From an uncultured Planctomycetales bacterium (GTDB lineage Bacteria > Omnitrophota > Gorgyraeia > Gygaellales > Profunditerraquicolaceae), in NCBI GenBank assembly GCA_964354795.1, contig CAYHBB010000040.1, forward strand, positions 12,593 to 76,592: a stretch of 64,000 nt of DNA, written 5' to 3'. A model generated the notes under the pieces. It was not told where the DNA came from, searched no databases, and was given only the letters and a program-made list of their open reading frames with translations. This document shows positions 1-64,000 of the stretch, piece after piece; positions within the stretch are counted from its first letter, which is position 1, and the number at the start of each line of letters is the position of its first letter. The position numbers and the translations under genes are program-made.

Positions 1-176
1 GAAATAGGGTACCAGCTTTTACCAAATAAAAAAGCCAAAGGGCTGACTATCTTAAACACAGCCAGCCCCTCCTTGAGCAAAAAAAGAAATATCAGCACCA
101 CAAAGAAGATAGAAGCCAATCCGCAGATAAGGATCAGCTTCTCAATAATGAACTCTTTAAACTTACGGGAAGTCAT
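1..176 (-). CDS. pstC: phosphate ABC transporter permease PstC, N-terminal fragment (runs off window edge)
   Basis: The minus-strand frame from ATG at 176-174 reads MTSRKFKEFIIEKLILICGLASIFFVVLIFLFLLKEGLAVFKIVSPLAFLFGKSWYPI... This is a TM helix followed by a GKxWxP motif, as in PstC N-termini. The start overlaps the pstS stop (ATGA junction at 173-176). It is not in the ORF track because it is under 60 aa within the window. Confidence 0.5.
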   Translation of the reverse strand, partial: MTSRKFKEFIIEKLILICGLASIFFVVLIFLFLLKEGLAVFKIVSPLAFLFGKSWYPI

Positions 177-1021
177 TTTATGGGAACAAAATCCGTTTTC
201 AAAACGATCTCCTGACCCTCTTTGGAAAGCGCGTAATCCACAAACTTTTTCACCGCATCCTTTGGTTCTCCGTTGCTATACATTAACAAAGGCCTGGATA
301 TGGGGTACTTTCCGCTGATGACATTTTCGATGATCGGTTTAACGAATTCAGATTTATCATCTTTAGCAACTAAAATAGCTTTCTGCTTAACAGAAACATA
401 CCCCATTCCGTAATAGCCGATAGCCGAAGGATTTCCCGCTACCTCATCTGCAATAGCCTGAGAAGAGGAAAGCATCAACGCCTGAGGAGCAAACTCCTCC
501 TTGCTGGCAGGATCATTCTTCCTTAAAACGTGCTCCTTAAAATAAACATGCGTACCGGAATTAACTTCGCGGGAAAGTATGACAATCTTGAGGTCCTTGC
601 CTCCGACATCCTTCCAATTAGTTATTTTTCCTGTAAAAATATCCGCCAACTGCTGTGCAGTCAAGCTACTCACTGAATTCTGAGGATTCACCACCACTGC
701 CAAGCCATCAAGGCCGACTTTAATCTCATAAGGGTTAATGCCCTTAGCCTTAGCCAAATCTATTTCTTTGGACTTGATGTTACGAGAGCTCATGGCAATA
801 TCGCATGTACCGCTGATCAAGCTGGATAACCCGGTGCCCGATCCGCCACCGGTGACTGCCACAAAAGCGCCAGGATTTTCTTCCATGTATTTCTCAGCCC
901 AAGCCTGACCGAGATTAACCATGGTGTCTGAACCCTTGATTTGTATAGAATTCTTCGGTCCTGCAGCAAATGAAGCTCCAGCGAACATCATAAGAACAAG
1001 TATTAAGAAAAGTTTTTTCAT
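173..1021 (-). CDS. pstS: phosphate ABC transporter substrate-binding protein PstS
   Basis: 282 aa with a signal peptide (MKKLFLILVLMMFAGASFA). It is a PBP-fold protein carrying the PstS-family motifs GSDTMVNLGQAWAEKY and TGGGSGTG. It lies directly upstream of the pstC fragment and in a Pho-regulon neighbourhood. Confidence 0.85.
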   Translation of the reverse strand: MKKLFLILVLMMFAGASFAAGPKNSIQIKGSDTMVNLGQAWAEKYMEENPGAFVAVTGGGSGTGLSSLISGTCDIAMSSRNIKSKEIDLAKAKGINPYEIKVGLDGLAVVVNPQNSVSSLTAQQLADIFTGKITNWKDVGGKDLKIVILSREVNSGTHVYFKEHVLRKNDPASKEEFAPQALMLSSSQAIADEVAGNPSAIGYYGMGYVSVKQKAILVAKDDKSEFVKPIIENVISGKYPISRPLLMYSNGEPKDAVKKFVDYALSKEGQEIVLKTDFVPIK

Positions 1022-1033
1022 AGTTCCTCCTTA

Positions 1034-1702
1034 TTAAAAAGATAGTTTAAATTTTGTGCCTAAAACGTTATTCTCTTTCCAAACGCCGGCGCTTTTCGAA
1101 CTCTGCAGCATATAATAAATGTCGCCGCTTAAGTTCTTGAATATCTTCATAGTCAACCCACCTGAGAGCCTGTTCTGATTGAACCCGCTCCATCCGGCAA
1201 ATCTCACAAAGATCTCTTCCGCCATATACGGCTGAATCTCAAGTTTCGTGAATTTCCAGGGTAGCTTCATGGTTAACTTGTTGCGGTATGACCAGGAATC
1301 ATGCTGATACACATAATGCTTATATTCCAGGCGGCTACGGGAATCCATTGCGCACCCCGCGAAATTCCAGTAAACGGTCCCGGTTACAAATGGCTGATTC
1401 TCCCCTTTCCATTTGCCGCTTTTTAGCTCCAGCACCTGGCGGTAACCTGCTCCCAACTGCAGCCATTTCTTAAGCTTGTAAAAATATCCTATATCGTAAT
1501 GCTGGTAAAAGAACTGGTTGGCGTTGTCCCCCCAGCGCAACTCCTGCTCCAGGCCTATCTTGGAATTATCGCTGATCTTGAGCTCTTCGGTATCGGTATT
1601 CCATACCTGAAAATCATGGTTGTCATAAGCATGCGCCCAGCCGAAAAATAGTAAACTTATAGCAGCGATTAGAAAAACTTTTTTTACCATCAATTCCTCC
1701 AT
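1034..1702 (-). CDS. putative outer-membrane beta-barrel protein or porin (signal peptide, C-terminal ...FKLSF)
   Basis: 222 aa with an N-terminal signal peptide. Hydrophilic and aromatic residues alternate as in beta-barrel outer-membrane proteins. The terminal aromatic residue (F) is typical of OMP sorting signals. The gene sits 12 nt upstream of pstS and is probably co-transcribed with it. An SD GGAGGAA lies before the ATG. Confidence 0.5.
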   Translation of the reverse strand: MEELMVKKVFLIAAISLLFFGWAHAYDNHDFQVWNTDTEELKISDNSKIGLEQELRWGDNANQFFYQHYDIGYFYKLKKWLQLGAGYRQVLELKSGKWKGENQPFVTGTVYWNFAGCAMDSRSRLEYKHYVYQHDSWSYRNKLTMKLPWKFTKLEIQPYMAEEIFVRFAGWSGFNQNRLSGGLTMKIFKNLSGDIYYMLQSSKSAGVWKENNVLGTKFKLSF

Positions 1703-1758
1703 TCTTAATATCTTGTAATTAATAATATACTATCTCTGTGATACCGACGTTAAGCCTA

Positions 1759-1780
1759 TGTAAAATCTATGTAAAATCAC
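1759..1780 (-). promoter_or_regulatory. candidate PhoP/PhoB box upstream of the porin-pstS-pstC operon
   Basis: The minus strand reads GATTTTACATAGATTTTACA, which is TTTACA-N5-TTTACA with 11-bp periodicity. It lies 57-78 nt upstream of the porin ATG. A PhoB-like regulator and PhoR-like kinase are encoded 4 kb away. Confidence 0.4.
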
Positions 1781-1840
1781 CTCCCTCCATAGAAAATGGA
1801 GCACCAACTTTTCCGTCCCACAAGGGACGCACTTGGCAAT

Positions 1841-1879
1841 CACTTATGCCAAGGTGCTATAAAGCCAGGTGTTTCGCAG
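1841..1879. repeat. related partial copy of the palindromic element (shares ctataaagccaggtg) fused to a different hairpin
   Basis: Plus strand cacttggcaatcacttatgccaaggtgctataaagccaggtg. The 15-nt core ctataaagccaggtg (1865-1879) is shared with copies A and B. The upstream arm is replaced by a different hairpin, cacttggc...gccaaggtg. Confidence 0.5.
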
Positions 1880-1960
1880 TAAGTGGAACTTATTTTCTAA
1901 GACTGGGTTGTATCATCAGCTAAAGTATAACGAATAGCGATTAAATCGGCTTGAAGGGGA

Positions 1961-1980
1961 TGTAAAATCAAAGTAAAAGA
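1961..1980 (-). promoter_or_regulatory. second PhoP/PhoB-box-like direct repeat (overlaps the greA terminator U-tract)
   Basis: The minus strand reads CTTTTACTTTGATTTTACA (TTTACT-N5-TTTACA, 11-bp period). Caveat: it coincides with the U-rich tail of the greA terminator. Confidence 0.25.
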
Positions 1981-2011
1981 AAACCCCGCTTCTTCTTACG
2001 AAAAAACGGGG
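1969..2011 (-). terminator. intrinsic terminator downstream of greA
   Basis: Plus strand 1983-2011 is ccccgcttcttcttacgaaaaaacggggg. On the minus-strand RNA this gives a CCCCG...CGGGG-stemmed hairpin followed by UUUUCUUUUACUUU (1969-1982). It lies 22 nt after the greA stop. Confidence 0.5.
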
Positions 2012-2032
2012 GTAAATGGGGCTAAAAGAGGG

Positions 2033-2506
2033 TTATACTCGAGAAATACCTAAAATCCTATACTTAAGCGTTCCGGCAGGGATCTTGATATCGACTACAT
2101 CGCCGACCTTATGATTCAACAGACCGCTGCCAACGGGAGAGGCAATCGAAATCTTATTTTGAGCGTAATCCGCTTCTTCGCCAGAAACTAGCATATACTC
2201 CAGCTCTTCATCAGTATCCATATCCTTAAGCTTAACAGTAGCACCTATTAAAACTTCATCGCTTGACATCTCATGATCATCGAGTATGCGCGCACCCGCT
2301 AACTTATTCTCTAGCTCTACAATACGCTTCTCATTCATGCCTTGGGCATCCTTGGCAGCGTCATATTCGGCATTTTCCGAAATATCACCCTGCGCACGGG
2401 CTAAACCTATTGCCTTAGATAACTCCCTGCGCTTAGTAGTCTTTAAATGCTCTAGCTCTTCCATTAGCTTCTGATGGCCTTTCTTAGTCAAATATATTTC
2501 GCTCAT
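2033..2506 (-). CDS. greA: transcription elongation factor GreA
   Basis: 157 aa. The N-terminal coiled-coil and C-terminal FKBP-like domain align over their full length to the GreA/GreB family (LTKKGHQKLMEELEHLK...; C-terminus ...VGDVVDIKIPAGTLKYRILGI). Confidence 0.9.
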   Translation of the reverse strand: MSEIYLTKKGHQKLMEELEHLKTTKRRELSKAIGLARAQGDISENAEYDAAKDAQGMNEKRIVELENKLAGARILDDHEMSSDEVLIGATVKLKDMDTDEELEYMLVSGEEADYAQNKISIASPVGSGLLNHKVGDVVDIKIPAGTLKYRILGISRV

Positions 2507-2533
2507 CTTTTAAACCCCTTTTGTAGGAAACAA

Positions 2534-2562
2534 AACACTGGCTTATCCTATAAAGCCAGGTG
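2534..2562. repeat. 29-bp palindromic intergenic element, copy A (between phoR and greA)
   Basis: aacactggcttatcctataaagccaggtg. The arms cactggctt / aagcca(g)gtg form a 9-bp stem with a 1-nt bulge and an 8-nt loop. On the minus-strand RNA it is followed by UUUUGUUUCC. It is identical to copy B at 26894-26922. Confidence 0.7.
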
Positions 2563-4371
2563 CATTCCTTTACTAATAGTAAACCAAAATTTGGAACCCA
2601 GCCCCTCAATGCTCTCGACACCCACGCTTCCGCCGTGGAGTTCAGCGATATGCTTGACTATTGATAGCCCAAGACCAGTTCCACCCATCTCCCGAGAACG
2701 CGCCTTATCCACCCGGTAAAAACGCTCAAAGATTCGTGGGATATCTTTTGCGGGAATACCTATGCCGGTATCTTCCACAAAAACCTTAAGTACATCCTGA
2801 CTGTCATCAGCATAAATCTTAATATTACCGCCATCTTTATTAAACTTTAAGGCATTATCCAATAGATTCGTTATCACCTGTTCCACTCTATTACGATCTG
2901 CCCGCACCATCAAAAACGCAGGCAAACCGTTAGTAATCTCAATATTTTTCTTCTTAAGCTGCGAGTTAAATCCGAATACTACCTGCCCAACCAGTTCCCT
3001 AAGATTAAAATCTTCCTTTCTTAAAACGATTTCCCTTGATTCCATAGAAGATAAATCCAATAAGTCGTTGATCAGGTTATTCAACCTATCCGCATGATTC
3101 TGGATTATCTTTAAGAACTGCCGGCCATGCTCTTGGTCATCCATGGCCCCCTCTAATAGCGTCTCTACAAATCCCTTAATCGAAGTAAGCGGAGTCTTGA
3201 GCTCATGGGAAACGTTAGCCACAAAGTCACGGCGCATTGACTCCAATTTTCTTATTTCGGTTATATCGTGTATCACCACCAGACACCCAATCACACTATT
3301 CTTTTCAAAAATAGGCGTGGCGTTGAGCTGAAATATCCGCTGGACCGGCCAAACAAGATTAAGCTCTCGCGACAGAGCTTTGCCGCCTTTTAACACCTCA
3401 TTGATGATCTCAGAAATATCGTTATTTGGGATTGCTTGCAGAAATAGCTTATTCTCGGCCTCCTGCCGGGAAACGCTAAATATCTTCTCAATACTATGAT
3501 TGAGCGAGACAATGTGGCCATTTTTGTCAAGAACCACTACCCCCTCGATCATACTATTTAAAATTGCTCCCAGATGCTGGTTTTGCCTAGTGATCTGGCT
3601 AATTTTATCCTCTATATCCTGGGCCATCTTGTTTAAGGTCAAGGCGAGTTCTGCGATTTCATCATGCGAACCATTAGGTATCCTGCGACTAAAATCTCCA
3701 TGAGAGAACTTTTGAGAAACCAGAATAATCTTGTTAATCGGAGCAAGCAAGGCACGCGCTAATAAAGTACCGAAGACAAGAGCAAGAATCAGGCCAAAAA
3801 GGATACCAACAAAAATAGTTTTACGAACCGCAGAAAGGTTGTTTTGAATATTAGTCAGAGGAAGCGATAATCTTAAGACCCCTTTTATCCCGTAGCTATC
3901 TTTAATTGGCAAAGCAACATAAAACATGTCCATTTTAAGCGTCGATGAGTAACGAATACTATCCCCCACCTCGCCGCTTAACGCCTGTCTGACCTCCGGA
4001 CGGAATAAGTGGTTTTCTAATGACTGTCCATCCCGCAACGGATCTTCGGAATCATTAAGAACTACCCCCTTACTATCAATAACAGTAATACGACATTTTG
4101 CCTGTTGACGCAGTTTTTTGATGTAAGCATCCAGCGAACCGGCATTATCAGACCCCGGGAACTTAGCCTTAACCTGATCTTCGATAAGATAAGCCTGGTT
4201 AATAAGGGAAGACCTGATCTCCTGCAGAGAATTTTCTTCGAGTCGCTTATCAAGGAAAAAAGCGACCAAGCTAAAAGCCCCTATGATAACAAAAACATAG
4301 GAAAGAAAAAGCTTGTTTTTAAAACTGCACCTGCGAAAAAACATAGATTTTTTATCTTGACCTGATGGCAA
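2548..4371 (-). CDS. phoR: sensor histidine kinase, PhoR-like (TM-HAMP-PAS-HisKA-HATPase)
   Basis: 607 aa with a TM anchor, a second TM helix, a HAMP domain, a PAS-like segment, an H-box FVANVSHELKTPLTSI, an N-box LLDNALKF, a G1 box VEDTGIGIP and a G2 box GGTGLGLSIV. It is adjacent to phoU, pit and phoB. It overlaps phoU by 20 nt. Confidence 0.85.
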   Translation of the reverse strand: MPSGQDKKSMFFRRCSFKNKLFLSYVFVIIGAFSLVAFFLDKRLEENSLQEIRSSLINQAYLIEDQVKAKFPGSDNAGSLDAYIKKLRQQAKCRITVIDSKGVVLNDSEDPLRDGQSLENHLFRPEVRQALSGEVGDSIRYSSTLKMDMFYVALPIKDSYGIKGVLRLSLPLTNIQNNLSAVRKTIFVGILFGLILALVFGTLLARALLAPINKIILVSQKFSHGDFSRRIPNGSHDEIAELALTLNKMAQDIEDKISQITRQNQHLGAILNSMIEGVVVLDKNGHIVSLNHSIEKIFSVSRQEAENKLFLQAIPNNDISEIINEVLKGGKALSRELNLVWPVQRIFQLNATPIFEKNSVIGCLVVIHDITEIRKLESMRRDFVANVSHELKTPLTSIKGFVETLLEGAMDDQEHGRQFLKIIQNHADRLNNLINDLLDLSSMESREIVLRKEDFNLRELVGQVVFGFNSQLKKKNIEITNGLPAFLMVRADRNRVEQVITNLLDNALKFNKDGGNIKIYADDSQDVLKVFVEDTGIGIPAKDIPRIFERFYRVDKARSREMGGTGLGLSIVKHIAELHGGSVGVESIEGLGSKFWFTISKGMHLAL

Positions 4372-5020
4372 CGACTTTTATGAAATCAGCCGCATCCTCA
4401 ATTTTATCCGTTACCCCTTCAAGATACTCAGCAAGCTGATAGCTCAACAATAGGCTGATAGGCTCTAGTTTTGCGTGAATAATCGACTCTATAAGAAGCT
4501 GCTTCTGGTCATCCGCCTCATGCTCAAAGCGATCAATCTCCTCGCAATCTATAAGCGCCTTCTTAAGATCATTCTTGGCCAGCCCATTGATCGCCTCCTG
4601 CAGCTTAGTAATCGAATCGATGATCGTCCCAGTCGCGGTAGTCATATTCTTGAGAACATTCTCCGGAAGCTTCTGCTCGATAAACCCGAGGATTCTGGCT
4701 GCGCCGTTGGTCCAGTCGGCGATTTTATCAAGAGTTTTGACGAAATGCATAAGATCTTCCCGGTCAGGAGGATTGAGTAGACTCTCGGAAAGCTCTTTTA
4801 CCATTTTAGAGCGCAAGAGGTCAGCCTGATGTTCGCCTTCACGCACTTTTCCAATGGCAACCGCCTTAGCGCTGATATCCCCTTTTGTAAACGCGCTTAC
4901 CGCTTCAGCAAAAAATTTCACTGTCTTACATGTTTCCTCGACATGCTTCTGCGCATCCTTGATGATCGAAAGCTCCTCTGCCATCCCTAACCAACCTAGA
5001 ATATTCCTCATTTCTTTCAT
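4352..5020 (-). CDS. phoU: phosphate signalling complex protein PhoU
   Basis: 222 aa all-helical protein with the duplicated PhoU repeat and acidic E/D-rich motifs. It lies between the PiT transporter and the PhoR-like kinase. Confidence 0.8.
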   Translation of the reverse strand: MKEMRNILGWLGMAEELSIIKDAQKHVEETCKTVKFFAEAVSAFTKGDISAKAVAIGKVREGEHQADLLRSKMVKELSESLLNPPDREDLMHFVKTLDKIADWTNGAARILGFIEQKLPENVLKNMTTATGTIIDSITKLQEAINGLAKNDLKKALIDCEEIDRFEHEADDQKQLLIESIIHAKLEPISLLLSYQLAEYLEGVTDKIEDAADFIKVVAIRSR

Positions 5021-5022
5021 CT

Positions 5023-6009
5023 CTATCCTCCTATTTTAAAAAATACGTAAAGTCCCTTAAGTACCAGGAAACTGATTATGCCTGAGATAAACGGAGTCGC
5101 TAGCCAACAGATGATGATTTCTTTCATAATCGACAAATTTACCACTCTCACACCCTTGACTAATCCTACGCCAAAAATTGCCCCAACAATAGAATGGCTT
5201 GTGGAAACCGGTATACCAAAAATCGTATACACATGTACGTTTATAGCGCTGGCGAGTTGCGCGGAAAAAGCCATGATCGGCAGAAGGCTGGTGATTCCCG
5301 ATCCGATAGTCTCGATGACTTTGTATCCCCAAGTCATAATGCCTAATACTATCGCTAACCCCCCGATTAAAATACTGGCATTGACAGAAAGGACACCGGC
5401 GCCGGCGATAACGCCTACTGAGTTGGCGACATCATTTGCGCCCCAAGTAAAAGCAACGTAACAACCGCTGACAATGATCAAGGCCGAAAGAATAAACCTT
5501 AAGTATCTACGCGGAATAATCCGGTAGAAGATATTCTTAAAAATCCGATAAAAAATATATCCTAAGACCGCAGCCCCAATAGGGGTAAAAATCCAACAGA
5601 CAAAAATATCTCCTATCACCTTCCATTTTACCGGAGCGCCTATCGCCAATCCTCCGCCTGCGACAGCTCCAACGATAGAGTGACTAGTAGAAATAGGCAT
5701 CTTCCAATACGTGGCCAGGACTACCCAAACGCATGCCGCAAAAGAAGCTACCAGCGCAAGATAAATCGACAGATCTTTCTGCAGTGTATCCATCGGTACG
5801 ATTCCTTTACCGATGGTCTTGACGACATTCGACCCCTGAAAATAAGCACCTAAAAAACCGAATATCGCAATCAAAACAATCGCCTGGCGCAGGTTAATAA
5901 CGCGCGAGCCCACTGCAGTACCCATGGAATTCGCGGCGTCATTGGCCCCTATAGACCAGCCAACAGCAATGCCCATCAAAATAGTGATGCCAACCAAGAA
6001 AATAAACAT
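5023..6009 (-). CDS. pit: inorganic phosphate transporter, PiT family (PHO4)
   Basis: 328 aa polytopic membrane protein. It has the two diagnostic GANDxANS signatures, GANDAANSMGTAVGS and GANDVANSVGVIAG. Confidence 0.9.
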   Translation of the reverse strand: MFIFLVGITILMGIAVGWSIGANDAANSMGTAVGSRVINLRQAIVLIAIFGFLGAYFQGSNVVKTIGKGIVPMDTLQKDLSIYLALVASFAACVWVVLATYWKMPISTSHSIVGAVAGGGLAIGAPVKWKVIGDIFVCWIFTPIGAAVLGYIFYRIFKNIFYRIIPRRYLRFILSALIIVSGCYVAFTWGANDVANSVGVIAGAGVLSVNASILIGGLAIVLGIMTWGYKVIETIGSGITSLLPIMAFSAQLASAINVHVYTIFGIPVSTSHSIVGAIFGVGLVKGVRVVNLSIMKEIIICWLATPFISGIISFLVLKGLYVFFKIGG

Positions 6010-6701
6010 TATTCTTCCTCTTGAAAGCGGTAACCGTAATTCTTTACCGTCATAATATACCTGGACTCTGATTTTAGCTTCTTGCGCAGCGACCTAATAT
6101 GCACATCTACGGTGCGGGTCTGGATCTCAATAGCGTGGTCATACCCCCAGATTGTATCCAATAAATAATCGCGCGAAAGCATCCTGCCCTTGGCTTTTAT
6201 TAGAGTCCTTAAAAGTTCGAATTCTTTTGCCGTAAGCGCTACCACCCTATCCTTCACCCGGACCTCTATCTTTGAGAAATCAATGCTCAGATCACCTATC
6301 CTTAAGACTTCCGGAAGTTTATCTTTTTCCTGGGCCCGGCGTAAAACCGCCTTGACCCGGGCAAGAAGCTCTCTAACGCTAAAAGGCTTGGTCACGTAAT
6401 CATCCGCTCCTAGCTCTAACCCAACCACCTTGTCTGACTCCTGACTCTTAGCAGTGACCATGATCACAGGAATACTTGCAGTCTTGGATTCCTTCTTAAG
6501 CTGCTTACAGACTTCCAGACCGTCAATCCCGGGAAGCATAAGGTCCAGTAAAATAAGATCCGGTCGCTCGGAATGCGCCATTTCAATAGCATCTTCTCCG
6601 TCGCGCGCGCAAACAGTTCGGTATCCTTCTTTCTTAAGGTTATACTCTACCATCTTCAAAATATCCTTATCATCTTCAACAATAAGAATCTTTTCTTTCA
6701 T
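6009..6701 (-). CDS. phoB: OmpR/PhoB-family response regulator
   Basis: 230 aa. It has a REC domain (ILIVEDDKDI...DLMLPGIDG...K) and a C-terminal winged-helix trans_reg_C domain (RLLARVKAVLRR...LTAKEFELL...GYRF). It overlaps pit by 1 nt and the queG-like gene by 4 nt. Confidence 0.9.
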   Translation of the reverse strand: MKEKILIVEDDKDILKMVEYNLKKEGYRTVCARDGEDAIEMAHSERPDLILLDLMLPGIDGLEVCKQLKKESKTASIPVIMVTAKSQESDKVVGLELGADDYVTKPFSVRELLARVKAVLRRAQEKDKLPEVLRIGDLSIDFSKIEVRVKDRVVALTAKEFELLRTLIKAKGRMLSRDYLLDTIWGYDHAIEIQTRTVDVHIRSLRKKLKSESRYIMTVKNYGYRFQEEE

Positions 6702-7372
6702 TTATTTTTACCTTTGCAAACATTCACGCATACTCCGCAAATATACTGGTCAACTAGCTTTTGCCTCTGAAAATCTTTGAGCTTCTCAAGACACTTTGCG
6801 CGATCAAAATCCCTGCTTTCTTCTTTTATCGCCTGAGCCGGACAGGCTGAAACGCAAAGCCTGCAGGTATCGCAACCGTCTTTTGCCGGTTTATCCAACT
6901 TTAACGGCATATCCGTAAGAATAGTGGCCAAGCGGAACTGGCTGCCCAACCTCTTGCTCACCAAAAGATTATTCCTGCCTATCCAGCCCAGACCGGCTAA
7001 AACCCCCAAATGCCGGTGGGATAGATGCGCGGTCTGATTTTCCCAATCCACAATAATGGATGCCGGGATTTGTAGTGCCCTGAAACCTTTACTCTGAATA
7101 TAATTACTTACCTTGAGCGCGGACTGATCCAAAAAAGCATTCACTGTACGATAATGATGAAAATAAAGCCTAGTAGGAGCGCTAGTGATTTCTTCCAGGA
7201 TACTTGAGGAAAGTCTGACACCCAGGCATACTGCCTTATCCAGCTTTTTTAAAACATCTTTAGAAACCTTGATGTGCTCTTTTATGCCGGATATATCCCC
7301 TACCCCGAAAAGCTCTATGCCTAAATTCTGGCAGTATTTTTTAAGCGAATTATACGCGGTTACTTTACTCAT
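6698..7372 (-). CDS. queG: epoxyqueuosine reductase QueG-like protein (short form, 4Fe-4S)
   Basis: 224 aa. The motif WENQTAHLSHRHLGVLAGLGWIGRNNLLVSKRLGSQFRLATILTDMPL resembles the QueG cobalamin/DUF1730 core. There is one CxxCxxCxxxCP ferredoxin motif (CDTCRLCVSACP) plus a C-terminal CGVCVNVC. It is shorter than canonical QueG (~350-380 aa). It sits next to mnmG, another tRNA wobble-modification enzyme. Confidence 0.6.
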   Translation of the reverse strand: MSKVTAYNSLKKYCQNLGIELFGVGDISGIKEHIKVSKDVLKKLDKAVCLGVRLSSSILEEITSAPTRLYFHHYRTVNAFLDQSALKVSNYIQSKGFRALQIPASIIVDWENQTAHLSHRHLGVLAGLGWIGRNNLLVSKRLGSQFRLATILTDMPLKLDKPAKDGCDTCRLCVSACPAQAIKEESRDFDRAKCLEKLKDFQRQKLVDQYICGVCVNVCKGKNK

Positions 7373-9228
7373 TTTTCTAACTTTCTTAAATATACCATCA
7401 ACAACGAGATTGCCGCGGGAGTGACTCCTGAAATGCGCGAGGCCTGCCCTAAATTGATCGGCTTAAACTTCCCCAGTTTTTCCTTTATTTCCCGGGAAAG
7501 GCTTGATAGATTTTTATAATCCAGGTCCTCGGGCAGCCGGATCTTCTCCAGATTCTTTAACCTCTCCACATCCTTAAGCTGCCTCTGAATGAACCCTGAA
7601 TATTTTACCTCTATTTCAATATGACGCAAGGCTAAATCTGAGATTTCTAAACATCCTCGATCCACCTCTTTCAAATCAGGCGCGCTCACCTGCGGCCTCT
7701 TCAAAAGCTCTTCCAGCGTAGTGTCTTTAATAAGTGCCGCGGTATTAAGTTTTCCCAGCCGATTGTTGACTTGCATGCCCGGTTTTATCCGTGTGCTCTT
7801 TAAATAGCGCATTCCGACCTCTATTGATCTAGATTTCTCCTCTACCTGCCGGTATTTCTCTTCACTCAACAAACCAACGTCAAATCCGATTTTGCTCAGA
7901 CGCAAGTCCGCGTTATCTTCGCGAATGATCAGCCGGTACTCGACCCGAGAAGTAAACATACGGTACGGCTCATTGGTGCCCTTGGTAGTCAGATCATCGA
8001 TCAGCACGCCGATATAACTGCTGGAACGGTCTAGGACCAGCGGCTCTTTGCCTCTTACCCGTAAAACTGCATTGATCCCGGCGACTAATCCTTGCGCAGC
8101 CGCCTCTTCATAACCAGTTGTGCCGTTGATCTGCCCGGCTAAATACAGACCCTTAATCAGCTTAGTCTCCAGGGTTGGATTTAGCTGTGTGGGCTCAACC
8201 ACCGCATGCTCAATCCCGTAACCAAAACGGATAACCTTGGCATTCTCTAGCCCTTCGATAGAATGGATCAAATCCAGCTGCACATCTTCAGGTAGGCTTG
8301 TAGAGATGCCATTAGGATATATCTCGTCAGAATCCCTTCCCTGCGGTTCAAGGAATATCTGATGCCTATCTTTATCAGCGAATTTTACGACTTTATCCTC
8401 AATAGACGGGCAATAGCGCACACCTGTGGCCTTGATCAGGCCGGCGTAAAGCGGAGAGCGGTCCAGATTATCACGAATAATTTCATGGGTGCGCGGATTA
8501 GTATGGGTGATGTGACAGGGAACCTGCTCCTGGGACAGACGAGAGGTAAAAAACGAGAATGGCTTTGGCGGCTTATCCCCCTCCTGGATAATAAGCTTGG
8601 AGAAATCTATTGAGCTCTTATTTAAACGAGGGCAAGTGCCGGTTTTAAAACGTAAAAGGTTAAAATTTAATTCTTTAAGATTTTGAGCCAGACTTGCAGA
8701 AGCAGGCTCATTGATCCGGCCTCCGGGATGATGATTTAGGCCGATATGGATCAGGCCGTCCAGAAAGGTTCCGGCACAGATAATCACGCACTGAGCGGTA
8801 ATCCTCTCATTATCCTGCGTCAGGACCCCGCATGCCCGGCCGCCTTCTACTATCAATTCTTTTACCTGTGCTTCTTTCACGCTCAGGCCTTCGGTTTCTC
8901 CGGCAAGCCTTACCATGTAGCGATTATACTGATACATGTCTACCTGGGCCCGCGATGACTGCACTGCCGCGCCTTTAGAAGCATTAAGAATACGAAACTG
9001 TATGCCGCAGGCATCTGCGGCTAAACCCATTTCACCGCCCAAGGCATCTATTTCCTTGACCAGCTGGCCTTTACCTACGCCTCCGATAGCCGGATTACAG
9101 CTCATGGCGCCAATCGTGCTCTTATCAAGATTCAGCATCAGGGTCTTGCAACCCAGGCGCGCACCTGCCAATGCCGCTTCCACGCCGGCATGTCCGGCAC
9201 CGACCACTATAATATCGAAATCATTCAT
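7369..9228 (-). CDS. mnmG: tRNA uridine 5-carboxymethylaminomethyl modification enzyme MnmG (GidA)
   Basis: A full-length MnmG homolog. It has the N-terminal FAD dinucleotide motif DIIVVGAGHAG, as in MnmG N-termini, and conserved blocks along its whole length. The ORF track extends to a TTG at 9252, but the ATG at 9228 (MNDFDIIVVGAGHAG) matches MnmG N-termini. The extension would overlap the left IR of the RAYT element. Confidence 0.9.
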   Translation of the reverse strand: MNDFDIIVVGAGHAGVEAALAGARLGCKTLMLNLDKSTIGAMSCNPAIGGVGKGQLVKEIDALGGEMGLAADACGIQFRILNASKGAAVQSSRAQVDMYQYNRYMVRLAGETEGLSVKEAQVKELIVEGGRACGVLTQDNERITAQCVIICAGTFLDGLIHIGLNHHPGGRINEPASASLAQNLKELNFNLLRFKTGTCPRLNKSSIDFSKLIIQEGDKPPKPFSFFTSRLSQEQVPCHITHTNPRTHEIIRDNLDRSPLYAGLIKATGVRYCPSIEDKVVKFADKDRHQIFLEPQGRDSDEIYPNGISTSLPEDVQLDLIHSIEGLENAKVIRFGYGIEHAVVEPTQLNPTLETKLIKGLYLAGQINGTTGYEEAAAQGLVAGINAVLRVRGKEPLVLDRSSSYIGVLIDDLTTKGTNEPYRMFTSRVEYRLIIREDNADLRLSKIGFDVGLLSEEKYRQVEEKSRSIEVGMRYLKSTRIKPGMQVNNRLGKLNTAALIKDTTLEELLKRPQVSAPDLKEVDRGCLEISDLALRHIEIEVKYSGFIQRQLKDVERLKNLEKIRLPEDLDYKNLSSLSREIKEKLGKFKPINLGQASRISGVTPAAISLLMVYLRKLEK

Positions 9229-9235
9229 AATATAC

Positions 9236-9851
9236 CCAGGGACGGTTCTCAAAACAAAGCAAAAGTGTCCCTTTTTGTTATTTATTTATGTTAGAAATTG
9301 GCACCTTGTCCGTCTATTATATTAGGAGGTGGTGAATATGACTAGGATAGCCAGGATAGCTATGGACAATGCTGTGTATCATATTATCACAAGGGGCAAT
9401 CAGAAACAAACGGTTTTTAGAGAACAACGAGATTATACGGAGTATTTATCGCGGCTGGAATTCTATAAGAAGAAATACGCCTTCAAGCTATATTCATTTT
9501 GCCTGATGCCTAACCATGTACATTTAATTATCGAGGTAGATGTTAATTCGAAGTTAAACAAGATTATGCGAGGACTAAATCTTAGTTACACCTTATATTT
9601 TAATTTCAAATATAAGACCGTTGGGCATCTTTGGCAAGATCGTTTTAAGAGTAAAATTATCGAGAAAGATACATATCTCCTAGAATGTATTAATTATATT
9701 GAAGCAAATCCTCTGCGAGCAAACCTAACATCAAATATAGAAGAATATGTCTGGAGTAGTTATGCTTTTAAGAAAAAAGAGAATACTCTTTTAGACAACA
9801 TATTCTCTTTATAGGGGGACACTTTTCGATTGAGTTGAGAACCGTCCCTGG
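9236..9851. mobile_element. Compact RAYT element bounded by nested inverted repeats (REP-doublet-like)
   Basis: A perfect 17-bp inverted repeat occurs as ccagggacggttctcaa (9236-9252) and ttgagaaccgtccctgg (9835-9851). An inner 11-bp inverted repeat occurs as aaaagtgtccc (9261-9271) and gggacactttt (9816-9826). Together they bracket the RAYT gene exactly. The element fills the whole gap between mnmG and apgM. Confidence 0.65.
9329..9814 (+). CDS. REP-associated tyrosine transposase (RAYT) / IS200-like Y1 transposase
   Basis: 161 aa. It has the HUH motif (PNHVHLIIE) and a downstream catalytic Tyr region (YIEANPLRA) typical of the Y1_Tnp (IS200/RAYT) fold. It is the only plus-strand gene in the window and is flanked by nested inverted repeats. 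Confidence 0.8.
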   Translation: MVNMTRIARIAMDNAVYHIITRGNQKQTVFREQRDYTEYLSRLEFYKKKYAFKLYSFCLMPNHVHLIIEVDVNSKLNKIMRGLNLSYTLYFNFKYKTVGHLWQDRFKSKIIEKDTYLLECINYIEANPLRANLTSNIEEYVWSSYAFKKKENTLLDNIFSL

Positions 9852-11135
9852 CTATTCTTTTGCGAGTTTTACCAGGAGGGGCATGATATCTGTTCCGTTG
9901 ATCTGGCCGATGCTCCCAAGCTTTGCGGCTTTTTCTGAGAAGCTCATTGAGCCATCAGGCTTTATATTTCCCCCGCAGACCAGTAAAGGAACAGGATCTG
10001 CGGTGTGAGCCCTAGCTTTGCAGCTGGTAGAGTGATCTGCGGTCACCGCGATTATAGAATTCTCCAAATCAAGGCCCTGCAGCAAGGGCCCGAAGAAATG
10101 CTTGTCGATGGCTTCGATGACCTCGATCTTACGCTTACAATCTCCGTCATGCGAGGGGTCATCCGGGCCCTTGATATGGATATACAATCCATCAAAACTC
10201 TTGATACACTCAACTGCCAGCTTCCCCCATACCGGATAATCTACGTCAAAGTGACCCGTGGGCTGCGGCACATCAATGACTTCTATCCCGGTCAAAAGGG
10301 CAATCCCCTTCTCTACCGGCATCTGCACAAAGGAAGCGAATTTAAGGCCGAAGTTCTTTTCTACGGAAGGAAATTTCGGCAAGGAATCTCCGGCATCGCG
10401 CATCAATATAAGATTTCCCGCTAGCTTCCCCTCCAAGACCCTTTTCTTATTCAGCGAAGACTCATTTAAGACCTTGTTAGACTTTACAGTAAACTCATTT
10501 AACAGCTTTGCAGTCTCCCGAGCCTCGATAGATCCTTCATGGCCGGGCATGGGGATTGAATCTAAAACCAGATTCTCAAACTTCTCCCTTGCCACGCCAA
10601 AAAAACCTTGCCTGCCATAAGCCGGGTCAGTGTTAGTCACCAAACCGGACAATTTAGAGCGCACGCCGCGGATGATCAGTATCCCGCGATGGCCGATAGT
10701 GCTCTTAAACTCAAAAGTCCCGCTACTTAAGGTCACCTTTTGGTTGATCTCTTTGGCCAGCATCGCCGCGTCATCCGTAGCCAAGTCTCTGCCTACGCGC
10801 CGGTCAAGAATGGTGCGCCCGTCATCGCCAGCTGTAGCAAAGTTCACCCGCAAAGCCACATCCCCATCATTAGTAGGCACGCCTTCGGCAAAAGATTCAA
10901 GCGGCCCCCGGCCGGTATAAAACTTAGCCGCGTCATACCCTAAGAGGCTGATCACCGCGATGTCAGACTCAGGAGCGATGCCCTTTGCCACCGGATAAAC
11001 CACGCCGGTTATACCTTTCTGCGCAAGCCGGTCCATATTAGGCGTAACTGCCGCCTCAAGCGGAGTCTTGTTTTTAAGCTCTTTTAAAGGCAGGTCTCCC
11101 AAGCCGTCCAACACCACATATACTATTTTCTTCAT
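9852..11135 (-). CDS. apgM: 2,3-bisphosphoglycerate-independent phosphoglycerate mutase, archaeal type (ApgM family)
   Basis: 427 aa. The N-terminus MKKIVYVVLDGLGD...KTPLEAAVTPNMDRLA and the metalloenzyme core are collinear with ApgM-type iPGMs. Confidence 0.8.
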   Translation of the reverse strand: MKKIVYVVLDGLGDLPLKELKNKTPLEAAVTPNMDRLAQKGITGVVYPVAKGIAPESDIAVISLLGYDAAKFYTGRGPLESFAEGVPTNDGDVALRVNFATAGDDGRTILDRRVGRDLATDDAAMLAKEINQKVTLSSGTFEFKSTIGHRGILIIRGVRSKLSGLVTNTDPAYGRQGFFGVAREKFENLVLDSIPMPGHEGSIEARETAKLLNEFTVKSNKVLNESSLNKKRVLEGKLAGNLILMRDAGDSLPKFPSVEKNFGLKFASFVQMPVEKGIALLTGIEVIDVPQPTGHFDVDYPVWGKLAVECIKSFDGLYIHIKGPDDPSHDGDCKRKIEVIEAIDKHFFGPLLQGLDLENSIIAVTADHSTSCKARAHTADPVPLLVCGGNIKPDGSMSFSEKAAKLGSIGQINGTDIMPLLVKLAKE

Positions 11136-11161
11136 AAATTCTTAACAGCCTATTTAGCGTT

Positions 11162-11196
11162 TAGCCCGTTTGTCAAATTTTCTGACAAACGGGCTA
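11162..11196. repeat. perfect 14-bp-stem hairpin between nrdJ and apgM
   Basis: tagcccgtttgtca-aattttc-tgacaaacgggcta. No U-tract follows on either strand, so it is not a canonical intrinsic terminator. Confidence 0.6.
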
Positions 11197-11221
11197 ACCG
11201 GTTTACCTATATATTAGGGCT

Positions 11222-13510
11222 CTAACACTTTGAATAGCCGCAGGCCTGGCATTTAACACAGCCTTCTTCGTGGCGCAGGGCTCCTCCGCAATCAGGGCAC
11301 ATTCCCACTATATCGCCCAGGTCATTCAGATCCGCCACAGCCGACTCATCAAAGCTAGAATGTTTCATCGCTACCTGCGATATCTCAATAGTCGCGCTCA
11401 CCGGGCTGACGTTCACCAGGCGCTTCTCTACAACGCGCGCGATAGCATCGGCGCAGGAGAATATCCTCTGGCCCTTTTCCCAGCTGGGAGAGGGACAGCG
11501 GATATTGCGCAGCTGCTCGATTATAGACTTGACTTCGATCCCAGAGCGGAATCCCAATGAAACCAGGCGGCCTAAAGCCTCAAGCTGGCTGGCAGCGCAT
11601 CCGCCGGCCTTACCCATCTGGGTAAAAAGCTCAAAAGGCTTACCCTCTTCATCCACGTTGATAGTAATATAAAGATTTCCGCATCCTGTAGCCACTTTAG
11701 TTGTGGTTCCGATAGTTACTTCCGGGCGCGGCCGGGGCGCGATCTCTTTTTTTCCGCCCACAGTCACGGAATCTTTCTTGCACTCGGCGCGGCCGATATT
11801 CAGGACCTGCTCCTCGCGGCTCTTATCGCGATAAATTGTGATACCTTTGCACCCTAACTCAAAAGCCATAACATAAGCCTGACGGACACCTTCCAGAGTC
11901 GCCTCATGCGGAAAGTTGATGGTCTTTGAGGTGGCGTTATGCACGTATTTCTGAAACGCCGCTTGCATGCGCACGTGCCACTCGGGAGTTATATCGTGAG
12001 CGGTCACAAAGACTTTCTTCACATCCTCAGGTATCGCTTTTAAATCATGCAAAGGAGTGCCGTCAGCGATTTTCTCCATCAGCTCGCGGCTATAAAAGCC
12101 CCGCGCCTTGGCCACTTCCTCGAATAACGGCTCCACTTCCACCAACTTGTCATTATCCATGACGTTGCGGAAAAAAGACAGTGCAAACAAAGGTTCGATT
12201 CCCGATGAACACGGCCCGGCAATGATGCTGATAGTTCCGGTAGGAGCGATAGTGGTAAGAGTGGCGTTACGCAGCTTCAAGCCATCCTTTTTATCATAGA
12301 TGCTTCCTTTAAATGCCGGGAAAGTGCCCTTATCTTTGCCTAACTCTAAAGATTTCTTTACTGACTCATCAAGAATAAAAGACATCACCTTTTCCGCCAG
12401 AGCCACTGCCTCATCGCTATTATAGGGAATTCCTAAGCGGATCAGCAGGCTGGCCCAACCCATTACGCCTAAGCCCACCTTGCGCGTAGCCTTGGTGGCT
12501 TTCTCGATCTCAGCTAGAGGAAACTTATTTACGTCAATAAGATTATCCAGGAAGTGCACTGCCAGGCGGGTAACCTCGCGTAATCTATCCCAATCCACTT
12601 CATAACGCGTTCCTATCTGCTTATATAAAACCGTTAAGTTAATAGATCCCAGATCACAGCTTTCATAAGGAAGCAATGGCTGCTCACCGCAAGGATTTGT
12701 GCTTTCAATGGCTCCCAGCTTAGGAGTGGGATTATGCTGATTGATGCGGTCGATAAAGATTATTCCCGGCTCTCCGTTCTTATGCGCCTGCTTAACGATC
12801 AGGTCAAAGACATCACGGGGACTAAGGCGGCCCACCGGCTTATGGGTATGCGGGTCGATCAGGTCGTAATCTTCGCCTGCCGCAAGTTTTTGCATAAAAT
12901 CATCTGTCACCGCAACCGAAATATTGAAGTTAGTGATCTTCTTGGAATCATCTTTGCAGCAGATAAACTCCATAATATCCGGATGGTCCACCCGAAGGAT
13001 CCCCATATTCGCGCCGCGGCGGCTCCCGCCCTGCTTGACCGCTTCGGTGGCGGAGTCATACACCTTCATAAATGATATCGGGCCCGAGGCGACTCCTCCC
13101 GTAGATTTCACTACTGCATTCTTAGGTCGAAGACGAGAAAAAGAAAACCCTGTGCCACCGCCTGATTTGTGGATAAGGCTGGTGATCTTAAGGGTTTCAA
13201 AAATAGATTCCATGGAATCATGGATGGGCAGCGTGAAGCAGGCGCTTAGCTGTCCCAGGTCCTTGCCGGCATTCATCAGACAGGGTGAGTTCGGCAGGAA
13301 CTCAAGCTCAGTCAAAGTATTATAAAAAGACTGCGCTAGCTCACTGACCTCTTTGTCGGTTTTGCCGTAGAGCTTGTCCGCGCTGGCAATAGCATCCGCG
13401 ACACGGTGAAAAAGCTCCTCAGGAGCCTCTATCACCTTGCCCTGTTCATCCTTCAAAAGGTACCTTCTCTCCAGCACCTTCAGGGCGTTTGCGTTAAGTT
13501 TCAATCCCAT
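11222..13510 (-). CDS. nrdJ: class II (adenosylcobalamin-dependent) ribonucleotide reductase
   Basis: 762 aa. It has the N-terminal RNR motif LKVLERRYLLKDE, the catalytic-site block SNPCGEQ, and a C-terminal Cys cluster (CPDCGG...CVKCQACG). The length and collinearity fit monomeric class II RNRs. Confidence 0.9.
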   Translation of the reverse strand: MGLKLNANALKVLERRYLLKDEQGKVIEAPEELFHRVADAIASADKLYGKTDKEVSELAQSFYNTLTELEFLPNSPCLMNAGKDLGQLSACFTLPIHDSMESIFETLKITSLIHKSGGGTGFSFSRLRPKNAVVKSTGGVASGPISFMKVYDSATEAVKQGGSRRGANMGILRVDHPDIMEFICCKDDSKKITNFNISVAVTDDFMQKLAAGEDYDLIDPHTHKPVGRLSPRDVFDLIVKQAHKNGEPGIIFIDRINQHNPTPKLGAIESTNPCGEQPLLPYESCDLGSINLTVLYKQIGTRYEVDWDRLREVTRLAVHFLDNLIDVNKFPLAEIEKATKATRKVGLGVMGWASLLIRLGIPYNSDEAVALAEKVMSFILDESVKKSLELGKDKGTFPAFKGSIYDKKDGLKLRNATLTTIAPTGTISIIAGPCSSGIEPLFALSFFRNVMDNDKLVEVEPLFEEVAKARGFYSRELMEKIADGTPLHDLKAIPEDVKKVFVTAHDITPEWHVRMQAAFQKYVHNATSKTINFPHEATLEGVRQAYVMAFELGCKGITIYRDKSREEQVLNIGRAECKKDSVTVGGKKEIAPRPRPEVTIGTTTKVATGCGNLYITINVDEEGKPFELFTQMGKAGGCAASQLEALGRLVSLGFRSGIEVKSIIEQLRNIRCPSPSWEKGQRIFSCADAIARVVEKRLVNVSPVSATIEISQVAMKHSSFDESAVADLNDLGDIVGMCPDCGGALRHEEGCVKCQACGYSKC

Positions 13511-13605
13511 TTCCCCCTCCTAAAATAGTAAAAAGATTAAGACGAAAGTCCAAACATCAGCAAAAAATTATAACTTGGCAACATTTTATTGTCAAGACAA
13601 AAATA

Positions 13606-13651
13606 CAACAGGTTGTGTATCTTTTTGGTAAGCATACTACAAATTGTGTAG
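13606..13651. promoter_or_regulatory. candidate tandem NrdR boxes upstream of nrdJ
   Basis: There are two imperfect palindromes, acaacaggttgtgt (13606-13619) and ctacaaattgtgtag (13637-13651). Both end in TTGTGTA. The half-sites are spaced 31 bp apart, which is the three-helical-turn spacing typical of paired NrdR boxes. They lie 100-140 nt upstream of the nrdJ start. Confidence 0.35.
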
Positions 13652-13674
13652 GAACAGCTGTTTTATCGAGGAGC

Positions 13675-14697
13675 TTACAGCGCTTTACAGGACTCGCGGA
13701 TGACTAACTCAGCAGGCAAATATATTTTCTTAAACGCGCTCTTTTTCTTGGCGTTCATCAACTGGTTCAGCTCTTTCACTGATTCCTCAGCCATTTTTAT
13801 CAGCGGCTGCCTTACGGTAGTCAATGCCACCGGGCCATACAGGCCGGAAGGATTATCGTCAAAACCCACCACAGACAGGTCCTCGGGAATATTCTTCCCC
13901 GCCTCCCTTACCACGGCCATGACTTCAAGCGCCATGGCATCAGATGCCACAAAAACCGCGGTCGCGGCATCCGGCATCTTGATCAATTTCTCAGCTGCCT
14001 GTCTGGCTTGTCCACGAGAGTAGTCCGTCTTGAATACCAACTTTTCGTTATAGGGGATCTTGTTCTTGGCCAGCGCGCTCTTATAGCCCTCGAAACGCTG
14101 GGCAGCGGCCTGTGTGACTGTGTCTCCTGCGATATGCGCGATTTTTCTGTGCCCCAGCGACACCAGATAATTCACCGCGTTCTCAGCGCCTATGGCGTTA
14201 TCGATAGCGATACAGGGCACATCCAGATCCTCGATATAATTATTGATCACGACACAAGGGATCTTAGTTTGGAGAGCCTCTTCAAGCTGATGCCGGTTAC
14301 CGATGATATCGGCGAAGATTATCCCGCCTACGCCTTTAAGATTCAAGGGAGCCCTGGTGTCAGTCAGGTGCAGCAATAGATCCAGCTTCAGCGCATCACA
14401 AAGTGTGCCCACGCCGCGGATCAACTCCAAAACGTAGAAAGAATAAAACACTCCTTCGTAGCGTGGCACGACCAAAGCCACGACATTGCTTTTTCCGGTC
14501 GCCAGGCGCTGGGCGAAGATCGAAGGCTGGAATTTAAGCTCTTTAACAGCATCCATCACCCTCACGCGGTTTTTCTCCTTTACCGTGTTCATCTTGTTGA
14601 TCACGCGCGAGACAGTAGTAATGGATACGCCGGCGAGTTTTGCTACATCCTCGATGGAAATTGCTCTGTTTGCTGCGGGGTTTCTGGTGCGAGTCAT
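13675..14697 (-). CDS. LacI-family transcriptional regulator
   Basis: 340 aa. It has an N-terminal HTH (ISIEDVAKLAGVSITTVSRVIN) followed by a periplasmic-binding-protein-like sugar-binding core. It heads the carbohydrate locus. Confidence 0.9.
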   Translation of the reverse strand: MTRTRNPAANRAISIEDVAKLAGVSITTVSRVINKMNTVKEKNRVRVMDAVKELKFQPSIFAQRLATGKSNVVALVVPRYEGVFYSFYVLELIRGVGTLCDALKLDLLLHLTDTRAPLNLKGVGGIIFADIIGNRHQLEEALQTKIPCVVINNYIEDLDVPCIAIDNAIGAENAVNYLVSLGHRKIAHIAGDTVTQAAAQRFEGYKSALAKNKIPYNEKLVFKTDYSRGQARQAAEKLIKMPDAATAVFVASDAMALEVMAVVREAGKNIPEDLSVVGFDDNPSGLYGPVALTTVRQPLIKMAEESVKELNQLMNAKKKSAFKKIYLPAELVIRESCKAL

Positions 14698-14719
14698 ATA
14701 TATGAAGACAAGTGAAGCT

Positions 14720-15889
14720 TTATTTTATTAAATCGCCGATCTTGATGGGCACATCCTGCTTCTTGATATCGCAGGCAGACACGCTCTTCGATGTCCTGAT
14801 GACTTCCAAAGCCGCGATCTTATTGCCCTCGCGGTAGACCGAGAACGTGTCGCCGTTTTCTAAGCCGGCGTCATCGCCCATATCGATGATGACAAAATTA
14901 CCTTCCTTATTTATAGCCAACACTCTTCCTGCCTGGCGGTTAGATGCCACACCCATACCCTGCGGCCGCACCACTATCGCAGGCAACTCCACCGAACCGT
15001 TTCTTTTCTGCATCTGAACCTGCGCAGCCGAAGCGCGCGCCGGAGCCTCCGCCGACACTCCGCTTTCTAACCTATCTTTAAGCTCATTGACTTGGGAAAT
15101 ATTCTCGGAAAGCAGGCCTTCTACATCCTTGAACTTGCGCTCCATAGTGCCTTTGTCTTCCTGTATCTGGCGCATTTTTTGCTCCAATTCGATCTTGCGA
15201 GAATTCAGGCCTTCAACCTGGCGAAGAAGCGTGGTGTTCTCGTTCTTAACGATCTTCATGCTATCCTGGATCTTCATCTTGTCGTTCTTTTCCGTGACCA
15301 ACTCAGTCGAGATACGGTCCAGGATCTTCTTGTTGTAATCCATCTGGCGCTTGACGTCTTCGCTTTCACGCTTGAAGCTCTTTATCTGCAACTCTAAAGT
15401 GCTCTTTTCCCGCTGCAGCTGCTCATTAGTGATGGATATGGATTTCAATTCATTACGCACATTGGTAAGCTGCATCTCCAGGTCTAGTTTAGCCTGAAGG
15501 ATGCTTCCCCAATATGCCTCATCAGCCTGCAAAACAGGCCCAGATACCGGTGCCGTGGACCCTGTCCGTGCCGATGTCCGGCGTTCTTTAAATTTCTCTA
15601 CCAACTCTTCTTTAGCCTTATTGACAGCCTCATACCTATCCTGCAAATCTTCTTTTTCCTTCTTGACCATGATCAGGTCTTTATTTAAAGAGGTGATCTT
15701 GGTTTCATAGGAGCGCAGGCTGGTTTCAAAAGAGCCGACTTTATTTTCAAGAGAGATCTTCTCTTTTTGCAGGTCATCGCGCTCGCGAGTCAGATCCTGT
15801 TTGGCTTTTAAAGCTTGGGCAAGAAAAACTGCGCAAATAAGGATAATACCGACCAATCCGAATAATAAAAATCTCGCTTTTTGTTCCAT
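14720..15889 (-). CDS. membrane-anchored coiled-coil protein of unknown function
   Basis: 389 aa. It has an N-terminal TM helix, about 250 aa of heptad-rich coiled coil (many E, K, L and Q residues), and a C-terminal ~90-aa beta-rich domain (VVRPQGMGVASNRQAGRVLAINKEGNFVIIDMGDD...). I recognise no family. Confidence 0.35.
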   Translation of the reverse strand: MEQKARFLLFGLVGIILICAVFLAQALKAKQDLTRERDDLQKEKISLENKVGSFETSLRSYETKITSLNKDLIMVKKEKEDLQDRYEAVNKAKEELVEKFKERRTSARTGSTAPVSGPVLQADEAYWGSILQAKLDLEMQLTNVRNELKSISITNEQLQREKSTLELQIKSFKRESEDVKRQMDYNKKILDRISTELVTEKNDKMKIQDSMKIVKNENTTLLRQVEGLNSRKIELEQKMRQIQEDKGTMERKFKDVEGLLSENISQVNELKDRLESGVSAEAPARASAAQVQMQKRNGSVELPAIVVRPQGMGVASNRQAGRVLAINKEGNFVIIDMGDDAGLENGDTFSVYREGNKIAALEVIRTSKSVSACDIKKQDVPIKIGDLIK

Positions 15890-15931
15890 GGTCCTCCCTT
15901 CAAAGTAAACCTATAAATAATCCCCTAAAAA

Positions 15932-17167
15932 TTACCAAAGCCTTCCGAACGCCTTTTGCATCACAAGGCTTGCCGCGCCCAACGCCACCGCGTTCTCCCG
16001 CAACTGAGAATAAACTATTCTTAGGTCATCGGTGGTTTCGCTAAAGGCCCACTCTTTAACCGTAGCGACTACGTCTTTGAGGAAAGGCTCTCCAGCCTCC
16101 TCGAACCCGCCGCCGATGATCACTGCCTGCGGATTAAGCAGATTCACCAGATACGCGATCCTTACCCCCATCCGCGTCGCCGCTTTTTTAAGGACTGCCC
16201 TTGCCAGCGCGTCATTTGCCCGCGCCGCCATGAATATGCTTTTTAAATCCAGGGTTTCGAAAGTCGCCGACGTAAGGCTGTAGAAATCCTGCGCCTTTAT
16301 TAATTCGTGCGCCAGGGCCGCCTTCATGTCCGCGGTGATCCCAAGATCTATATCCCAGCGTTTCAGGAAACAGGGATTTCCCGCCTCGCAATTAAAGGCT
16401 TTGTCTTCTTTGTAATTGTAAACCGAAAGCTCTCCGGCATACCCCTGGGCCCCGCGGTAAACCTCACCGTTGATCATGATCCCGCAGCCCACACCCGAAA
16501 ACATATAAAGAACGTTTTTAATATTGTTATCTAAATTATGCCAGTGCTCTCCGAAACAGGCGCTGGTCGCGTCATTCTCGATAAGAGCAGGCAGATCGAA
16601 TTCCTTTTCCATCAATTCGCGCAGCGGCAGATCCAACGACTCGTAAGTATAATACCCGCCTACGCGCTGCGGCCAGTGTATGGTGCCGCTTACCTTATTG
16701 ATCAGTCCGGCGATGCCCACACCCACGCCGATGATGTCGGACGTATAATCTTTAGAGCGCCGTAGAATTTCTCTGACAATCTCTAAAAGGCAATCGCCGA
16801 TCTCTCTGACTGACGTATTTGTTCGGGCGATCTGGGTCTTGGTGACGATATTGCCTTTTAAATCCACCAGCAGGCCGACCATGTTCATCAGGTTTAAGCC
16901 TACCCCGACCACGAATCCGGCGCGCGGATTCAGATCCAGCAATACCGGCCTTCTACCGCCTTCCGAAACATCAAGCTCTTTCTCGTAAACCACATTACGC
17001 TTGATGAACTCATCGATGTAATTAGAGATGGTGACTACATTTATGCCCATCTCTTTGGAGATATCGGGACGGCTTATGGGCCCGTGCTTGCGTACGATCT
17101 CCAGTATGTCAATATTACGCCGCTCTTTCTCGGTATAGTCTTCTTTCTGTAAATCTATCTCGCGCAT
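15932..17167 (-). CDS. ROK-family transcriptional regulator / sugar kinase
   Basis: 411 aa. It has an N-terminal winged HTH (ILEIVRKHGPISRPDISKEMGINVVTISNYIDEF). The ROK core carries glycine-rich ATPase-fold motifs (GVGVGIAGLIN; GCGIMINGEVYRGAQGYAGELS). Confidence 0.85.
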   Translation of the reverse strand: MREIDLQKEDYTEKERRNIDILEIVRKHGPISRPDISKEMGINVVTISNYIDEFIKRNVVYEKELDVSEGGRRPVLLDLNPRAGFVVGVGLNLMNMVGLLVDLKGNIVTKTQIARTNTSVREIGDCLLEIVREILRRSKDYTSDIIGVGVGIAGLINKVSGTIHWPQRVGGYYTYESLDLPLRELMEKEFDLPALIENDATSACFGEHWHNLDNNIKNVLYMFSGVGCGIMINGEVYRGAQGYAGELSVYNYKEDKAFNCEAGNPCFLKRWDIDLGITADMKAALAHELIKAQDFYSLTSATFETLDLKSIFMAARANDALARAVLKKAATRMGVRIAYLVNLLNPQAVIIGGGFEEAGEPFLKDVVATVKEWAFSETTDDLRIVYSQLRENAVALGAASLVMQKAFGRLW

Positions 17168-17324
17168 CCGGCTTTTTTCAAGTCTTTCCCCGTGGCAAAT
17201 ATTCTAGGGTTTTAACGCTAAACTTTATATTTGTAACCCTGCGATGAATACAAACATATTGTGGCTTGAATTATTTATACTACTAAATACTGCGTAAGTC
17301 AAGTAAATTTACTGATTTAGGGAA

Positions 17325-18962
17325 TTAACGCACATCGACCATACTGAAATCGCGATCGATGATATCCGGGGGAGAGATAAGGACTATGAAGACCTCTTTT
17401 GTTCCAGGTTCGCTGTAGGTAGTCTTAAATCCGACCTTATCCAGGCCAGGCTTAGTCGAGCCGGTATTGCCTGACCAATGATATTCCATGATCACCTGCA
17501 TGCATCCGGCAGTGTAAGATACGGCGCTGGATGAAATATCCACTTCTTCTTCTACCTTTACCTTTGAGGGCCCGTAGCGCAGGCCCACCTTGGTCATATC
17601 AAAACGGTTGTTCTCCGGCTTAAGAGAAGCATCAAGAAAAGTCTTGAGATTTAATTCAATGGGCAAATTTCCGCTAAGCTCCTGCTGACGGGCATTGACC
17701 AAAGCAATAGTCTCCTTGTAAAGTCCCGCGGCAAGAGTCAGAGCTTTTGCGTAATAGTCTTTTGCCTTTGCCGATTCCTCCTGCCACTGGCTCAACAATC
17801 CCAACTGGTACATCGCCGAGATCACCTGAGGCGATACAATTTCTTTATTGGCCAGCTTCTGGAAATATTCTTTTGCCCCTTCTTTATCGCGCAGGGCATA
17901 AGCGCTGATCAAGCCGATCTTATACAATGCTTCATCAGCATGCGGAGTCTGGGGGAAACGCTTGAGCAACTCGATATACATTTCACGAGCCTGTTTCCAA
18001 AGCTTGCCTTTTTCAAGATTCCAGGCGCGTATATACAACAACTCTTCATCAAATGCCTGCGGGCCTGCGGCAGCCTCAAGCTTCGCGAACATCTTCTCGG
18101 CATATTCCGAATCGCTCATGGAAGTATCATTATAGCTAAAAGACTTGGCAATATTTTTTAAAACCGAAGCCAATGCCTCTTTGTTTCCCTCTTTGTTTAA
18201 CCGCTGGACATAGGCGTCGTACACTTCTTCGGATAAATCCAGGTTGCCCTCTTTATAGAAGCCATCCGCGAGTTTCGCAAGGTCTTCGTTTTTAACCTCG
18301 CCTCCGGTCACTCTGCTGATATAGATACGGTAAAGCTCTCTTGCCCGGGCCTTTTCTCCGGAGGCAAGCAATTTATCGGCGGACAACTTTACCGGCTCTA
18401 GATCCAAGGCACTTTTGGCGTATTCGGTGGTTGACTGCATCAACGCAATAAGCGCATCCATACTGGAGACATCCTCCTGCGCGCTGTAATACTGCCACAA
18501 AAGCAGGCGGGAATAAATGTGCACCGGGTCATAGACCGCGGTAGCCTTGACCGCGGCAAAGGCATTAGCCGTTAATTCCTCGCGGTACGCGCTTCCCTGA
18601 TTAAAATACTCATCCCAAGCCTGGCTTTTTTCAAGGTAGGCCAACTGATAATACCGGGTGAGCGCGGCATAATAATGTAACGGCGCGGCAGCCAGCTGCT
18701 TCTTGGCCAGCAGTGACTTCAAAAAATCCGCTATCTCGTTATACTTACCTTCGCAACAGCAGCAATCCGCAAGATCATTAAACCTTTTAGTTATATCGGT
18801 AACCGGCTTTGTCTCGGCAATATCGGTCTTTAAAACTACGTCGCATTTGGACTGGGGGTCCTGATTGCATTTTTTGTCGCAAGGTAAATTCTGAGCAAAA
18901 CAAAAACTCAACATAAAAAACATGGCCGCAAAACAGACAAAAGTTTTCAGTATGTAATTCAT
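17325..18962 (-). CDS. secreted TPR-repeat protein with Cys-rich N-terminal region
   Basis: 545 aa with a signal peptide. The N-terminal ~60 aa contain 10 Cys, including CCCCEGKY. The remainder is TPR-like helical repeats (many AxxYYxxA/LxxL patterns). The stop overlaps the start of the downstream glycosidase. Confidence 0.55.
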   Translation of the reverse strand: MNYILKTFVCFAAMFFMLSFCFAQNLPCDKKCNQDPQSKCDVVLKTDIAETKPVTDITKRFNDLADCCCCEGKYNEIADFLKSLLAKKQLAAAPLHYYAALTRYYQLAYLEKSQAWDEYFNQGSAYREELTANAFAAVKATAVYDPVHIYSRLLLWQYYSAQEDVSSMDALIALMQSTTEYAKSALDLEPVKLSADKLLASGEKARARELYRIYISRVTGGEVKNEDLAKLADGFYKEGNLDLSEEVYDAYVQRLNKEGNKEALASVLKNIAKSFSYNDTSMSDSEYAEKMFAKLEAAAGPQAFDEELLYIRAWNLEKGKLWKQAREMYIELLKRFPQTPHADEALYKIGLISAYALRDKEGAKEYFQKLANKEIVSPQVISAMYQLGLLSQWQEESAKAKDYYAKALTLAAGLYKETIALVNARQQELSGNLPIELNLKTFLDASLKPENNRFDMTKVGLRYGPSKVKVEEEVDISSSAVSYTAGCMQVIMEYHWSGNTGSTKPGLDKVGFKTTYSEPGTKEVFIVLISPPDIIDRDFSMVDVR

Positions 18963-20254
18963 TTTTTATTCTTCTTAGGCAACGCGACGTTGGGATTCTT
19001 CCAGAACTCGCGCACCACGTAATAGGCCTTGCGCGGGATACGCTGGTTCAGGCCGCTTTCCAGGTTTTCGGAGATGGCTACAATCCCAAACCACTCCTCG
19101 TTCATATTTTTGTTGCCTTCGGCATCAATATCAAAATAATAGCTGCCGTTGGACCAGTTGCTCTCGGTGTCATGCACCTTCCAACCCTCTTCATAGTCCT
19201 GGTTGTGCTTCCACCACTCATCAGTCCACTCGAAACTAGTGCCGCCAATACAGTTGCCAGAACCCTTAGGGTTATTAGCCAGATTCTCGTAAATCTGGCG
19301 CCACTGCGATTCCAAAAAATAAGCCTGCATATTCTGGTCTTCTTTTTTTAATTTTGCGTCATAGCAGTCCGCTCCAAACTCCGCGATCATGATCGGCCGG
19401 TCAAAGGTCGCTCTCAACGAGCGGAAAAGATTACCGAAAGTCTTACCTCTATATATGATGCAGGCTACCAAGTCCACATCCTGGCAGTATTTATTGGCGT
19501 AATCCAGGCCGGCCAGCTCTCCGTTACCAAGAGCCACCGGACGGCTTAAGTCGATTTTATGGATTTCTTTTGAAATATCATTGATATAGGAATAATAAAT
19601 GCAGGAGCGGATATCTTTTTTCTTAACCGGGTCTGTTTCTTTATCCACTTCTTCACTTGACCATGGGTTCACCCGGCCAAGGCAGGAATAATTATTCTCA
19701 TTTCCCAGTATCCAAAGTAGGACCCCGGGCTCATCCTTATACTCTTTCACCATATCCAGAACATCTTTTTTAATCCTATCCTGGAATTCTTTATCTCCGT
19801 AAAAGGGGCACGGATATTCCCAAAAACCCAGCCAGTGCCCGAGGATGGTGCGGATGCCGTAATTATTATACAAGTCCCTGATTACCTGATGTACCTCTTC
19901 TTTATTCTCATGCGCTTGATAAAGACGGATTGTATTGATGCCCATTTCCTTCATCAGTTTGCCATCGACCATCCAGGGCTTAGCCGGGTCGCTCCACCAG
20001 TCATACTCGTGGTTTGTGCCGATAGTGATGGGGTTATAGCAGACACCCTTAATAAGATAAGGCTTATTGTCCACCATAAGCTGGTAGTGGTTGTTCTTGA
20101 GCTTCTTAATAAACACTTTGGGCTTTGGGCGCAAAACCATGCCCATAACCAGGGCAAGGCTTGCGGAAAATAACACGCAAGCCGCAAGGAAGATTACCTT
20201 GCGGCTTGTGTGCTTTACTTTTGAGCTTGAGCTATTATTCGTACTTGATCTCAT
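18959..20254 (-). CDS. membrane-anchored clan GH-A (TIM-barrel) glycoside hydrolase
   Basis: 431 aa with an N-terminal signal-anchor TM. The catalytic domain carries the clan GH-A acid/base strand-4 motif WILGNENNY and GINTIRLY near strand 1. It is a paralog of the C-terminal domain of the 21493..23802 product. Confidence 0.6.
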   Translation of the reverse strand: MRSSTNNSSSSKVKHTSRKVIFLAACVLFSASLALVMGMVLRPKPKVFIKKLKNNHYQLMVDNKPYLIKGVCYNPITIGTNHEYDWWSDPAKPWMVDGKLMKEMGINTIRLYQAHENKEEVHQVIRDLYNNYGIRTILGHWLGFWEYPCPFYGDKEFQDRIKKDVLDMVKEYKDEPGVLLWILGNENNYSCLGRVNPWSSEEVDKETDPVKKKDIRSCIYYSYINDISKEIHKIDLSRPVALGNGELAGLDYANKYCQDVDLVACIIYRGKTFGNLFRSLRATFDRPIMIAEFGADCYDAKLKKEDQNMQAYFLESQWRQIYENLANNPKGSGNCIGGTSFEWTDEWWKHNQDYEEGWKVHDTESNWSNGSYYFDIDAEGNKNMNEEWFGIVAISENLESGLNQRIPRKAYYVVREFWKNPNVALPKKNKK

Positions 20255-21446
20255 CCAGATAGAACGTTATGCCGCCGTTTTCATCCAGCGCTTCGGGAGC
20301 CTGCGATTCCATGTTGGTGGACCAACAGAAACCTCCGAAAACGTAGGACATATCTTTGCCGGCTAAGTCAATAGTATACTGCTTCCATTCCTTGGTCAGG
20401 ATCGCCGGCCCGATCTCAGCCGCGTCTGAATCCGCGAACTCTTTGATCAAACCGCCCACCTTAAAGGTCTGGATGTTTTCTCCACCCTTAACCCCGCGCG
20501 CCCAGAAAGTCACCTTGGTCGCATTGGAAAGATCGTAACCACCGTCGACATCGCCCCAGTTGTTCGCAGGGTTCTGCCAGTAGATACCGGCCCAGCCGTT
20601 TCCGGAGTTGTCTTTGTAGGAGACCTTGATGCAGGTCTCGCCTGACTGCGGCTCATCCTTGGACCTTGCGTCAAACTTTATATCTTTTCCCGTCTCTGCT
20701 CCGGGCATCCATCCGGAAGGAATAAAGTGATTTCCAACCGAGCGGCTGTCAGAATAAACAAAGAAAGGCATGGCCTCCTGCTTCTTACCTTCCGGCTTCA
20801 TGGAGCTATCCGCCTCAAACTTTACGTCGTCAATATAGAAAGTTGCTCCGTCAGGATTCAGGTCCGAATTCATGACCCAGGCGAAACCGCCGCTGACGTA
20901 AGACATGTCTTTGCCGGACAGATTTACCGTATACTGCTTCCACTCACTTGTAAGCTCAATAGGGCCCATCTCAACGCTCAGTGAATCCGGATAGGGCTTT
21001 TTGTCGTCAATACCAATACCACCTATCTTTGCCTTGTCGATGACCTCTCCACCCTTGGCACCGCGCGCCCAAAAGGTAAGCTTGGTCATACCGGTCAGGT
21101 CAAAACCACCCTTCTTGGTGCCCCAGTTCTGAGCGGGATTCTGCCAGTAAACACCAGCCCAGCCTTTGCCTTGAGTCTTTTTAGCAGAATACGTAAACTC
21201 AATGCTGGTGGTACCCGAATGAGGATTATTAGCGCACTGCTCATTCATTTTGATATCGCCAAAATCTCCCATCCAGCCCGAAGGAATATAGTGGTTACCC
21301 TTGGCGTTCTTATCAGCGTAAACCACAAACTCCTTTGCCCCTGACGCACCTGCTGTTTCACTTGAGCCAGCTGCCCGTTCCTGTGCCCTTGCCACCATCG
21401 GCAACGCCAGAACCAATGCTGCCACTACTGCCAATAACTTCTTCAT
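20235..21446 (-). CDS. secreted protein with two tandem ~180-aa beta-sandwich repeats (putative carbohydrate-binding modules)
   Basis: 403 aa with a signal peptide. There is an internal duplication: NHYIPSGWMGD...GWAGVYWQNPAQNWG...KLTFWARGAKGGE versus NHFIPSGWMPG...GWAGIYWQNPANNWG...KVTFWARGVKGGE. The aromatic-rich composition is typical of CBMs. It lies between the two glycosidases. Confidence 0.45.
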   Translation of the reverse strand: MKKLLAVVAALVLALPMVARAQERAAGSSETAGASGAKEFVVYADKNAKGNHYIPSGWMGDFGDIKMNEQCANNPHSGTTSIEFTYSAKKTQGKGWAGVYWQNPAQNWGTKKGGFDLTGMTKLTFWARGAKGGEVIDKAKIGGIGIDDKKPYPDSLSVEMGPIELTSEWKQYTVNLSGKDMSYVSGGFAWVMNSDLNPDGATFYIDDVKFEADSSMKPEGKKQEAMPFFVYSDSRSVGNHFIPSGWMPGAETGKDIKFDARSKDEPQSGETCIKVSYKDNSGNGWAGIYWQNPANNWGDVDGGYDLSNATKVTFWARGVKGGENIQTFKVGGLIKEFADSDAAEIGPAILTKEWKQYTIDLAGKDMSYVFGGFCWSTNMESQAPEALDENGGITFYLDEIKYE

Positions 21447-21492
21447 TGCAACTTCTCCTTTCCTTTATACACCTACTACTCTTTTTTTTATT

Positions 21493-23802
21493 TTATTTCC
21501 TATTCCAGGCCTTCTTGTACATGTAGTATGACTTGCGCAGCTGCCGCAGGAACGGGCTTATTGTCCCGTCCCCCTGGCCGGCTAAACCAAGCCACTCTTC
21601 ATGCATGTAGCCATCCGGAAAAGGCCCGGCCCACAGGCCCTTAGTGTCATGGATCTTCGGCTCATACGCCTTCCACCACTCATCCAGATATTCAAAAGCG
21701 ATCCCGCCGACTGAGTTGCCCGCTCCGCCGTGGAACGCCATATTATGCTCAATATCCTCCCAGGAGCCGCGGTGAAACTGCGCCTGCAAATCTTCGACCT
21801 GCTCAGCAGTTTTCCCTTCGGCATATGCCGGGCACCCATACTCAGTGATAAACGCTGGCCTATCCGCCTCTTCCTTGACACTTTGCCATAAACGGCCGAA
21901 GCCGTAATCCCCGCGATAAGCGTTTGTCCCGAACATATCCACATCAGGAGCGTTCTTGCCGAATTTATCCAGGAATAAAACATCCCCACTGCAGACCGCC
22001 ACCGGATGCTCTGGGTCTATAGACTTGATGACCTTAGCCACCTCATTGACGAAAGCGAAATAGGCATCCGGCTTTTTGTCGGCGTTGCAGGCGTAGCCGT
22101 ATACATTCTCATTTCCCAGAAGCCAGAACAGAATAAACGGCTCATCCTTATATTCATTGATCATAGAAGTGACAGACTCGATCATCTTTTTCTTTTGTTC
22201 TTCATTCTCATAATCCGTGCCCGGGTTCCATGCCGCACCTGACCCAAGCGCGTATTTACCAAGAAAATCCCCCATGATCACCCGTATGCCGTATTTTTTA
22301 TACATTTGGCGAAGAAGCTCTTTGCTCACTTTTTGCGGATGATGATACACGCGGATAGAGTTGACACCCATCTCTCTCATCAGCCTGAAATCTCCCACTG
22401 ACGGCTCATTGGCATCCTGCTTATTATTTTTATTTTTATCCACAAAGGCGTCATACGGCCCGTCGATTTTTCCGTTCTTATTAAAATCGTCATACATCCA
22501 ATCGGTAAGCGTCCCCTCATCCGGAGACTGCCCGACTTTTGTGGGAGCGTAAGTCACCGCCCTGATCACAAAAGGCTTATTGTTCACTATCATCTGCCAA
22601 TCGCCTGTCTCATACTGGATCAAATGCACCTTGCCGTGCCCCAAGCGCTTCTTTATGCTTAAAAACTCCGTAGCCTGTTTAGGCTTTAGTTTATCCCAAA
22701 GAGTAGGCTTGCCCATCTTGACGAACTTTCCCGGGCTGGCGATCACCACGTCATTAGAGACATCATTATCAAAACCATTGACCACCTTGATATCCGCATC
22801 CTGCAGCTTAAGCCCTAGCTGCGGATTGCGGCGTAAAAGGGAATTTATTTTAGCCAAAGCCGCCTGCCCCACATACCAGGGAGTATGCCAGTAGGTCCAG
22901 CCGTAACTGGCCGGATAATGTACCACTATGGCGTAATAACATTTAATAGCATGTTTGAGCAAACCGGCTTTTTCCAGCACAAGGCCGGTATAAAACATCC
23001 TTACTCCCGGGGGCTCTGCCGCGGTAGCCCATTTTAAAAACGCCGCTTCTAGATCCGGGGACTGCGAAAAATCCCAATGCGTTCCCTCAAGCCGTTTTTC
23101 TTTCACCGCTTTTTTAAATTCAGGATCCTGGCGGATAGATGAAGTATTAGGATAGATCCCTTCCCCGACAGCAGCGATCAAACCGGCCTGGTCCTTGATC
23201 AGATACTCGTAATCCTTGGTACCGGCATTCTTGAACTCGCCGTACTTCTCGTAATTGACCACATCTTCTTTGCCGGGATCGAATAAAACGACTTTTGTCG
23301 GAAGCTGGCTGACTTTCTTCTTCTGCTGCTCCAGCTCATTAGTGCCGGTCTCAAGCTTCTGTATGCTCTGCTTGGAAGCCTCAGCTATCTTCCAGTACCA
23401 TCCGCGGGGATCCCATGCCTGGGCATAAGGATATTTATCGATGATCAGTAAAAAGAGTTTTTTAGCATCTTCAACCTTCTGCTGGCGCATATAAGACTCT
23501 GCCTGGATAAAATACGCGGTAGCCACATCATTAAGCACGGTCACCGCCTCTATTTCATCCTTACCCTTAGGGATGCCGGTAAGTATTGCCTGCTGCTTAT
23601 CCGCCTCATCCTTATAAAGATCGATGCACTCTTGTGTATATTTAAAAGTTTCTTCGACATCGCCCTTGCCGTGCACAGTCCAGGCCTTGACTACCAATTC
23701 TCCGGAAGAAGGCTTTTGTACAACAGGCTCAGCCTCCTGGGCATAAGAAACCCTCAAAGCACAAACCGCAAAGATTAAAATCAATAATCTGGCGACTTTC
23801 AT
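21493..23802 (-). CDS. secreted TPR-like + clan GH-A glycoside hydrolase fusion
   Basis: 769 aa with a signal peptide. It has an N-terminal helical/TPR-like half and a C-terminal catalytic domain (GVNSIRVYHH...; WLLGNENVYGYA) paralogous to the 18959..20254 product. The stop overlaps the ABC permease start by 1 nt. Confidence 0.6.
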   Translation of the reverse strand: MKVARLLILIFAVCALRVSYAQEAEPVVQKPSSGELVVKAWTVHGKGDVEETFKYTQECIDLYKDEADKQQAILTGIPKGKDEIEAVTVLNDVATAYFIQAESYMRQQKVEDAKKLFLLIIDKYPYAQAWDPRGWYWKIAEASKQSIQKLETGTNELEQQKKKVSQLPTKVVLFDPGKEDVVNYEKYGEFKNAGTKDYEYLIKDQAGLIAAVGEGIYPNTSSIRQDPEFKKAVKEKRLEGTHWDFSQSPDLEAAFLKWATAAEPPGVRMFYTGLVLEKAGLLKHAIKCYYAIVVHYPASYGWTYWHTPWYVGQAALAKINSLLRRNPQLGLKLQDADIKVVNGFDNDVSNDVVIASPGKFVKMGKPTLWDKLKPKQATEFLSIKKRLGHGKVHLIQYETGDWQMIVNNKPFVIRAVTYAPTKVGQSPDEGTLTDWMYDDFNKNGKIDGPYDAFVDKNKNNKQDANEPSVGDFRLMREMGVNSIRVYHHPQKVSKELLRQMYKKYGIRVIMGDFLGKYALGSGAAWNPGTDYENEEQKKKMIESVTSMINEYKDEPFILFWLLGNENVYGYACNADKKPDAYFAFVNEVAKVIKSIDPEHPVAVCSGDVLFLDKFGKNAPDVDMFGTNAYRGDYGFGRLWQSVKEEADRPAFITEYGCPAYAEGKTAEQVEDLQAQFHRGSWEDIEHNMAFHGGAGNSVGGIAFEYLDEWWKAYEPKIHDTKGLWAGPFPDGYMHEEWLGLAGQGDGTISPFLRQLRKSYYMYKKAWNRK

Positions 23803-24656
23803 TATCCTACAATAGCTCCCTGAGTGACACCCTTGATAATATATTTCTGCATCAGAACATAAACTACAATAATAGGTAAGGCGGCGATAGTAAGTCCAGC
23901 CATGAGCAGCGGATAATTGGTCACGAATTCACCCTGAAATACCTGCAGAGCCACCTGAAGAGGCATAAAACTTTTGGAATCAAAGATGATCAAAGCTAAA
24001 ACGTACTCATTCCACACCGCAAGTGCGTTGAAAACTACCACTACTGCCAACACCGGCTTAGCCAGCGGCAAAGCCACGTGCCACCAGATACCCAGCTTTG
24101 AACAGCCGTCAATACGCGCGGCGTCCTCAAGCTCCTTAGGCATTTTATCAAAGAAAGTCTTGAGCATGAATATGCTAGTGGATAAGCCGACGTTGATCAT
24201 TGCCAGAATGTAACCAATAGGGGTATTACGCAGATGCAGCTTGTTCAATAAAACATAAAGCGCCACAAAACTTCCCGGAATCGGTATCATCATCGCGGCC
24301 ATGAACATCACAAATAAAATGTTTTTCCCCGGAAACTTAAGACGGGAGAATGCGTATGCCGCCATAGAAGAGATGATCACTATACCGCAAACTACCGTCA
24401 CCGTGTAGATGATACTGTTCAAAAAATACCGGCCGAATCCGCCCTCGACCCAAGCCTGATAATAATTGGCAAAGTTAAAGTGCGTCGGGATCAATGACGC
24501 GTCTTTAAAAATCGTATCCTGAGTTTTAAAGCTGGCAGCGATCATCCAAAGCAAAGGATACACGCAGGTCACTGCCACAGCCAGCAAAAATAAATGTATC
24601 AGCACATTAATGGTGGTCTTCTTGGTCTTATAGTACATAACGGCTTTTGGCTGCAT
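23802..24656 (-). CDS. carbohydrate ABC transporter permease (MalG/UgpE-like)
   Basis: 284 aa with six predicted TM helices. It has the EAA-loop region (ELEDAARIDGCSKLGIWWHVALPLAKP) typical of binding-protein-dependent transport permeases. Confidence 0.85.
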   Translation of the reverse strand: MQPKAVMYYKTKKTTINVLIHLFLLAVAVTCVYPLLWMIAASFKTQDTIFKDASLIPTHFNFANYYQAWVEGGFGRYFLNSIIYTVTVVCGIVIISSMAAYAFSRLKFPGKNILFVMFMAAMMIPIPGSFVALYVLLNKLHLRNTPIGYILAMINVGLSTSIFMLKTFFDKMPKELEDAARIDGCSKLGIWWHVALPLAKPVLAVVVVFNALAVWNEYVLALIIFDSKSFMPLQVALQVFQGEFVTNYPLLMAGLTIAALPIIVVYVLMQKYIIKGVTQGAIVG

Positions 24657-24659
24657 ACT

Positions 24660-25547
24660 TTATTGCCTGGCTTTCTTTGAGAAACGGTATTGGATAAATG
24701 AGATGGCCACCAGGATCACGCCGAAACTGATACCTTGAGCGCAGGCGTAGCCAAAACGCGATGACCCGCGCATTGAAGCAAGTATTCTTAACACCGGAAC
24801 CGAGGTGTGGCCGGCGAATTCTCCGCCGACAAGGCCGATTATCAAGACGAATATCTGCATAGTCCCCAGTACCGTAAGTATCGCCACCAGCACGATGACC
24901 GGGACCATCAAAGGAATAGTCACATTCTTAAAAGACTGCCAGGCATTGGCTCCGTCCACACGAGCCGCTTCGTATAATTCACGCGGTATGGTCTGCAGTC
25001 CGGCAAGAAAGATCAGAAATCCCCAACCAAAACCTTTCCAGCAATGTACCAATGCAACGGTAGTCAGCGCGGTATTCGGGTCATTGAGCCAGCTGTGCAC
25101 CAAATTCGGCAGGCCGATACCTGTCAGCATGCGGTTGATCATATTGGCGCCTTCTACGTCGTTAATAATGAAGCGCCAGACCATGCCCACCACGATCTCG
25201 GATAATACCGGTGGGATAAAAAATATCACCCGATAGAAATTCTTCATGCGGATCTCGCGGTCACATGCCAAAGCCAGCATAAAAGCAAAAGCATTCTGCA
25301 AGGTCAGCGCGATAACCGTGATCCAGGTGGCGTTAAACATCGACTGCCACCAGCTTCTATCCTGCAATAAAATCTCTTTGAAATTATTGATCCCGACGAA
25401 CTGGGCCATGCCGAGCGGAACGATCCCGTCCCAGTCATAAAAACCCAGCTTAAAGACATAAATAAAAGGAATAATATAAAAAACAGAAAAAATCAAAACC
25501 GCGGGGAGGACAAAAACGTAATTCTCTAAAGTCGACTTGATGCGCAT
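24660..25547 (-). CDS. carbohydrate ABC transporter permease (MalF/UgpA-like)
   Basis: 295 aa polytopic membrane protein. It has the EAA motif (LYEAARVDGANAWQSFKNVTIPLM). It lies between the substrate-binding protein and the second permease. Confidence 0.85.
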   Translation of the reverse strand: MRIKSTLENYVFVLPAVLIFSVFYIIPFIYVFKLGFYDWDGIVPLGMAQFVGINNFKEILLQDRSWWQSMFNATWITVIALTLQNAFAFMLALACDREIRMKNFYRVIFFIPPVLSEIVVGMVWRFIINDVEGANMINRMLTGIGLPNLVHSWLNDPNTALTTVALVHCWKGFGWGFLIFLAGLQTIPRELYEAARVDGANAWQSFKNVTIPLMVPVIVLVAILTVLGTMQIFVLIIGLVGGEFAGHTSVPVLRILASMRGSSRFGYACAQGISFGVILVAISFIQYRFSKKARQ

Positions 25548-25549
25548 GG

Positions 25550-26869
25550 TTAACGGGCCTTCTTTTTAGCCATCTCCCGCTCTTTTATCTTCTGAGTATC
25601 TAAAGCCACCTGCTCCGGAGTCTTTTCGCCAATGATGATAGACTGAATACCCATATCCCAGGTCTCAATGACCGCTGAGAACTCAGAGACTCCCCAAGTA
25701 TTAGGATGGGTAGCATAATCCATGCCTTTAGCGAATTGAGCCAGGACCTCGGGGATCTTGTTCAGACAGTTCTTGTTGGCGGGAAGATTATTGGTTGATT
25801 CGGAAAGATAAGCCTGCTGATCGCGGCTGGTAAGCCACTGCAGGAATTTCACCGCCTCATCCTTGTTCTTGGAATTGGCATTGACCATGAACGATGAACC
25901 GGCGCCTCCCCAGATAGCCATGGGAAATTTGTCGGTTACCTGCGGAGGAAGCATTGCCCCATACTCGATCTTGGGATTCATTCCTTTATATACGTTAACG
26001 CACCAGGAACCGTTAAAAGCGAAGACCGCTTTCTCATTGGCAAAAAGCTGCTCAGCAGTCTTATTCACCATGGTCACAACACCTGTGCCTATGAGCCCTG
26101 CTTCGCGCATATCCTTAAACACTGTCAACACCTTGATCCAGTCAGGATCGGTATAGGCAACCTCTCCCTTAATGGTCGCAATGACCTTATCTTTGCCCAT
26201 AATATTAAAGGCATAATTATTGGCAAAACAATCTGCCATCCATAATTCACCCCAGCCGGAGACCATGCCCTGCAGGCCGGCAACTTTGATCTTCTTTCCA
26301 AGAGCCAGGAAATCGACAAAATTCTGCGGGGGGTGCACTCCAAGGGACTTCAAAAGATTTTTATTATAGACCATCTGAATGGTCATGATATCTAAAGGAA
26401 CGCCATAAATGCCGGCCTTTGCGCCGTAGCTGTTTCCCTCGGCAAACTCATTTACCCCAAGGGCCTTGGCGAAAAAACTATTGAACCACTCAGAATTATT
26501 AGCCTGCATGTAAGGAGTAAGGTCCAGCACATATTCAGCCTTGACAAAAGAAGCAAAATCCCGCTTCTCACCGAGTATGCCGAATATGTCGGGAAGATTA
26601 GCACCCTGGCCTGCAGCACGTATCTTCTGAGTATAGGCGTCCGAGGGGGCGTAAAGTTCAAAATCTATTTTTACACCGGTCTGAGCTTCGTATTTCTTGG
26701 CGAGTTCCTGAAAGGCGGGCTCGCGGTCGGTCATCCAGTGCCAGATAGTGATAGTGGTTTTTGCGTTGGACTTATTTGCGGGGGAGCATCCTGCGGAAAA
26801 ACCTAACAGCAAAAGTGTTGGAATGATGAATAATGACAGAATCCGAAAACGCTTTCTTTCAGACAGCAT
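25550..26869 (-). CDS. extracellular solute-binding protein of a sugar ABC transporter
   Basis: 439 aa. It has a signal peptide with a lipobox-like LLLGFSAGCS. The rest is family-1 extracellular solute-binding protein fold sequence. It is the first gene of the permease operon and has an SD GGAGGAA. Confidence 0.85.
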   Translation of the reverse strand: MLSERKRFRILSLFIIPTLLLLGFSAGCSPANKSNAKTTITIWHWMTDREPAFQELAKKYEAQTGVKIDFELYAPSDAYTQKIRAAGQGANLPDIFGILGEKRDFASFVKAEYVLDLTPYMQANNSEWFNSFFAKALGVNEFAEGNSYGAKAGIYGVPLDIMTIQMVYNKNLLKSLGVHPPQNFVDFLALGKKIKVAGLQGMVSGWGELWMADCFANNYAFNIMGKDKVIATIKGEVAYTDPDWIKVLTVFKDMREAGLIGTGVVTMVNKTAEQLFANEKAVFAFNGSWCVNVYKGMNPKIEYGAMLPPQVTDKFPMAIWGGAGSSFMVNANSKNKDEAVKFLQWLTSRDQQAYLSESTNNLPANKNCLNKIPEVLAQFAKGMDYATHPNTWGVSEFSAVIETWDMGIQSIIIGEKTPEQVALDTQKIKEREMAKKKAR

Positions 26870-26893
26870 GATTCCTCCTTCCGCAGAAAGCGG

Positions 26894-26922
26894 AACACTG
26901 GCTTATCCTATAAAGCCAGGTG
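26894..26922. repeat. 29-bp palindromic intergenic element, copy B (between PilZ gene and sugar-binding protein gene)
   Basis: This copy is 29/29 identical to copy A. It lies 25 nt upstream of the SBP start codon, the same offset as copy A from the greA start (28 nt). It is followed on the RNA by a second small hairpin, UUCCGCUUUCUGCGGAA. Confidence 0.7.
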
Positions 26923-27060
26923 TAAATTGAAAACCGGCCTTACCTATAATATGAATAGGGTTTTGTTCCGGGGGTTGATTCCGGAGGCAAGTAAATAATA
27001 CTAAAATGTAACATATTTCACAACCAAGGTCAAGGAGATTTGTGCTTGCCCCGAGTGAGA

Positions 27061-27753
27061 TTATGACCTTAAAATCCGTGACAATCCCATCAGGTCAGCT
27101 TTCTCAAGGCTCACCCCGGCGCGATATTCATTCTCACCGATAGGCTTTGTCCAGATGACCTCGCCTCTGGTATAAACAGGCTCTCCCTTGTCAGGTATCT
27201 GCAGCCAGATCTCAACCGTCGTTCGCGGCATTAATTCTTCTTTGGTGCTAAAGCCAATACCCTTAGCGCTTACATCCTGAGTAAGAGCCAAGCCCTCTTT
27301 GCCGCTGTTTAGATCCAGGAACCGCACAGGAAATTTCACCACAAATCTCTGGAAAATCCTTTTATCTTCCATAGACTCTACCGCCTTTTCTTCGGGCTCA
27401 AAATCCTGCCACCAGGTTTTTTCCAGCGCCTCGCGGTGATTCTCGGTTATATAGCGGTAAATCTTTTCCTTGTCGCTGTCTGCGATCCTGGTAAAATACA
27501 GGCCGTAAGTATTCACCCCTTCGCTATGTTTATACCAGCCTACCCAGGCCTCAATATTCAGCACAAAAGTATCTGTTAGCACTAGGGTTAGCTTAATAAA
27601 CTTGTCTTCGGGAAGCTTAAGCGGCAGGGAAAACTTGACCCCCATCATGCTAATATCATCGACATGACAGTTGACGAATTTCTCGGCCCCGGCCAGTCTC
27701 ATCTGCGCCGGCATTCCTACTTTCCATCTGGCGAATCTTCTGCGTACTTCCAT
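27061..27753 (-). CDS. tandem PilZ-domain protein (putative c-di-GMP receptor)
   Basis: 230 aa. There are two PilZ signature pairs: RRRFAR ... DDISMMG (domain 1) and KRIFQR ... DVSAKGIG (domain 2). These match RxxxR + DxSxxG. Confidence 0.65.
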   Translation of the reverse strand: MEVRRRFARWKVGMPAQMRLAGAEKFVNCHVDDISMMGVKFSLPLKLPEDKFIKLTLVLTDTFVLNIEAWVGWYKHSEGVNTYGLYFTRIADSDKEKIYRYITENHREALEKTWWQDFEPEEKAVESMEDKRIFQRFVVKFPVRFLDLNSGKEGLALTQDVSAKGIGFSTKEELMPRTTVEIWLQIPDKGEPVYTRGEVIWTKPIGENEYRAGVSLEKADLMGLSRILRS

Positions 27754-27801
27754 CTGACTTACTCCTTTGCGCCCGCAGCGCCTGCGCGCCCCGACGCCTT
27801 T

Positions 27802-27829
27802 ATCTTACCAAAAATTAACAATTTGTCAA
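27802..27829 (-). promoter_or_regulatory. sigma70-like promoter for the PilZ gene (-35 TTGACA, 16-bp spacer, -10 TAAGAT)
   Basis: On the minus strand, TTGACA (27829-27824) is followed after 16 nt by TAAGAT (27807-27802). This is ~45 nt upstream of the PilZ ATG. An SD AAGGAG lies 8 nt before the start. It sits in the 85-nt gap after the giant-gene stop. Confidence 0.35.
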
Positions 27830-27838
27830 AACCCTAAT

Positions 27839-30800
27839 TTAATTTTCCTCCTGGCCAAGATCCTGACTGTTTCCATCATTATCCGTATCGACATCTACAT
27901 AGTCTTTTCTGATAGCGAATAATCTGATGTTTTCTAATGCCTCACTCTTGAAATACGCCAGTCGCTCTGATAGTTCTTTATACATAGGGTAAACCGCGGG
28001 CCTCTTTTCCCATGAAGAGGCCTTTGCTTTTTCTTTTAACTTAAGTTGCATCTGGGATGCTTTTTCAAGGAGTGCCTTGGGATCATCCAATACCAGAGAA
28101 GGAAAATTCTTCTCGACATATTCCGCCTTTACCTGAATAAGAAATAATGTTTCTTGATCATTCAGCGGCTTCCCGGATATTTTATTGGCACTGTTGCGAT
28201 TAACCAGGAATCTGATATTTTCTATCCGTGAATAAATAAATATACCGTCATTACGGCCGATAAGCTGCCCGGATAGAGAAAGCTTTACCGCTTCATCATC
28301 CGGCATTAAGAAAACTCGCATTCCTGCGCGCGAACCCTCAACCACTATCACCTGTTGGGCCCCTGCTAATTTGGTGGATTTAATCAGCTCCGCTGTTTTT
28401 TTCTGGTCAAATTTTCCGATTGCGATCGGGGATTCAGGGACAAGATACGGGAAGTCGCTGATATCGGATATACCCGGGACAAAGATCTCAATAAGGCCAC
28501 CGATGGCATCAGGATTACCTGCCCCGCGCACAGAGTCAATTTTCGGCAAATTCTCGATCAGTTTCCCGATACAGTCAAGGGAGTCTTTTATGGCCTTAAG
28601 GCCTTCCGCGGCAAAACCCCTCTTATCATTAAGCGTAAGATCGAAATATGACTGTATTATATTAACCCTGTTATTGAATTTATGGATCACCGTCCGAAGA
28701 ACAGCCTGAAGGATCATTTTTGAAACCTTATCTTTCGCCATATTTTCTGCGATGTGTAACGTCTTGATCAAAGCATTACATGCGCCTAATGAACGGCTTA
28801 TTGCGGCACGTAATTCTTTTATTGCTTCTGAGCCTTCATCTGTAAGATGTTCCAACTTAAACCCGGATGTTATCGATCGCGCCTTATCGATATCGTTCCT
28901 CAAAATCCTATCCAGGACCCATCCCAGTTGACGCACAATCTGCAAAGGCGTTTTTTCGCCGCTTGGGTTGCGGATAGAATCTTCACAAGCCTTAAAAATA
29001 TCGCCTTCGCCTTTTTGCGCGTCTTTAAGGACTTTATTTATCCTGCAATAAGGGCTGCAAGAAGAGCTTTCGCCATGCACCAGCATCTGAGTAATGATCT
29101 CTCTACCGGATTCCGTCAACGCGAAATTCGTAAGCAGAGGGTCATCCGGCCAGAAATACGGCATAAAGTAATCGCATAATTCATGGCGAAAATCAGCTAC
29201 CCTCCTGCCTGACGTTACCCTATATCTTCTTAAGCTGCCGTTATGCCTGTCAGGGCTGTTTTCCCAGGCATACAAATAATCCTGATTAGCCCAGGTAAAT
29301 AATTCCCCGACTTCATGAGCCATGGATAGCTTCAGGACTTGCTTTAAGAAAGCGATTTTATCATCACGCGTAAATATAAGCCTCGTCGGTGAGAAGCCGG
29401 TAGCCTTGGCCATATCCACCAACTCCCCAAGGGATCCTTCCGGCATATCCGCAACCGTGATCTCCCCTTTTAATAAACCCTGAAGATCATTACGCTGTTC
29501 GAATATAGTAATGAATAGCGGGATGCTGCTCTCGGCCCGACGATAAGTGATCCCTTCCAGCAAGAATGCCGGCAACAGACTGACTGAATCCTGAATATCT
29601 TTATCGTTAAGAACCCTTATAAAGCCTTTCCTTGGCCCGCCTTCCGGAGCGCTCCTGCCGTATTCTCTGCGGTCTCTTTCTATGGTCCTTTCTACTACCT
29701 CCCTATCCTTACCCTCTTTAAGGGCCAACTCCAGGGAATATCTCTCCGCCTGCCTGAAGACATATCCTTCATCGGGATAAAACTCTGAGCTGGGTATTAA
29801 TAAGCGGCTATCTTTGGGATTAGAGTATAATCTGTTTTTCTTTGACTGGATCGTTGCGGCTAAGAGCGGGATGACGAAAAGCGCTGCTAATGCCGGCGGA
29901 GCATGAATTAATCCTGGGATTAAAATCGGGGCTAAGATAAAGCAAAGCGCCACCAGCACGAGGAACGCAATTAAAGTTTGGCCGGATCTACTAAAATTAG
30001 AACCGTCTCCTTTCTTGATACGGCTGGCAAGCCTGGCCACATCCGGCTTTTGGGGATGGGCCTTGCCATCAGACCGGGTTACGTCACCAAGGGCATCGAT
30101 TATATTTTGGATATCCATTTCATAATGCGTGTATAAACCTCCTAATGTCTTTCCCATGCCCGCTAATTTGTTCTTGAAATCACCCTTGGTCAGCTGGGAT
30201 AATCTTGACTTTCCGGCAGCTTCGAGAAGTTTGCGTATGAGGAACCGCTGGATCCTGACATCAACATTTTTCCAAAAGGTCTTTGGCCTATCGAAGAGCC
30301 TTCTTGCCGCTTCCTCCATTTTCTCCTCTGTCGATCCAATCTCCACCATTACATCGCCAAGGGCATCTACCATCTTTTGGACATTCATCCCATAATGCCG
30401 GCATAAACCTGCTAATGTCTTTTCTGAGCCCATCACCTGTGTATTAAAATCGTGCACAGTCAACTGGGATAATCTTGACTTTCCGGCAGCTTCAAGAAGT
30501 TTGCGCATGAGGAACCGCTGGATCCTGACATCGACATTTTTCCAACGAGATACTTTCCTCTCGAGGAGCTTTCTTGCCGCTTCCTCTATTTTCTTATCTG
30601 TCAATTTAAGTTTCACTTCCACATCGCCAAGGGTATCGATGATACTCGGGATATTCCGCCCGTAATAAGCGTATAAAGCGCTTAACGTTTTTTCCGTGCC
30701 CATTATCCCGGTCTCCATAAAATCAATATCCGTTAGTTGGGATAATCTTGACTTTACGCAGGCGCGCAGGAGTTCACATATAAGGAACCGCTGGATCCTT

Positions 30801-33800
30801 ACATCGACATTTTTCCAGCGATCCACTCCCTCCTCGAGAAGGTTTTTCGCCGCCTCCACTATTTGTTCCGCTGGCAATTCAATCTCCACATTGCCGAGGG
30901 CATCGATGATATTCTGGATATTTTCCCCGTAATGACAACACAGACCTATTAATGTTTTACCTGAGCCCAGCACCTCGATATAAAAATCATACGCGTTCAG
31001 CTGGGATAATCTTGACTTTCCTGTCTCTTCCAGGAGTTCGCGTATGAGGAACCGTTGGATCCTTACATCGACATTCTCCCAAAAGATATTTTGCCCCGCG
31101 AAGAGTTTTTTCGCCGCCTCCACTATTTGTTCCGCTGGCAATTCAATCTCCACATTGCCGAGGGCATCGATGATATTCTGGATATTTTGCCCGTAATGAT
31201 TGTATAGACCTGTTAACGTTTTACCCGAGCCCAATACCTCGTTATCAAAATCGTGCACGGTCAGCTGGGATAATCTTGACTTTCCTGTCTCTTCCAGGAG
31301 TTCGCGTATGAGGAACCGCTGGATCCTTACATCAACGTTTTCCCAGAAGGTTTTTTGTTTCTCTAGAAGTTTTCTCGCTGCCTCCTCTATTTGGCCCTCT
31401 GTCAATTCAAGCTCCACATCACCGAGGGCATCGATGATTTTCGCGACATCCCTTCCGTAATAAATATAAAAACCCCATAGCCTTTTTCCTGTGCCCATTA
31501 TCCTGGTATCTTTAAAATCAGGCGCATTCAGCTGGGATAATTTTAACTTTCCTGTCTCTCCCAAAAGCTCGTGTATGAGGAACCGCTGGATCCTGACATC
31601 GACTTTTCTCCAATGGATATTTTGCCTCTCCAGGAGGTTTCTCGCTACTTCCCCTATTTTTTCCTCTGTCAATTCAAGCTCCACATCACCAAGGGCATCA
31701 ATGATATTTTGAATATCACTCCCATAATGACAAAATAGACCGCGTAATGTCTTTCCTGAGCCCATTATTTTGATAGTGCTAAAGTTAGTTGTGGTCAGCA
31801 GGGATAATTTTGACTTTCCCGAGGCCTCCATGAGCTTGCGTATGAGGAAACGCTGGATCCTGGCATCAACATTACTCCAAGAAGCTATTTTTTCTTCGAG
31901 AAGTTTTTTCCCCATCTCCTCTATTTGTTCTTCTTGCAATTCAAGCTCCACATCGCCAAGCGCATCGACCATCTGTTGGATATTGCCTCCGTAATGATAG
32001 CATAAACCGCTTAATGCCTTTTTTGAACCCAGTATCTTGGCATTTGCGAAAGCATCCAGGGTCAGCTGGGATAACCGTGACTTTCCGCTGGCTTCCAGGA
32101 GCTCGCGTATGAGGAACTGCTGGACCCTTACATCGACATTTTCCCAGAGGGTTCTTTGCCTCTCGAAAAGTTTTTTCGCCGCCTCTTCTATCTCCTCATT
32201 TGTCAATTCAAGCTCCACATCGCCAAGCGCATCGACCACCTTTTGGACGCTGCTCCCATAATGGTTGTAAAAACCCCTTAACGTATTTTTTGCACCCAAT
32301 ACCTTAATATCAAAATCACTGCTTGCCAGCCGGGATAACCTTGACTTTCCGCTGGCCTTCAGGAGTTCGCATATGAGGAACCGCTGAACGGGAACAGGAA
32401 CCTTCGTCCAATGGATCGTGCCTTTTTTAAGTAAAAGGGTCTCTCCTTTTGCTTGTTCGTAATACACCTCATTTATTTCCTCAGGCAGGAATTTGCCGCC
32501 TTTGGGCCAACGCTTAAGCAAACTAACTGCGCCCGGAAAGTCCATCGCTGCCGAGGTCAAAAGCGCATCTATAAAACCCGGGAAGTGTTTCTCTATTTCT
32601 GCCGGGGTTAGGCCTACAGCTCTGTCGCGTCTCCTTTTTAATCTGATCAGATCATCTTTAGACATATAATCGGTAGCCTCAAGCCTGGCGTCAAATTCAT
32701 CAGCCCCTGTCTCCTCATACCAGGCTTTAACTTCCGGCAGGTGGCTTTTTATTTTTGCGACCGAATAATACGGCTCAAGCTGTCCCGATATTTCCGACAG
32801 CCTCTGCGCAAAATCTGACCTGACATGATCTTGTGCATCGTACCACTGGACAAGGAGTAGCTCCAGCTGGTGCCGGGTGCGCGCCGGTAAAAATGGCTTT
32901 AATGTCCTAAGTTCAAATAGGATATCTTCTAGTTCCGGATTTTTGCCGGCCAGATCCGTTTTTCTGACGCGGTCTGATGACGGCGATATTATGGCATCGG
33001 CTGATAAATTCGCTGCAAGATATAGGGCTTCGAGCTGGACAGGGTCAACCTCGGTCGTTTCAGGTTTATTTTTTCCAAGCGGCCTTATTTCTGATTTGGA
33101 AAAGAGAAGATCTTTTTCTTCTATTTCAGGAACCCGGGTTACATCTTTTACCTTCCTCAAGATCAAGACGTAGAACTTCTTTTCGACGAGGCTGCGTAAG
33201 GCATCGGCTGCATCTTTTCCCATATCGGATTTACAGCTGTTATATATTCTGTCGTCGAGCGTATTATTGATGGGAGAGTCGCTTACAATTTCAAACCCGA
33301 GTTCTGTTAATATGGAGAAAAATCCTTCGCATGGCTGACAGTTCAACGGAAGTGTGATCGCGAACTCTCCGGTCCGCTCATTCGGTTCCTCTGATGTGGA
33401 TGCCCTCAAAAGCCTGTTCGCATGAACGAAAACTTTGAGCCTCTCCTTTGGCGTAAGATGAACGAATACAAAGTTCGACACTAAAACGTCGTAGGCGCCG
33501 GCACGGTAGTAATCGCTTAAGGGAGCCTGCGAAAGATCAATCGGCCTATCAAGCGTTGCGGCACTTTCGACCAGGACCTTGTTCGGATTTTGGCCTTCTG
33601 AGTAAGATTCCACGTCCTTTTCAATATCTACTATTTTCGCCATCGGCATGGCTTTGCCGATCTGCTTTATTACTGTATAAAAGGCGGAGCGGCCCGCACC
33701 TATATCCATTACATTTTGCACCCTGCCTTCGCCTATTGCCCGCGCGTAGCGGTTTGCCAAATATAAGTTCGCCAGATGCGCCACCGTGGCATTGATGAAA

Positions 33801-36800
33801 TGATCGTCTACCGCTTCGTTGGCGCGTCTTGTATCGCCTCTTGCCCAGGCGCGGCGCGCCTTCTCAAGGGCCGTTTGGGCGCAGGTGAGTTTATTGTAAA
33901 TCTCATCGAGCGCGGTTATTTCTTCCCGGGTCAGGAGGTCTATCGGGCCCTGTGATTCATACCTCTGGATCGCGGAATCGAGGAACGCGCGCTCATTTGG
34001 TGTGAAGTAAAATTCTGCCATACCTTTACGTTTCATAATAACCTTTAACTTATCCAGCGCCTTCCGGACCTTTATTGCGCTTTCGAGTTTTGCGTAAAGC
34101 GTATCAATAATGCCGAAATCGTCATCGCCCACGCCAGAGCGGGCTAAAAGCTCGTTAAGCGACGCCCGCTCATCCGGTGATAACGCCTGGCCAAAACGAG
34201 ATATATCATCCAGCCTCTTTGCGTATAGCGACGCCTGTTTTCGCTTTTTCGCTATGGCAGCTTCGACAGTCCCTTTTTCCGGAGGAAAATGAGTCGCGAT
34301 GTCATCCCTTCCTATGGAGAATTCGAAACCGCTAAGCCTGTTCTTTATCGTTACGAAATAATCAGGATAGTTGCCGAAAGCGTCCGGCTTTTTCCTTGCC
34401 GTAAAGTTGCCGGGGATATAATATATATCGACCGTGCCGTCCGCTGCTTTTATGACGCCCCATTCCTTAATCGCTTCTTCATAAATCTTCGATGAGCTAT
34501 GGGCAACTATCACATTTTCGCCGATGCGGGGTTTTTCCGCTGCGCTAACCACCGCCCCCAGCACGCAGGCGCCGAGAATTAGCGCCAGCCCGTGCACTGC
34601 GGTGAGTGCCGCCAGCGCGCCGATCGCCGCCGATGCGACGCCGATCATTATCAAAATTGAGCTTGCGCCGAACGTATCAGGACCTTCCTTATCATCAGAA
34701 AGGTCTCTGCTTTTATAGGGTTCGATAAGCGTAGCCTTTTCGGGGTCATTTACGATTTGCCAATTAAGATCCGCGGGTTTGATCTCTTTGGCTATCCAAG
34801 CCATTGTCAGATGCAGATGAGCCGGCGCGCTGGTCAACTTTTGACGAGGATCCGCGATTCTAACGATGATATCCTGCGCCCGGCATATCCTACCTTCCTC
34901 AATCCCCTGCTCTGGCTGGACATGACCGTAAATGGTATAGAGTTGTTTTCCCTCTCCATCATAGACTTCATGGTTGACAAATATAGTATTACCGATAAAA
35001 TCGTCGATTATCCGCACAATCTTTCCGCCGTAGATAAGCGGCACTCCTTGGCCCGGTTGGACATATTGAATCTTACCTTGTGAATCTTCATACGAATAAA
35101 GATCTATCCCTTCATGGCTAAAGGTGCTTAAGCGCCCTTTTTTCTCCCCCCACCAATATTTTTGGGCCTCAAAGAGCATATCCGGTTCAAAGACCCACTT
35201 TTTAAACCAGCCCGGCAATTTGAAACTCATCAGCCATTTTAGAACCGGACATGCGGCCAGTTCTCGCAGCGCCAGGCGCCATTCTTGAAATGCCTTATCT
35301 GCTTCTTCGCTGATCTTCGATTCATTCTCTTCAAGCTCATCCTGAATACCGGCTATTTCATCTATCAAACTTATTAAAATCTTTCTTTGTTTGATGATTT
35401 CCTCGGGATTTGCCTCAAACAACTCCCTCAACTCCTTTACCCTATCCCTTGCTACCGCAATTAAATCATCGATCTCTTTCAGGTCTCTTGAGTTCTCCAG
35501 CACAGAATCTGCAATTTCTCCGATATCAATAGAAATCAAGTCAATTAAGTACAATATCCTGTCTTCCCGCTCACTCGTTATCGATTCTTTGCCATCATCT
35601 TTTAACCTGCCTCTTTTCCCAATGGCTTCTCTTATTTTCTCCTGGACTTTTGGATCATTGTTCGCCCGCCAGACGATTGCGCTTTCCGCAAGCCCCATCT
35701 TGCCTTTGTAGCGCGTTTCTTGCGCGAGGCTTCTTACGCTCACAGGCATACCTTTTCTTTTCAATCTCTCTATGGCAAGCGATATTTCTCTATCATATGA
35801 TGAACCGACAACCAAAAGAGCTCTCCTTAGATCCGGATGCTCGTCAACAAATCTTCTGACTGTATTCTCATTACTCAGCAATAATATCGCGATCTCATGT
35901 AGGCTAACGGGAGAGCCTTGCGCCTGTAAATATGATATCGCTGAACGAATACTTTTCTCGGTTACAAAAGTGAATTTCGCATCGTCTGTAGCGGATTGTA
36001 AAGTTGTGGATAAAAGCGGGAAGGCAAAAAGCGCGGCTAATGCCGGTCCCGCCACATGCAAGGCAAATAACGGCGCCAGCACCAGTCCGGCAAACGCAAA
36101 AATAGCACAAATACCCCACAGCGACTCAATGCGGCTTGAGCCGGATTTCCCTGCAGAAGTATCTATCCCTCTGCCTGACCTTATCCTGGCGCAGATAAAA
36201 CTTATGATTGAAACAAAGATGTAGGATATGACTCCGATACCCAAAACTATTCCTACCGGCTTGAGGTATTTCTTGAGGCTAAGCGGTTTTGTCTCGGTTA
36301 CAGCAGTTACCTTAGCCCAATCTTCGGGCGCAACTCGCGCCCTTATCGCCTCCAGCGCCGCTTGTGCCGCTTGGCGCTCTGCTTTGGAGTGCTTGATTTC
36401 ATTCGCAGATATAAAGCGAAGTGAAGGCACGGCGCTTATATCGCCAAACCGGCTAAGCCTATGAATAGCAGCTAAACGGATGTTCAAATGCTTTACCTTC
36501 AGGCATTTCAGTAATGTGTCCCTGTCCGAGACAGACTCGGTAATAGATATAAGGCTTGAAGCTGCGGAATTACGCACCCCCTCATCTTCGTCGCTCAAGG
36601 CTTTAATTAGTGGCTCTATTGCCCTGAGATCTTTAAGCTCGCCCAAAGAACAGGCTGCAACGGATCTTAATCTATCGTTAGATCTGCTGTTTAAGTTCTC
36701 GATAAAAGCTGATACCGCTTGCTGATCGCCGATCCCAATCAGGATCTTGGCTACAGATTCAGAACCATATATTTTGTATATTTCGATTAAAACCGGGACT

Positions 36801-39800
36801 GCTTGTCTGTCTCCGGTTTTACCTAAGGCGATTGCGGCAGCTTCCATATCCTCAAAGCTGTATAAATCCTTAAATTCCTCAGCGAGGGCAGAGAATGCGG
36901 GAGGGCCGATATCAGCTAAGGCCCCCCAATCTTTCATGCCGATCAAATATGCAATCTTTTCCTGTAAGTCTTGCGGCTTCCAATCTAACTTACTTAATGA
37001 TCTTGCGCTGCAGCCACGGAGAAATTGCTTTTCGTTTTTCAGCACTTCGATCAGGGCCGGAATCGCTTGTCTGTCAGATATTTGGCCTAAGACCCACGCT
37101 GATGTACCGCGGATATTGATTTCTTCCTTTTTGTCCCTTAATAATCCTATAAGGACAGGAACTACGGATGTGTTAATCTTGCCTAAGCCAGCCAATGCTT
37201 CTAATGCACACAAGCGGCATTGCAAATTATCCTTATCTTTTAATGCCTCAATAAGGCCTGGGACTGCGGGCTGTCCGATTTCAATGAGAGCTTTAACTAC
37301 CAGGCTGCTAGCTTTGCCTCTTAAGGCTTTGATCAAAACAGGAACTGCAGGTTCTCCGATCCTCGCTAACTCAGTAATACGGGACTGAATGTCTTCTCTC
37401 CTATTATTAGACCAACTGTAATATTCTAAACTGGATATTATCTCCTCTATTCTTTCTTGTGTGACTTTGACTGTTTGAGCAATCAACGGCTTTGCAGCGT
37501 TATTTGTTTCCTGCGCATAGATAGCAGTGGAACTAAATACAGCCCAAGATAAAGCAGACATAACTAATACGATAAAAAGTGTAGAATTGATTTTTCTTGA
37601 TTTGATTCTGGTGTAAATAAAGCTTATGATCGAAACGAAGACGTAGAATATGACGCCGACACCCAAGATTATGCCTGCGGGTTTAAGGTATTTTTTGAGG
37701 TTAAGCGGTTTTTTCTCGGGCGCAGCCGTGGCCTTGGTCCATTCTTCGGGAGTGGCGCGCGCCTTGATCGCCTCCAGCGCCGCTGTGGCTGAATTACGAA
37801 TTTGTTTTGACTGTTTGATCTCATTTACGCTAATATCCCTAAGCGCTGCGATCACGCTGGTATCTCCTATCTCGCCAAGCCTCCTTATAGCAACTGAACT
37901 GATTTCCGGATGCTTTGCCTTTGTAACTTCGCTTAAAGCAGATAAATTTGTGGTATTTTCCACAGTGGCTCTAAGGCCTTCGGTGGCGATTTTGGATACT
38001 TCTTCGTCTTTATCATCCACCAGCCTGATTAACGCACAGACTTTACGCTCGGAATCAATTCTTGCCAACGTACGTGCAGCCGGCAGGCGGCCATATCTTC
38101 TTGTGTCTTTCAAAGACTGAACGAGCGGCTCAACAGCCGGTTCTCCGATTTTAACCAAAGCCTCTTCGGCAAAAGAAGAATCTTCGCTAAAGCCGCCGAA
38201 CATCTGCATAAGGGGCCCTATCGTTTTCTCCGGCCTTATTTTCACCAAAACAGTGATAGCAAATTTCTTGATCTCCGGGTCCTGGACAAATATATCCCTG
38301 ATCAAATATTCGGCTGCGGCCGGAGCGCTATTAACCAGCCCTTCATAATCCTGCTTTGCGGCCATATAGCGTATTTTATCTTCTTCTGATGCGGGAACCC
38401 ATTCCAGCGAAGTTAAGACTGAAACTACGGATTTTCTTTCCTGCGCGTAGTCATTGGAGAGATGTTTTACTAAGCGCGGGAGGCTCGGCTTTCCTATATT
38501 AATGAGCTTCTGCCAATCTTTACAGGCAATAGCGTAATCGATCTCCTCTGCTTCGCCGCGAGGACACCAATCCTTCTTTTTAAGCGCAGCTATTGCCGCA
38601 GATCGGACAGAATCCCTGCGATCAGTAAGAAGGATAAGGATTGAACCCGGCGCTCGGCTTTCGATTTCAAACAGCTTGGCGGAAAGTTCGTTATAATTAT
38701 ATTTCGCGGTTGTATACGAGATCTTCTCGTCCGAAGTCCGGGGTTTCCATCCAGCCATATCCAGAACCTTTATGGCAAGAGAAACTTTTTCGTTATCTGC
38801 ATCAGTAAGGAGATCGACCATTTGCGGGACAGCCGCATTTCTATTTTCCAGCGTCGGAACGATCCAATTATCCCTCTTGTATGCCAATAAAGGGCTTGCG
38901 TTTTCACTGGAAAACTCTTCAATCAATACGGGGGTCTCCTTAATAGAAGTATTGATTTTAAAAGAAAGAAAGATTATACCCGGCAAGAAAATGATCAGAA
39001 ATCCCGGAAGGCACTCTCTTCTTTCAAGCTTGTCCAAAACCAGCAAGAACGCTACTGCTGTAAAAAATCCCCATATAAGCGTACCCGCGGTAATAAGCGC
39101 GGGATTAAGCAGGTAAAGGACGATAAAAAATGCATTTATCAGCATAAAACCTAAAGAAGGAGAGTTTCCCTTGAGGCCGTCATCCCTGAGCTCGCAAATC
39201 AAGCTTATCGCGAAGAGCAATAGGTTTATCACCATCGCGGCAAGGATAACTTTTGCGAAAAAGGGCGTGGCTACGGCGGAACAAAGCTTTAAAACAAGTA
39301 GATAGATTGCTATCGAACCGAAAGAAAGAATATTAAATATCATGCCGGTCACCCCCCAATTTACGGCGGCAGGGTGTTTTTCGTCGAATATCCTTTCGTT
39401 TCCCATTTTACGCATAAAATAATAAAGAACAAAGACGCCTGCCAACATCACTATTACAACTATTCCTAAGCCGATGCCGTCATTTACAAAGGGGGTACTC
39501 AATGCCAATGGCAGAATGGCGCAATTGGCTTGCGTTATTTTTTTGACATCCTTTCCCTTTAGTTTCTGCCTTACAGTTGAGTTTTTACGGGAAAACACGT
39601 AACTTACTGCTGAAGCAAAAATATAAAACAAGGCAAATACTCCTAAGATTAGTCCTACAGGCTTGAGGTATTTCTTGAGGCTAAGGGACTGCTTGCTTGT
39701 TGCCTTGGCCCATTCTTCAGAGGAAACCCGTGCCTTAATCGCCTCCATTGCCTCTTGCGCTGCCTGGCGCTCTTCTTTGGAGTACTTGATTTCGTTTTGG

Positions 39801-42800
39801 GAGATGAATTGGAGTTTCGGGATTGCGCTTAGATCGCCCACCTTAACAAGACGCTTGAGAGAAAGTAGGCGAAAATCATAATCATTTACCTTCAGTAATC
39901 TTAATAATGCGGGGTTATCAGAAGAAGATTCTACGATGAGCTTAAGGGTTTCGGCTGCGGATTGGCGGTCAAACACCTCGTCATTTTTCATAACTGCGAT
40001 GAGAAATTCAACTGCGGAAGAGCCGATTTTAGCTAAGGCTTCGACTACGGATGGACGGACATGCCCATACTCATCTTTTAAAGCTGTGATAAGAGGCTTA
40101 ACTGCTCTTGGGTCTTTAAGTTCGGCTAAGGCTTTGGCTGCGGAGAATCGGATATCCCAATCGCCATAATCCAAGAATACTACCAACCTTTCTATTTCTT
40201 TTTTTGTAGCTTCATCTGTCTTAGTTGTCGCGGGGTTTGAATTTGTATCCTGCGCATAGGTAGCTGGAGAATAGAATATTGAAGAGGATAAAGCGAACAT
40301 CAATAATATGGTTAAAAGTTTGAGATTGGATCTGTTCAGGCGGGATCTTATCCTGGCGCTGATATAGCTTGCAAATGCAATAATAGCATAGAGCGCAGCC
40401 AGCGCGCCGGCGATTATTCCTGCGGCATTGAGGTATTTTTTGAGTTGAAGCGGCTTTTTCTCGGCTGCGCCAGTTGCCTTGGCCCATTCTTCTAAAGAGA
40501 CGCGCGCCTTAATCGCCTCCAGCGCTCCCTTGGCCGCCTGGCGCTCTCCACTGGAATACTTGAATTCGTTTTGGGCGATAAATTGCAGATTAGGGATAAC
40601 AGCTATGTCGCTAAACTGTCCCAGCCTCTGAATAGCCAAGAGATTGATTCCACCTTCATTTACTTCAATTAACTTTAGTAATACAGGTATATTTTGGGTG
40701 GATTGAGCAATGGATCGCATGACTGAAATTACTATTTTATGCTTAGCTTGATCCTGGTCTTTTAAAAGCTTGATAAGCGGTTCGACTGCTGGCTGTCCGA
40801 TTTTAATCAAGGTATTTGTCACTACCTGAAGGACATCGGGATCGTCGATTGTCAATAAGCTTAATAATGCCGAAACGCTGTTAAGAGACCCTATCGTCTC
40901 CCTTACTTCCTTAAATTCTTTTAGAGCATAGGCGATCGCGCGCTGGACTTCCTCATTCTTGTCTTCCTTCATTCTAATTAAAGTATCAAAATATTTCTTC
41001 AATGCTTCGTGGTCACCTTTGCTATCAACAATGCAAGCGCCCAAAGCGACGATAGTCCGCGCCCTGACTGCAGGAACCGCATTAGTTAAGTGCGTAGCAA
41101 GCAGGTCTCTATTTTTTGTTTCTTCGCATATTTTCTTTAAAGCCGTGGCTTCCTCGCTATAAACAGATAAATTACTATTATCCCATAATCTACGTGACTC
41201 TAATAAAGGAAGGATGGCCCGAGGGTCCCTCTTTTCTCCCAGCACTTTCACAATATTATCTCCCGTATGACCAAATATCTCGCCTTCTTTCAACTCCTCT
41301 ATTAATGGCTCTATGGTTCTTGGGTCTTGCAATGCGCATAAGATCTCGATAGGTTTCTCATCGCATAGATCTTTATGAAGCAGACGAGTAATGCTTTCTA
41401 AATCCAATTCTCCTTTCCTGATCGCTTCGCAAGCTTCTTTTATATCATTATCGCTGCGGCTATCATTACTTGGAATACAGAAAATCCTCCAAACAATAGG
41501 CGCAAGAGTTTTCTGTAAAACATCATTGACTGTCGCCTCGGCGACTTCATCATGCCCTCTCCAACTCCTAAGGTTATAATAATGTATCAACCCCTTCAGA
41601 ACATTATCATCCTCCAGCATCTTAGCTAATTCTTCGACAGAATGCTTTCTGACCTTTTGGTCATCGTCCCATAATCCTGTCAATAACTCATCTCTCTTCT
41701 GGGCATATGCATTAAGTTCTTTTGTTTGTTTTGTGCAGGCATTTGCAAAAAGGAATACTAAAGAAAATAAAGTAAACATTAAGAAAAGGCTCAGGAGCAT
41801 GGAATTAAACCTGCCTGATTTTAACCTGGCGCGAAAGAAACTAATAAGGCAGATAATAGGATAGAATAAAATAATCGCCCCTAAGATTATTCCCGCGGGC
41901 TTGAGGTATTTTTTGAGTTGAAGCGGCTTTTTCTCGGCTGCGCCAGTTGCCTTGACCCATTCTTCTGTGGAGACGCGCGCCTTGATTGCATTCAGAGCTC
42001 CCTTGGCTGCCTCGCGCTCTGCTTCCTTGAACCTAATTTTATTTGAGGCGATTAAATTTAGCCTGCGGATTGCGCTTGTGTCGCTGAACTGGCCAAGGCG
42101 CTGGATAGCGATAAGCCGAATTCTAGATTCCTTATCTCCTGCTTCTGTTAACCTTAGTAAAGCGGGCACATCTTTTAAGTTGCCCGCGAGAGATAAAAGA
42201 GCCCCAAGCGTTGACCGATTAACATCTTCACAAGTATGCCCCAAAGCTTTAATTAACGGCTCTACCGCTCTTTGGTCTGCGATCTTACCTAAAGCTTCGG
42301 CTGCGGATGAACGAAAGCTCCATTCTGTATAGCCTGCATCACCCAAAGCTTTAATCAATGGCTCTACCGCGGTTCGATCGCCGATCTTACCTAAGGCTTC
42401 GGCTGCGAGAGAACGGGCCTTTGGGTCCTTACCACTTAGAACCTTAATCAAAGGTTCTACTGCCGGCTGACCGATTTTTACCAGGGCTTCGGCATCGGGG
42501 GAGCGGGCAAGCCAGTCTTCATCTTTTAATGCCTCATCAAGAGCAGGAACTGCGGCAGGGCCGATTTTGGCTAGGGCTTCAGCTGCGGCTGAACGGACTT
42601 CTGGATACTGGTATTGTAAAACTCTAATAAGTGCTGGAACGGCATCCTTAGCAGCAGGACCGATTTCACCGAGGGCTTTGGCTACGGATATGGATGAGCG
42701 GACATACCAAAGTTTATCTTTCAATGCTTCGCTAAGGGCTGGGACCGCGTCCTTAGCGGCAGGGCCGATTTTACCTAAGGCGTCGGCAGCGGAACAACAT

Positions 42801-45800
42801 TCATCAGAGGAAGCCCTTCTTTTTAGCTGCTTTATTAACTCTGCTATCTTCTGTTGCGTTGTCTGATCTGTCTGCGCGGTAGTTTGGATTGCGGTATTAG
42901 TAGTTTCCTGCGCATATGCGAGATTCGGATTAGTTATAGCTAGAAACGAAAGGATGAAAAAGAACGGCAAAATCCAGAATCTGCGTAGGAGCGAATTCGG
43001 GGCGCGAGGTTTTTGCGGGCTGGATTTGATCTCGGTCCGGGCATTCCCCCCGATTGTATCCAGAATTGACTGCGTAGCAATAAGGTTCTTAAGCTCTGTT
43101 TGAATAATATTTTGTTTTTGCTCTGCTATTGTAGGCGAGTTGCATCCGACGTTAATAGAGACTGCGCGCGGGAAAGATGCCAGAAGCCTTCTCTCCATGC
43201 CGAAACTCCTTGCTTTATTTCCAACAATAATAAGATTTTCTTCGCTCAGGCCTGTGCGGGAAATAAAATCCCTTGCCGCTTCAAAAGGACCAAATCGCAG
43301 GATATTTAGGCTTTCTTCGCCCTGGAAGATGATTTCTGCGGAAAGGCCTTTTGCCCGCAGCGCCTCCTCTATCTCTGAAGCGAATTTCCGCCTTTCCTTG
43401 GCTAATTTGCTGCTGATCTTTATTTTCACTTTATAGTCCTGCCGCTTGATCTTATAAGAAAGGCCTGTGAGAGCATTTTTTACTACTTCCAAGATAGTTT
43501 GCCGGTCATTCGCGCTCAATTCAAAACGGTAATAACCGACTTTATTCCCCCGCTCGTCAAAACCAAACCCCCTGGTCCCGGTGTTGGAATATAAATGCAA
43601 GTTTTTAAGCAGCTCCTTCGGGATCTGCGCCCAGACTCGCGATTCCAGATTATCTTCTGTTTCATCGGTGATGATGGCAATATGCTTACCGCAACGTAAA
43701 AGATTGACAAGATGATCGTTGATCGCCAGGCTGACCGGCTGCTTAAGCGTAGCTATACAATCCTCCAAGCCGAAGATGAAACCATTGATCTTGCTTAAAT
43801 CGATTTTTACTCCCTGGATCGCGACCGCGCTTGAAACTTCCTGCGGCGCCTTTTCCTGTTTGTCAATTTGCGGCTCTATAACCTTAACTTTTTTGCGCTC
43901 TGTAACGACAATGCCGCTGGCCTTAGCCTTGATCAACCTGTCCCTGGCCCAGGAAAGCGTTTCTCTGACCTTCTTGCTGCCCTCAGCCTTTAAAGCCTTC
44001 TCCACCGCGCCTAAGGCGCCGGGATCTCCCAGTTGTCCCAATGACCATGCTGTCTTTTCTCTTACCTCTTCTGATTTATCGACCAATAGCAGTTCGCTTA
44101 AAACCTCTACGACCTCCGCGGTTTTTTCCGCCAGGGAATCCGTCAGGTCGCCTAAGCCTTCGGCAATAATCGCCCTTAAAGTCTCATCCTTGTCATTCAA
44201 GTATTTAATGGCCTCGCTGACCACCGCCTTGCCTCCTACATCAAGATATGCCTCTGCGGCCATCGTCCTGATTATCGGATCCTTATCCTCTTTGATGGTC
44301 TTCAGCAGCACCAGCAAAACTCCGTTATCTTTGATATTGCGCAGTGCCTGGATCACCTCCTGCCGCACCTCGTCGCTCCTTTCATCCTCTAATGACTTTG
44401 CTAATGCGGGTATGGTGGAGGGATCCGCGAATTTCTTCAAAGCCCTGGCTGACACCTTTCTCACTTCAACCGCAGAGTCATTGTGCAGTGCCGCTATTAA
44501 GTCCTTACCTGAATCCTTGAGGCCAATGACCCCTAATGAGGAAGCGGCCCAATACCTTACCTCCCTGCCCTTATCATTAAGCAGCGCCTTTCTTAATGCC
44601 TGCGCGATAGTCTCGTTCCCCGCATAATCGCCTAAAGCGCCGGCAGCATCGGCGCGGATTTTAGCGTTTCTATCGGTAAGCTCATCGATCAGACGGCGAA
44701 CCTTTATTTCATTATAGTTATTGGTAGTGGCGACGGGGTCGGCCTTGGCATCGTCCATTTTCACAGCCTCGGTTTTAGCTACGGGAACACTGCGGGGCAA
44801 CACAGCTTTTTTCCTCTGCGATTTCGGCATCAGGCTTTCCAGGTCCCTCATCTCCAGCTCATACAAATGGTCGGCTAAATGGACGCCGTCTTCAGTGAAT
44901 TTGAAGAAAAGATGCACGATCCTTAAATACTCCTTGTCGTCAAAATATCCCGGAGTGTGCCCGGTATTTCCGGCCATTTTCTTTACGCTGTCAGGCAGCT
45001 CCTTATCCGTCACCACCGTATTTACGAAAATGAATGCCGGACTTTTTAAATCCCTGATATTCAGCACATCGGGATATCCGGCATTCTGCCTGTATTGCCT
45101 GATATGCAATTTCTCGCCCCTGGGATTCCAGAAACGGAAACCATAGAGGCTGGTATCTTTTAGGCCCCTTTCAGAAATATTGTCAAACTCTTTCTGGATG
45201 ATTTTCTTTATCGCTTTAAAATCGTTATTTGCCCTTAAATCCCGGATAAACTTCGCGTCTCTGTATACCAGATGTGCGTACCTTGATTCGTCCTCCCCGG
45301 AAATGATCTCGTTAAGCGCGATCGCAAGATTAAGGTAGCCCTGGTGGGCATCGGGATAACGGTTGTGCTGGGTAGTGTCCACCACAATGACCACCGGCCT
45401 CTCAGCAAGCATCCTGTACAATATCTGGCTGCGCACAAATTTAGGGTCGATATAATAGGGGTTGGTATGGGTCTCGCTGGAGCCCACCTTGGCAAAGACT
45501 ATATCAATGTCATCCAGTTTCAGATCGCCCTCGATGAACGCCGCGGAAAATCTGCCCAGGGTAAAATTCGGCATTATCCAGACATCTCTGCCAAAAGAGG
45601 CGGACTGGACCTTGACTGCCTCAATGAACTCCTTGAGTTTAAGCGCCTCGTAAGCCGCATAGACAAGCTCATGCTCTATTGTGCCGCTATCGGGCAATCC
45701 TGACAGGCCATGGCAACCTGTACCGGAAAAACGGATATAGTCCTTGTAAGAAAGATTCTTAAATTGCATTGCGATAATGCGGCTGTTATCCACAATGCGC

Positions 45801-48800
45801 CTGAAATTCGAATACTCCAGTTCCGTATGCATGGGGTTATTGATATCGAACCTGCCGGCTTTTATCTGGGTCAGCATTGCCTGCCAATCCCTGTATAGCG
45901 CTATCCTGTCCGCAGCGCTCTTGGCCAGATTGATCAGCTGCTCCGTCGGGAACAGGCCGTGCCGGATGATCTCAAAGATTATATCCAGGGCGCCGCTTAA
46001 TGTAGCCTTGCTCATACCCTTAAAGACCTCGTCGTAGAAATTCTGGATGTCAAAGCCCTGCTGTTTCAACCTATACTCGAGCAACCCGATCGACTCGACG
46101 GTCTGCTCGGCATTGATCGGCCGCAGATCTTTGTCGAACTTCTCGAAGTAGGCCCTGAAACTGCCTTTGTCCTGTATAAGCGCGGCATCGCTTAGCTTGG
46201 TAAGGATCTGCTCAACAATATCCAGGTTGACTTTAAATTCGGACAGATTCCCGGAGACATCGATCGCTACGGGGACCGGGATCTCCAGCAGATGCCGGAT
46301 ATCCTTATTCTGCTGATGCATCCGGTAAGCGATCTCGATCACCGCGCCCAGGACTAAGAGGTCTTCACCCTTGGCGAACTGCTTTCTCGCCTGGTTCCTT
46401 ATGTCATCGAATAGCCTTTCTCCGATCTCTTTCTTGAATCTGCGCAGGATATAGAAATGCTCGGGGTTCAAAGCGGAGGAATAATCGTATTCGCGGGATA
46501 TTGACTCAAATCTAAGTGGGAATATTGAAAACCTGAAGGAAAACCTGACTAAATCTACACCTTTGCCAAATAAGGCAACTCCGGAATCAGACTGCAGCAG
46601 GATAACCGGGATCAGTATGGCTGCAAAAAGAGCAAATGCTGCAGCATAGGTGTATATGACATTAAATATGATCAAGGTAACGCAGATAACTACCGCAATT
46701 ATTCCTACAATAAATCCTGCGCCGCCCCTGCTCTCTGTCCCAAACCTTACCACCTTGGCTAATGTATCTTTGTCTATCCTCTCTTCCTTGCCGATCTTGA
46801 CCACCTCGGACATGGTCTTAAGGAAAGGCAAAGCGGCTTTTCCCTGCGCAGGCGGAGCCCTGATCTCCTGGATGAGCCTCTGGATAAGATAGGCTAAGAT
46901 CCCCAGGACAAATATCCCCAGGACTGCATAAATGACCGGGCTTAAGTTTATGGTAGCGATGGAACCAGCAAAGGCTAAAGGAATAACGGGAGCAAAAGAA
47001 TTTAATGAGGTTGTGTTATTCTGATTCTGCGGCCTCTGCGTCAGGCGGGACCTTATTCTTGCGCAGACAAAGCTTATTATCGAAATAATGGCATAGAACG
47101 CAGCCAGCGCGCCGGCGATTATCCCGGCGGGCTTGAGGTATTTCTTGAGGTTAAGCGGTTTTTTCTCTGGGGCAGACGCAGCCTTTGCCAATTCTTCGAG
47201 AGAGACGCGGGCCATAATTGCCTCCAGCGCCTGCTTGGCTGCATCGCGTTCTTTCTTAGAATGCTTGATTTCATTTGAAGCGATGGCTCTTAAATCATCC
47301 ACTGCATCTAATGCGCCTATTTGGCCAAGGCGATTTATAGCGGCCAGGCGAAGATCGGAATCTTTAAGCTTTAATGATCTTATTGCTACTGAAGCGTCTT
47401 TTGTCGATTCAATGAGCAATCTGGTCTTTATGACGGCGAACTTGCGGATGTCACTAGTCTTGGCCTCCAATAATTTTATTAATATCTCTATATCCTCGGT
47501 TGAATCGGCTATAGGCTGAAGGGCGCTACTGATCTCCCATTTCATGCCCTCTTCGTTTTCGTTTAGGAATTTAACAAGGGCAGCGACTGCTCCAGCGTCT
47601 TGAATTCTGCCTAGCATCTCAATAACGGCCCGTTTCCGAGACGACGCTCTAGCATCCCACCTTACAGCCGAAAACTCATCAATAAGCGGCCCCGTAGCCT
47701 GTTTTCCAACCTTTAGCAAAGCTTCCTCTACATCGGAATCCTCTACTCCAAACGCAATAAGGGTCCTTGCAGTTTCTTCGTTGCCGATTTCACCGAGCGC
47801 CCTAATCGACTCTTTACACTTTAACCTCCCTAAAGCTCCCACTGCGGGTGGCCCGATCCTGACCAGCTCTGGCCAATCTTTATTTGCGATCAAATATAAT
47901 ATTTTTTCTTCTTCGCTTGCCGCTGACCAACCCGCTTCTTTCAAGACTGCTACGGCGCCCTCTCTTATACGCAGGCAATCATCCTCAAGAAGAAAAACCA
48001 AGAAAGGCGCTGCTTCATTCTTCAGGCTGCTTAATGCCTTCCAGTCCTCTTTAGCAATAAAATATTTTATCTTTTCCACATCATTTTTCGGCCGCCAACC
48101 CAGCCTGCTTAAAACCTCAACCATACCTTCGCGCATCTTGCTATCCCCCCGGGGAAGTAATTCTATCAAAGGTTTTATCGCCTGAGGGCCGAGGGAAGAT
48201 ATATCATCGACAAAAGAGTCTTTTCCCCTATTTTGGGCTAGTGCATAAGCAACTTTTTCATGATAAGTTCCCGGCTTCCACCTCGCTGCATCAAGCACTG
48301 TCAATGCAAGATCGGATTTTCTTTTATCGCGATCCGTGAGCAGCTCGATCATTAAAGGGCTGATTTGCCGGCTGCTCCTACCCGCCAGCACGGGAATTGT
48401 CCAGTATTTGTTACGGAAATTTGATGGCCCGGAAGACTCCGTTCTTTCAGCTTCTTCTCTTTCTATGTATTCGCGGATAAGCGCATCATTATCTTTAAAA
48501 GCAGTGGGAATCTTGAAAGAATAGTAGATAATTACCGGTAATACAAAAAGAGCAAAGTAGCCTAGTCTTGCCCTCCAACCGAACTCATCTAGGCTTAAAA
48601 TTGAGATAAGAACCGAAAGGGCGAATACAGAAGAGACGATCAGCCAAAATGATATAAGCCCGGGATTAATGATGAAAAGGGCGAGCAACAGGCCGTTTAA
48701 GATCGTGAAACCGATAGGAACAGCACGGCCAAATAGATCTTCATCCTTTTCTTTCATCATCAGTAAAGAGGCTCTTAAGGCTAATATACAATTCAAGGCA

Positions 48801-51800
48801 AACACGGTAAAAATAATCTTACCCGCCAAAGGTATAAATATTAAATTATTGTGAACAACATAAAGCCCCGTAAGCCCCAAGGTGACAAGGATGAATCCAA
48901 TAGCTGAAAACATTAATTGAGGTTTTTCATATGTATCATAACCTTTTATTATCGAATTTCTATGCATCAGCCAGCGTAAAGAACGGTATATAGTTTCTGC
49001 TATAATTGCCGCAACCGCTATGCAGACTAAAACGGTGGTTATGCCGCTGTCATTAAACAAGGGGGCTAGCATAAGGTTGGCCCCATAGAGGTTGCTTGAG
49101 CCATTCTTGTCGTTTATTTTATTCTCAGCCGCGCGGGAACGGGATCTGGATATCAGATAACTTATGGCCGAGGCTAAAACATAGATTAAAGCGAGCGTAC
49201 CTGCGATTATACCTGCAGGCTTAAAGTATTTCCTAAAGTTAAGCGGCTCTTTTTTGGCCTCTCCTGCCACCGTAGCCCATTCTTCGGCAGTTGTGCGCGC
49301 CTTGATCGCCTCAAACGCCTCTTTGGCAGCTTGGCGCTCATATTTATTGTATTTGATTTCGTTGAAAGCAATGGCTTGCAACCTAGAGACCACCTCTATA
49401 TCTCCGACTTTGCCTAAAGCTTCTATGGTATATCTACGGACCGATCCTTCATCATCCTTTAACGCCTCAAGCAATACAGAAACTGCTTCTTTATCTCCGA
49501 GATTACCTAATGCTTGAGCTGCAGAACTACGGACTCCCCAACTCTCCTGCCTTAATGCCTCGATAAGATACGGGAGAGCCTGCTTATCGCCGATCCTGCC
49601 CAAGGCTGTTACTGCGCAGTCGCGCATACGCGGCGTTTTGTCTTTTAATAACCCGATAAGATAGGGTAGCGCCTGTTTTTCGCCGATCCTTCCCAGAGTT
49701 ATTATTATTGACTCGCGGACATCCAGGTCCTCGTCTTTTGTTACCTTTAATTCCTCTATAAGAGCCGGGCCGGCAGGCAGGCCGATCTTAACTAAAGCCT
49801 GCACCGCTGAACATCGCACAGAGCCAGATCTATCCTTTAATGCCTCGATAAGGGCCGGGATTGCTTGTCGGTCACCGATCTTACCTAATGCGTCTGCTGC
49901 GTGGTTGCGGACCCATTCATCACCGTCATTTTTCAATACTTCTATTAATTCTTCTATCTTTTTCTCATTAACTACATCTATTTGGGTAACTTCGGGTTCA
50001 ATGCTTGTGTTTGTACCCTGCGCATAGGAAGCTGTAGAGCTGAACAACGCGGGAGATAAAATAAATGCCAGCAGCATAATTAAAAGCGAAGAATTGAATT
50101 TGCCGGATAGAAGCTTTCTTGATCTTTCCCTGGCGCGGATATAGCTGATACTTAAGACAATCATATAGATTAAAGCAGACACTCCCAAAACAACTCCGGC
50201 GGTCTTCATGAACTGTTTAAACTTATAAGATTTCGAAGTGGCCTTCTCCCATTCCCGAGGGGAAACTTTGTTTTTTATCTGCTCTAATGCTGCCTTGGCG
50301 TTGTTCCTCTGGCCTTCGTTATATTTGATTTCATTTAAGGCAATGGAGTTAAGCGGCTTTACTGCCCTGATATCTCCAATTTTACCTAAGGCTTCCATAG
50401 CTTCTTCGCGGACAGAATAATCTTCTAGTGCTTTGATAAGGGCCTCTGTTGCTTTTGGATCACCGATTTCACCTAATTTACCTAAAGCTTTCACGGCTTC
50501 TTCGCGGACAGAGTAATCTTTCAGTGCTTTGATAAGGGCCCCTATTGCTTCTTGACCGCCAATTTCACCTAATGCTTTTACCAAATATTCCCGTCCAAAG
50601 CCACTTCCTCTTTCTAGTTTTTCTATAATGGTTTTTGTATAAGCTCTCAAGGGTTCTATGGCACGAGGATCGCCAATTTCTTTTAAAGCCTTTGCTGCTT
50701 CTATATTAAAATACGAGTCTTTATCTACAATAATCTTAATAAGCGGCTCAACTGCATCTGGGCCAATCTTTACCAATCCTGCCCAATCATGTTTTGCGAA
50801 AAAATAAGGTATCTTTTCTTGATTAGTTTTTGGTTCCCATTTTAATTTATCTAGAATTTCTGCTATTTTCTCCCTAATAAAGGACAAATTTTCATCATTT
50901 AATGCACTAATAAGCTCAGGAATTGCGGGTTGCCCGATTCCAACTATGATTTCGGAACCAGCTTTGGAAAGATATTCGTTCGAAGATATACGAAGTTCTT
51001 GAAGAATAGGTTTAATCACAGACGGGCCAATATAAATCAATGAATCAGCTGCCTGTTTACGAACATAATAACTTTTTTCTTTCAATATATGGATAAGAGC
51101 TGGGACTGCAGGGGAGCCGATTTTCATTAAGGCTTCTCCTGCGGATTTAAAAATAAAGCGATCCTCATCTTTCAATGCTCCAATGAGACCGGGAACAGCG
51201 GGATATCCAATGTCCGCTAAAGCTTCGGATGCAGTTTTGGAGATATACTGATCTTTTAATGCTTTAATAAGGGCTGGGATAGCTTCTTCGTCAGCGATTT
51301 TGCCTAGCGCTTTTGCTGCCTCCGCCTTAATAAGAATATCTCCATCATTTAATGCTCTAATAAGAACCTGGACAGCTCGCTTATCCTTACTCTCGCCCAA
51401 AACCCGAATTTTTGATGAAAGATCAAGAATTTCTTCTATAGACCTCTGGTCATCATATTGGGCATATGCCTTTCTCTGATTAGGTAAAATATTCGACAAG
51501 AATACAATGATTAAAATAGTTATTAATGATTTTGTTTTGCTTTTTGCATATTTACTTTGGCTTTGCTGTCTGATCTGTTTTTCTTTTCTAACTGAATCAT
51601 TCTTTTTTTGCAACCCTGTGGATTTTGTCCTTACCAGAACATAGCTTATAATTGAAGTAATGATGTAAAATAGAGCAAATACTCCGCCAGCAATAGCTGC
51701 GGGCTTGAGGTATTTCTTGAAGTTAAGCGGTTGTTGGGCGGTAGCCTTTGTCCATTCTTCGGCAGGAGTGCGCGCCTTGATTGCTTCAAGAGCCTGCTTG

Positions 51801-54800
51801 GCAATTTCTCGCTCTTGCTTTGAGTGCTTAAATTCGTTTCCGGCGATGAATTGAAGCTCGCTGGCTACATCTATATCGCCAATTTCAGCAAGCTTCTTTA
51901 TGGCTTGCAGATTGATATCTGATTCTTCAACATTTAATAACGCCCTCAATCCCGCTATATCCTCTGTAGATTCAGAAAATATTTTCAGACTATTTATCGC
52001 AACTTCATGCGTATCTTTATTTTGTAAAGCGTTGATTAAAGGCCCGATTGCCCGAGGGTCTTTAATCTTTGTTAAGATTTCTGCCGCTAATACACGAAGG
52101 ATGACATCTCTATCCTTCAATGTTTTTGTTAAAGAATCGACTGCGGGGGGGCCTATTTTAACTAAAGATTCTGATGCGATCTGGCGCACGGTAACGTCCT
52201 TGTCTTTCAAAGCATCTATTAACGGCTTGACGGCCCTTGGGTCATTGATTTCTCTCAGGGCTTTTGCTGCGGCTTCGCGCACCGGCATTTCTTCATCTCT
52301 TAAAGCTTTGATTAGCTGTTCAACTGCTCTTGGGTCTTTAAGCTCGCCTAAGACCTTGGCTGCGGATTCACGAACGAATAGGTAATCATCGGTTAAAGCT
52401 TTAATAATAATTTCGGATGCTCGCACATCTTTGCTCTTACCTAAAGCTTCGATAACGTGACTACGAAATCCTCCGTGTTTATCTCCCAAAGCCTCAGCTA
52501 GCGCTTCGAATGCTCGAGGGTCTTTAATTTGGCCTAAGCCCCGCACAGCATTCTCGCGCACCCAGAGATTCTCATTTTTTAAGGCGCCGATCAGAGAATC
52601 AACTGCCGGTTGTCCAATTTTAGCTAAAGCATCTGCCGCAACCTGACCAACCTCATTATGATAACTATAACGGGCTCTACTATACGCATTTGTATATCCA
52701 TCTCCCAAAGCCTTAATTAGAGGAGAAACAGCCTTTGAATCCCTCAAAACACCTAATATTTCAGCTGCTGTCTTACGGACAATATAAGATTCATCCCCCA
52801 AGGCTTCAATCATAGAAGTAACTGCTCCGGGATCTTCGATCTTGCCAAAAGCTCTTACTGCTTCCTTGCGAACATTCCGATCTTCATTATTCATTAATTT
52901 GCGTATCAATTCTTTTATCTTTTTCTGGCTGGCTTCGTCTGTCTGTGCGACTGACTGGATTTGTGTGGAATTCGTGTCCTGCGCATGGGTAGTCTCAGGT
53001 AAGATGGCAAAATAAGGTAAAGCGGATACTGCTAAGATAGACAAAAGTTTGGGATTAGTTTTTCTTGATTTTATCCTTGCGTAAATAAAACTTATGAGGC
53101 AAGCGACAGGATAAAGTAAAATAATTATTGCTGCAATTATGCCTGCGGGTTTGAGGTATTTTTTAAGTACAAGCTCTTTCTCGGGTGTAGCCGATTTCTT
53201 TGCCCATTCTTCAGGAGTGACTCTTGCCTTAATCGCTTCCAGCGCCTGCTTAGCGGCCTGGCGCTCTTCTTTGGAATATTTGATCTCGTTTTGCATAATA
53301 AATTGAAGCTGAGAAACCGTATTTATATCCCCGGCTTCGCCCAACTGCACTATTTGCTGTATAAATTGGCCCCTATTGCTCAATATCTCATCGGCCCATT
53401 CGTTTCTGAGCTTCTTTTCTTGCTCATAGTCCCGGCTTAAAACGTAAGAATGCCTTGTTTCCGGTAAATCACGCAGCCCATAATTAGAAAAGCCATCCTG
53501 TTCATCCTTCTTAGGCTCTATTATAAAGTACGGCTGTCCTTTACTTAATTTCTCCAACAGAGAAGATGTATCGCTAACAGCCATATTGAACTTGGGGTAC
53601 CAATATAGGCAAAGATATACACTAATAAAGACAGGAACAATCCAGATGAAAGGAGTAAGGCCGATCTTGCCTTCAAGAGTGAAAGATGAAGCCGTCCATA
53701 AAGAACGGGTTGCTTCTAGGCATTTGGCAAAGCATGGGCAAAGTAGAGCACCCCAAATAATGACGCCCCAAGATAAAAGAGCCGCATTTATAAGATGCAA
53801 GGTAAGGAATAATACGCCCCAGAAAATGACACTTTTTGCATGGCATTTTATAGCAGTATACCTTTCAACCTGCCTAGTTTCACTTACAGCTTTTATCAGG
53901 ACAAATGATTGGAACAAAATGTTTGCTACTAAGGTCATGGCTATGATTGCCGCTGCCAAGCCGCCAACAATATTTCCTGCTGTAAATTTATAGACAAATA
54001 GCGCTACGAAACAAGCGTAGGCCAGAAAATTACCCGCCCATGCCAAACCAACAACAGGACTTTCCTGAGCACCTATCTTCTTTATGGCTATTTTCGATAT
54101 GCCATAGAATATGCCTGCTAGGGCAATAAAAGCAAGAGCAGCATAAATTAAATCTGTATTTACTGTAGCGAATTTGTCCATAAAGGCCAAAGGAAGGAAA
54201 ATATTCAGGCAAGTTGTGCTGGTAGGGCCTTGTCCTTTTTGTTTCTGAATGAGGCCGCGCTTTATTCTGGCCCGTACATAACTGATGGCCGAAACAATAA
54301 TGTAAAGCGCCGCTGATATTCCTGCGATCATGCCTGCGGGCTTAAGGTATTTCTTAATATTACGCGGCTCTTTTACCGGAAATGCCTTTGCCCATTCTTC
54401 GGCAGGCGTGCGCGCCCTAATAGCTTCCAGCGCCTGCTTAGCGGCCTGGCGCTCTTGTTGGGAATGCTTAAATTCGTTAGCGGCGATGAATTGAATCCTG
54501 GGTAACGCTACAATACCCCCCACCTGGCCAAGCCTTCGAATTGAAATCAAATAAATCTTTGCATCCTTACTGTCTAAAAGCTTAATCAACAAAGACACAT
54601 CTTGAGTAACCTCGATAATATTCGTAAGGCTTGAATAAACAACCTCGCGAGCTCCTTCAGAATGTCCGTCTTTTAACAACTCGATTAAAGGCTCTACTGC
54701 CCGGGAATCTTGAATCTTTCCTAGGGCTTCAATCGTAGTCAATAAAACAGGCAAATCTTTTCCTTTCAGCAATTTCAGCAGCTCAGGGACTAACTCTCGC

Positions 54801-57800
54801 GTATCTGGACCCAACTCACCTATACAGAAAATCACTTGTTTTTGGAGCTCTTTGTCTTTATTGAAAATGTTCTCGCTAAAGACACGAATGGCTTTCTTGT
54901 CTTTCAATTGTCCGAGAGCGCTTAATGCCTTGGCCCTTACTCTAAGATTATCCGATCTGGCAAACTCAACTAGCATATCAAAAGAAGGAGAACCTGAAAT
55001 GTATTTAATAATCGTATTTTCTGATGCCATACGCACAGACTCATCTTCATCAGAAAGAGTCTTCAATAATATCTTTGTGATTTGGAGGTCTTCAAACGTC
55101 TCGATTGCTTCAATAGCCGCGACGCGGATCTCCGAATCAGGAACGGCTAGGATTTTCATGATCAATCCGTTGTTTTTAGAAGACCTGATCTCGTCTTTCA
55201 CCGAATCTCTGACTGAATCATTAACAAATCCTTTGCCTGCGCTTATTAAGCCAATAATGGCTTCCCATGATTCCGGAGTTCTCAACCCAACCAAAACTTT
55301 TATAAAGTTATCGGATGAAGAAAAGCCCGGCTTTAAACTTATTGCGTCAATAATATACGGAATTGCCTGATTGCCTGTTTCAGATAATCCTTTCCGATCA
55401 CACTTTGCTACAAAATATAATATCTTTAGCTCTTTATCGCGAGGCGTCCACGATAATTTATCCAATACTCTTACAGCAAAAGTCCGCGTTTCGAAATCTT
55501 TACTGCTCAACGCCGCTTCCAGATATGGTATTGCTGACTGACCGAACCCAAAAACTGTTTCCTCTAGATTTATCTTGCAATCTGAAGAAGCCTTCCCTGA
55601 AATCTTAATAATCTCGGGGACAATAGATTCATCGAATTGGGCTAACGTATGAAATATAGGGCCGAATCCTTGATCATACAAACTATGGTAAGGCCATCCT
55701 ATGCCACAAGTGAAATATCTTGACGAACTCAATGCTTCAATAAGGGCCGGTATTGCTTGTTTATCTCTAATCTCTCCAAGGGCAATTATCGCGCCCTCCC
55801 TGATCGAGGAAAACTTATTTTTTAAAGCTTCTGTCAAAAGCGGAACTGTCAATCTTTTATCCATCCTAACTATAGTTTTAATTGCAACATCACGGGGGCT
55901 GCTTAAGCCTCCTGTGAAAACTGGAAGATTATGCCCTGTGTCCGCTAACAATTCCAGTAACTCATTCAGGGCTGGTGTAGCCGGAGGGCCAATCTTAGTT
56001 AATGCTGCGGCCGCATCTTGGCGGACACGCGGATCTTGGTCGATCAATTTTTCTATCAATTCTTTGGTTATCTCTTGGATAGCTTTGTCGATTTGATTAG
56101 TTGCCGGATTTGCCTTGGTATCTTGTGCGTTGACAGTTAAAGAATAAAGTGCTGAAAATGGCAGGATAAACGCAAACAATAAGGTTAAGAAAGTAGGATT
56201 TGATTTTCCGGCTCGAATCTTCCTCAGGCTTATCCTGGCGCGAATATAGCTAATAAAGCAAACAACAGGATAGATCAAAATAAGCACCGCTAAAGTTATG
56301 CCTGCGGGCCTGAGGTATTTCTTAAGGCTAAGCGGCTCTTTTGCCGTAAATGCCTTTGCCCATTCTTCCGCAGGCGTGCGCGCCTTGATCGCCCCCAACG
56401 CTTCTTTAGCGGCTTGGCGCTCTTCTTTGGGGTGCTTGATTTCGTTCTGGACGATAAGTTGGATGCGGGGGATAACATTAGAACCGCCAACATTACCAAG
56501 CCGTTTAATAGTAATTATGCGTACGGCTTCAAATTCTCCTGTTATTGATATATTCCTTCTGGTATCTAATATTCTTAATAAGGCAGGGACATCTTGGGTG
56601 GATTCAGCAATTGATTTCAGGCTTGAAGCAGCAGCTGAGCTGACATCGACATCAGCATCTCTTAATGCTTCAACTAAAAGCCCTACCGCTGTTGAGTCTC
56701 TGAATTCACCCAAGACTTTAGCTGCAGCTAACCGCGTGTCTTTTCTGCCTTTTGTCAAGGCTACTGTTAATAATTCGATTTTTTCATATCTCCTGATGTA
56801 CCATTCAGGTAGAGCCTGGTCAAAATAGCGCAAGGCTTTGACTGCGGATTGGTGGACGATTTCAGAACCATCTAGCGCTGCAATTAAAACGGGGAAAGCT
56901 TCTTTCTCGCCGATTTCACCCAGGGCTTCAATTGCGGATTCGCGGACATGCCGATCTTCATCTTTCAAAGCTGTTATCAGTCCTTCTATCTTTTTCTTTG
57001 TGGCTTCATCTGTCTGGGTGATTGCGGGATTATTATTTGTATCCTGTGCGTAGGTAGTCGCGGTAGAAGATATGCCAAGGAGAAAAGAAAGGAATACCAA
57101 TAAGAATGCTGGAGCTTTTACATTCTTACTAACCGGAGGCGCTCTTGTATTCTGGGTGAGTTTCCGGAGGCTAAATAAAATTACTATGCCAAGTACAAGA
57201 AGACCTACGCAGATAAGGTTGGCATCAGCTGGGATGATATTGGTCATAAAGGCTAAAACATGGGCGGGAATGAGGGAATTTAACGAGTTTGTGTTTGCTT
57301 TGTCTTGCGGCCCCTGCGTCAAGGGGGACCTTTTTCTTGCGCGGATAAAGCTGATGAGGCAGATGACGGGATAAAGCAAAATAAGTATTCCTGCGATTAT
57401 GGCTGCGGGTTTAAGGTATTTCTTGAGGTTAAGAGGTTGTTTTGCTGTGGCCTTGGCCCATTCTTCGGGCGTGACGCGTAATTTTATCGCCTCCAGCGCT
57501 TCCTTGGCTGCCTGGCTCTCTGCTTTGGAAAATTTGATTTCATTCTGAGCAATTAACTGAAGTTTGAAAAGTGCGGTTATATCTCCTACTTCGCCAAGCC
57601 GAGTAATAGCAGCTATACGAAAACCTCCCTCATCTAAAAGCCTAACCAGCGTTGGGACATCCTGGGTGAATACAGTAATGGATTCAAGAGCCTTGGCTGC
57701 CTTTTCGCGGACACGACTATCGGATGATTGATATAATAATGCCTCAATAAGGGCTGGAACGGCGTCTTTGGCTGCTGGTCTAATTTGGCCTAAGGCTTCG

Positions 57801-60800
57801 GCTGCCCTCCAGCGTACCTCGTAACGCCCATGCTTCAATGCCTCAATAAGAGATGGGATTGCGGGAGGGCCGATTTTGCCTAAGGCTTCGGCTGCGCAGG
57901 AGCGGACATTACTATACTCATCCTCTAATGCCTCAATAAGAGATGGGATTGCGGGAGGGCCAATTTTGACGAGAGCTTCTGCTGCGGATAAACGGATAGA
58001 TTCATCTTTTAGCGCCTTAATAAGTAAGAATATAGCATCTTTGGCGTCAGGGCCAATTTGGCCTAAGGCTTCGGCTGCCTTCCGGCGGACAGAATCATCT
58101 TCATATTCATCTTTTAATGCCTCAATAAGTTTTGGCATTGCGTCTTTGGCAGGAGGACCAATTTGATCTAAAGCTTCTGCTGCGCATAAACGGATAGATT
58201 CATTTTTATCTTTTAATGCGTTAATTAGGGCTGGGATGGCGTCTCTGGCGGTAGGACCAATTTGGCCTAAGGCTTTGGTTGCCGCATAGCGAACAATAAA
58301 TTTTTCGCTTTTTAATGCTTCGCTAAGGGCCGGAACTGCATCTATGGCTGCTGGGCCGATTTTGCCTAAGGCTTCGGCTGCGGATTCGCGACCCCACCAA
58401 CCCTTATCTTTTAAGATTTCAATGAGGGCCGGGATGGCGTCTTTGGCGTCAGGGCCAATTTGGCCTAAGGCTTCGGCTGCGGTGCCGGCACCCGGGCGTC
58501 CAACTTTCAATGCCGCTATCAAAGCAGGGATTGCATCTTTAGCCGCAGGGCCGATCTTACCTAAGGCTTCGGCTGCCCTATGGCGGACAAACGGTTCTTT
58601 ATCCTTCAATACCTCGATAAGGGCGGGGACTGCTAAAGAACCGATTTTGCCTAGGGCATCGGCATCATAGCCATGAACATCTTTTAGTTTCCGTATCAAC
58701 TCTTCTATTCTCTTTTGTGTAGCCTCATCCGGTTGGAACTGGGTTATAGTGGTGTTGGTGGCGGGTTCCTGGGCAAGGGCAGTTGTAGTATTGGGCTGGC
58801 CGGTCAGTGTTGCTAGAAGGGCTAGAATAAAGGCTAGTGCTTTGGCAGGAGGAGCTCTTTGCTTCTGGGTAAGCTTGTAGAGGGCATAAATCAGGATAGC
58901 TAAGCTTGCCAGAACAAGGCTGGTATAGACAAGATAAGGACTAAGCAGGATAAGCTTATCGATGGATGCTAAGGGAAGGATCGGGAGTACAGAATTCAAC
59001 GTAGTGGTATTTTGACCTTGGCCGGGCTGATTCTGCGCTTTTTTCGATATTATCCTCGCGCGGATAATACTTATGATTGAGACTATGGCATAGAGTGCAA
59101 CCAGCGCGCCGGAGATTATGCCTGCGGGCTTGAGGTATTTCTTAAAGCTATGCGGCTCTTTTACCGGGAACGCCTTCGCCCACTCTCCGGCAGGCGTGCG
59201 CGCCTTGATCACCTCCAAAGCCTTTTTCGCTGCTTCGCGCTCTTCCTTGGAGTATTTAATTTCGTTTTGAGAGACGAGTCTGAGCATGAGGGCTGCATTT
59301 GTATCTGCGGTTACTGAAAGCCTGCGGATTGCTGCTAAGCGAGTCCGTATTACATCTGACCTAGCCTCTTTAATATATTCTTTTCTGGAACCACACCCAA
59401 AATTCTCAGAATTACCGACACGCCAGGTGTTTATCTCCAATATTTTTAATAAAACAGATGCATCATCCGTGGATTCCATAATCTTCTGAAGACTTTCTGC
59501 TGCATAACTTCGAACCTGAGGATCTAACAAATCTTTGATAAGAAGATCTACTGCCCTTGCTTCTTTAAGCTCACCTAATGCTATAATTGCGCCTCGATGG
59601 ACCCTCCAGGTGCTGTCTTTCATTGCCTTCAATAAAGGTTCTACAGCCGGCTGACCTATTTTAGCCAAAGCTACCGGAGCTTCAATAAAACCGACATTCC
59701 CGCTTTCATCGTCTAAGGCGCTCATTAAAGGAGCTATCGCCCTTGGATCCCCGATTTCGCCTAAGGCGTAAGCCGCGCTATCACGAATGAAAATAATTTG
59801 ATCATAATTAACCCCCCTCAAGACCCTGATCAAAGGCTCAACAGCTGCCGGGTCTTTGATTTCAGCTAGGGTCCTAATAGCTGTTTCGCGAACGCGCCAA
59901 TCTTTATCCTCTAGCTTTCCTATCAATTCTTCTATTTTCTTTTGCTTGGTTTCGTCTGGCTGGGTGATTACGGGTTGTGTGTCCGTATTAGTATTCTGAG
60001 CAAAGACCACTGCGGGAGCAAACACGCAGGAAGATAAAGCGAATATTAAAAATAAAGCTGTGAATTTGGAATTGGATCTGCCTGATCTTATCCTTGCGCG
60101 GATATAACTTATAGCTGAGGCAATGACGTAGAGCGCTGCCAGCGCGCCTACGATTATGCCTGCGGGCTTGAGGTATTTCTTAAATTTAAGCGGCTCTTTT
60201 GCCGGAAATGCCTTTGCCCATTCTCCCGCAGAGGTACGCGCCTTTATGGCTTCCAGCGCTTCCTTGGCGGCCTGGCGCTCTTCTTTGGAGTTCTTGAATT
60301 CGTTGGAAGCGATAAACTGCAGTCTCTGCACTATGGATATGTCACCCACCTGGCAAATACGGTTAAGTGCGGATAGACTTACGCCTGACTGCCTGATTTC
60401 CATCAGGCGCAACAATAGGGTTATGTCTGAAGTATCCTTAGCAATCGTTTGTAGTCCGAAGACAGAGGCCTCAACAAGAGACTGATTAGAGCCATTTAAA
60501 GACTCAATTAAGCAATCGGCTGCCGGATCGCCTATTTTAGCCAAAGCAGAGACTATGGATTCGGCTTTTTCTGCGGGTAAAAAAGAATGTTCCTTTAATT
60601 CTTTGGCGAGAGCGGGAATGGCGCTTTTTGCTTCAGGGCCGATGTTCCCCAGCGCCGTTACCGCCTCCTCTCCTGCGCCATAATCATTCAAGGCTTCGAC
60701 AAGAGCAGGGACCGCATCTTTGGCCGCGGGGCCGATGCGGCCTAATAATCTCGCGGCGTATTTATGGTCGTCATAATCATTGTTTTTCAGTGCCGCGATA

Positions 60801-63800
60801 AGATAAGGCACCGCTTCTTTTGTCTCGGGGCCGATACGAAGATCTGCTAAAGCCTCCAGGTCGCCCTTCGCAACCGCATACATGATCATTTCCTTCGGAT
60901 TCTGCGGCTTCCAGCCAGACTCATCGAGTATCCTTGCCACCACGGCCTTGTCGATATTTTTATTTTTTAGCTCTTCTAAAAGCGCAGTGATCGCGGGAGC
61001 GCCGATATCAGATAGGACCTTTGCAGCATGATTACGGCAGTCGCTTTTCTCGTCTTTCAACACATCTATAAGGAATGGGACTGCAGGGCTGCCGATCTTC
61101 ACTAACGCGTTGGTAGCCGATTCGCGCTCTCCATACGAATTAAGCGCTTTAATAAGATGCGGCACCGCATCTTTTGCTTCCGAGCCGATATTACCCAAGG
61201 CCTCTGCCGCTTTATAGCAAAAACCAATATACGTCTTGTCTTCAAGTAATTTAATGAGAGATGGAACCGCATCTTTGGCTGCGGGTCCTATTCCGCTTAA
61301 GACATCCGCAACTTCATAGCAAGCCTTTTGATTGTTTAACAATTCAATAAGCGCCCTGACTGCGTCCTTGCCCTCAGGACCGATTTTCTTTAGGGCTTCA
61401 GCTGCGCAATGGCAGACCCAATAATCTGCGTCTTTTAATGTTTCGATAAGGGCGGGGACTGCATCTTTGGCTGCGGGTCCGATTTTGCCTAAGGCTTCGG
61501 TTGCGGATGAGCGGACATCCTTCTCTTGATCTTTCAATGCTTCAATAAGTGCTGGGACTGCGTCTTTGGCAACGGGCCCTATATCACCCAAGGCTTCGGC
61601 TGCGGATGAGCGGACATACTTCTCTTCGTCTTTCATTGCCTTTATAAGGCCAGGAATCGCATTTCTGGCAGCAGGGCCGATTTTACCTAAGGCCTCGGCT
61701 GCGGATGCGCGGACATACCACTCTTTATCTTTTAATGCTTGAATAAAGTTCGGGATTGCCTCTTTAGCAGTGGGGCCGATTTGACCAAGAGCTTCTATTG
61801 CCCCACTTCGAACCTTATAATTTTCATTTTTTGACGCTTCAATGAGGGCAGGCACAGCTGGTGAGCCGATTTTGGCCAAAGCTCTTATTATAGGATCATC
61901 TGTCGTATACGTGGTAGTCAGGGCTTCAATCAGATAGGGAACGGCGGGTAAACCAATGTCTTTTAATCTATATATCGCTAATGCACCATCATTGGGAAGC
62001 CAATAGTTTTTTCTACGTAAATCTTCTATTAGTTTTTCGATCTCAGCTTTCTTTTCTGTTTCCGTTATTCTTACTTCCTCTGCATAGGAGGCTGTGGAGG
62101 AAAATGCGGCAAAGAACGGTAAGGCCAATAATATAGGTACGAGGATGGCGCTTAAAGCCTTATTTATCAGAGGCGGGCCGCGGCTGAAAGCGCCTTCGTT
62201 AACCCCTAAGGCCTTCCGCAAAGCTTCTGCGATGCTAGCTATATCCGCAAGCACGATATTCTCCAAATCCTCCTGCCTAAAACCTTCCGTGGCCAATTCA
62301 AGAGTTAAGCTGTTATTTGTCTTTGCGGCATACAACTTGGCTCCGATACCTCCGTGATTTAATACAATGAGCTTTTTATTAGCCTGTAGCGTAGTTACCG
62401 CCTCATGCATAGTGCCGCCGGATCCATTTAAAACAATCACTATATCCGCTACCTTTCCCACTCCGATCCTTCTCTCAAACATTCCCCGGCCGATGTGCGC
62501 CACTTTTACATCTTTATCCCCGGCCGCCTCCTGATACTTCCTGTCCGGCGTAAGCCCTTCCGGCAATAACGCAAAGAATCTCTCTCTCCCAGCTTTATTT
62601 TCGCTGCACATGCCTTTAAATACATCCGCGCCTACTCCGCCCACGCCGCCGGTAAACACAAAACCTTCGGCTCCCAGATATTGCGACAACTTTCTTCCTA
62701 GCTCCTGGCCTATTTCAGCAGAATAACCTTTTGAAGGCATCGTCGCGCCTATCACCCCGATCTTTATGCCCGGGAATTCGCGCCTGATGGCTTCGGCCCT
62801 TACGCCTAATTCCTCTGACCTGTCTTTCTCGGTCTTGGCACCAAGCTCTTCTTGCGGTTTATTTTCCAAAAGGACACCCTTGTCCTGGCCTTTACCTTCA
62901 CCCTTATCCTCAATCTTCATCCTTATCCGGATCAAGTTTATCAGCTCACCCAGCACATAATCTCCGCCCCGCCAGCCGTGGAAAGGATAAAACTCGATGC
63001 CAGCGCGCAGATGCCGGTGATGTATCCTACCTCCGACGGAGAAGACTTTCGCGCCTTTTACCATCATCTCCCTGTCGTCTCCGGACTCATCAAAGCTATT
63101 GCCTAAGATCACAACCTCATTTGGTTTTGGCACGGCGCCGAACCTCCTTAGGCAGACCTTCGTCAGATGATGTTTCACCGCGAGGGATTTATCTACCTCT
63201 TTCATGGTCATACGTATGGAGGAATGCCCGATTTCTTTAAGCTCTATTAACAGCTTATCTTTCTCCAGCTGCTCTTCCAGGCGTTTATAGACCTGGCGGC
63301 GCAAAAAGGCCCTTTCTTTCAGGCGCACGATGATCTGGCTGCCGGCATCGATGATTTTCACCGAATTATAGATGATCTCGCCATTATCATCCGCGACCGG
63401 TTTGGTCAATCCGTATTCTGCCAGCAGATCATCGATGATCTCCCTCCATTTATCCAGCTGCGCGTCGCTCATTATGGCTTTGGCGGTATCGTAAAGCGCT
63501 TCTTTAAGCGGCTGGCCGTTTTGATCAAAGCCAAAACCCTGGCTCCCTGTGGCAGGATAAACAGTCAAATTATGCAACAATGATCTATGCTGCAAAGGAA
63601 CGGCTTTAATAAGATATTTTTCCACTTCTTTATAGCTTTGGGTAGTGACTATGGCCACCTGCACGCCAAGCTGCAGAAGATAAAGCAGTTTCTGCATTAC
63701 TGATTCCGGGACTTCTTTCAGGGTATGCGCCAGAGTGCCGTCTAGATCAGAAATCACCGCTTTAAAAGGAAGCCTCCCCAGATTCTGCGGCCTAGCGGAT

Positions 63801-64000
63801 ATCGAAAGTGCCGGATGATAAATTGATTTTATCCTTCTGTAGGACCTATTTATGCTTTCTTCAAGAGAGTCTGATAAACTTACTCCGGAATTATCCACAT
63901 TAAAGATAAGATTTTGTATGCGCGAGGTATCGTCAAAATAAGCTGGCGTATGCGAAACATGCTTGCCCTTCGTCGCCCAATCGCGTATAAATACCGGGAT
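27839..64000 (-). CDS. giant (at least 12,019 aa) multi-module membrane protein: HAD-like + LOG-like N-terminus, ~15 TM-anchored HEAT-repeat modules, 3 polytopic blocks, M23 peptidase + SAM-MTase-like + 9x88-aa repeat C-terminal region
   Basis: The frame is uninterrupted from the stop at 27839-27841 to the window edge. The first in-window start codon is GTG at 63898 (ORF track), but upstream codons to 64000 have no stop, so the feature is given as 5' open. Recognisable domain motifs and codon-level conserved repeats appear throughout (see the domain features and findings). Confidence 0.85.
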   Translation of the reverse strand: MPVFIRDWATKGKHVSHTPAYFDDTSRIQNLIFNVDNSGVSLSDSLEESINRSYRRIKSIYHPALSISARPQNLGRLPFKAVISDLDGTLAHTLKEVPESVMQKLLYLLQLGVQVAIVTTQSYKEVEKYLIKAVPLQHRSLLHNLTVYPATGSQGFGFDQNGQPLKEALYDTAKAIMSDAQLDKWREIIDDLLAEYGLTKPVADDNGEIIYNSVKIIDAGSQIIVRLKERAFLRRQVYKRLEEQLEKDKLLIELKEIGHSSIRMTMKEVDKSLAVKHHLTKVCLRRFGAVPKPNEVVILGNSFDESGDDREMMVKGAKVFSVGGRIHHRHLRAGIEFYPFHGWRGGDYVLGELINLIRIRMKIEDKGEGKGQDKGVLLENKPQEELGAKTEKDRSEELGVRAEAIRREFPGIKIGVIGATMPSKGYSAEIGQELGRKLSQYLGAEGFVFTGGVGGVGADVFKGMCSENKAGRERFFALLPEGLTPDRKYQEAAGDKDVKVAHIGRGMFERRIGVGKVADIVIVLNGSGGTMHEAVTTLQANKKLIVLNHGGIGAKLYAAKTNNSLTLELATEGFRQEDLENIVLADIASIAEALRKALGVNEGAFSRGPPLINKALSAILVPILLALPFFAAFSSTASYAEEVRITETEKKAEIEKLIEDLRRKNYWLPNDGALAIYRLKDIGLPAVPYLIEALTTTYTTDDPIIRALAKIGSPAVPALIEASKNENYKVRSGAIEALGQIGPTAKEAIPNFIQALKDKEWYVRASAAEALGKIGPAARNAIPGLIKAMKDEEKYVRSSAAEALGDIGPVAKDAVPALIEALKDQEKDVRSSATEALGKIGPAAKDAVPALIETLKDADYWVCHCAAEALKKIGPEGKDAVRALIELLNNQKACYEVADVLSGIGPAAKDAVPSLIKLLEDKTYIGFCYKAAEALGNIGSEAKDAVPHLIKALNSYGERESATNALVKIGSPAVPFLIDVLKDEKSDCRNHAAKVLSDIGAPAITALLEELKNKNIDKAVVARILDESGWKPQNPKEMIMYAVAKGDLEALADLRIGPETKEAVPYLIAALKNNDYDDHKYAARLLGRIGPAAKDAVPALVEALNDYGAGEEAVTALGNIGPEAKSAIPALAKELKEHSFLPAEKAESIVSALAKIGDPAADCLIESLNGSNQSLVEASVFGLQTIAKDTSDITLLLRLMEIRQSGVSLSALNRICQVGDISIVQRLQFIASNEFKNSKEERQAAKEALEAIKARTSAGEWAKAFPAKEPLKFKKYLKPAGIIVGALAALYVIASAISYIRARIRSGRSNSKFTALFLIFALSSCVFAPAVVFAQNTNTDTQPVITQPDETKQKKIEELIGKLEDKDWRVRETAIRTLAEIKDPAAVEPLIRVLRGVNYDQIIFIRDSAAYALGEIGDPRAIAPLMSALDDESGNVGFIEAPVALAKIGQPAVEPLLKAMKDSTWRVHRGAIIALGELKEARAVDLLIKDLLDPQVRSYAAESLQKIMESTDDASVLLKILEINTWRVGNSENFGCGSRKEYIKEARSDVIRTRLAAIRRLSVTADTNAALMLRLVSQNEIKYSKEEREAAKKALEVIKARTPAGEWAKAFPVKEPHSFKKYLKPAGIISGALVALYAIVSIISIIRARIISKKAQNQPGQGQNTTTLNSVLPILPLASIDKLILLSPYLVYTSLVLASLAILIYALYKLTQKQRAPPAKALAFILALLATLTGQPNTTTALAQEPATNTTITQFQPDEATQKRIEELIRKLKDVHGYDADALGKIGSLAVPALIEVLKDKEPFVRHRAAEALGKIGPAAKDAIPALIAALKVGRPGAGTAAEALGQIGPDAKDAIPALIEILKDKGWWGRESAAEALGKIGPAAIDAVPALSEALKSEKFIVRYAATKALGQIGPTARDAIPALINALKDKNESIRLCAAEALDQIGPPAKDAMPKLIEALKDEYEDDSVRRKAAEALGQIGPDAKDAIFLLIKALKDESIRLSAAEALVKIGPPAIPSLIEALEDEYSNVRSCAAEALGKIGPPAIPSLIEALKHGRYEVRWRAAEALGQIRPAAKDAVPALIEALLYQSSDSRVREKAAKALESITVFTQDVPTLVRLLDEGGFRIAAITRLGEVGDITALFKLQLIAQNEIKFSKAESQAAKEALEAIKLRVTPEEWAKATAKQPLNLKKYLKPAAIIAGILILLYPVICLISFIRARKRSPLTQGPQDKANTNSLNSLIPAHVLAFMTNIIPADANLICVGLLVLGIVILFSLRKLTQNTRAPPVSKNVKAPAFLLVFLSFLLGISSTATTYAQDTNNNPAITQTDEATKKKIEGLITALKDEDRHVRESAIEALGEIGEKEAFPVLIAALDGSEIVHQSAVKALRYFDQALPEWYIRRYEKIELLTVALTKGRKDTRLAAAKVLGEFRDSTAVGLLVEALRDADVDVSSAAASSLKSIAESTQDVPALLRILDTRRNISITGEFEAVRIITIKRLGNVGGSNVIPRIQLIVQNEIKHPKEERQAAKEALGAIKARTPAEEWAKAFTAKEPLSLKKYLRPAGITLAVLILIYPVVCFISYIRARISLRKIRAGKSNPTFLTLLFAFILPFSALYSLTVNAQDTKANPATNQIDKAIQEITKELIEKLIDQDPRVRQDAAAALTKIGPPATPALNELLELLADTGHNLPVFTGGLSSPRDVAIKTIVRMDKRLTVPLLTEALKNKFSSIREGAIIALGEIRDKQAIPALIEALSSSRYFTCGIGWPYHSLYDQGFGPIFHTLAQFDESIVPEIIKISGKASSDCKINLEETVFGFGQSAIPYLEAALSSKDFETRTFAVRVLDKLSWTPRDKELKILYFVAKCDRKGLSETGNQAIPYIIDAISLKPGFSSSDNFIKVLVGLRTPESWEAIIGLISAGKGFVNDSVRDSVKDEIRSSKNNGLIMKILAVPDSEIRVAAIEAIETFEDLQITKILLKTLSDEDESVRMASENTIIKYISGSPSFDMLVEFARSDNLRVRAKALSALGQLKDKKAIRVFSENIFNKDKELQKQVIFCIGELGPDTRELVPELLKLLKGKDLPVLLTTIEALGKIQDSRAVEPLIELLKDGHSEGAREVVYSSLTNIIEVTQDVSLLIKLLDSKDAKIYLISIRRLGQVGGIVALPRIQFIAANEFKHSQQERQAAKQALEAIRARTPAEEWAKAFPVKEPRNIKKYLKPAGMIAGISAALYIIVSAISYVRARIKRGLIQKQKGQGPTSTTCLNIFLPLAFMDKFATVNTDLIYAALAFIALAGIFYGISKIAIKKIGAQESPVVGLAWAGNFLAYACFVALFVYKFTAGNIVGGLAAAIIAMTLVANILFQSFVLIKAVSETRQVERYTAIKCHAKSVIFWGVLFLTLHLINAALLSWGVIIWGALLCPCFAKCLEATRSLWTASSFTLEGKIGLTPFIWIVPVFISVYLCLYWYPKFNMAVSDTSSLLEKLSKGQPYFIIEPKKDEQDGFSNYGLRDLPETRHSYVLSRDYEQEKKLRNEWADEILSNRGQFIQQIVQLGEAGDINTVSQLQFIMQNEIKYSKEERQAAKQALEAIKARVTPEEWAKKSATPEKELVLKKYLKPAGIIAAIIILLYPVACLISFIYARIKSRKTNPKLLSILAVSALPYFAILPETTHAQDTNSTQIQSVAQTDEASQKKIKELIRKLMNNEDRNVRKEAVRAFGKIEDPGAVTSMIEALGDESYIVRKTAAEILGVLRDSKAVSPLIKALGDGYTNAYSRARYSYHNEVGQVAADALAKIGQPAVDSLIGALKNENLWVRENAVRGLGQIKDPRAFEALAEALGDKHGGFRSHVIEALGKSKDVRASEIIIKALTDDYLFVRESAAKVLGELKDPRAVEQLIKALRDEEMPVREAAAKALREINDPRAVKPLIDALKDKDVTVRQIASESLVKIGPPAVDSLTKTLKDRDVILRVLAAEILTKIKDPRAIGPLINALQNKDTHEVAINSLKIFSESTEDIAGLRALLNVEESDINLQAIKKLAEIGDIDVASELQFIAGNEFKHSKQEREIAKQALEAIKARTPAEEWTKATAQQPLNFKKYLKPAAIAGGVFALFYIITSIISYVLVRTKSTGLQKKNDSVRKEKQIRQQSQSKYAKSKTKSLITILIIVFLSNILPNQRKAYAQYDDQRSIEEILDLSSKIRVLGESKDKRAVQVLIRALNDGDILIKAEAAKALGKIADEEAIPALIKALKDQYISKTASEALADIGYPAVPGLIGALKDEDRFIFKSAGEALMKIGSPAVPALIHILKEKSYYVRKQAADSLIYIGPSVIKPILQELRISSNEYLSKAGSEIIVGIGQPAIPELISALNDENLSFIREKIAEILDKLKWEPKTNQEKIPYFFAKHDWAGLVKIGPDAVEPLIKIIVDKDSYFNIEAAKALKEIGDPRAIEPLRAYTKTIIEKLERGSGFGREYLVKALGEIGGQEAIGALIKALKDYSVREEAVKALGKLGEIGDPKATEALIKALEDYSVREEAMEALGKIGDIRAVKPLNSIALNEIKYNEGQRNNAKAALEQIKNKVSPREWEKATSKSYKFKQFMKTAGVVLGVSALIYMIVLSISYIRARERSRKLLSGKFNSSLLIMLLAFILSPALFSSTASYAQGTNTSIEPEVTQIDVVNEKKIEELIEVLKNDGDEWVRNHAADALGKIGDRQAIPALIEALKDRSGSVRCSAVQALVKIGLPAGPALIEELKVTKDEDLDVRESIIITLGRIGEKQALPYLIGLLKDKTPRMRDCAVTALGRIGDKQALPYLIEALRQESWGVRSSAAQALGNLGDKEAVSVLLEALKDDEGSVRRYTIEALGKVGDIEVVSRLQAIAFNEIKYNKYERQAAKEAFEAIKARTTAEEWATVAGEAKKEPLNFRKYFKPAGIIAGTLALIYVLASAISYLISRSRSRAAENKINDKNGSSNLYGANLMLAPLFNDSGITTVLVCIAVAAIIAETIYRSLRWLMHRNSIIKGYDTYEKPQLMFSAIGFILVTLGLTGLYVVHNNLIFIPLAGKIIFTVFALNCILALRASLLMMKEKDEDLFGRAVPIGFTILNGLLLALFIINPGLISFWLIVSSVFALSVLISILSLDEFGWRARLGYFALFVLPVIIYYSFKIPTAFKDNDALIREYIEREEAERTESSGPSNFRNKYWTIPVLAGRSSRQISPLMIELLTDRDKRKSDLALTVLDAARWKPGTYHEKVAYALAQNRGKDSFVDDISSLGPQAIKPLIELLPRGDSKMREGMVEVLSRLGWRPKNDVEKIKYFIAKEDWKALSSLKNEAAPFLVFLLEDDCLRIREGAVAVLKEAGWSAASEEEKILYLIANKDWPELVRIGPPAVGALGRLKCKESIRALGEIGNEETARTLIAFGVEDSDVEEALLKVGKQATGPLIDEFSAVRWDARASSRKRAVIEMLGRIQDAGAVAALVKFLNENEEGMKWEISSALQPIADSTEDIEILIKLLEAKTSDIRKFAVIKTRLLIESTKDASVAIRSLKLKDSDLRLAAINRLGQIGALDAVDDLRAIASNEIKHSKKERDAAKQALEAIMARVSLEELAKAASAPEKKPLNLKKYLKPAGIIAGALAAFYAIISIISFVCARIRSRLTQRPQNQNNTTSLNSFAPVIPLAFAGSIATINLSPVIYAVLGIFVLGILAYLIQRLIQEIRAPPAQGKAALPFLKTMSEVVKIGKEERIDKDTLAKVVRFGTESRGGAGFIVGIIAVVICVTLIIFNVIYTYAAAFALFAAILIPVILLQSDSGVALFGKGVDLVRFSFRFSIFPLRFESISREYDYSSALNPEHFYILRRFKKEIGERLFDDIRNQARKQFAKGEDLLVLGAVIEIAYRMHQQNKDIRHLLEIPVPVAIDVSGNLSEFKVNLDIVEQILTKLSDAALIQDKGSFRAYFEKFDKDLRPINAEQTVESIGLLEYRLKQQGFDIQNFYDEVFKGMSKATLSGALDIIFEIIRHGLFPTEQLINLAKSAADRIALYRDWQAMLTQIKAGRFDINNPMHTELEYSNFRRIVDNSRIIAMQFKNLSYKDYIRFSGTGCHGLSGLPDSGTIEHELVYAAYEALKLKEFIEAVKVQSASFGRDVWIMPNFTLGRFSAAFIEGDLKLDDIDIVFAKVGSSETHTNPYYIDPKFVRSQILYRMLAERPVVIVVDTTQHNRYPDAHQGYLNLAIALNEIISGEDESRYAHLVYRDAKFIRDLRANNDFKAIKKIIQKEFDNISERGLKDTSLYGFRFWNPRGEKLHIRQYRQNAGYPDVLNIRDLKSPAFIFVNTVVTDKELPDSVKKMAGNTGHTPGYFDDKEYLRIVHLFFKFTEDGVHLADHLYELEMRDLESLMPKSQRKKAVLPRSVPVAKTEAVKMDDAKADPVATTNNYNEIKVRRLIDELTDRNAKIRADAAGALGDYAGNETIAQALRKALLNDKGREVRYWAASSLGVIGLKDSGKDLIAALHNDSAVEVRKVSARALKKFADPSTIPALAKSLEDERSDEVRQEVIQALRNIKDNGVLLVLLKTIKEDKDPIIRTMAAEAYLDVGGKAVVSEAIKYLNDKDETLRAIIAEGLGDLTDSLAEKTAEVVEVLSELLLVDKSEEVREKTAWSLGQLGDPGALGAVEKALKAEGSKKVRETLSWARDRLIKAKASGIVVTERKKVKVIEPQIDKQEKAPQEVSSAVAIQGVKIDLSKINGFIFGLEDCIATLKQPVSLAINDHLVNLLRCGKHIAIITDETEDNLESRVWAQIPKELLKNLHLYSNTGTRGFGFDERGNKVGYYRFELSANDRQTILEVVKNALTGLSYKIKRQDYKVKIKISSKLAKERRKFASEIEEALRAKGLSAEIIFQGEESLNILRFGPFEAARDFISRTGLSEENLIIVGNKARSFGMERRLLASFPRAVSINVGCNSPTIAEQKQNIIQTELKNLIATQSILDTIGGNARTEIKSSPQKPRAPNSLLRRFWILPFFFILSFLAITNPNLAYAQETTNTAIQTTAQTDQTTQQKIAELIKQLKRRASSDECCSAADALGKIGPAAKDAVPALSEALKDKLWYVRSSISVAKALGEIGPAAKDAVPALIRVLQYQYPEVRSAAAEALAKIGPAAVPALDEALKDEDWLARSPDAEALVKIGQPAVEPLIKVLSGKDPKARSLAAEALGKIGDRTAVEPLIKALGDAGYTEWSFRSSAAEALGKIADQRAVEPLIKALGHTCEDVNRSTLGALLSLAGNLKDVPALLRLTEAGDKESRIRLIAIQRLGQFSDTSAIRRLNLIASNKIRFKEAEREAAKGALNAIKARVSTEEWVKATGAAEKKPLQLKKYLKPAGIILGAIILFYPIICLISFFRARLKSGRFNSMLLSLFLMFTLFSLVFLFANACTKQTKELNAYAQKRDELLTGLWDDDQKVRKHSVEELAKMLEDDNVLKGLIHYYNLRSWRGHDEVAEATVNDVLQKTLAPIVWRIFCIPSNDSRSDNDIKEACEAIRKGELDLESITRLLHKDLCDEKPIEILCALQDPRTIEPLIEELKEGEIFGHTGDNIVKVLGEKRDPRAILPLLESRRLWDNSNLSVYSEEATALKKICEETKNRDLLATHLTNAVPAVRARTIVALGACIVDSKGDHEALKKYFDTLIRMKEDKNEEVQRAIAYALKEFKEVRETIGSLNSVSALLSLLTIDDPDVLQVVTNTLIKIGQPAVEPLIKLLKDQDQAKHKIVISVMRSIAQSTQNIPVLLKLIEVNEGGINLLAIQRLGQFSDIAVIPNLQFIAQNEFKYSSGERQAAKGALEAIKARVSLEEWAKATGAAEKKPLQLKKYLNAAGIIAGALAALYAIIAFASYISARIRSRLNRSNLKLLTILLMFALSSSIFYSPATYAQDTNSNPATTKTDEATKKEIERLVVFLDYGDWDIRFSAAKALAELKDPRAVKPLITALKDEYGHVRPSVVEALAKIGSSAVEFLIAVMKNDEVFDRQSAAETLKLIVESSSDNPALLRLLKVNDYDFRLLSLKRLVKVGDLSAIPKLQFISQNEIKYSKEERQAAQEAMEAIKARVSSEEWAKATSKQSLSLKKYLKPVGLILGVFALFYIFASAVSYVFSRKNSTVRQKLKGKDVKKITQANCAILPLALSTPFVNDGIGLGIVVIVMLAGVFVLYYFMRKMGNERIFDEKHPAAVNWGVTGMIFNILSFGSIAIYLLVLKLCSAVATPFFAKVILAAMVINLLLFAISLICELRDDGLKGNSPSLGFMLINAFFIVLYLLNPALITAGTLIWGFFTAVAFLLVLDKLERRECLPGFLIIFLPGIIFLSFKINTSIKETPVLIEEFSSENASPLLAYKRDNWIVPTLENRNAAVPQMVDLLTDADNEKVSLAIKVLDMAGWKPRTSDEKISYTTAKYNYNELSAKLFEIESRAPGSILILLTDRRDSVRSAAIAALKKKDWCPRGEAEEIDYAIACKDWQKLINIGKPSLPRLVKHLSNDYAQERKSVVSVLTSLEWVPASEEDKIRYMAAKQDYEGLVNSAPAAAEYLIRDIFVQDPEIKKFAITVLVKIRPEKTIGPLMQMFGGFSEDSSFAEEALVKIGEPAVEPLVQSLKDTRRYGRLPAARTLARIDSERKVCALIRLVDDKDEEVSKIATEGLRATVENTTNLSALSEVTKAKHPEISSVAIRRLGEIGDTSVIAALRDISVNEIKQSKQIRNSATAALEAIKARATPEEWTKATAAPEKKPLNLKKYLKPAGIILGVGVIFYVFVSIISFIYTRIKSRKINSTLFIVLVMSALSWAVFSSTAIYAQETNNAAKPLIAQTVKVTQERIEEIISSLEYYSWSNNRREDIQSRITELARIGEPAVPVLIKALRGKASSLVVKALIEIGQPAVPGLIEALKDKDNLQCRLCALEALAGLGKINTSVVPVLIGLLRDKKEEINIRGTSAWVLGQISDRQAIPALIEVLKNEKQFLRGCSARSLSKLDWKPQDLQEKIAYLIGMKDWGALADIGPPAFSALAEEFKDLYSFEDMEAAAIALGKTGDRQAVPVLIEIYKIYGSESVAKILIGIGDQQAVSAFIENLNSRSNDRLRSVAACSLGELKDLRAIEPLIKALSDEDEGVRNSAASSLISITESVSDRDTLLKCLKVKHLNIRLAAIHRLSRFGDISAVPSLRFISANEIKHSKAERQAAQAALEAIRARVAPEDWAKVTAVTETKPLSLKKYLKPVGIVLGIGVISYIFVSIISFICARIRSGRGIDTSAGKSGSSRIESLWGICAIFAFAGLVLAPLFALHVAGPALAALFAFPLLSTTLQSATDDAKFTFVTEKSIRSAISYLQAQGSPVSLHEIAILLLSNENTVRRFVDEHPDLRRALLVVGSSYDREISLAIERLKRKGMPVSVRSLAQETRYKGKMGLAESAIVWRANNDPKVQEKIREAIGKRGRLKDDGKESITSEREDRILYLIDLISIDIGEIADSVLENSRDLKEIDDLIAVARDRVKELRELFEANPEEIIKQRKILISLIDEIAGIQDELEENESKISEEADKAFQEWRLALRELAACPVLKWLMSFKLPGWFKKWVFEPDMLFEAQKYWWGEKKGRLSTFSHEGIDLYSYEDSQGKIQYVQPGQGVPLIYGGKIVRIIDDFIGNTIFVNHEVYDGEGKQLYTIYGHVQPEQGIEEGRICRAQDIIVRIADPRQKLTSAPAHLHLTMAWIAKEIKPADLNWQIVNDPEKATLIEPYKSRDLSDDKEGPDTFGASSILIMIGVASAAIGALAALTAVHGLALILGACVLGAVVSAAEKPRIGENVIVAHSSSKIYEEAIKEWGVIKAADGTVDIYYIPGNFTARKKPDAFGNYPDYFVTIKNRLSGFEFSIGRDDIATHFPPEKGTVEAAIAKKRKQASLYAKRLDDISRFGQALSPDERASLNELLARSGVGDDDFGIIDTLYAKLESAIKVRKALDKLKVIMKRKGMAEFYFTPNERAFLDSAIQRYESQGPIDLLTREEITALDEIYNKLTCAQTALEKARRAWARGDTRRANEAVDDHFINATVAHLANLYLANRYARAIGEGRVQNVMDIGAGRSAFYTVIKQIGKAMPMAKIVDIEKDVESYSEGQNPNKVLVESAATLDRPIDLSQAPLSDYYRAGAYDVLVSNFVFVHLTPKERLKVFVHANRLLRASTSEEPNERTGEFAITLPLNCQPCEGFFSILTELGFEIVSDSPINNTLDDRIYNSCKSDMGKDAADALRSLVEKKFYVLILRKVKDVTRVPEIEEKDLLFSKSEIRPLGKNKPETTEVDPVQLEALYLAANLSADAIISPSSDRVRKTDLAGKNPELEDILFELRTLKPFLPARTRHQLELLLVQWYDAQDHVRSDFAQRLSEISGQLEPYYSVAKIKSHLPEVKAWYEETGADEFDARLEATDYMSKDDLIRLKRRRDRAVGLTPAEIEKHFPGFIDALLTSAAMDFPGAVSLLKRWPKGGKFLPEEINEVYYEQAKGETLLLKKGTIHWTKVPVPVQRFLICELLKASGKSRLSRLASSDFDIKVLGAKNTLRGFYNHYGSSVQKVVDALGDVELELTNEEIEEAAKKLFERQRTLWENVDVRVQQFLIRELLEASGKSRLSQLTLDAFANAKILGSKKALSGLCYHYGGNIQQMVDALGDVELELQEEQIEEMGKKLLEEKIASWSNVDARIQRFLIRKLMEASGKSKLSLLTTTNFSTIKIMGSGKTLRGLFCHYGSDIQNIIDALGDVELELTEEKIGEVARNLLERQNIHWRKVDVRIQRFLIHELLGETGKLKLSQLNAPDFKDTRIMGTGKRLWGFYIYYGRDVAKIIDALGDVELELTEGQIEEAARKLLEKQKTFWENVDVRIQRFLIRELLEETGKSRLSQLTVHDFDNEVLGSGKTLTGLYNHYGQNIQNIIDALGNVEIELPAEQIVEAAKKLFAGQNIFWENVDVRIQRFLIRELLEETGKSRLSQLNAYDFYIEVLGSGKTLIGLCCHYGENIQNIIDALGNVEIELPAEQIVEAAKNLLEEGVDRWKNVDVRIQRFLICELLRACVKSRLSQLTDIDFMETGIMGTEKTLSALYAYYGRNIPSIIDTLGDVEVKLKLTDKKIEEAARKLLERKVSRWKNVDVRIQRFLMRKLLEAAGKSRLSQLTVHDFNTQVMGSEKTLAGLCRHYGMNVQKMVDALGDVMVEIGSTEEKMEEAARRLFDRPKTFWKNVDVRIQRFLIRKLLEAAGKSRLSQLTKGDFKNKLAGMGKTLGGLYTHYEMDIQNIIDALGDVTRSDGKAHPQKPDVARLASRIKKGDGSNFSRSGQTLIAFLVLVALCFILAPILIPGLIHAPPALAALFVIPLLAATIQSKKNRLYSNPKDSRLLIPSSEFYPDEGYVFRQAERYSLELALKEGKDREVVERTIERDRREYGRSAPEGGPRKGFIRVLNDKDIQDSVSLLPAFLLEGITYRRAESSIPLFITIFEQRNDLQGLLKGEITVADMPEGSLGELVDMAKATGFSPTRLIFTRDDKIAFLKQVLKLSMAHEVGELFTWANQDYLYAWENSPDRHNGSLRRYRVTSGRRVADFRHELCDYFMPYFWPDDPLLTNFALTESGREIITQMLVHGESSSCSPYCRINKVLKDAQKGEGDIFKACEDSIRNPSGEKTPLQIVRQLGWVLDRILRNDIDKARSITSGFKLEHLTDEGSEAIKELRAAISRSLGACNALIKTLHIAENMAKDKVSKMILQAVLRTVIHKFNNRVNIIQSYFDLTLNDKRGFAAEGLKAIKDSLDCIGKLIENLPKIDSVRGAGNPDAIGGLIEIFVPGISDISDFPYLVPESPIAIGKFDQKKTAELIKSTKLAGAQQVIVVEGSRAGMRVFLMPDDEAVKLSLSGQLIGRNDGIFIYSRIENIRFLVNRNSANKISGKPLNDQETLFLIQVKAEYVEKNFPSLVLDDPKALLEKASQMQLKLKEKAKASSWEKRPAVYPMYKELSERLAYFKSEALENIRLFAIRKDYVDVDTDNDGNSQDLGQEEN
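30085..32430 (-). repeat. nine tandem in-frame 264-nt (88-aa) repeats in the giant gene
   Basis: The repeated protein unit is NVDVRIQRFLIRELLE(E/A)(T/A)GKSRLSQL...GSGKTL.GLY.HYG.NIQNIIDALGDVE(L/I)EL.EEQIEEAA(R/K)KLLE. The nucleotide motif gaggaaccgctggatcct recurs on the plus strand at ~30241, 30508, 30781, 31048, 31309, 31576, 31846, 32107 and 32380. Copies 5 and 6 are nearly identical at the nucleotide level (264-nt offset, 30851 vs 31115). Confidence 0.85.
33200..33780 (-). other. class I SAM-dependent methyltransferase-like domain within the giant protein
   Basis: Motif I VQNVMDIGAGRSAFY (hh-D-h-G-x-G). An acidic residue follows at the end of beta-2 (IVDIEKD). Downstream there is a YDVLVSNFVFVHL motif-II/III-like segment. 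Confidence 0.45.
34790..35165 (-). other. M23 (LytM/lysostaphin-type) metallopeptidase domain within the giant protein
   Basis: FSHEGIDLYS (HxxxD) is followed ~80 aa later by YGHV and SAPAHLHLTMAW (HxH). Spacing and beta-rich context (GKIVRIIDDFIGNTIFVNHE) match M23 peptidoglycan endopeptidases. Confidence 0.65.
43080..43810 (-). other. second, degenerate HAD-like domain inside the giant protein (internal duplication of the N-terminal domain)
   Basis: GFIFGLEDCIATL ... HIAIITDETEDNLESRVWAQ ... NTGTRGFGFDERGN aligns with the N-terminal VISDLDGTLAHTL ... VAIVTTQSYKEVEKYLIKA ... ATGSQGFGFDQNG. The nucleophile Asp is replaced (DxDG becomes GxED). Confidence 0.5.
57450..58740 (-). repeat. HEAT_2 (PBS-lyase-type) tandem repeat array with high nucleotide-level identity
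   Basis: The 31-aa unit (...VR..AAEALGKIGPAAKDAVPALIEALKD...) repeats ~12 times. The plus-strand motif cctaaggcttcggctgc recurs at ~57790, 57880, 58060, 58365, 58470 and 58565. Shadow ORFs on the plus strand (57876..58166, 58344..58670) show the same periodicity. Confidence 0.8.
62300..62800 (-). other. LOG/SLOG-like Rossmann domain within the giant protein
   Basis: IGVIGATMPS...FVFTGGVGGVGADVF...IVLNGSGGTMHEAVT resembles the LOG-family glycine-rich motifs (GGGxG ... PGGxGTxEE). Confidence 0.4.
62900..63780 (-). other. HAD-like phosphatase domain (HAD-IIB-like) at the N-terminus of the giant protein
   Basis: Motif I VISDLDGTLAHT (DxDGT). Downstream blocks VAIVTTQSY and ATGSQGFGFDQNG follow, and a late GNSFDESGDD motif-IV-like segment. 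Confidence 0.55.

What the first reader, a model, noticed from the sequence alone, without database searches (positions are those of the whole stretch)
2534..26922. Identical 29-bp palindromic element in two unrelated intergenic regions (upstream of greA and upstream of the sugar-binding protein gene), plus a related partial copy
aacactggcttatcctataaagccaggtg occurs 29/29 identical at 2534-2562 and at 26894-26922. Each copy lies 25-28 nt upstream of a minus-strand start codon and just downstream of the preceding co-directional gene (phoR and the PilZ gene). It folds into a 9-bp stem with an 8-nt loop. In the greA copy it is followed on the RNA by a U-rich run (UUUUGUUUCC), so it is terminator- or attenuator-like. 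A third locus at 1865-1879 shares the 15-nt core ctataaagccaggtg but has a different partner hairpin. Perfect identity between unrelated intergenic sites implies a dispersed repeat (REP/MITE-like, possibly mobilised by the RAYT) or a shared regulatory or terminator module.
Basis: seen in the sequence. Interest (0 to 1): 0.55.

Follow-up and report, generated by a model that had tools for sequence, protein, structure and literature searches.

The report
Mobile two-hairpin repeat abutting ribosome-binding sites
The two identical 29-base palindromes are copies of a roughly 43-base, two-hairpin repeat of Candidatus Omnitrophota that has been inserted, in gene orientation, directly in front of the ribosome-binding sites of many unrelated genes; this placement is unusual for a bacterial dispersed repeat, and the element is not a terminator.

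Summary
The 29-mer is exact at 2534-2562 and 26894-26922. The third, partial copy is at 1857-1871, not 1865-1879.

On the gene (minus) strand each copy is one unit:
- A-CAC-C(bulge)-N6-UAUAGGAU-N6'-GUG-UU (hp1)
- a 4-5 bp second hairpin (hp2)
- then, within 0-2 nt, the Shine-Dalgarno AAGGAGG and the start codon.

A metagenome scan and a covariance model found about 90 further copies, and every organism-named relative is Candidatus Omnitrophota. The stems covary heavily. The bulged C and the loop GGA are invariant. 82 of 93 copies lead into an SD and start codon in the same sense. Downstream genes are diverse (greA, rpoA, rpsK, L19, L31, L35, HU, acpP, atpE, transporters).

Six orthologous junctions are filled in some genomes and empty in relatives, including both window sites. 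Some carry different subfamilies at the same SD. The element is therefore mobile.

It is not a terminator: the U-run after copy A is simply its own hp2. It matches no Rfam family and lacks the GTAG/CGTC tags of classical REPs. The window's RAYT has unrelated flanks.

Best reading: a new SD-abutting REP/MITE-like element transcribed into 5' leaders. Its RNA-level effect is unproven.

The parts
2521..2563 (-). Copy A, the full unit upstream of greA. hp1 is 2534-2563 (G-CAC-C-TGGCTT-TATAGGAT-AAGCCA-GTG-TT). hp2 is 2520-2534 (U-UUGU-UUCCU-ACAA-A).
   Evidence: Exact 29-mer. CM hit of 50.6 bits. Fold. hp2 analysis. Orthologous site empty in L100 and L099.
2507..2520 (-). Shine-Dalgarno AAGGGG (2515-2520) and the spacer to the greA ATG (2504-2506). 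The unit ends directly against it.
   Evidence: Sequence. The same SD region, AAGGGAG, is present in the empty ortholog L100.
2548..2550 (-). TAG stop codon of the phoR-like histidine kinase, lying inside the hp1 loop. The C-terminus is remodelled (..FWFTISKGMHLAL* versus ..FWFTIPKLNP* in the empty ortholog).
26881..26923 (-). Copy B, the full unit upstream of the sugar-binding-protein gene. hp1 is 26894-26923. hp2 is 26880-26894 (U-CCGC-UUUCU-GCGG-A).
   Evidence: Exact 29-mer. CM hit of 54.2 bits. Present in L101 and absent in L102, L103 and L104 at the syntenic PilZ-SBP junction.
26870..26880 (-). Shine-Dalgarno AAGGAGG (26874-26880) and the spacer to the ATG at 26867-26869.
   Evidence: Sequence. 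AGGAGGAAT is shared with the empty ortholog L102, so the SD is resident and not imported.
1802..1872 (-). Third locus, a nested and decaying composite. The outer hairpin is ACACC-TGGCTT-UAUAG...CGGAA-AAGUUG-GUG. Its loop holds an inner unit: hp1' at 1830-1856 (CACC-TTGGCA-TAAGTGAT-TGCCAA-GTG) and hp2' at 1816-1827 (TCCC-TTGT-GGGA).
   Evidence: The ortholog in L098 has the outer arm CAACTT pairing perfectly with AAGTTG, and an inner hairpin with a mismatch. The same nested architecture occurs in L045 and L078.
1776..1801 (-). hp2-like hairpin CTCCAT-TTTCT-ATGGAG followed by an SD-like GGAGGTGAT with no start codon after it. This is a relic of the outer unit's 3' end.
   Evidence: Sequence.
26995..27033 (-). 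Promoter-like TTGACC-17-TACATT for the sugar-binding-protein gene, conserved in five genomes. It places copy B inside the 5' UTR.
9232..9855 (+). RAYT-like Y1 transposase gene (9329-9814) with 40-bp terminal inverted repeats. It is a candidate mobilising enzyme only; no link to the element was shown.

Best explanation
The 29-mer is the large hairpin (hp1) of a roughly 43-nt, two-hairpin, non-autonomous repeat family of Candidatus Omnitrophota.

Shown:
- The unit is (U)A-CAC-C(bulge)-6 bp-UAUNGGAU-6 bp-GUG-UU, followed by a 4-5 bp hairpin (hp2).
- It sits in the sense orientation with its 3' end 0-2 nt from the SD (A)GGAG of very diverse genes.
- It is present or absent at orthologous junctions of related genomes.
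- Different subfamilies occupy the same junction.
- It forms tandem arrays, and it nests inside the loop of another copy just 5' of that loop's GGAU.

Inferred:
- It spreads by copy-and-paste into the position immediately 5' of GGAG/GGAU motifs. The folding strand is the gene-sense strand. A single-strand hairpin-recognising (HUH/RAYT-like) enzyme is the most plausible driver, but none is identified.
- Because of where it lands, it is transcribed as the last ~45 nt of the 5' leader. There the two hairpins are tolerated or mildly useful (a structured leader next to a free SD), rather than acting as a terminator or a gene-specific regulator.
For: Structure:
- Of 100 matches to CACC-N6-TATAGGAT-N6-GTGTT, 57 have at least 5 of 6 N6/N6' pairs. 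About 3 would be expected if each pair formed by chance with probability 6/16.
- There are more than 15 different upper stems.
- Covariation score is 0.566 against 0.209 in shuffles, and pairing collapses when partners are slid.
- RNAalifold on 58 units predicts hp1 and hp2 independently, with 11 of 13 pairs showing double-sided changes.
- hp2 was never part of any search, yet it is present (4-5 bp) in 56 of 56 units, against 25% of shuffles.

Position:
- 64 of 93 CM hits have an SD, start codon and ORF 18-38 nt downstream in the same sense. 18 more have one 64-115 nt downstream, mostly upstream members of arrays.
- The hp2-to-SD gap is 0-2 nt in 54 of 56 units.

Mobility, from filled versus empty orthologous junctions:
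- phoR-greA
- PilZ-SBP
- NAD synthase-asnC, a clean 43-nt extra unit
- rpsM-rpsK, a clean 44-nt insert between TAA and GGAG, and rpsD-rpoA
- aconitase-pilT, filled by two different subfamilies.
The exact hp1 also occurs at non-orthologous loci of MAG GCA_026387455.1, which lacks it at greA and at SBP.

Turnover: between the window and L098, flanks are 87-88% identical and hp1 is 29/29 identical, but hp2 differs at 7 of 13 positions with full compensation.

Nested copies.

Taxon.
Against: - No transposase, target-site duplication or excision product was identified.
- The window's RAYT-like gene has unrelated 40-bp flanks that are not dispersed in 640 kb of sampled sequence.
- In tight operon junctions, the only tolerated insertion point is between the stop codon and the SD. 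Selection could therefore mimic target specificity, although copies in long leaders (SBP, rpoA) also abut the SD.
- A few inverted copies and F-R-F composites do not fit a simple '5' of GGA' rule.
- Density in loci chosen without regard to the element is low: 5 strong hits in about 196 kb, none of them in L106-L108. Copy number per genome is unknown.
- The seed set was selected for pairing of the upper stem and for the loop sequence. Conservation of TATAGGAT is therefore partly by construction.
- No expression data are available.
Confidence: 0.72

Rival explanations
1. It is primarily a cis-regulatory RNA. hp1 would be the operator for a phylum-specific RNA-binding protein (CsrA-like GGA binder or other), or a ribosome-docking/standby structure. 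By contacting the loop GGA and the adjacent SD, it would set translation or stability of many housekeeping mRNAs. Mobility would be secondary.
For: - The loop GGA, the bulged C and the ACAC/GUGU foot are invariant while the stems covary.
- A second GGA lies in the SD about 29 nt downstream, which is the two-site geometry used by CsrA (my own knowledge of CsrA leaders).
- The position just before GGA is variable (A/C/U), as in A(N)GGA sites.
- hp2 abuts the SD at a fixed distance.
- Sense orientation is near-universal.
- The base 5' of CAC is A (51), G (6) or U (1) opposite U, with no C, so the one-step intermediates seen are G:U wobbles and not A:C, consistent with folding of the sense strand.
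- Many targets are highly expressed genes.
Against: - Sites are not conserved. rpoA, rpsK, greA, SBP and pilT leaders lack the element in genomes with 73-94% identical orthologous proteins. A fixed regulon is therefore unlikely.
- No csrA was found by tblastn in 640 kb of associated sequence, though this is a weak negative.
- The residue two before GGA is mostly U, not the A of the CsrA consensus.
- Predicted SD accessibility is not significantly different from controls (0.50 versus 0.44, p=0.07).
- Upstream array members lose GGA but keep their stems.
Confidence: 0.25
2. It is a classical REP mobilised by the RAYT-like Y1 transposase encoded at 9329-9814 in the same window.
For: - hp1 is a 30-nt imperfect palindrome with a bulge, the substrate type recognised by E. 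coli TnpAREP (PMC8266576).
- A RAYT-like gene (NCBIfam REP_Tyr_transpos, 79.5 bits against a cut-off of 80) lies in the window and in the close relative L098.
Against: - There is no GTAG or CGTC tag next to hp1: 5 of 58 have GTAG/CTAC nearby and 0 of 58 have CGTC/GACG. These tags define the REP superfamilies of PMC3733652.
- The RAYT is flanked by unrelated 40-bp TIRs, not by hp1.
- REPs lie mainly downstream of genes and often in inverted pairs (PMC3733652). These copies lie upstream of SDs and mostly in direct orientation.
- MAG GCA_026387455.1 carries the element but lacks the RAYT at the syntenic site.
Confidence: 0.12
3. It is an intrinsic terminator or attenuator for the upstream gene (phoR, PilZ).
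For: Copy A scores as terminator-like: a 7-bp stem followed by UGUUUUGUUU.
Against: - Copy B has no U-tract and is not scored as terminator-like.
- Across 58 units, hp1 is followed by GUGUU plus hp2 plus the SD.
- Copy B lies about 75 nt downstream of a conserved promoter, inside a 5' UTR.
- greA has its own strong terminator at 1984-2011.
- Relatives lacking the element have stop codons overlapping the next SD, i.e. these are operon junctions meant to be read through.
Confidence: 0.03

Closest known systems
REP/REPIN elements and their RAYT (TnpAREP) transposases (E. coli, Pseudomonas, Stenotrophomonas)
   Same: Short (about 30 nt) imperfect palindromes with a bulge. Many dispersed copies fall into subfamilies whose stems covary. 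They persist across related genomes, occur in clusters, are co-transcribed with genes, and show no obvious target-site duplication.
   Different: No GTAG/CGTC tag. The unit has a second small hairpin. Copies sit 5' of the SD in sense orientation, rather than downstream of genes. They are mostly direct tandems rather than inverted doublets. The local RAYT is flanked by unrelated TIRs.
Transcribed MITEs that alter expression of neighbouring genes (Neisseria Correia/NEMIS, enterobacterial ERIC, pneumococcal BOX/RUP), from my own knowledge
   Same: Small non-autonomous repeats inserted in intergenic regions, carried on mRNAs, folding into hairpins, and variably present between strains.
   Different: Those are 100-150 bp with terminal inverted repeats and TA-type duplications, and none is known to abut the SD at a fixed 0-2 nt. 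This unit is about 43 nt, has no TIRs, and has a conserved loop motif.
IS200/IS605-family elements and their hairpin-only derivatives (PATEs)
   Same: Strand-specific hairpins with an extrahelical base. Insertion occurs next to a short specific sequence in a fixed orientation, with no duplication.
   Different: Known members insert 3' of a tetra- or pentanucleotide at the left end and have similar hairpins at both ends. Here the conserved neighbour (GGAG) is at the 3' end on the sense strand, and the two hairpins differ.
Insertion sequences that target REP hairpins (IS1397; ISPpu9/ISPpu10, PMC12288879)
   Same: Nested insertion of one element into the hairpin of another dispersed repeat.
   Different: Those are full insertion sequences with transposase genes. 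Here a 43-nt unit nests in the loop of its own kind.
CsrA/RsmA-bound leaders
   Same: GGA presented in a hairpin loop, plus a second GGA in the SD a few tens of nt downstream.
   Different: CsrA sites are not repeats and share no stem foot or bulge. No csrA was found here, and the consensus around GGA differs.

Membership tests
REP (GTAG/CGTC-tagged superfamilies, PMC3733652) | Small (20-40 bp) palindromic unit present in many copies | tested here: met
   hp1 is 30 nt. 93 CM hits at E<0.01 in 589 kb of retrieved loci. Per-genome copy number was not measured.
REP (GTAG/CGTC-tagged superfamilies, PMC3733652) | Unpaired GTAG or CGTC motif at one end | tested here: not met
   5 of 58 have GTAG/CTAC and 0 of 58 have CGTC/GACG within 10 nt of the 5' end. 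The consensus flank is UACACC.
REP (GTAG/CGTC-tagged superfamilies, PMC3733652) | Located predominantly downstream of coding regions, often as inverted dimers | tested here: not met
   82 of 93 copies lead into an SD and start codon in the same sense. Only a handful are inverted.
REP/RAYT system (REPtron, PMC8266576) | RAYT gene flanked by its cognate REPs | tested here: not met
   The RAYT-like ORF 9329-9814 is flanked by 40-bp TIRs unrelated to hp1.
REP/RAYT system (REPtron, PMC8266576) | Imperfect palindrome interrupted by a bulge | tested here: met
   An invariant bulged C lies between the 4-bp foot and the 6-bp upper stem.
REP/RAYT system (REPtron, PMC8266576) | Cleavage and strand transfer of the single-stranded hairpin by the RAYT | not testable with these tools
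   Needs biochemistry.
Intrinsic (Rho-independent) terminator | G+C-rich hairpin immediately followed by a U-tract | tested here: not met
   Only copy A passes the scan, through its own hp2. Copy B does not. The family consensus after hp1 is GUGUU plus hp2 plus the SD.
CsrA/RsmA-regulated leader | GGA in a hairpin loop plus GGA overlapping the SD | tested here: met
   GGA is invariant in the hp1 loop of 58 units, and AAGGAGG follows about 29 nt downstream. This is partly by construction of the search pattern.
CsrA/RsmA-regulated leader | csrA gene in the genome | tested here: inconclusive
   No tblastn hit in 640 kb of loci plus the window. Whole genomes were not available.
IS200/IS605-derived hairpin element (PATE) | Insertion 3' of a conserved tetra- or pentanucleotide at the left end, without duplication | tested here: inconclusive
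   No duplication is seen at clean junctions, apart from an ambiguous AA. The left flank is only A/T-rich. The conserved neighbour GGAG is on the right; it would be a left-end CTCC only if the antisense strand is the active one.
Any Rfam 15 family | Match to a curated covariance model | tested here: not met
   Nothing relevant at E<=1 in 28 kb, nor at E<=10 on a 121-nt stretch or on the tandem array L060.

The most novel reading that the evidence does not exclude
The element is a site-specific mobile leader cassette. It recognises Shine-Dalgarno-like GGAG/GGAU sequences, perhaps through its own conserved GGA loop and foot read by a dedicated single-strand enzyme or RNA-binding protein. It installs a two-hairpin module directly against the ribosome-binding site, rewiring translation or mRNA stability of housekeeping genes across Omnitrophota. 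That would be a mobile element whose target is the SD itself.
Probability: 0.3. Interest if true: 0.8.

Novelty: new variant of a known kind. Interest (0 to 1): 0.6.

Why it matters
Small dispersed hairpin repeats are known, but none is known to me that lands with its end 0-2 nt from the Shine-Dalgarno sequence, in gene orientation, in front of core genes such as rpoA, rpsK, greA, HU or acpP.

If the targeting is real, it defines a new insertion specificity, possibly a new enzyme-substrate pair. It would also be a natural 'leader cassette' that changes the 5' UTR of essential genes in an uncultured phylum of ultra-small, possibly host-dependent bacteria.

In practice:
- It gives a compact marker for strain-level variation in Omnitrophota.
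- It is a ready-made, covariation-supported RNA/DNA motif missing from Rfam.
- It is a caution for gene callers, because here the insertion has rewritten the C-terminus of a histidine kinase.

Tried and rejected
- Terminator or attenuator: rejected.
- Promoter in the loop (TATAGG/TAGGAT as a -10 box): rejected. The base that would be the conserved A2 of TAGGAT varies (A/C/U) among copies. Conserved promoters lie upstream.
- Sigma-54 promoter: the spacing of GG and GC does not fit (by inspection).
- Rfam: no family.
- CRISPR-like array: the tandem copies are 43-47 nt apart, with only hp2-like sequence between them and no spacers.
- Integron attC: the R''/R' boxes are absent (by inspection).
- CsrA: no gene found in 640 kb. 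This was kept only as a rival.
- Insulator effect on SD accessibility: 0.50 versus 0.44 unpaired probability, p=0.07, not significant.
- Link to the RAYT flanks: the 40-bp TIR sequence occurs only at the RAYT itself in the window and L098.
- Co-transfer of upstream flanks between copies of the TGGCTT subfamily: none seen by eye.
- L001 (Spirochaetia) match to the 20-mer: different flanks and opposite polarity. About one chance match is expected in 596 Gb, so it is treated as chance.
- Literature: no description was found of this motif or of SD-abutting repeats in Omnitrophota.

Full report
**Observation.** The 29-mer AACACTGGCTTATCCTATAAAGCCAGGTG occurs exactly at 2534-2562 and 26894-26922. 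Nothing else matches within 3 mismatches, and there are no matches in 100 shuffles. The similarity extends to 46 nt at 85%. The 15-nt core of the 'third locus' is at 1857-1871, not 1865-1879. All neighbouring genes are on the minus strand: a PstS-like protein, DUF2490, GreA, a PhoR-like kinase, a sugar-binding protein and a PilZ protein. The element is therefore best read on the minus strand.

**Anatomy in the window.** On the gene strand both copies read:
- CACC-TGGCTT-TATAGGAT-AAGCCA-GTG-TT (hp1, with one C bulged)
- a second small hairpin (hp2)
- the Shine-Dalgarno sequence
- the start codon.

In copy A, hp2 is U-UUGU-UUCCU-ACAA-A, followed by AAGGGG, 8 nt and ATG. In copy B, hp2 is U-CCGC-UUUCU-GCGG-A, followed by AGGAGG, 4 nt and ATG. 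The two hp2 stems differ by compensatory changes. The TAG stop of the PhoR-like ORF lies inside the hp1 loop of copy A. A structural scan for CACC-6 bp-loop-6 bp-GTG finds just three such hairpins in 64 kb, all intergenic and all on the minus strand. The third is at 1830-1856.

**Relatives elsewhere.**
- A scan of 185,579 genomes with the 20-nt core found three more copies. All are in one Candidatus Omnitrophota MAG, and each is followed by GTGTT, a covarying hp2, AAGGAGG and ATG. A fourth hit, in a Spirochaetia MAG, has different flanks and is what chance predicts.
- A metagenome scan with CACC-N6-TATAGGAT-N6-GTGTT left both stems free. It gave 100 matches: 57 have at least 5 of 6 stem pairs and 43 have 0-4. 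About 3 paired matches would be expected if pairs formed by chance.
- The paired set has more than 15 different upper stems.
- A covariance model of hp1 found 93 hits at E<0.01 in 589 kb. These include loop variants UAAAGGAU, UAUCGGAU, UAUUGGAU, UAUAGGAA and AAUAGGAA.
- Covariation is strong: score 0.566 against 0.209 in shuffles, and pairing drops from 99% to 30-45% when partners are slid.
- RNAalifold on 58 unique units predicts hp1 and hp2 independently. Of 13 pairs, 11 show double-sided changes. The invariant bases are the CC (including the bulge) and the loop GGA.
- hp2 was never part of a search pattern. It is nevertheless present as a 4-5 bp stem in 56 of 56 units, against 25% of shuffles. 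It ends 0-2 nt from the SD in 54 of 56.

Caveat: the seeds were selected for upper-stem pairing and for the loop TATAGGAT. Those two features are therefore partly by construction. The bimodal pairing distribution, hp2, the foot covariation in non-seed hits and the positional data are not.

**Organism.** GreA, SBP and RpoA homologues that carry organism names, and all but one of the named cluster members of proteins downstream of diverse subfamilies (the exception a Margulisiibacteriota label in a 225-member cluster), are Candidatus Omnitrophica/Omnitrophota. The 12,019-aa ORF in the window also fits that phylum (PMC10066038).

**Position and targets.** Of 93 hits, 64 are followed 18-38 nt later by an SD, a start codon and an ORF in the same sense. 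Another 18 have one 64-115 nt downstream, mostly upstream members of tandem arrays. A few are inverted. The downstream genes are diverse and include many core genes: rpoA, rpsK, rpmI, rplS, rpmE, rpoZ, greA, an HU/IHF-type protein, acpP, atpE, rbfA, pgk, parA, parB, smc, kdpC, DUF2490, NifX-like proteins and small zinc-ribbon proteins. This is not a riboswitch-like regulon.

**Mobility.** Six orthologous junctions are filled in some genomes and empty in relatives.
1. phoR-greA. Filled in the window and L098. Empty in L100, where phoR ends ..FWFTIPKLNP* with TAA overlapping the SD, and in L099.
2. PilZ-SBP. Filled in the window and L101. Empty in L102, L103 and L104, although the promoter and most of the 5' UTR are conserved in L101-L103 (only the promoter in L104). 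AGGAGGAAT is shared with the empty L102, so the SD is resident.
3. NAD synthase-asnC. L098 has a clean extra 43-nt unit relative to L099.
4. rpsM-rpsK. L105 has a clean 44-nt insert between TAA and GGAG relative to L106 and L107.
5. rpsD-rpoA. Filled only in L003.
6. aconitase-pilT. Filled in L105 and L108 by different subfamilies, and empty in L106 and L107.

The MAG that carries the identical hp1 at three other loci lacks it at greA and at SBP.

Between the window and L098 the flanks are 87-88% identical and hp1 is 29/29 identical. Yet hp2 differs at 7 of 13 positions with full compensation. This points to replacement or conversion rather than point mutation.

At the third locus, L098 has the outer arm CAACTT pairing perfectly with AAGTTG. 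The window has TGGCTT there: three transitions, all wobble-compatible, which recreate the 15-mer of the dominant subfamily. That suggests short-patch conversion.

**Nested and tandem copies.** In L045, L078 and the window's third locus, an inner hp1+hp2 unit sits between UAU(A/C)N and GGAU (CGGAA in the window) of an outer copy's loop. This mirrors how single units sit just 5' of (A)GGAG. Tandem arrays usually contain different upper stems, and the SD-proximal copy is intact while distal ones decay. These patterns fit repeated insertion at the 5' edge of GGA-containing sequence. A few inverted copies and F-R-F composites do not fit that rule simply.

**What it is not.**
- Terminator. Only copy A looks like one, and only because of its own hp2. 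The family has GUGUU plus hp2 plus the SD after hp1. Copy B lies inside a 5' UTR downstream of a conserved promoter.
- Promoter. The would-be -10 position varies.
- Rfam family. None matches.
- Classical REP. There is no GTAG/CGTC tag, the location relative to genes is wrong, and the RAYT-like gene in the window (79.5 bits against a cut-off of 80 for REP_Tyr_transpos) is flanked by unrelated 40-bp TIRs. That RAYT unit is itself an insertion (PMC3733652, PMC8266576).

**Mechanism.** Shown: a discrete unit of about 43 nt, sense-oriented, SD-abutting, variably present, and with structure-preserving evolution. Where the base 5' of CAC departs from A it is G, giving a G:U wobble on the gene-sense strand (6 of 58), and never C.

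Inferred: the unit spreads by copy-and-paste through a single-strand hairpin intermediate to the 5' side of GGAG/GGAU. It then rides in the 5' leader. An RNA-level role is possible but unproven; options are protein or ribosome docking through the GGA loop, a structured leader, or stacking of hp2 on the SD helix. Predicted SD accessibility is not significantly changed, and no csrA was found in the sampled DNA.

Density in loci chosen without regard to the element is low and lineage-dependent. There were 5 strong hits in about 196 kb, and none in three genomes with 87-92% RpoA identity to the MAG that carries the element.

**Verdict.** The 'dispersed repeat' reading is right, the 'terminator' reading is wrong, and the RAYT link is open. 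It is a new, well-supported variant of the REP/MITE kind, with an unusual and testable property: it abuts ribosome-binding sites.

Noticed in passing
window 27839-63898 (-): A single ORF of 12,019 aa fills more than half the window. The syntenic gene in L104 is annotated at 41,759 aa. Giant ORFs have been reported for Omnitrophota (my recollection; not checked in PMC10066038).
   Followed up: no
window 9232-9855 (+); L098 1100-1770; L099 5780-5830; L100 4480-4640: The RAYT-like Y1 transposase gene (161 aa) with its 40-bp terminal inverted repeats is itself an insertion between the phosphomutase gene and gidA. It is present in the window and L098 and absent in L099. L100 carries a different inverted-repeat element at the same junction.
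   Followed up: partly
window 1745-1777 and 1947-1978: Direct repeats with an 11-bp period (CTATGTAAAAT twice, plus GATGTAAAATC). They lie upstream of the DUF2490-pstS genes and next to phoR/phoU-type genes, and look like Pho boxes. They are conserved in L098.
   Followed up: partly
window 26924-27033 (-); L101, L102, L103, L104: Conserved promoter (TTGACC-17-TACATT) and a conserved 5' UTR upstream of the sugar ABC-transporter binding-protein gene. The UTR has a hairpin UCCGG-N9-CCGGA and the motif TATAGGTAAGG, shared by four genomes with only 73-78% protein identity. This is a candidate leader element of its own.
   Followed up: partly
L106 9817-10001: A 183-nt insert between rpsD and rpoA made of long imperfect inverted repeats. 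It is a different MITE-like element at a junction that carries the two-hairpin unit in L003.
   Followed up: partly
window 2548-2600 (-): The insertion changed the C-terminus of the PhoR-like histidine kinase (..ISKGMHLAL* instead of ..IPKLNP*), with the stop codon supplied by the hairpin loop.
   Followed up: yes
window 1984-2011 (-): A strong intrinsic-terminator-like hairpin (12 pairs, followed by UUUUCUUUUA) lies directly after greA.
   Followed up: no
L016, L027, L062, L004 (e.g. L004 3050-3194): A recurrent composite leader: a forward unit, a long hairpin CGTCC-TAAAAA-GGACG, an inverted copy (bulged G on the 3' arm), a partial hp2, another forward unit, then the SD. This forward-reverse-forward arrangement is reminiscent of REP clusters.
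   Followed up: partly

What the first reader, a model, noticed from the sequence alone, without database searches (positions are those of the whole stretch)
9236..9851. 616-bp RAYT element with nested perfect terminal inverted repeats wedged exactly between mnmG and apgM
The only plus-strand gene encodes a 161-aa HUH Y1 transposase of the RAYT/IS200 type. It is bracketed by a perfect 17-bp inverted repeat (9236-9252 / 9835-9851) and an inner 11-bp inverted repeat (9261-9271 / 9816-9826). This is the arrangement expected for a RAYT flanked by an inverted REP doublet (REPIN-like), not a classical IS200/IS605, which lacks terminal IRs. The left IR abuts or overlaps the mnmG start region (a TTG-extended mnmG ORF would read through it). 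The right IR ends 1 nt before the apgM stop codon. So the insertion sits in a 623-nt gap with no spare sequence. I did not find further copies of the 17-mer in the window.
Basis: seen in the sequence. Interest (0 to 1): 0.6.

Follow-up and report, generated by a model that had tools for sequence, protein, structure and literature searches.

The report
Omnitrophota RAYT gene flanked by REPs
This is a single-copy, transposase-derived gene (a RAYT) bracketed by its two inverted recognition repeats; it has sat just upstream of the housekeeping gene mnmG for a long time in a group of Omnitrophota bacteria, and in related genomes the same two repeats, joined without the gene, form small scattered hairpin elements (REPINs) – a known kind of system, seen here in a phylum where I found no description of it.

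Summary
A 36-40 nt imperfect inverted repeat (perfect outer 17-mer, perfect inner 11-mer) brackets the window's only plus-strand gene and fills the mnmG-apgM gap apart from 7 nt.

The gene is a RAYT. It is more likely 158 aa from ATG 9338 than 161 aa. NCBIfam REP_Tyr_transpos scores 79.6 bits (cutoff 80), against 22 bits for IS200. Its best sequence and fold match in the PDB is E. coli TnpA_REP (4ER8).

The 17-mer is the outer half of a REP unit, YAGGGACGGTTCTCAA-N8-RAAASTGTCCCC. In about 21 Omnitrophota-type species genomes, two such units head-to-head form 75-84 nt REPINs. These equal the window element minus its 544-nt interior. One relative has both the mnmG-linked RAYT and at least 10 REPINs.

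It is not a fresh insertion. Orthologues with the same flanking REPs lie upstream of mnmG in 11 other sequence-distinct loci, and their divergence roughly tracks that of mnmG. Three relatives, including the closest, have an empty junction.

One thing could not be shown: dispersed REPINs in the source genome. The window holds none, and no more of that genome could be fetched.

This is a new member of a known kind, of moderate interest.

The parts
9236..9271 (+). Left REP unit, on the 5' side of the RAYT gene ('A-type' middle, AACAAAGC). Outer half is CCAGGGACGGTTCTCAA (9236-9252) and inner half is AAAAGTGTCCC (9261-9271). It is an imperfect palindrome: GGGACGGTTCT against AAAAGTGTCCC gives 8 Watson-Crick pairs, 1 G-T and 2 mismatches out of 11.
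   Evidence: nhmmer with a REP profile built from related genomes gives E = 6.7e-12. Stem count. Weak DNA hairpin of -5.1 kcal/mol.
9290..9320 (+). Conserved promoter-like stretch for the RAYT gene. GTTAGAAA (9290-9297, -35-like) is followed after 17 nt by TATTAT (9315-9320, -10-like), inside the CGTCTATT block (9311-9318), which is invariant apart from one nearly invariant position.
   Evidence: Promoter scan hit at 9292-9320. GTTAGA is invariant, and CGTCT.TT is invariant apart from one column, across 12 orthologous loci, while the surrounding spacer varies.
9324..9329 (+). Shine-Dalgarno sequence AGGAGG, 8 nt before ATG 9338.
   Evidence: Read directly from the sequence. A purine-rich Shine-Dalgarno-like stretch (AGGAGG, AAGGAGG or GGGAGG) lies at this position in 11 of the 12 orthologous loci.
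9338..9814 (+). RAYT (REP-associated tyrosine transposase, HUH-Y1) coding sequence, 158 aa. HUH motif is H60-V-H62. WQDRF lies at 99-103. The catalytic-type Tyr is Y120, in YIEANP.
   Evidence: Pfam Y1_Tnp at 69 bits. NCBIfam REP_Tyr_transpos at 79.6 bits against a cutoff of 80. H60, H62, Y120, N124 and P125 are invariant in 40 homologues. Profile match to 4ER8 aligns the HUH, WQxRF and YIxxNP motifs. AlphaFold2 model has pLDDT 85.5 and its top fold hit is 4er8_A.
9816..9851 (-). Right REP unit, on the 3' side of the RAYT gene ('B-type' middle, CTCAATCG), in inverted orientation. Inner half is 9816-9826 and outer half is 9835-9851. The inner end GGGGACAC (9815-9822), whose first base lies one base outside this 36-nt unit, starts one base after the RAYT stop codon (9812-9814). 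The outer end touches the apgM stop codon (9852-9854).
   Evidence: nhmmer gives E = 1.2e-11. Sequence read.
7369..9228 (-). Neighbour gene mnmG (gidA). Its start codon is 7 nt from the left REP.
   Evidence: TIGR00136 at 851 bits. Pfam GIDA. Start codon fixed by orthologues.
9852..11135 (-). Neighbour gene apgM (cofactor-independent phosphoglycerate mutase family). Its stop codon directly abuts the right REP.
   Evidence: TIGR00306 at 407 bits against a cutoff of 320. Pfam PhosphMutase and Metalloenzyme.

Best explanation
Window 9236-9851 is a 'REPtron': a single-copy RAYT gene with its own promoter and Shine-Dalgarno sequence, flanked by its two cognate REP units in inverted orientation with the conserved GGGACGGTTCTCAA halves facing outwards.

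**What is shown.**
- The unit is an old, vertically inherited resident of the region just upstream of mnmG in a clade of Omnitrophota. It is not a recent insertion.
- In related genomes the same two REP units, joined by a 4-8 nt spacer, form 75-84 nt hairpin elements (REPINs). These sit in short intergenic spacers, usually within a few bases of neighbouring stop or start codons.
- Shown here: the anatomy, the family assignment of the protein, the conserved position, the conservation of the flanking REPs, the existence of REPINs in relatives, and their higher similarity within a genome than between genomes.

**Proposed mechanism (inferred).** This rests on what is established for E. coli TnpA_REP and for IS200/IS605 TnpA. 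The RAYT would bind the imperfect hairpin that each REP forms in single-stranded DNA. It would cleave next to the conserved YA/GGGAC boundary through a 5'-phosphotyrosine link made by Y120, with H60 and H62 holding the metal ion. In this way it would excise and reinsert REPINs in trans, while the gene itself stays put.

**Also inferred.** The REPs probably double as RNA or DNA hairpins at gene boundaries: at the 3' end of apgM and in the 5' leader of mnmG.
For: **Protein.**
- REP_Tyr_transpos scores 79.6 bits against 22.4 for IS200.
- A profile of 40 homologues hits only 4ER8 (TnpA_REP) significantly, E = 1.4e-5, against E = 0.3 for ISDra2 TnpA. The HUH, WQxRF and YIxxNP motifs align.
- The Foldseek top hit is 4er8_A, TM 0.69.
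- The catalytic residues are invariant in 40 homologues.

**Repeats.**
- The 17-mer scan of 185,579 species genomes gave 93 loci. In 44 of them the 17-mer has the REP context, that is, the inner xYGTCC motif follows within 26 nt.
- All but one of these 44 (L047) carry the label Omnitrophota or are TPA 'Planctomycetales' or 'Planctomycetia' MAGs. They come from about 21 assemblies.
- The other 49 loci are about what chance predicts (my estimate is roughly 70 for 596 Gb on both strands).
- 25 REPINs align to one consensus with 38 invariant columns and a 27-pair consensus hairpin of -39 kcal/mol.

**Same genome.** CAZNGC01 has mnmG-RAYT with flanking REPs (L085) and at least 10 REPINs on other contigs.

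**Amplification.** REPINs are 88% alike within a genome and 81% alike between genomes (Mann-Whitney p = 2e-17; the pairs are not independent).

**Old resident.**
- Orthologues at 61-73% identity to the window protein (plus a 99%-identical near-copy in L180), all flanked by the same inverted REPs, lie upstream of mnmG in L029, L036, L069, L085, L098, L099, L108, L175, L177, L178 and L180.
- Pairwise RAYT identity tracks pairwise mnmG identity: Pearson r = 0.83, Spearman 0.43.
- The promoter-like motifs upstream of the gene are conserved.
Against: - No REP or REPIN other than the two flanking units was found in the 64-kb window. The rest of the source genome could not be fetched. A live REPIN population in this particular genome is therefore unproven.
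- Unbiased sampling suggests REPINs are sparse: 1 REPIN in about 124 kb, counting the window plus L175, L177 and L178.
- The NCBIfam score is 0.4 bits below the curated cutoff.
- Each REP's own hairpin is weak in the window copy (-3.6 to -5.1 kcal/mol, not different from shuffles).
- The pairs of the REPIN hairpin are almost all invariant, so covariation says nothing for or against the structure.
- The correlation with mnmG is driven largely by one close cluster (L036, L085, L108).
- The closest relative by mnmG (L095, 78%) lacks the unit, so at least one loss or gain must be assumed.
- No biochemical or expression data exist for this protein.
Confidence: 0.8

Rival explanations
1. Relic system. 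The RAYT and its two flanking REPs are retained in this genome, but the dispersed REPIN population has died out or never expanded. The unit would then be a domesticated, or decaying, single-copy gene with no current mobilising role here.
For: - No further REP was found in 64 kb, even with a profile search.
- Two relatives also show none in 20 kb around the gene (L177, L178).
- In the 99%-identical relative the left 17-mer already carries a substitution (L180).
Against: - At a density of about 1 per 100 kb, an empty 64-kb window is expected roughly half the time (my estimate).
- The catalytic residues and both REPs are intact and conserved across species, which argues for continued selection on the protein-DNA pair.
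Confidence: 0.25
2. Active autonomous insertion sequence of the IS200/IS605 type that recently inserted between apgM and mnmG as a 616-bp mobile unit.
For: - The element fills the gap exactly and has perfect 17-bp terminal repeats.
- The gene's GC content is 0.33, against 0.49 for mnmG.
- Three relatives have an empty junction.
Against: - The same gene sits at the same place in 11 other sequence-distinct loci, with divergence similar to that of mnmG.
- It occurs once in the window, and every ortholog locus examined carries a single copy of this gene. One of them also holds a diverged paralogue with different outer repeats.
- The low GC content is shared by all orthologues, so it is not a sign of recent arrival.
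- IS200/IS605 ends are asymmetric sub-terminal hairpins, not terminal inverted repeats (established knowledge). The protein scores only 22 bits on the IS200 model.
- The empty sites of L095 and L097 hold unrelated sequence, not a clean pre-insertion site.
Confidence: 0.04
3. The inverted repeats are primarily host regulatory hairpins: a terminator or mRNA stabiliser for apgM and a leader structure for mnmG. Their association with the transposase-like gene would then be incidental.
For: - REPIN and RAYT-unit ends lie 0-6 nt from neighbouring stop codons in about two thirds of cases, and 5-11 nt from the mnmG start codon in 8 species.
- RAYT-less relatives carry a different long hairpin in the same gap.
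Against: - Neither REP arm is followed by a T-run, and the terminator scan finds nothing at the arms.
- The same repeats flank every orthologous RAYT, whatever the downstream neighbour: apgM, ribonucleotide reductase or other genes.
- A paralogous RAYT carries a different repeat class. This is the one-transposase-one-repeat pattern.
- A regulatory side-role is compatible with the main explanation rather than a replacement for it.
Confidence: 0.1

Closest known systems
REPIN-RAYT systems / REPtrons of Proteobacteria (E. coli TnpA_REP with REP/BIME; Pseudomonas fluorescens SBW25 RAYTs with REPINs; Bertels & Rainey 2011, PMC3116915; Bertels et al. 2017, PMC5581495; structure 4ER8, PMC3479197)
   Same: - A single-copy HUH-Y1 gene flanked by two inverted, imperfectly palindromic repeats.
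- The same repeats form head-to-head doublets (REPINs) in intergenic space.
- Inheritance is vertical and the gene keeps a conserved position.
- The best sequence and fold match is TnpA_REP.
- The flanking 16/17-mer has a moderate copy number, like the roughly 12-14 occurrences reported for RAYT groups 1 and 4 (PMC5581495).
   Different: - The host phylum is different (Omnitrophota). I found no paper combining RAYT or REPIN with Omnitrophota.
- The repeat sequence is different: YAGGGACGGTTCTCAA...TGTCCCC. The 5' tag is YAG, and only sometimes GTAG.
- The protein is only about 17% identical to E. coli TnpA_REP.
- The outer half of the REP is nearly invariant across species whose MnmG proteins are only 65-70% identical.
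- REPINs appear sparse: tens per genome, not hundreds.
TIRtrons / TIRYTs (RAYT-like genes flanked by long terminal inverted repeats sharing GGGGWSAS; Di Nocera et al. 2013, PMC3733652; subclass 2.1 of Quentin et al. 2018, PMC6006769)
   Same: - The flanks can be read as 36-40 nt terminal inverted repeats.
- The inner end of the arms, GGGGACAC or GGGGACAG, fits the published GGGGWSAS consensus and sits at a fixed short distance from the coding sequence.
- The repeats form moderately abundant families, organised as dimers.
   Different: - Subclass 2.1 proteins are reported to carry a C-terminal helix-turn-helix domain (PMC6006769). This 158-aa protein has only the Y1_Tnp domain.
- Here each arm is itself an imperfect palindrome, that is, REP-like.
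- Membership could not be tested against TIRYT sequences.
IS200/IS605-family insertion sequences (IS200, IS608, ISDra2)
   Same: The HUH-Y1 fold and catalytic motifs. The predicted chemistry is on single-stranded DNA hairpins.
   Different: - The gene is not multi-copy and is fixed at one locus across species.
- The flanks are symmetric inverted repeats rather than distinct left-end and right-end sub-terminal hairpins.
- The IS200 model scores 22 bits against a cutoff of 55.
- There is no tnpB.

Membership tests
RAYT (REP-associated tyrosine transposase, TnpA_REP) | HUH metal-binding motif and catalytic tyrosine of the Y1 HUH fold | tested here: met
   H60-V-H62 and Y120 are invariant in 40 homologues. 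Pfam Y1_Tnp scores 69 bits. The AlphaFold2 model matches HUH-Y1 transposases.
RAYT (REP-associated tyrosine transposase, TnpA_REP) | Closer to TnpA_REP than to IS200/IS605 TnpA in sequence and structure | tested here: met
   By profile, 4ER8 gives E = 1.4e-5 and ISDra2 gives E = 0.3. By Foldseek, 4er8_A has TM 0.69 and E = 1.8e-7, ahead of IS608, IS200 and ISDra2. NCBIfam REP_Tyr_transpos scores 79.6 bits against 22.4 for IS200.
RAYT (REP-associated tyrosine transposase, TnpA_REP) | Passes the curated NCBIfam NF047646 cutoff (80 bits) | tested here: inconclusive
   The score is 79.6 bits, 0.4 below the cutoff, with full-length coverage (residues 5-140 of the protein on positions 3-146 of the model).
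RAYT (REP-associated tyrosine transposase, TnpA_REP) | Gene flanked by REP sequences in inverted orientation | tested here: met
   Arms at 9236-9271 and 9816-9851. The same holds at 11 orthologous loci.
RAYT (REP-associated tyrosine transposase, TnpA_REP) | Single copy per genome, vertically inherited | tested here: inconclusive
   There is one copy in the window. Position next to mnmG is conserved in all loci sampled, and divergence is correlated with mnmG. Whole-genome copy number could not be tested. One relative has a second, diverged paralogue with different outer repeats.
REPIN-RAYT system | The flanking repeat recurs as head-to-head doublets (REPINs) dispersed in the same genome as the RAYT | tested here: inconclusive
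   Met in a relative: CAZNGC01 has the RAYT at mnmG (L085) and at least 10 REPINs on other contigs. Not met within the source window: no further copy in 64 kb. The rest of the source genome was not retrievable.
REP (repetitive extragenic palindrome) | A 20-40 nt imperfect palindrome, extragenic, with a conserved unpaired 5' tag (GTAG in the classical families) | tested here: met
   The unit is about 36 nt. On average 8.9 of 11 stem positions are Watson-Crick pairs across 119 arms (five of those positions are fixed by the search pattern); the window arms have 8 plus 1 G-T. All copies are intergenic. The tag is YAG: A at position -1 in 103 of 119 arms and C or T at position -2 in 107 of 119. It is GTAG in only a minority.
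TIRYT / TIRtron (Di Nocera 2013) | Flanking terminal inverted repeats carrying GGGGWSAS at a fixed distance from the gene | tested here: met
   In the right arm, GGGGACAC (9815-9822) starts one base after the stop codon. The left arm has AGGGACAC, one mismatch to the consensus. The REPIN consensus has GGGGACAG. The consensus itself is taken from PMC3733652 and PMC6006769.
TIRYT / TIRtron (Di Nocera 2013) | C-terminal helix-turn-helix domain, reported for subclass 2.1 proteins | tested here: not met
   Only Y1_Tnp (residues 10-123) is detected in 158 aa. The model shows only short helices after residue 124.
IS200/IS605 insertion sequence | Passes the IS200 transposase model; multi-copy; asymmetric sub-terminal hairpins | tested here: not met
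   NF033573 scores 22.4 bits against a cutoff of 55. The unit has symmetric inverted arms and one fixed locus across species.

The most novel reading that the evidence does not exclude
The Omnitrophota unit may represent a deep, locus-fixed RAYT lineage.
- Its recognition core (YAGGGACGGTTCT) has stayed essentially invariant while housekeeping proteins diverged to 65-70% identity.
- The same GGGACGGTT core also marks repeats that flank a 40%-identical RAYT in a Clostridiales genome (L090), and palindromes in Lachnospiraceae and other Bacillota MAGs (L025, L041, L020).

If so, this would be a third, cross-phylum 'tagged' REP superfamily with its own dedicated RAYT clade. Its REPINs, lying flush against stop and start codons in compact genomes, might be kept because they serve the host as gene-boundary punctuation and not only as selfish DNA.
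Probability: 0.15. Interest if true: 0.55.

Novelty: new member of a known kind. Interest (0 to 1): 0.35.

Why it matters
RAYT-REPIN systems have been characterised mostly in Proteobacteria. What RAYTs do for their hosts is still an open question (PMC5581495).

This case adds a clean example from an uncultivated, small-genome phylum:
- one gene kept in one place, upstream of mnmG, across many species;
- presence/absence variation between close relatives;
- a nearly invariant 15-nt repeat core;
- a sparse REPIN population that fills whole intergenic spacers.

These features allow natural comparisons of genomes with and without the RAYT, which bear on the prediction that REPINs decay once the RAYT is lost. 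For annotation, it also shows that 'transposase' calls next to mnmG in Omnitrophota MAGs are not signs of recent mobile DNA or misassembly.

It does not change the current understanding of how such systems work.

Tried and rejected
**Fetching more of the source genome failed.**
- An exact look-up of the RAYT gave only a 2.7-kb Logan contig.
- The left-edge protein is not on record.
- The right edge is a 12,019-aa ORF, too long to look up.
- The cluster look-up gave no accession.
- The source genome is not among the GTDB species representatives: no locus has the +/- pair 600 bp apart.

**Searches that found nothing.**
- Single-sequence phmmer against the PDB found nothing. A 40-sequence profile was needed.
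- Rfam gave no match in 9000-10100 at E up to 1.
- A literature search for the motif strings returned only unrelated primer sequences.

**Ideas rejected.**
- *Terminator reading of the arms.* There is no T-run and no scan hit at either arm.
- *Link to 'CGTC-tagged' REPs, which are reported to lack a transposase (PMC3733652).* The complement of the core does contain CGTC. But the published architecture is an unpaired CGTC, an 8-9 bp stem, a 4-5 nt loop and a CCA tail, which differs from this element. I treat the resemblance as coincidental; it was not tested against the published sequences.
- *Proximity to the replication origin, because mnmG/gidA flanks oriC in some bacteria.* GC skew is negative in 15 of the 16 4-kb bins, with no lasting sign change across the window. 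The same gap in RAYT-less relatives is only 45-151 nt.
- *Simple insertion into an L095-like empty site.* The empty sites hold unrelated hairpin sequence and nothing of it remains in the window, so no clean target site or duplication can be defined.

**Uninformative result.** Covariation in the REPIN hairpin: 23 of 27 pairs show no compensatory (both-sides) change, and 17 of them never vary at all.
Full report
**1. The observation**

The sequence is as described.
- The 17-mer CCAGGGACGGTTCTCAA lies at 9236-9252 on the plus strand and at 9835-9851 on the minus strand. It has no other match in 64 kb, even at 3 mismatches. None of 100 shuffles gave two matches.
- The 11-mer AAAAGTGTCCC lies at 9261-9271 and 9816-9826.
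- The repeat finder merges both into a 40-nt, 85%-complementary inverted repeat with 544 nt between the arms.
- The arms differ only in the 8 bases between the two perfect blocks (AACAAAGC against CTCAATCG) and at one flanking base.

The neighbouring genes are confirmed.
- mnmG: TIGR00136, 851 bits.
- apgM: TIGR00306, 407 bits.

Details to correct:
- The product is most likely 158 aa from ATG 9338. AGGAGG at 9324-9329 overlaps the GTG of the 161-aa ORF.
- The homologues listed are nearly all 156-162 aa, and all 40 aligned start at the ATG.
- mnmG starts at ATG 9228, so 7 nt separate it from the left arm.
- The right arm touches the apgM stop codon.
- The gene is the only real plus-strand gene in the window.

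**2. The protein**

- Pfam Y1_Tnp scores 69 bits.
- NCBIfam REP_Tyr_transpos scores 79.6 bits against a cutoff of 80. The IS200 model scores 22.4 bits against a cutoff of 55.
- In an alignment of 40 homologues, H60, H62, W99, Q100, R102, Y120, N124 and P125 are invariant.
- A profile of that alignment finds E. coli TnpA_REP (4ER8) at E = 1.4e-5, with the HUH, WQxRF and YIxxNP motifs aligned. ISDra2 TnpA reaches only E = 0.3.
- The AlphaFold2 model has mean pLDDT 85.5. Its best PDB fold match is 4er8_A, at TM 0.69. IS608, IS200 and ISDra2 follow.

So this is a RAYT-type enzyme, not a classical IS200 transposase.

**3. The repeats elsewhere**

An exact scan of one genome per species (185,579 species) for the 17-mer returned 93 loci.
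- In 44 of them the 17-mer is followed by the inner xYGTCC motif.
- All but one of these 44 (L047, labelled a delta proteobacterium, probably a chance match) are labelled Omnitrophota, or are TPA 'Planctomycetales' or 'Planctomycetia' MAGs. They come from about 21 assemblies.
- The other 49 are scattered over unrelated taxa, mostly inside genes. That is about the number expected by chance (my estimate is roughly 70).

In the Omnitrophota-type loci the usual arrangement is a doublet of this form:

YAGGGACGGTTCTCAA-N8-RAAASTGTCCCC, then a spacer of 4-8 nt, then GGGGACASTTY-N8-TTGAGAACCGTCCCTR

- These doublets are 75-84 nt long.
- Twenty-five of them align with 38 invariant columns and fold into a 27-pair consensus hairpin of -39 kcal/mol. 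Almost no pair varies, so covariation is uninformative.
- A doublet is exactly the window element with its 544-nt interior removed.
- Many doublets, including most of those in CAZNGC01, pair an 'A-type' arm (AACAAAGG) with a 'B-type' arm (CTCAAAGC). The window's gene-proximal 5' and 3' arms show the same pairing.
- Each single unit is itself an imperfect palindrome. On average 8.9 of 11 stem positions pair (five of those positions are fixed by the search pattern). The window arms have 8 pairs plus one G-T. The window hairpins are weak on their own.
- The base before GGGAC is A in 103 of 119 arms, and the one before that is C or T in 107 of 119. This gives a 'YAG' tag, sometimes GTAG.

**4. One genome with both parts**

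Assembly CAZNGC01 has mnmG followed by the RAYT with flanking REPs (L085). It also has at least 10 REPINs on other contigs: L007, L014 (two), L031, L033, L038 (two), L054, L062 and L094.

REPINs are more alike within a genome (88%) than between genomes (81%). This is what intragenomic copying predicts. The pairs are not independent, so the p-value overstates the case.

**5. A resident, not an arrival**

The gene has orthologues upstream of mnmG in the following loci:
- L029, L036, L069 and L085;
- L098, L099 and L108;
- L175, L177, L178 and L180.

They are 61-73% identical to the window protein, apart from L180, a 99%-identical near-copy. All of them are flanked by the same inverted REPs.

The downstream neighbour is usually apgM. 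It is ribonucleotide reductase in L178 and another gene in L036 and L085.

Pairwise RAYT identity follows pairwise MnmG identity (Pearson 0.83, Spearman 0.43). One close cluster (L036, L085, L108) drives much of this correlation.

Between the left REP and the start codon, GTTAGA is invariant over 12 loci. So is CGTCT.TT, apart from one nearly invariant column. A promoter-like hit lies at 9292-9320.

The gene's GC content is 10-15 points below that of mnmG in all nine species tested. Low GC is therefore a family trait, not evidence of recent transfer.

**6. Empty junctions**

Three relatives have apgM directly followed by mnmG, with no RAYT and no REP:
- L095: the closest relative, 78% MnmG identity, gap 124 nt;
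- L096: gap 45 nt;
- L097: gap 151 nt.

L095 and L097 carry a different AT-rich long hairpin in that gap. None of it remains in the window. No clean pre-insertion site or target duplication can therefore be defined. Loss or replacement in those lineages is the simpler reading, given section 5.

**7. 'No spare sequence' is a family property**

REPINs and RAYT units in relatives lie 0-6 nt from the neighbouring stop codon in about two thirds of cases. They lie 5-11 nt from the homology-verified mnmG start codon in 8 species. Distances to other start codons are biased low by how I picked starts. These elements occupy whole intergenic spacers in compact genomes.

**8. What could not be shown**

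- The window holds no other REP, even by profile search.
- More of the source genome could not be obtained.
- Unbiased sequence around orthologues yielded one extra REPIN in about 124 kb (L175 403-480). An empty 64-kb window is therefore not informative.

**9. Mechanism**

The anatomy, family assignment, conserved position and REPIN populations in relatives are shown.

The rest is inferred from E. coli TnpA_REP (PMC3479197, and as summarised in PMC3733652) and from IS200/IS605 chemistry. On that inference, the enzyme:
- binds the REP hairpin in single-stranded DNA;
- cuts beside the conserved boundary through Y120, with H60 and H62 holding a metal ion;
- moves REPINs in trans while the gene stays fixed.

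A side-role of the arms as RNA or DNA hairpins at the apgM 3' end and in the mnmG leader is plausible but untested. There is no terminator-like T-run and no Rfam match.

**10. Comparison with what is known**

The unit fits the REPtron / REPIN-RAYT concept (PMC3116915, PMC5581495).

Its inner arm motif, GGGGACAS, fits the GGGGWSAS consensus of the 'TIRtrons' of Di Nocera et al.. However, it lacks the C-terminal helix-turn-helix domain reported for that subclass.

I found no paper linking RAYT or REPIN to Omnitrophota and none containing the motif in this sense.

It is a new member of a known kind, and interest is moderate.

Noticed in passing
window 27839-63898 (-): One uninterrupted ORF of 12,019 aa (36 kb) fills more than half of the window. 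Every plus-strand ORF of at least 150 aa in that span is a shadow of it.
   Followed up: no
L095 822-942; L097 5853-6000: In RAYT-less relatives the apgM-mnmG gap holds a different long AT-rich hairpin of about 110-140 nt, built of CCTAAA/TTTAGG-like units. It is unrelated to the REP described here.
   Followed up: partly
L004, L013, L026, L030 (1556-1900), L032, L034, L057 (2600-3000), L077, L087 (assembly JBAYES01): In this Omnitrophota genome the 17-mer is not followed by an inverted partner. Instead it is followed by a tandem array of 3-5 units of about 23 nt (..AATCCYACACCTGTCCC). In at least two loci (L030, L057), and apparently in L034 and L087, such an array and a second 17-mer head flank a conserved core of about 190 nt. 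This is a composite, MITE-like repeat using the same outer and inner motifs.
   Followed up: partly
L177 17744-18546: A second RAYT paralogue (160 aa) lies 8 kb from the mnmG-linked one. It has the same upstream GTTAGAAA...CGTCTATTAT motif and the same inner GTACCTGTCCC/GGGACAGGTAC motif. Its outer repeats are different (GCACCTGGTGC palindromes). This fits each RAYT having its own repeat class.
   Followed up: partly
L090 2160-3300 (Clostridiales MAG); L025, L041 (Lachnospiraceae); L020 (Bacillota); L061: The GGGACGGTT(C)TC core also occurs in palindromic repeats outside Omnitrophota. In L090, several GGGGACGGTTCC units flank a RAYT that is 40% identical to the window protein. This suggests a recognition core shared across phyla.
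   Followed up: partly
window 9338-9814 and orthologues in L029, L036, L069, L085, L099, L175, L177, L178: The RAYT ORF has GC 0.30-0.37, against 0.40-0.50 for the adjacent mnmG, in all nine species tested. The deficit persists despite apparent vertical inheritance.
   Followed up: partly
L098 486-544 and 1100-1159; L099 5295-5351 and 5992-6016: In two orthologous loci the outer GGGACGGTTCT motif of each RAYT-flanking arm is duplicated in tandem about 22 nt apart.
   Followed up: no
REPIN and RAYT-unit ends in about 35 loci (for example L038 4613-4692, L014 2860-2937, L177 9909-10532): Element ends lie 0-6 nt from neighbouring stop codons in about two thirds of cases, and a few bases from start codons. 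Any Shine-Dalgarno sequence for the downstream gene would therefore have to lie inside the repeat end (CCCTGG, CCCTGA or CCCTAA).
   Followed up: partly
window 9252 (-) and 9835 (+): The inverted repeat creates two mirror-image TTG-initiated reading frames that both begin MRTVPGY. One is the spurious 8-codon extension of mnmG. The other is a 57-aa ORF antisense to apgM.
   Followed up: no
window 1-64000: All real genes except the RAYT are on the minus strand. GC skew of the plus strand is negative in 15 of 16 4-kb bins. The RAYT is therefore the only gene in the window on the strand opposite all the others.
   Followed up: no

What the first reader, a model, noticed from the sequence alone, without database searches (positions are those of the whole stretch)
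27839..64000. Single ORF of at least 12,019 codons, open at the window edge: a giant multi-module membrane protein
A 36,060-nt minus-strand frame has no stop codon and continues past position 64000. The first in-window start is GTG at 63898 (ORF track), but the codons upstream to 64000 have no stop, so the real start may lie outside the window. This is not a chance ORF. It carries recognisable domains (HAD-like, LOG-like, dozens of HEAT_2 repeats, M23 peptidase, SAM-MTase-like), and its repeated modules are conserved at the protein level more than at the nucleotide level. Genes this size are extremely rare in bacteria. Comparable giant multi-TM proteins have been reported in a few uncultivated lineages such as Omnitrophota and may be implicated in cell-wall degradation, but I cannot match this particular architecture to any characterised protein.
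Basis: partly seen in the sequence, partly recalled or inferred. Interest (0 to 1): 0.95.

Follow-up and report, generated by a model that had tools for sequence, protein, structure and literature searches.

The report
Omnitrophota giant membrane gene, cassette-built
This is a real, uninterrupted gene of more than 12,000 codons from an Omnitrophota bacterium, one more example of the giant membrane proteins already known from that phylum, and it appears to be built from about 15 fused copies of a secreted-protein cassette that each keep a complete signal peptide.

Summary
The minus-strand frame 27842..64000 has 12,053 sense codons and no stop (TAA at 27839-27841). Chance probability is about 1e-309, and the other five frames carry 285-912 stops. 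Coding continues to the window edge, so GTG 63898 is not the start. The true start lies at least about 200 codons upstream.

The host is an Omnitrophota bacterium: apgM, MnmG, QueG-like and PHO4 are syntenic with a Lac Pavin Omnitrophota MAG at 83-91% amino-acid identity. PilZ, a sugar ABC importer and secreted GH2-like/TPR proteins follow the gene. This is the downstream context published for Omnitrophota giant genes, so it is a new member of a known kind.

Anatomy:
- Enzyme-like blocks: HAD plus SLOG, a paralogous X-HAD block, an M23-like domain, a SAM-methyltransferase module, and nine 89-aa helical repeats.
- About 15 cassettes of a HEAT array followed by 'EAIKAR..EEWAKA..KKYLKPAG', a TM helix and a basic cluster.

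Twelve cassettes start with a full internal Sec signal peptide ending xYA|Q, the same as the signal peptides of neighbouring genes.

The M23-like domain belongs to a subfamily without signal peptides, so it does not support cell-wall lysis.

My inference is that Sec translocation restarts at each internal signal peptide and signal peptidase I probably cuts there. This is untested.

The parts
27839..64000 (-). Giant ORF, in-window part: 12,053 sense codons plus TAA stop. The 5' end lies beyond position 64000. Amino-acid numbers in this report count from the window edge (aa 1 = 63998-64000).
63821..64000 (-). aa 1-60: C-terminal tail of an 'X domain', cut by the window edge. It is paralogous to aa 6345-6381.
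63161..63757 (-). HAD-IIB-type phosphatase domain (aa 82-280, DLDGT motif)
   Evidence: Pfam Hydrolase_3 E 3e-7, above GA; NCBIfam Cof/HAD-IIB; motif
62309..62767 (-). SLOG (LOG-like) domain, aa 412-564
   Evidence: Pfam LDcluster4 E 5e-10, above GA; TIGR00725
62081..62188 (-). First internal Sec-type signal peptide (aa 605-640, ...FSSTASYA|EE). It separates the cytoplasmic N-terminal block from the first HEAT array.
46601..62080 (-). Cassette region I (aa 641-5800). It holds 10 junctions of 'EAIKAR..EEWAKA..KKYLKPAG' + TM1 + basic cluster, with the KKYLKP motif at aa 1274, 1620, 2193, 2560, 3216, 3613, 4095, 4595, 4923 and 5619. HEAT arrays lie between them. Internal signal-peptide cleavage motifs follow aa 1334, 1743, 2318, 2625, 3673, 4180 and 4660.
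53600..54334 (-). Multi-TM block 1 (aa 3223-3467; 7 clear helices plus one weak hydrophobic segment)
   Evidence: no family match
48515..49213 (-). Multi-TM block 2 (aa 4930-5162), 25-29% identical to the other two blocks
   Evidence: AF2 model poor
44846..46003 (-). Internal X domain (aa ~6000-6385). No family or PDB sequence match. It is homologous to two copies in L001 and to the N-terminus of P0002.
43988..44707 (-). HEAT array inside the middle block, which contains no TM segment (aa 6432-6671)
43211..43768 (-). Second, divergent HAD-like domain (aa 6745-6930), paralogous to aa 86-163
   Evidence: E 1e-9; weak S6PP / sucrose-phosphatase-like hits
42911..42988 (-). Internal signal peptide after the middle block (aa 7005-7030, ...NPNLAYA|QE)
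35981..42910 (-). Cassette region II (aa 7031-9340). It holds 5 junctions, with the KKYLKP motif at aa 7363, 7854, 8109, 8769 and 9243. Internal signal-peptide motifs follow aa 7433 (degenerate), 7916 and 8829.
38960..39655 (-). Multi-TM block 3 (aa 8116-8347)
34712..35209 (-). M23-like metallopeptidase domain (aa 9598-9763; HEGID, YGH and HLH motifs), of a subfamily without signal peptides
34538..34657 (-). 40-residue hydrophobic unit (aa 9782-9821; TM - His/Gly turn - short helix), read as a hairpin
   Evidence: side assignment inferred from P0005, where M23-like and MTase sit in one soluble protein
32672..34525 (-). Conserved ~620-aa methyltransferase module (aa 9826-10443). The class I SAM-MTase core is at about aa 10093-10199 (window 33404-33724).
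30011..32410 (-). Nine tandem 88-91-aa helical repeats (aa 10531-11330; 264-270 nt period; 60-85% nucleotide identity)
   Evidence: pLDDT 84; no fold match
29849..29968 (-). Hydrophobic hairpin unit (aa 11345-11384) with basic flanks on both sides
27842..29848 (-). C-terminal ~670 aa with no detectable relatives or family
27061..27753 (-). PilZ-domain gene immediately downstream, with a sigma70-like promoter (TTGACA-16-TAAGAT) at 27829..27802
   Evidence: context described in 10.1101/2023.11.21.568195
17325..26869 (-). Downstream context: sugar ABC solute-binding lipoprotein (25550-26869), two permeases (24660-25547, 23802-24656), and four secreted proteins with GH2-like TIM barrels and/or TPR repeats (21493-23802, 20235-21446, 18959-20254, 17325-18962)

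Best explanation
The ORF is one real chromosomal gene of an Omnitrophota bacterium. It has at least 12,053 codons and probably at least about 12,260. It sits at the conserved 'giant-gene locus' of that phylum.

The protein is a membrane-stitched mosaic. Three blocks are enzyme-like:
- N-terminal: X domain tail, HAD phosphatase, SLOG.
- Middle: X domain, HEAT, HAD-like.
- C-terminal: M23-like peptidase, SAM-methyltransferase module, nine 89-aa helical repeats, and an orphan 670-aa domain.
The N-terminal and middle blocks contain no TM segments. The C-terminal block is interrupted only by two short hydrophobic units that I read as hairpins. I place all three blocks in the cytoplasm.

Between these blocks lie about 15 cassettes. 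Each cassette is a HEAT-repeat array ending in the private motif 'EAIKAR..EEWAKA..KKYLKPAG', then a TM helix and an Arg/Lys cluster. In 12 cases the basic cluster doubles as the n-region of a complete Sec signal peptide: a 12-16-residue h-region and a polar c-region ending small-x-Ala|Gln.

Proposed mechanism (inferred). Each internal signal peptide restarts SecYEG translocation, so the HEAT arrays end up on the periplasmic side. Each following TM1 acts as a stop-transfer anchor. Signal peptidase I probably cuts at least some of the xYA|Q sites. The 36-kb gene would then deliver a set of membrane-anchored periplasmic HEAT scaffolds together with membrane-tethered cytoplasmic enzyme modules.

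The gene most likely arose by tandem duplication and in-frame fusion of 'signal peptide - HEAT - C-terminal anchor' genes. Its cellular role is probably the one proposed for this class: an envelope scaffold for contact with host or prey cells, working with the adjacent PilZ, sugar importer and secreted GH2-like proteins.

My step probabilities: gene real 0.95; member of the Omnitrophota giant-gene class 0.9; topology as described 0.65; cleavage at some internal sites 0.5-0.6.
For: Reality of the ORF. No repeat is long or similar enough to mediate mis-assembly: the longest exact repeat is 82 nt and module copies are 60-85% identical.

Taxon and locus: MnmG is 87% identical to the Lac Pavin Omnitrophota MAG, and the flanking genes are syntenic at 83-91%. 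PilZ, SBP, two permeases and GH2-like/TPR genes lie downstream, as published.

Architecture.

Internal signal peptides:
- There are 12 sites. Ala is at -1 in 12/12, a small or aliphatic residue at -3 in 12/12, and Gln at +1 in 11/12.
- The -1 Ala is encoded by all four GCN codons, so the residue itself is under selection.
- The N-terminal signal peptides of three neighbouring secreted proteins end the same way: SYA|QE, ARA|QE, CFA|QN.
- The same rule-based scan finds none in five other long proteins totalling 17,315 aa. One of these is a 6,065-aa protein with about 28 TM-like segments.

Topology:
- Single signal-peptide-type helices separate the HAD-SLOG block and the X-HAD block from the HEAT arrays.
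- The loops between TM1 and the signal peptide carry 4-6 positive charges.
- Relatives of the M23-like domain lack signal peptides. In P0005 the M23-like and methyltransferase domains sit in one soluble protein.
- West-Roberts et al. also place HEAT repeats on the non-cytoplasmic side.

Fusion origin: in the relative L001, the HAD-SLOG protein ends with a stop, and the next gene starts with its own ATG and an AFA|Q signal peptide. M23-like, methyltransferase-module and X-HAD-SLOG units exist elsewhere as stand-alone proteins.
Against: - No reads, transcripts or peptides were available, so contiguity and expression are not shown directly.
- Topology rests on a hydropathy scan and the positive-inside rule, not on a trained predictor.
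- The N-side flank of TM1 (KKYLKP) is also basic.
- The topology is consistent only if a weak, conserved hydrophobic segment in the multi-TM junctions spans the membrane, and only if three 40-residue hydrophobic units are hairpins.
- Some conservation of the cleavage motif could be inherited from the duplications rather than selected.
- Cleavage is not demonstrated for any giant protein, and neither giant-gene preprint mentions internal signal peptides.
- One HEAT array (aa 6432-6671) sits in the block I assign to the cytoplasm.
- Features common in published 'Archaeovorins' were not found in the window: SecA_DEAD, glycosyltransferases, glycoside hydrolases and NUDIX.
- Function as a host-contact scaffold is taken from the literature and the genomic context. 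It was not tested.
Confidence: 0.5

Rival explanations
1. The gene and architecture are as described, but the protein stays as one uncleaved chain of about 1.3 MDa. The signal-peptide-like helices are fossils of fused genes. They now serve only as the second helix of membrane hairpins that sew the HEAT arrays to the inner membrane, giving the single-molecule 'coat' or scaffold pictured in the literature.
For: - Published descriptions treat Omnitrophota giants as single membrane-anchored proteins with many TM helices.
- The cleavage-site motif could persist partly through common descent of the cassettes.
- The site after aa 7433 has a degenerate, charged c-region, and four junctions have no signal-peptide-like helix at all.
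Against: - The h-regions are only 12-16 residues long and are followed by polar c-regions with helix breakers. These are the features that distinguish cleaved signal peptides from TM anchors.
- Ala at -1 is invariant across 12 copies and uses all four codons, while the h-regions have diverged almost completely.
- The motif equals that of neighbouring genuine signal peptides.
- From general knowledge, signal peptidase I cuts accessible internal sites of this kind.
Confidence: 0.35
2. Assembly artefact: several paralogous HEAT/TM genes were collapsed or concatenated by the assembler into one false ORF.
For: The region is repetitive at the protein level. No read data could be examined. A related long-read contig (L001) is fragmented into many small same-strand ORFs.
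Against: - Concatenating separate genes would bring in stop codons, intergenic DNA and start regions. There is not one stop in 36,159 nt, and the coding signature is uniform.
- Repeats are only 60-85% identical, and the longest exact match is 82 nt, inside the 89-aa repeat array. Assemblers had no long identical sequence to mis-join.
- The cassette order includes unique segments throughout.
- The fragmentation in L001 looks like indel error: homologous segments continue in alternating frames.
Confidence: 0.03
3. The protein is chiefly a prey cell-wall-degrading enzyme complex, with the M23 peptidase acting on peptidoglycan outside the cell. This is the reading suggested by the first reader and the 2023 preprint title.
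For: An M23-type domain with intact metal and catalytic residues is present. Secreted GH2-like proteins and a sugar importer lie downstream. This is the published hypothesis for the class.
Against: - The M23-like domain belongs to a subfamily whose stand-alone members lack signal peptides or TM segments (127/135). It is fused to GNAT or methyltransferase domains in soluble proteins.
- No glycoside hydrolase, lytic transglycosylase or other wall-active domain was found in the 12,053 residues.
- By residue count, HEAT scaffolding dominates.
Confidence: 0.1

Closest known systems
Omnitrophota giant proteins of the 'Archaeovorin' type (West-Roberts et al. 2023, bioRxiv 10.1101/2023.11.21.568195). 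The type example is the 39,678-aa protein of Velamenicoccus archaeovorus LiM (PMC10066038).
   Same: Same phylum. Many TM helices. HEAT repeats are the commonest domain and are placed on the non-cytoplasmic side. Methyltransferase and peptidase domains are present. A PilZ gene lies immediately downstream, followed by a solute-binding protein, ABC permeases and glycoside hydrolases.
   Different: Only about 12 kAA is visible here, against more than 30 kAA in the published set. No SecA_DEAD, C39/S8 peptidase, glycosyltransferase, GH, NUDIX or GGDEF domain is in the window. The upstream T2SS-like locus cannot be seen. The junction motif and the C-terminal 2.7 kAA have no close relatives.
'Tandem-repeat scaffold' class of Omnitrophota long proteins (Nielsen & Lui 2026, bioRxiv 10.64898/2026.06.07.730766), e.g. 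KR0015B_u3039754_1735 with 13 HEAT_2 copies
   Same: At least 10 kAA. One Pfam family (HEAT_2) dominates by copy number. TM density is about one per 200-370 residues. [quoted passage not shown] GH2 genes flank it.
   Different: About 53 HEAT_2 stretches are present here. That study suppressed internal signal-peptide calls as chunking artefacts, and it does not describe secretory cassettes.
Polyproteins processed by signal peptidase at internal signal sequences: flavivirus/pestivirus structural polyproteins in the ER, and the Bradyrhizobium cytochrome b-c1 (FbcH) precursor. This comparison is from my own knowledge and was not checked here.
   Same: A stop-transfer helix, a short basic cytoplasmic loop, then an internal signal peptide with a small-x-small site, repeated along one chain.
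   Different: Those have 1-4 sites, and their cleavage is demonstrated. Here there are 12 sites in a cellular protein of more than 12 kAA, and cleavage is only inferred.
C-terminal tripartite sorting signals (LPXTG/sortase, PEP-CTERM/exosortase, GlyGly-CTERM/rhombosortase). This comparison is from my own knowledge.
   Same: A short conserved motif (KKYLKPAG), then a TM helix, then an Arg/Lys cluster, at the end of each passenger domain.
   Different: The signals here are internal, not at a protein C-terminus. No NCBIfam or Pfam sorting-domain model matches. No candidate sorting enzyme was identified, and the three multi-TM blocks have no invariant Ser/His/Cys/Asp/Glu residues.
PBS-lyase-type HEAT repeat proteins / alphaRep scaffolds
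   Same: The HEAT arrays match alphaRep and PBS-HEAT sequences strongly (E 1e-32).
   Different: Those are small soluble proteins. Here at least 82 units are spread over about 16 arrays, most of them inferred to be periplasmic.

Membership tests
Omnitrophota giant genes (Archaeovorin-type locus, West-Roberts 2023) | Encoded in an Omnitrophota genome | tested here: met
   MnmG is 87% identical to Ca. Omnitrophota MAG LacPavin_0920_SED3_MAG_45_14, and the next best hits are also Omnitrophota. apgM, MnmG, QueG-like and PHO4 are syntenic at 83-91% amino-acid identity.
Omnitrophota giant genes (Archaeovorin-type locus, West-Roberts 2023) | ORF >90 kb (the size cut-off of the 46 published examples) | tested here: inconclusive
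   36.2 kb is visible and the 5' end lies outside the window. It passes the >20 kb (PMC10066038) and >=10 kAA (Nielsen & Lui) cut-offs.
Omnitrophota giant genes (Archaeovorin-type locus, West-Roberts 2023) | Numerous transmembrane helices | tested here: met
   About 57 hydrophobic segments by hydropathy scan.
Omnitrophota giant genes (Archaeovorin-type locus, West-Roberts 2023) | HEAT repeats are the most frequent domain and lie on the non-cytoplasmic side | tested here: met
   About 53 HEAT_2 stretches and at least 82 units. The side is inferred from signal-peptide-type helices and charge bias. One array (aa 6432-6671) lies in a block I assign to the cytoplasm.
Omnitrophota giant genes (Archaeovorin-type locus, West-Roberts 2023) | SecA_DEAD-like domain and an N-terminal C39/S8 peptidase (present in most full-length examples) | tested here: inconclusive
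   None among all Pfam hits with E<=0.01 over aa 1-12053. The N-terminal part of the protein is outside the window.
Omnitrophota giant genes (Archaeovorin-type locus, West-Roberts 2023) | Glycosyltransferase, glycoside hydrolase and NUDIX domains | tested here: not met
   Not detected in the window part. Methyltransferase and peptidase domains are present.
Omnitrophota giant genes (Archaeovorin-type locus, West-Roberts 2023) | Downstream PilZ gene(s), then solute-binding protein, binding-protein-dependent permeases and glycosyl hydrolases | tested here: met
   PilZ 27061-27753, SBP_bac_1 25550-26869, two BPD_transp_1 genes, and GH2-like TIM/TPR proteins at 17325-23802. Described in the paper, section 11.
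Omnitrophota giant genes (Archaeovorin-type locus, West-Roberts 2023) | Upstream type II/IV secretion-like gene cluster | not testable with these tools
   The region upstream of the gene lies beyond position 64000. The source contig was not found in the collections.
Tandem-repeat scaffold class of Omnitrophota long proteins (Nielsen & Lui 2026) | >=10 kAA with one Pfam family dominating by copy number | tested here: met
   12,053 aa in the window. HEAT_2 has 36 + 17 stretches, and other families occur once each.
Peptidase family M23 (LytM-type metallopeptidase) | Sequence match to the family model | tested here: met
   The direct Pfam hit is below threshold (18.8 vs 28.7 bits). aa 9598-9763 is 35-47% identical (E to 1e-43) to a family whose members pass the threshold (P0011 46.3 bits). 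The family profile hits solved M23 endopeptidases (8s3m, E 4e-6).
Peptidase family M23 (LytM-type metallopeptidase) | HxxxD and HxH zinc ligands plus the catalytic His | tested here: met
   HEGID, YGH and HLH are present in the giant and invariant in 18 aligned family members.
Peptidase family M23 (LytM-type metallopeptidase) | Extracytoplasmic location, needed for a peptidoglycan hydrolase role | tested here: not met
   127 of 135 small homologues have no hydrophobic segment. P0005, P0044 and P0098 are soluble multi-domain proteins, and P0008 is a GNAT fusion. The side in the giant itself is only inferred.
Class I SAM-dependent methyltransferase | Match to the Methyltransf_11/25 models and a glycine-rich motif I | tested here: met
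   The direct hit is sub-threshold (14.2 vs 21.2 bits). Homologues P0004 and P0009, aligned over about 620 aa (E 3e-54), pass the threshold at the equivalent position. The motif 'VMDIGAGRS' is present. SAM binding was not tested.
HAD superfamily, subfamily IIB | Family model above threshold and the DxDGT nucleophile motif | tested here: met
   Hydrolase_3 scores 30.7 against GA 20.9. 'SDLDGTL' is at aa 84-90. Cof/HAD-IIB NCBIfam hits are below their cut-offs.
SLOG / LOG-like superfamily | Family model above threshold | tested here: met
   LDcluster4 scores 39.7 against GA 26.3. P0001 and P0002 carry the same precomputed family.
Sec signal peptides cleaved by signal peptidase I | Basic n-region, 10-16-residue h-region, polar c-region with small residues at -3 and -1 | tested here: met
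   12 internal segments: -1 Ala in 12/12, -3 S/T/A/V/I in 12/12, +1 Gln in 11/12. They match the native signal peptides of neighbouring genes.
Sec signal peptides cleaved by signal peptidase I | Position at the N-terminus of the precursor, and actual cleavage | tested here: not met
   All 12 are internal. Cleavage cannot be tested with these tools. The claim is therefore 'works like', not 'is' a classical signal peptide.
Known C-terminal sorting domains (PEP-CTERM, GlyGly-CTERM, LPXTG and similar) | Match to a curated sorting-domain model, and location at the protein C-terminus | tested here: not met
   No NCBIfam or Pfam sorting-domain hit for junction-containing segments. The motif is internal. 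Only the motif-TM-basic layout is shared.

The most novel reading that the evidence does not exclude
Each cassette is a complete export unit: a Sec signal peptide, a HEAT passenger, and a previously undescribed C-terminal sorting signal ('KKYLKPAG' - TM - Arg/Lys cluster, laid out like GlyGly-CTERM or PEP-CTERM). The 36-kb gene would then be a polyprotein 'factory'. Signal peptidase I would cut at the front of each cassette. An unidentified sorting protease would cut at the back. About 15 HEAT proteins would be released into the periplasm for export to the cell surface by the type II secretion-like system that usually precedes Omnitrophota giant genes. This would give a general explanation of how and why these bacteria encode giant membrane proteins.
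Probability: 0.1. Interest if true: 0.85.

Novelty: new member of a known kind. Interest (0 to 1): 0.45.

Why it matters
Giant genes take up a large share of the small genomes of Omnitrophota, which are ultra-small, host-dependent or predatory bacteria. Their function, membrane insertion and evolutionary origin remain open questions.

This example adds no new kind. Its regular build, however, suggests how such proteins may arise and be handled:
- Assembly: in-frame fusion of tandemly duplicated 'signal peptide - HEAT - anchor' genes.
- Threading: Sec translocation restarts at each internal signal peptide.
- Processing: signal peptidase I may cut the chain into pieces.

These points give predictions that can be checked in existing metaproteomes, namely peptides starting with Gln or pyroGlu after each xYA site. 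They could also be checked in all catalogued giants.

The analysis also warns against reading an M23 hit as evidence for cell-wall lysis, because this subfamily has no signal peptide and is probably cytoplasmic.

Tried and rejected
- Source contig and the missing 5' end. The N-terminal 600 aa found no relative in GTDB genome contigs or JGI metagenome contigs. The exact PilZ protein is not on record. The upstream end could not be recovered.
- Word-indexed homologue searches. The C-terminal 2,764 aa gave no hit, although exhaustive HMMER later found 551 relatives for part of it. The 15-sequence junction profile gave no hit.
- Degenerate DNA pattern for KKYLKPAG in metagenome contigs. It matched 96 stretches of DNA with one match each (80 listed). 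None of the loci held encodes the junction by tblastn, so these are chance matches.
- AlphaFold2 of a multi-TM block with its 3 paralogues. pLDDT was 42, so the model was unusable and no fold search was made.
- PDB sequence searches of the X-domain block and the C-terminal domain. They returned only alphaRep/HEAT hits or nothing.
- Idea that the multi-TM blocks are exosortase-, rhombosortase- or CPBP-type proteases. Rejected for now: there is no family hit and no invariant Ser/His/Cys/Asp/Glu among the three copies.
- Idea that M23 outside and MTase inside supports the topology. Dropped after the relatives proved to lack signal peptides.
- Recoding or an alternative genetic code. Rejected, because neighbouring genes use all three stop codons.
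- Rfam and tRNA scans of the window found nothing.

Full report
1. OBSERVATION

The minus-strand frame from 64000 down to 27842 holds 12,053 sense codons without a stop and ends at TAA 27839-27841. The ORF listing reports the same ORF from the first in-window GTG at 63898, giving 12,019 aa. From the base composition a stop is expected every ~17 codons, so the chance of none in 12,053 codons is about 1e-309. The other five frames of the same stretch contain 285-912 stops. The GC1>GC3>GC2 pattern is the same in each of the twelve 1,000-codon blocks examined. The 22 neighbouring genes end in TAA (14), TGA (4) and TAG (4), so the standard code applies.

2. THE 5' END

The ORF is open at the window edge, and the GTG at 63898 is not the start. 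Residues 1-130, including the 34 codons upstream of that GTG, are 70% identical to a translated stretch of a related ENA contig (L001). Residues 1-357 are 62% identical to protein P0002.

Residues 14-48 are paralogous to aa 6345-6381 of the same protein, which is the end of an internal ~380-aa 'X domain'. In P0002, 206 residues of X domain precede the position that aligns with the window edge. In L001 an X domain lies directly upstream, in a shifted frame, and further homologous segments (X, HAD) lie on the same strand for thousands of bases. The full protein is therefore at least about 12,260 aa and may be much longer.

3. IS IT AN ASSEMBLY ARTEFACT?

I could not look at reads. The internal evidence argues against collapse or concatenation:
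- The longest exact direct repeat in the ORF is 82 nt, inside the 89-aa repeat array.
- All repeat families are only 60-85% identical at the nucleotide level.
- Unique segments are interspersed throughout.
- Concatenated paralogous genes would have brought stop codons and intergenic DNA with them.

4. HOST AND LOCUS

The rest of the window is ordinary bacterial chromosome, with all called genes on the minus strand. The genes are PstS, GreA, PhoR/PhoB, PhoU-like, PHO4, MnmG, apgM, a class II-like ribonucleotide reductase, LacI and ROK.

MnmG is 87% identical to a Candidatus Omnitrophota MAG from Lac Pavin sediment, and the next best hits (66-71%) are also Omnitrophota. apgM, MnmG, QueG-like and PHO4 are syntenic with that MAG at 83-91% amino-acid identity and ~85% nucleotide identity.

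Immediately downstream of the giant gene lie:
- a PilZ gene with its own sigma70-like promoter;
- a sugar-type ABC solute-binding lipoprotein and two permeases;
- four secreted proteins with GH2-like TIM barrels and/or TPR repeats;
- ROK and LacI regulators.

West-Roberts et al. [quoted passage not shown] Nielsen & Lui (bioRxiv 10.64898/2026.06.07.730766) also report GH2 genes as the dominant catalytic flank.

5. ARCHITECTURE (amino-acid numbers count from the window edge)

(a) aa 1-604. X-domain tail, HAD-IIB-type phosphatase (Hydrolase_3 above threshold, DLDGT motif) and a SLOG/LOG-like domain (LDcluster4 above threshold).

(b) aa 605-5800 and 7005-9340. HEAT arrays separated by 15 copies of a highly conserved junction: 'NEIK.SK.ERQAAK.ALEAIKAR...EEWAKA....PL.LKKYLKPAGII', then a TM helix (G..A..Y.I.S.ISY) and 'RARIRS'. 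Pfam finds 36 + 17 HEAT_2 stretches. A home-made 31-aa HMM finds at least 82 units, none before aa 616 or after aa 9243.

(c) After TM1 the junctions come in two forms.
- A short basic loop and a second hydrophobic helix.
- A conserved weak hydrophobic segment followed by more helices. In three cases this form is a ~250-aa block with 7 clear helices (aa 3223-3467, 4930-5162, 8116-8347). These blocks are 25-29% identical to each other and have no family match.

(d) aa 5803-7004. A middle block with no TM segment: X domain, eight or so HEAT units, and a divergent HAD-like domain paralogous to the first.

(e) aa 9340-12053.
- An M23-like domain (9598-9763).
- A 40-residue hydrophobic unit.
- A ~620-aa methyltransferase module (9826-10443).
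- Nine tandem 88-91-aa helical repeats (10531-11330).
- A second hydrophobic unit (11345-11384).
- An orphan ~670-aa C-terminal region.

6. CHECKING THE WEAK DOMAIN CALLS

The word-indexed search found no relative for the C-terminal 2,764 aa. The exhaustive HMMER search with aa 9290-10489 found 551.

M23-like domain.
- aa 9598-9763 is 35-47% identical to a large family of ~200-aa proteins and to some multi-domain ones.
- Members of that family pass Pfam's Peptidase_M23 threshold.
- HEGxD, YGH and HLH are invariant in the family and present in the giant.
- The family profile hits solved M23 endopeptidases.
- The family has no export signal. The N-termini are hydrophilic, and 127 of 135 small members have no hydrophobic segment. 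P0005, P0044 and P0098 are soluble multi-domain proteins, and P0005 also carries a methyltransferase-like domain. P0008 is a GNAT fusion.
- The fold is M23, but a role in attacking peptidoglycan from outside is not supported.

Methyltransferase module. aa 9826-10443 aligns over ~620 residues (27% identity, E 3e-54) with P0004 and P0009, whose Methyltransf_11 hits pass threshold at the equivalent position. The same module also ends a 6,065-aa TM-rich protein, P0062.

7. INTERNAL SIGNAL PEPTIDES

Twelve times, the helix that follows the basic loop is a textbook Sec signal peptide rather than a generic TM helix. It has a basic n-region ('RARIRSGRSNSK'), a 12-16-residue h-region, and a polar c-region with Pro/Ser/Thr that ends small-x-Ala. 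Gln follows, then a T/N/Q-rich linker ('..TASYA|QGTNTS', '..PATYA|QDTNSN', '..AVVFA|QNTNTD').

- Ala is at -1 in 12/12 and is encoded by GCA, GCT, GCC and GCG.
- Position -3 is S/T/A/V/I in 12/12.
- Position +1 is Gln in 11/12.
- The h-regions have diverged almost completely.
- Three genuine secreted proteins encoded just downstream have N-terminal signal peptides ending SYA|QE, ARA|QE and CFA|QN.
- As a control, the same rule-based scan found no such site in five other long proteins totalling 17,315 aa, including P0062 with ~28 TM-like segments.
- Two of the twelve (aa 605-640 and 7005-7030) are the only hydrophobic segments between an enzyme-like block and the following HEAT arrays.

Each cassette therefore reads as: signal peptide, HEAT passenger, amphipathic 'EAIKAR..EEWAKA' helix, KKYLKPAG, TM anchor, basic cluster. 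The basic cluster is at the same time the n-region of the next signal peptide.

8. TOPOLOGY (inferred)

I assume the HAD, SLOG, methyltransferase and signal-peptide-less M23-like domains are cytoplasmic. The signal-peptide-type helices then run N-in/C-out, TM1 runs out-to-in, and the basic loops stay inside. This puts the HEAT arrays of the cassettes in the periplasm.

West-Roberts et al. found HEAT repeats only in predicted extracellular regions, which agrees.

The model is self-consistent under two conditions. The conserved weak hydrophobic segment of the multi-TM junctions must span the membrane. The three 40-residue units 'TM - His - turn - short helix' (at aa 9297, 9782 and 11345) must be hairpins. 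The unit at 11345 has basic flanks on both sides, which fits a hairpin.

No trained topology predictor was available, so I give this about 0.65.

9. MECHANISM (inferred)

The layout implies repeated cycles of Sec translocation during synthesis. An internal signal peptide opens the channel, the HEAT array is threaded out, and TM1 stops transfer.

The c-regions are complete and under selection. From general knowledge, signal peptidase I cuts accessible internal sites of this type, as in viral polyproteins in the ER and the rhizobial cytochrome b-c1 precursor. I consider cleavage at some or all of the 11-12 sites slightly more likely than not.

The products would be ~250-700-aa periplasmic HEAT proteins, each held in the inner membrane by a C-terminal hairpin, together with membrane-tethered cytoplasmic enzyme modules. 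The main rival is that the chain stays intact and the helices serve only as hairpin anchors.

Neither giant-gene preprint mentions internal signal peptides, polyproteins or signal peptidase I processing. Nielsen & Lui explicitly suppressed internal signal-peptide calls as chunking artefacts.

10. ORIGIN

The units exist separately elsewhere:
- X-HAD-SLOG as ~1,000-aa proteins (P0001, P0002).
- The M23-like domain as ~200-aa proteins.
- The methyltransferase module in 1-4-kAA proteins.

In L001 the HAD-SLOG protein ends with a stop, and the next gene starts with its own ATG and an AFA|Q signal peptide.

Cassette copies differ at half of their third codon positions, so the duplications are old. 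The junction motif has no detectable relative among 5.8 billion proteins or in the metagenome contigs. This fits the report that 80% of >=10-kAA Omnitrophota protein clusters (30% identity, 80% coverage) are singletons.

11. COMPARISON AND NOVELTY

By host, size class, TM richness, HEAT dominance, methyltransferase/HAD content and especially flanking genes, this gene belongs to the known Omnitrophota giant-gene phenomenon. That phenomenon is documented in PMC10066038 (giant ORFs >20 kb in 77/116 Velamenicoccia genomes and in other classes), in West-Roberts 2023, and in Nielsen & Lui 2026 (5,761 proteins >=10 kAA, with a 'tandem-repeat scaffold' class that includes HEAT_2).

It lacks several features frequent in published 'Archaeovorins' in its visible part: SecA_DEAD, C39/S8 peptidase, glycosyltransferases, GH and NUDIX. 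Its N-terminus is missing, so strict Archaeovorin membership is left open.

I rate it a new member of a known kind. What it adds is a clear, testable hypothesis about cassette construction and signal-peptidase processing.

12. WHAT LED NOWHERE

- The source contig and the upstream region could not be found.
- The multi-TM block model was unusable.
- The 89-aa repeat folds confidently into a small helical domain but matches no solved structure.
- The X domain and the C-terminal 670 aa remain without any assignment.
- Rfam and tRNA scans of the window were empty.

Noticed in passing
window 17325-23802 (native signal peptides) and the 12 internal sites in 37514-62083: Gln at +1 of signal-peptidase I sites appears to be the rule in this Omnitrophota. 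Three of five SPI-type signal peptides of neighbouring genes, and 11 of 12 internal ones, end xxA|Q. A 'Q-rule' with pyroglutamate formation was described as specific to Bacteroidetes (PMC5837995, seen).
   Followed up: partly
L001 (ENA ERZ25039512 contig_79112), locus positions ~1-14450: This related contig carries X-HAD-X-HAD-SLOG segments on one strand, but in alternating reading frames and split into many small called genes. It looks like a homologous large gene broken by indel errors of a long-read assembly, or a pseudogene. The arrangement differs from the window: HAD-SLOG sits at the end, followed by a separate secreted protein.
   Followed up: partly
window 34712-35209 and proteins P0005-P0152: There is a large family (hundreds of 50%-identity clusters) of ~200-aa M23-like proteins with intact zinc ligands but no signal peptide. 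Some are fused to GNAT or methyltransferase domains. Their function is unknown and they are presumably cytoplasmic metallopeptidases.
   Followed up: partly
[not shown]
   Followed up: yes
window 44846-46003 and 63821-64000; L001 6677-7423 and 9441-10046; P0002 residues 1-257: A conserved ~380-aa 'X domain' always precedes a HAD domain. Its motifs are VW(V/I)xPN..GRF, GS(T/S)E(S/T)H, IIVVD(G/T)TQH, YPDA..GY, FWNP.G and IF(A/V)N(S/T)V. It has no Pfam, NCBIfam or PDB sequence match.
   Followed up: partly
window 27802-27829 (minus strand): A near-consensus sigma70-type promoter (TTGACA - 16 nt - TAAGAT with an extended TG) sits in the 85-nt gap between the giant gene's stop and PilZ. PilZ can therefore probably be transcribed independently of the 36-kb gene.
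   Followed up: no
window 1-64000: All 23 called genes lie on the minus strand, and GC skew is negative almost throughout. This is consistent with a single replichore and strong co-orientation. No tRNA or Rfam family was found in 64 kb.
   Followed up: no
window 41702-41780 (aa ~7408-7433): One cassette has an atypical start: '...FLFANACTKQTKELNAYA|QK'. A Cys follows a hydrophobic stretch, which may be a degenerate lipobox, 13 residues before the usual AYA|Q motif.
   Followed up: no
L002 (JAPLLR010000048.1, Lac Pavin Omnitrophota MAG) versus window 5000-11200: The closest genome is syntenic around MnmG but lacks the PhoB gene between the QueG-like gene and PHO4. If synteny continued, its 34.5-kb contig would end inside an orthologous giant gene. 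Yet no relative of the giant's C-terminal 2.7 kAA was found in the protein database. This hints that the giant gene differs even between close relatives.
   Followed up: no
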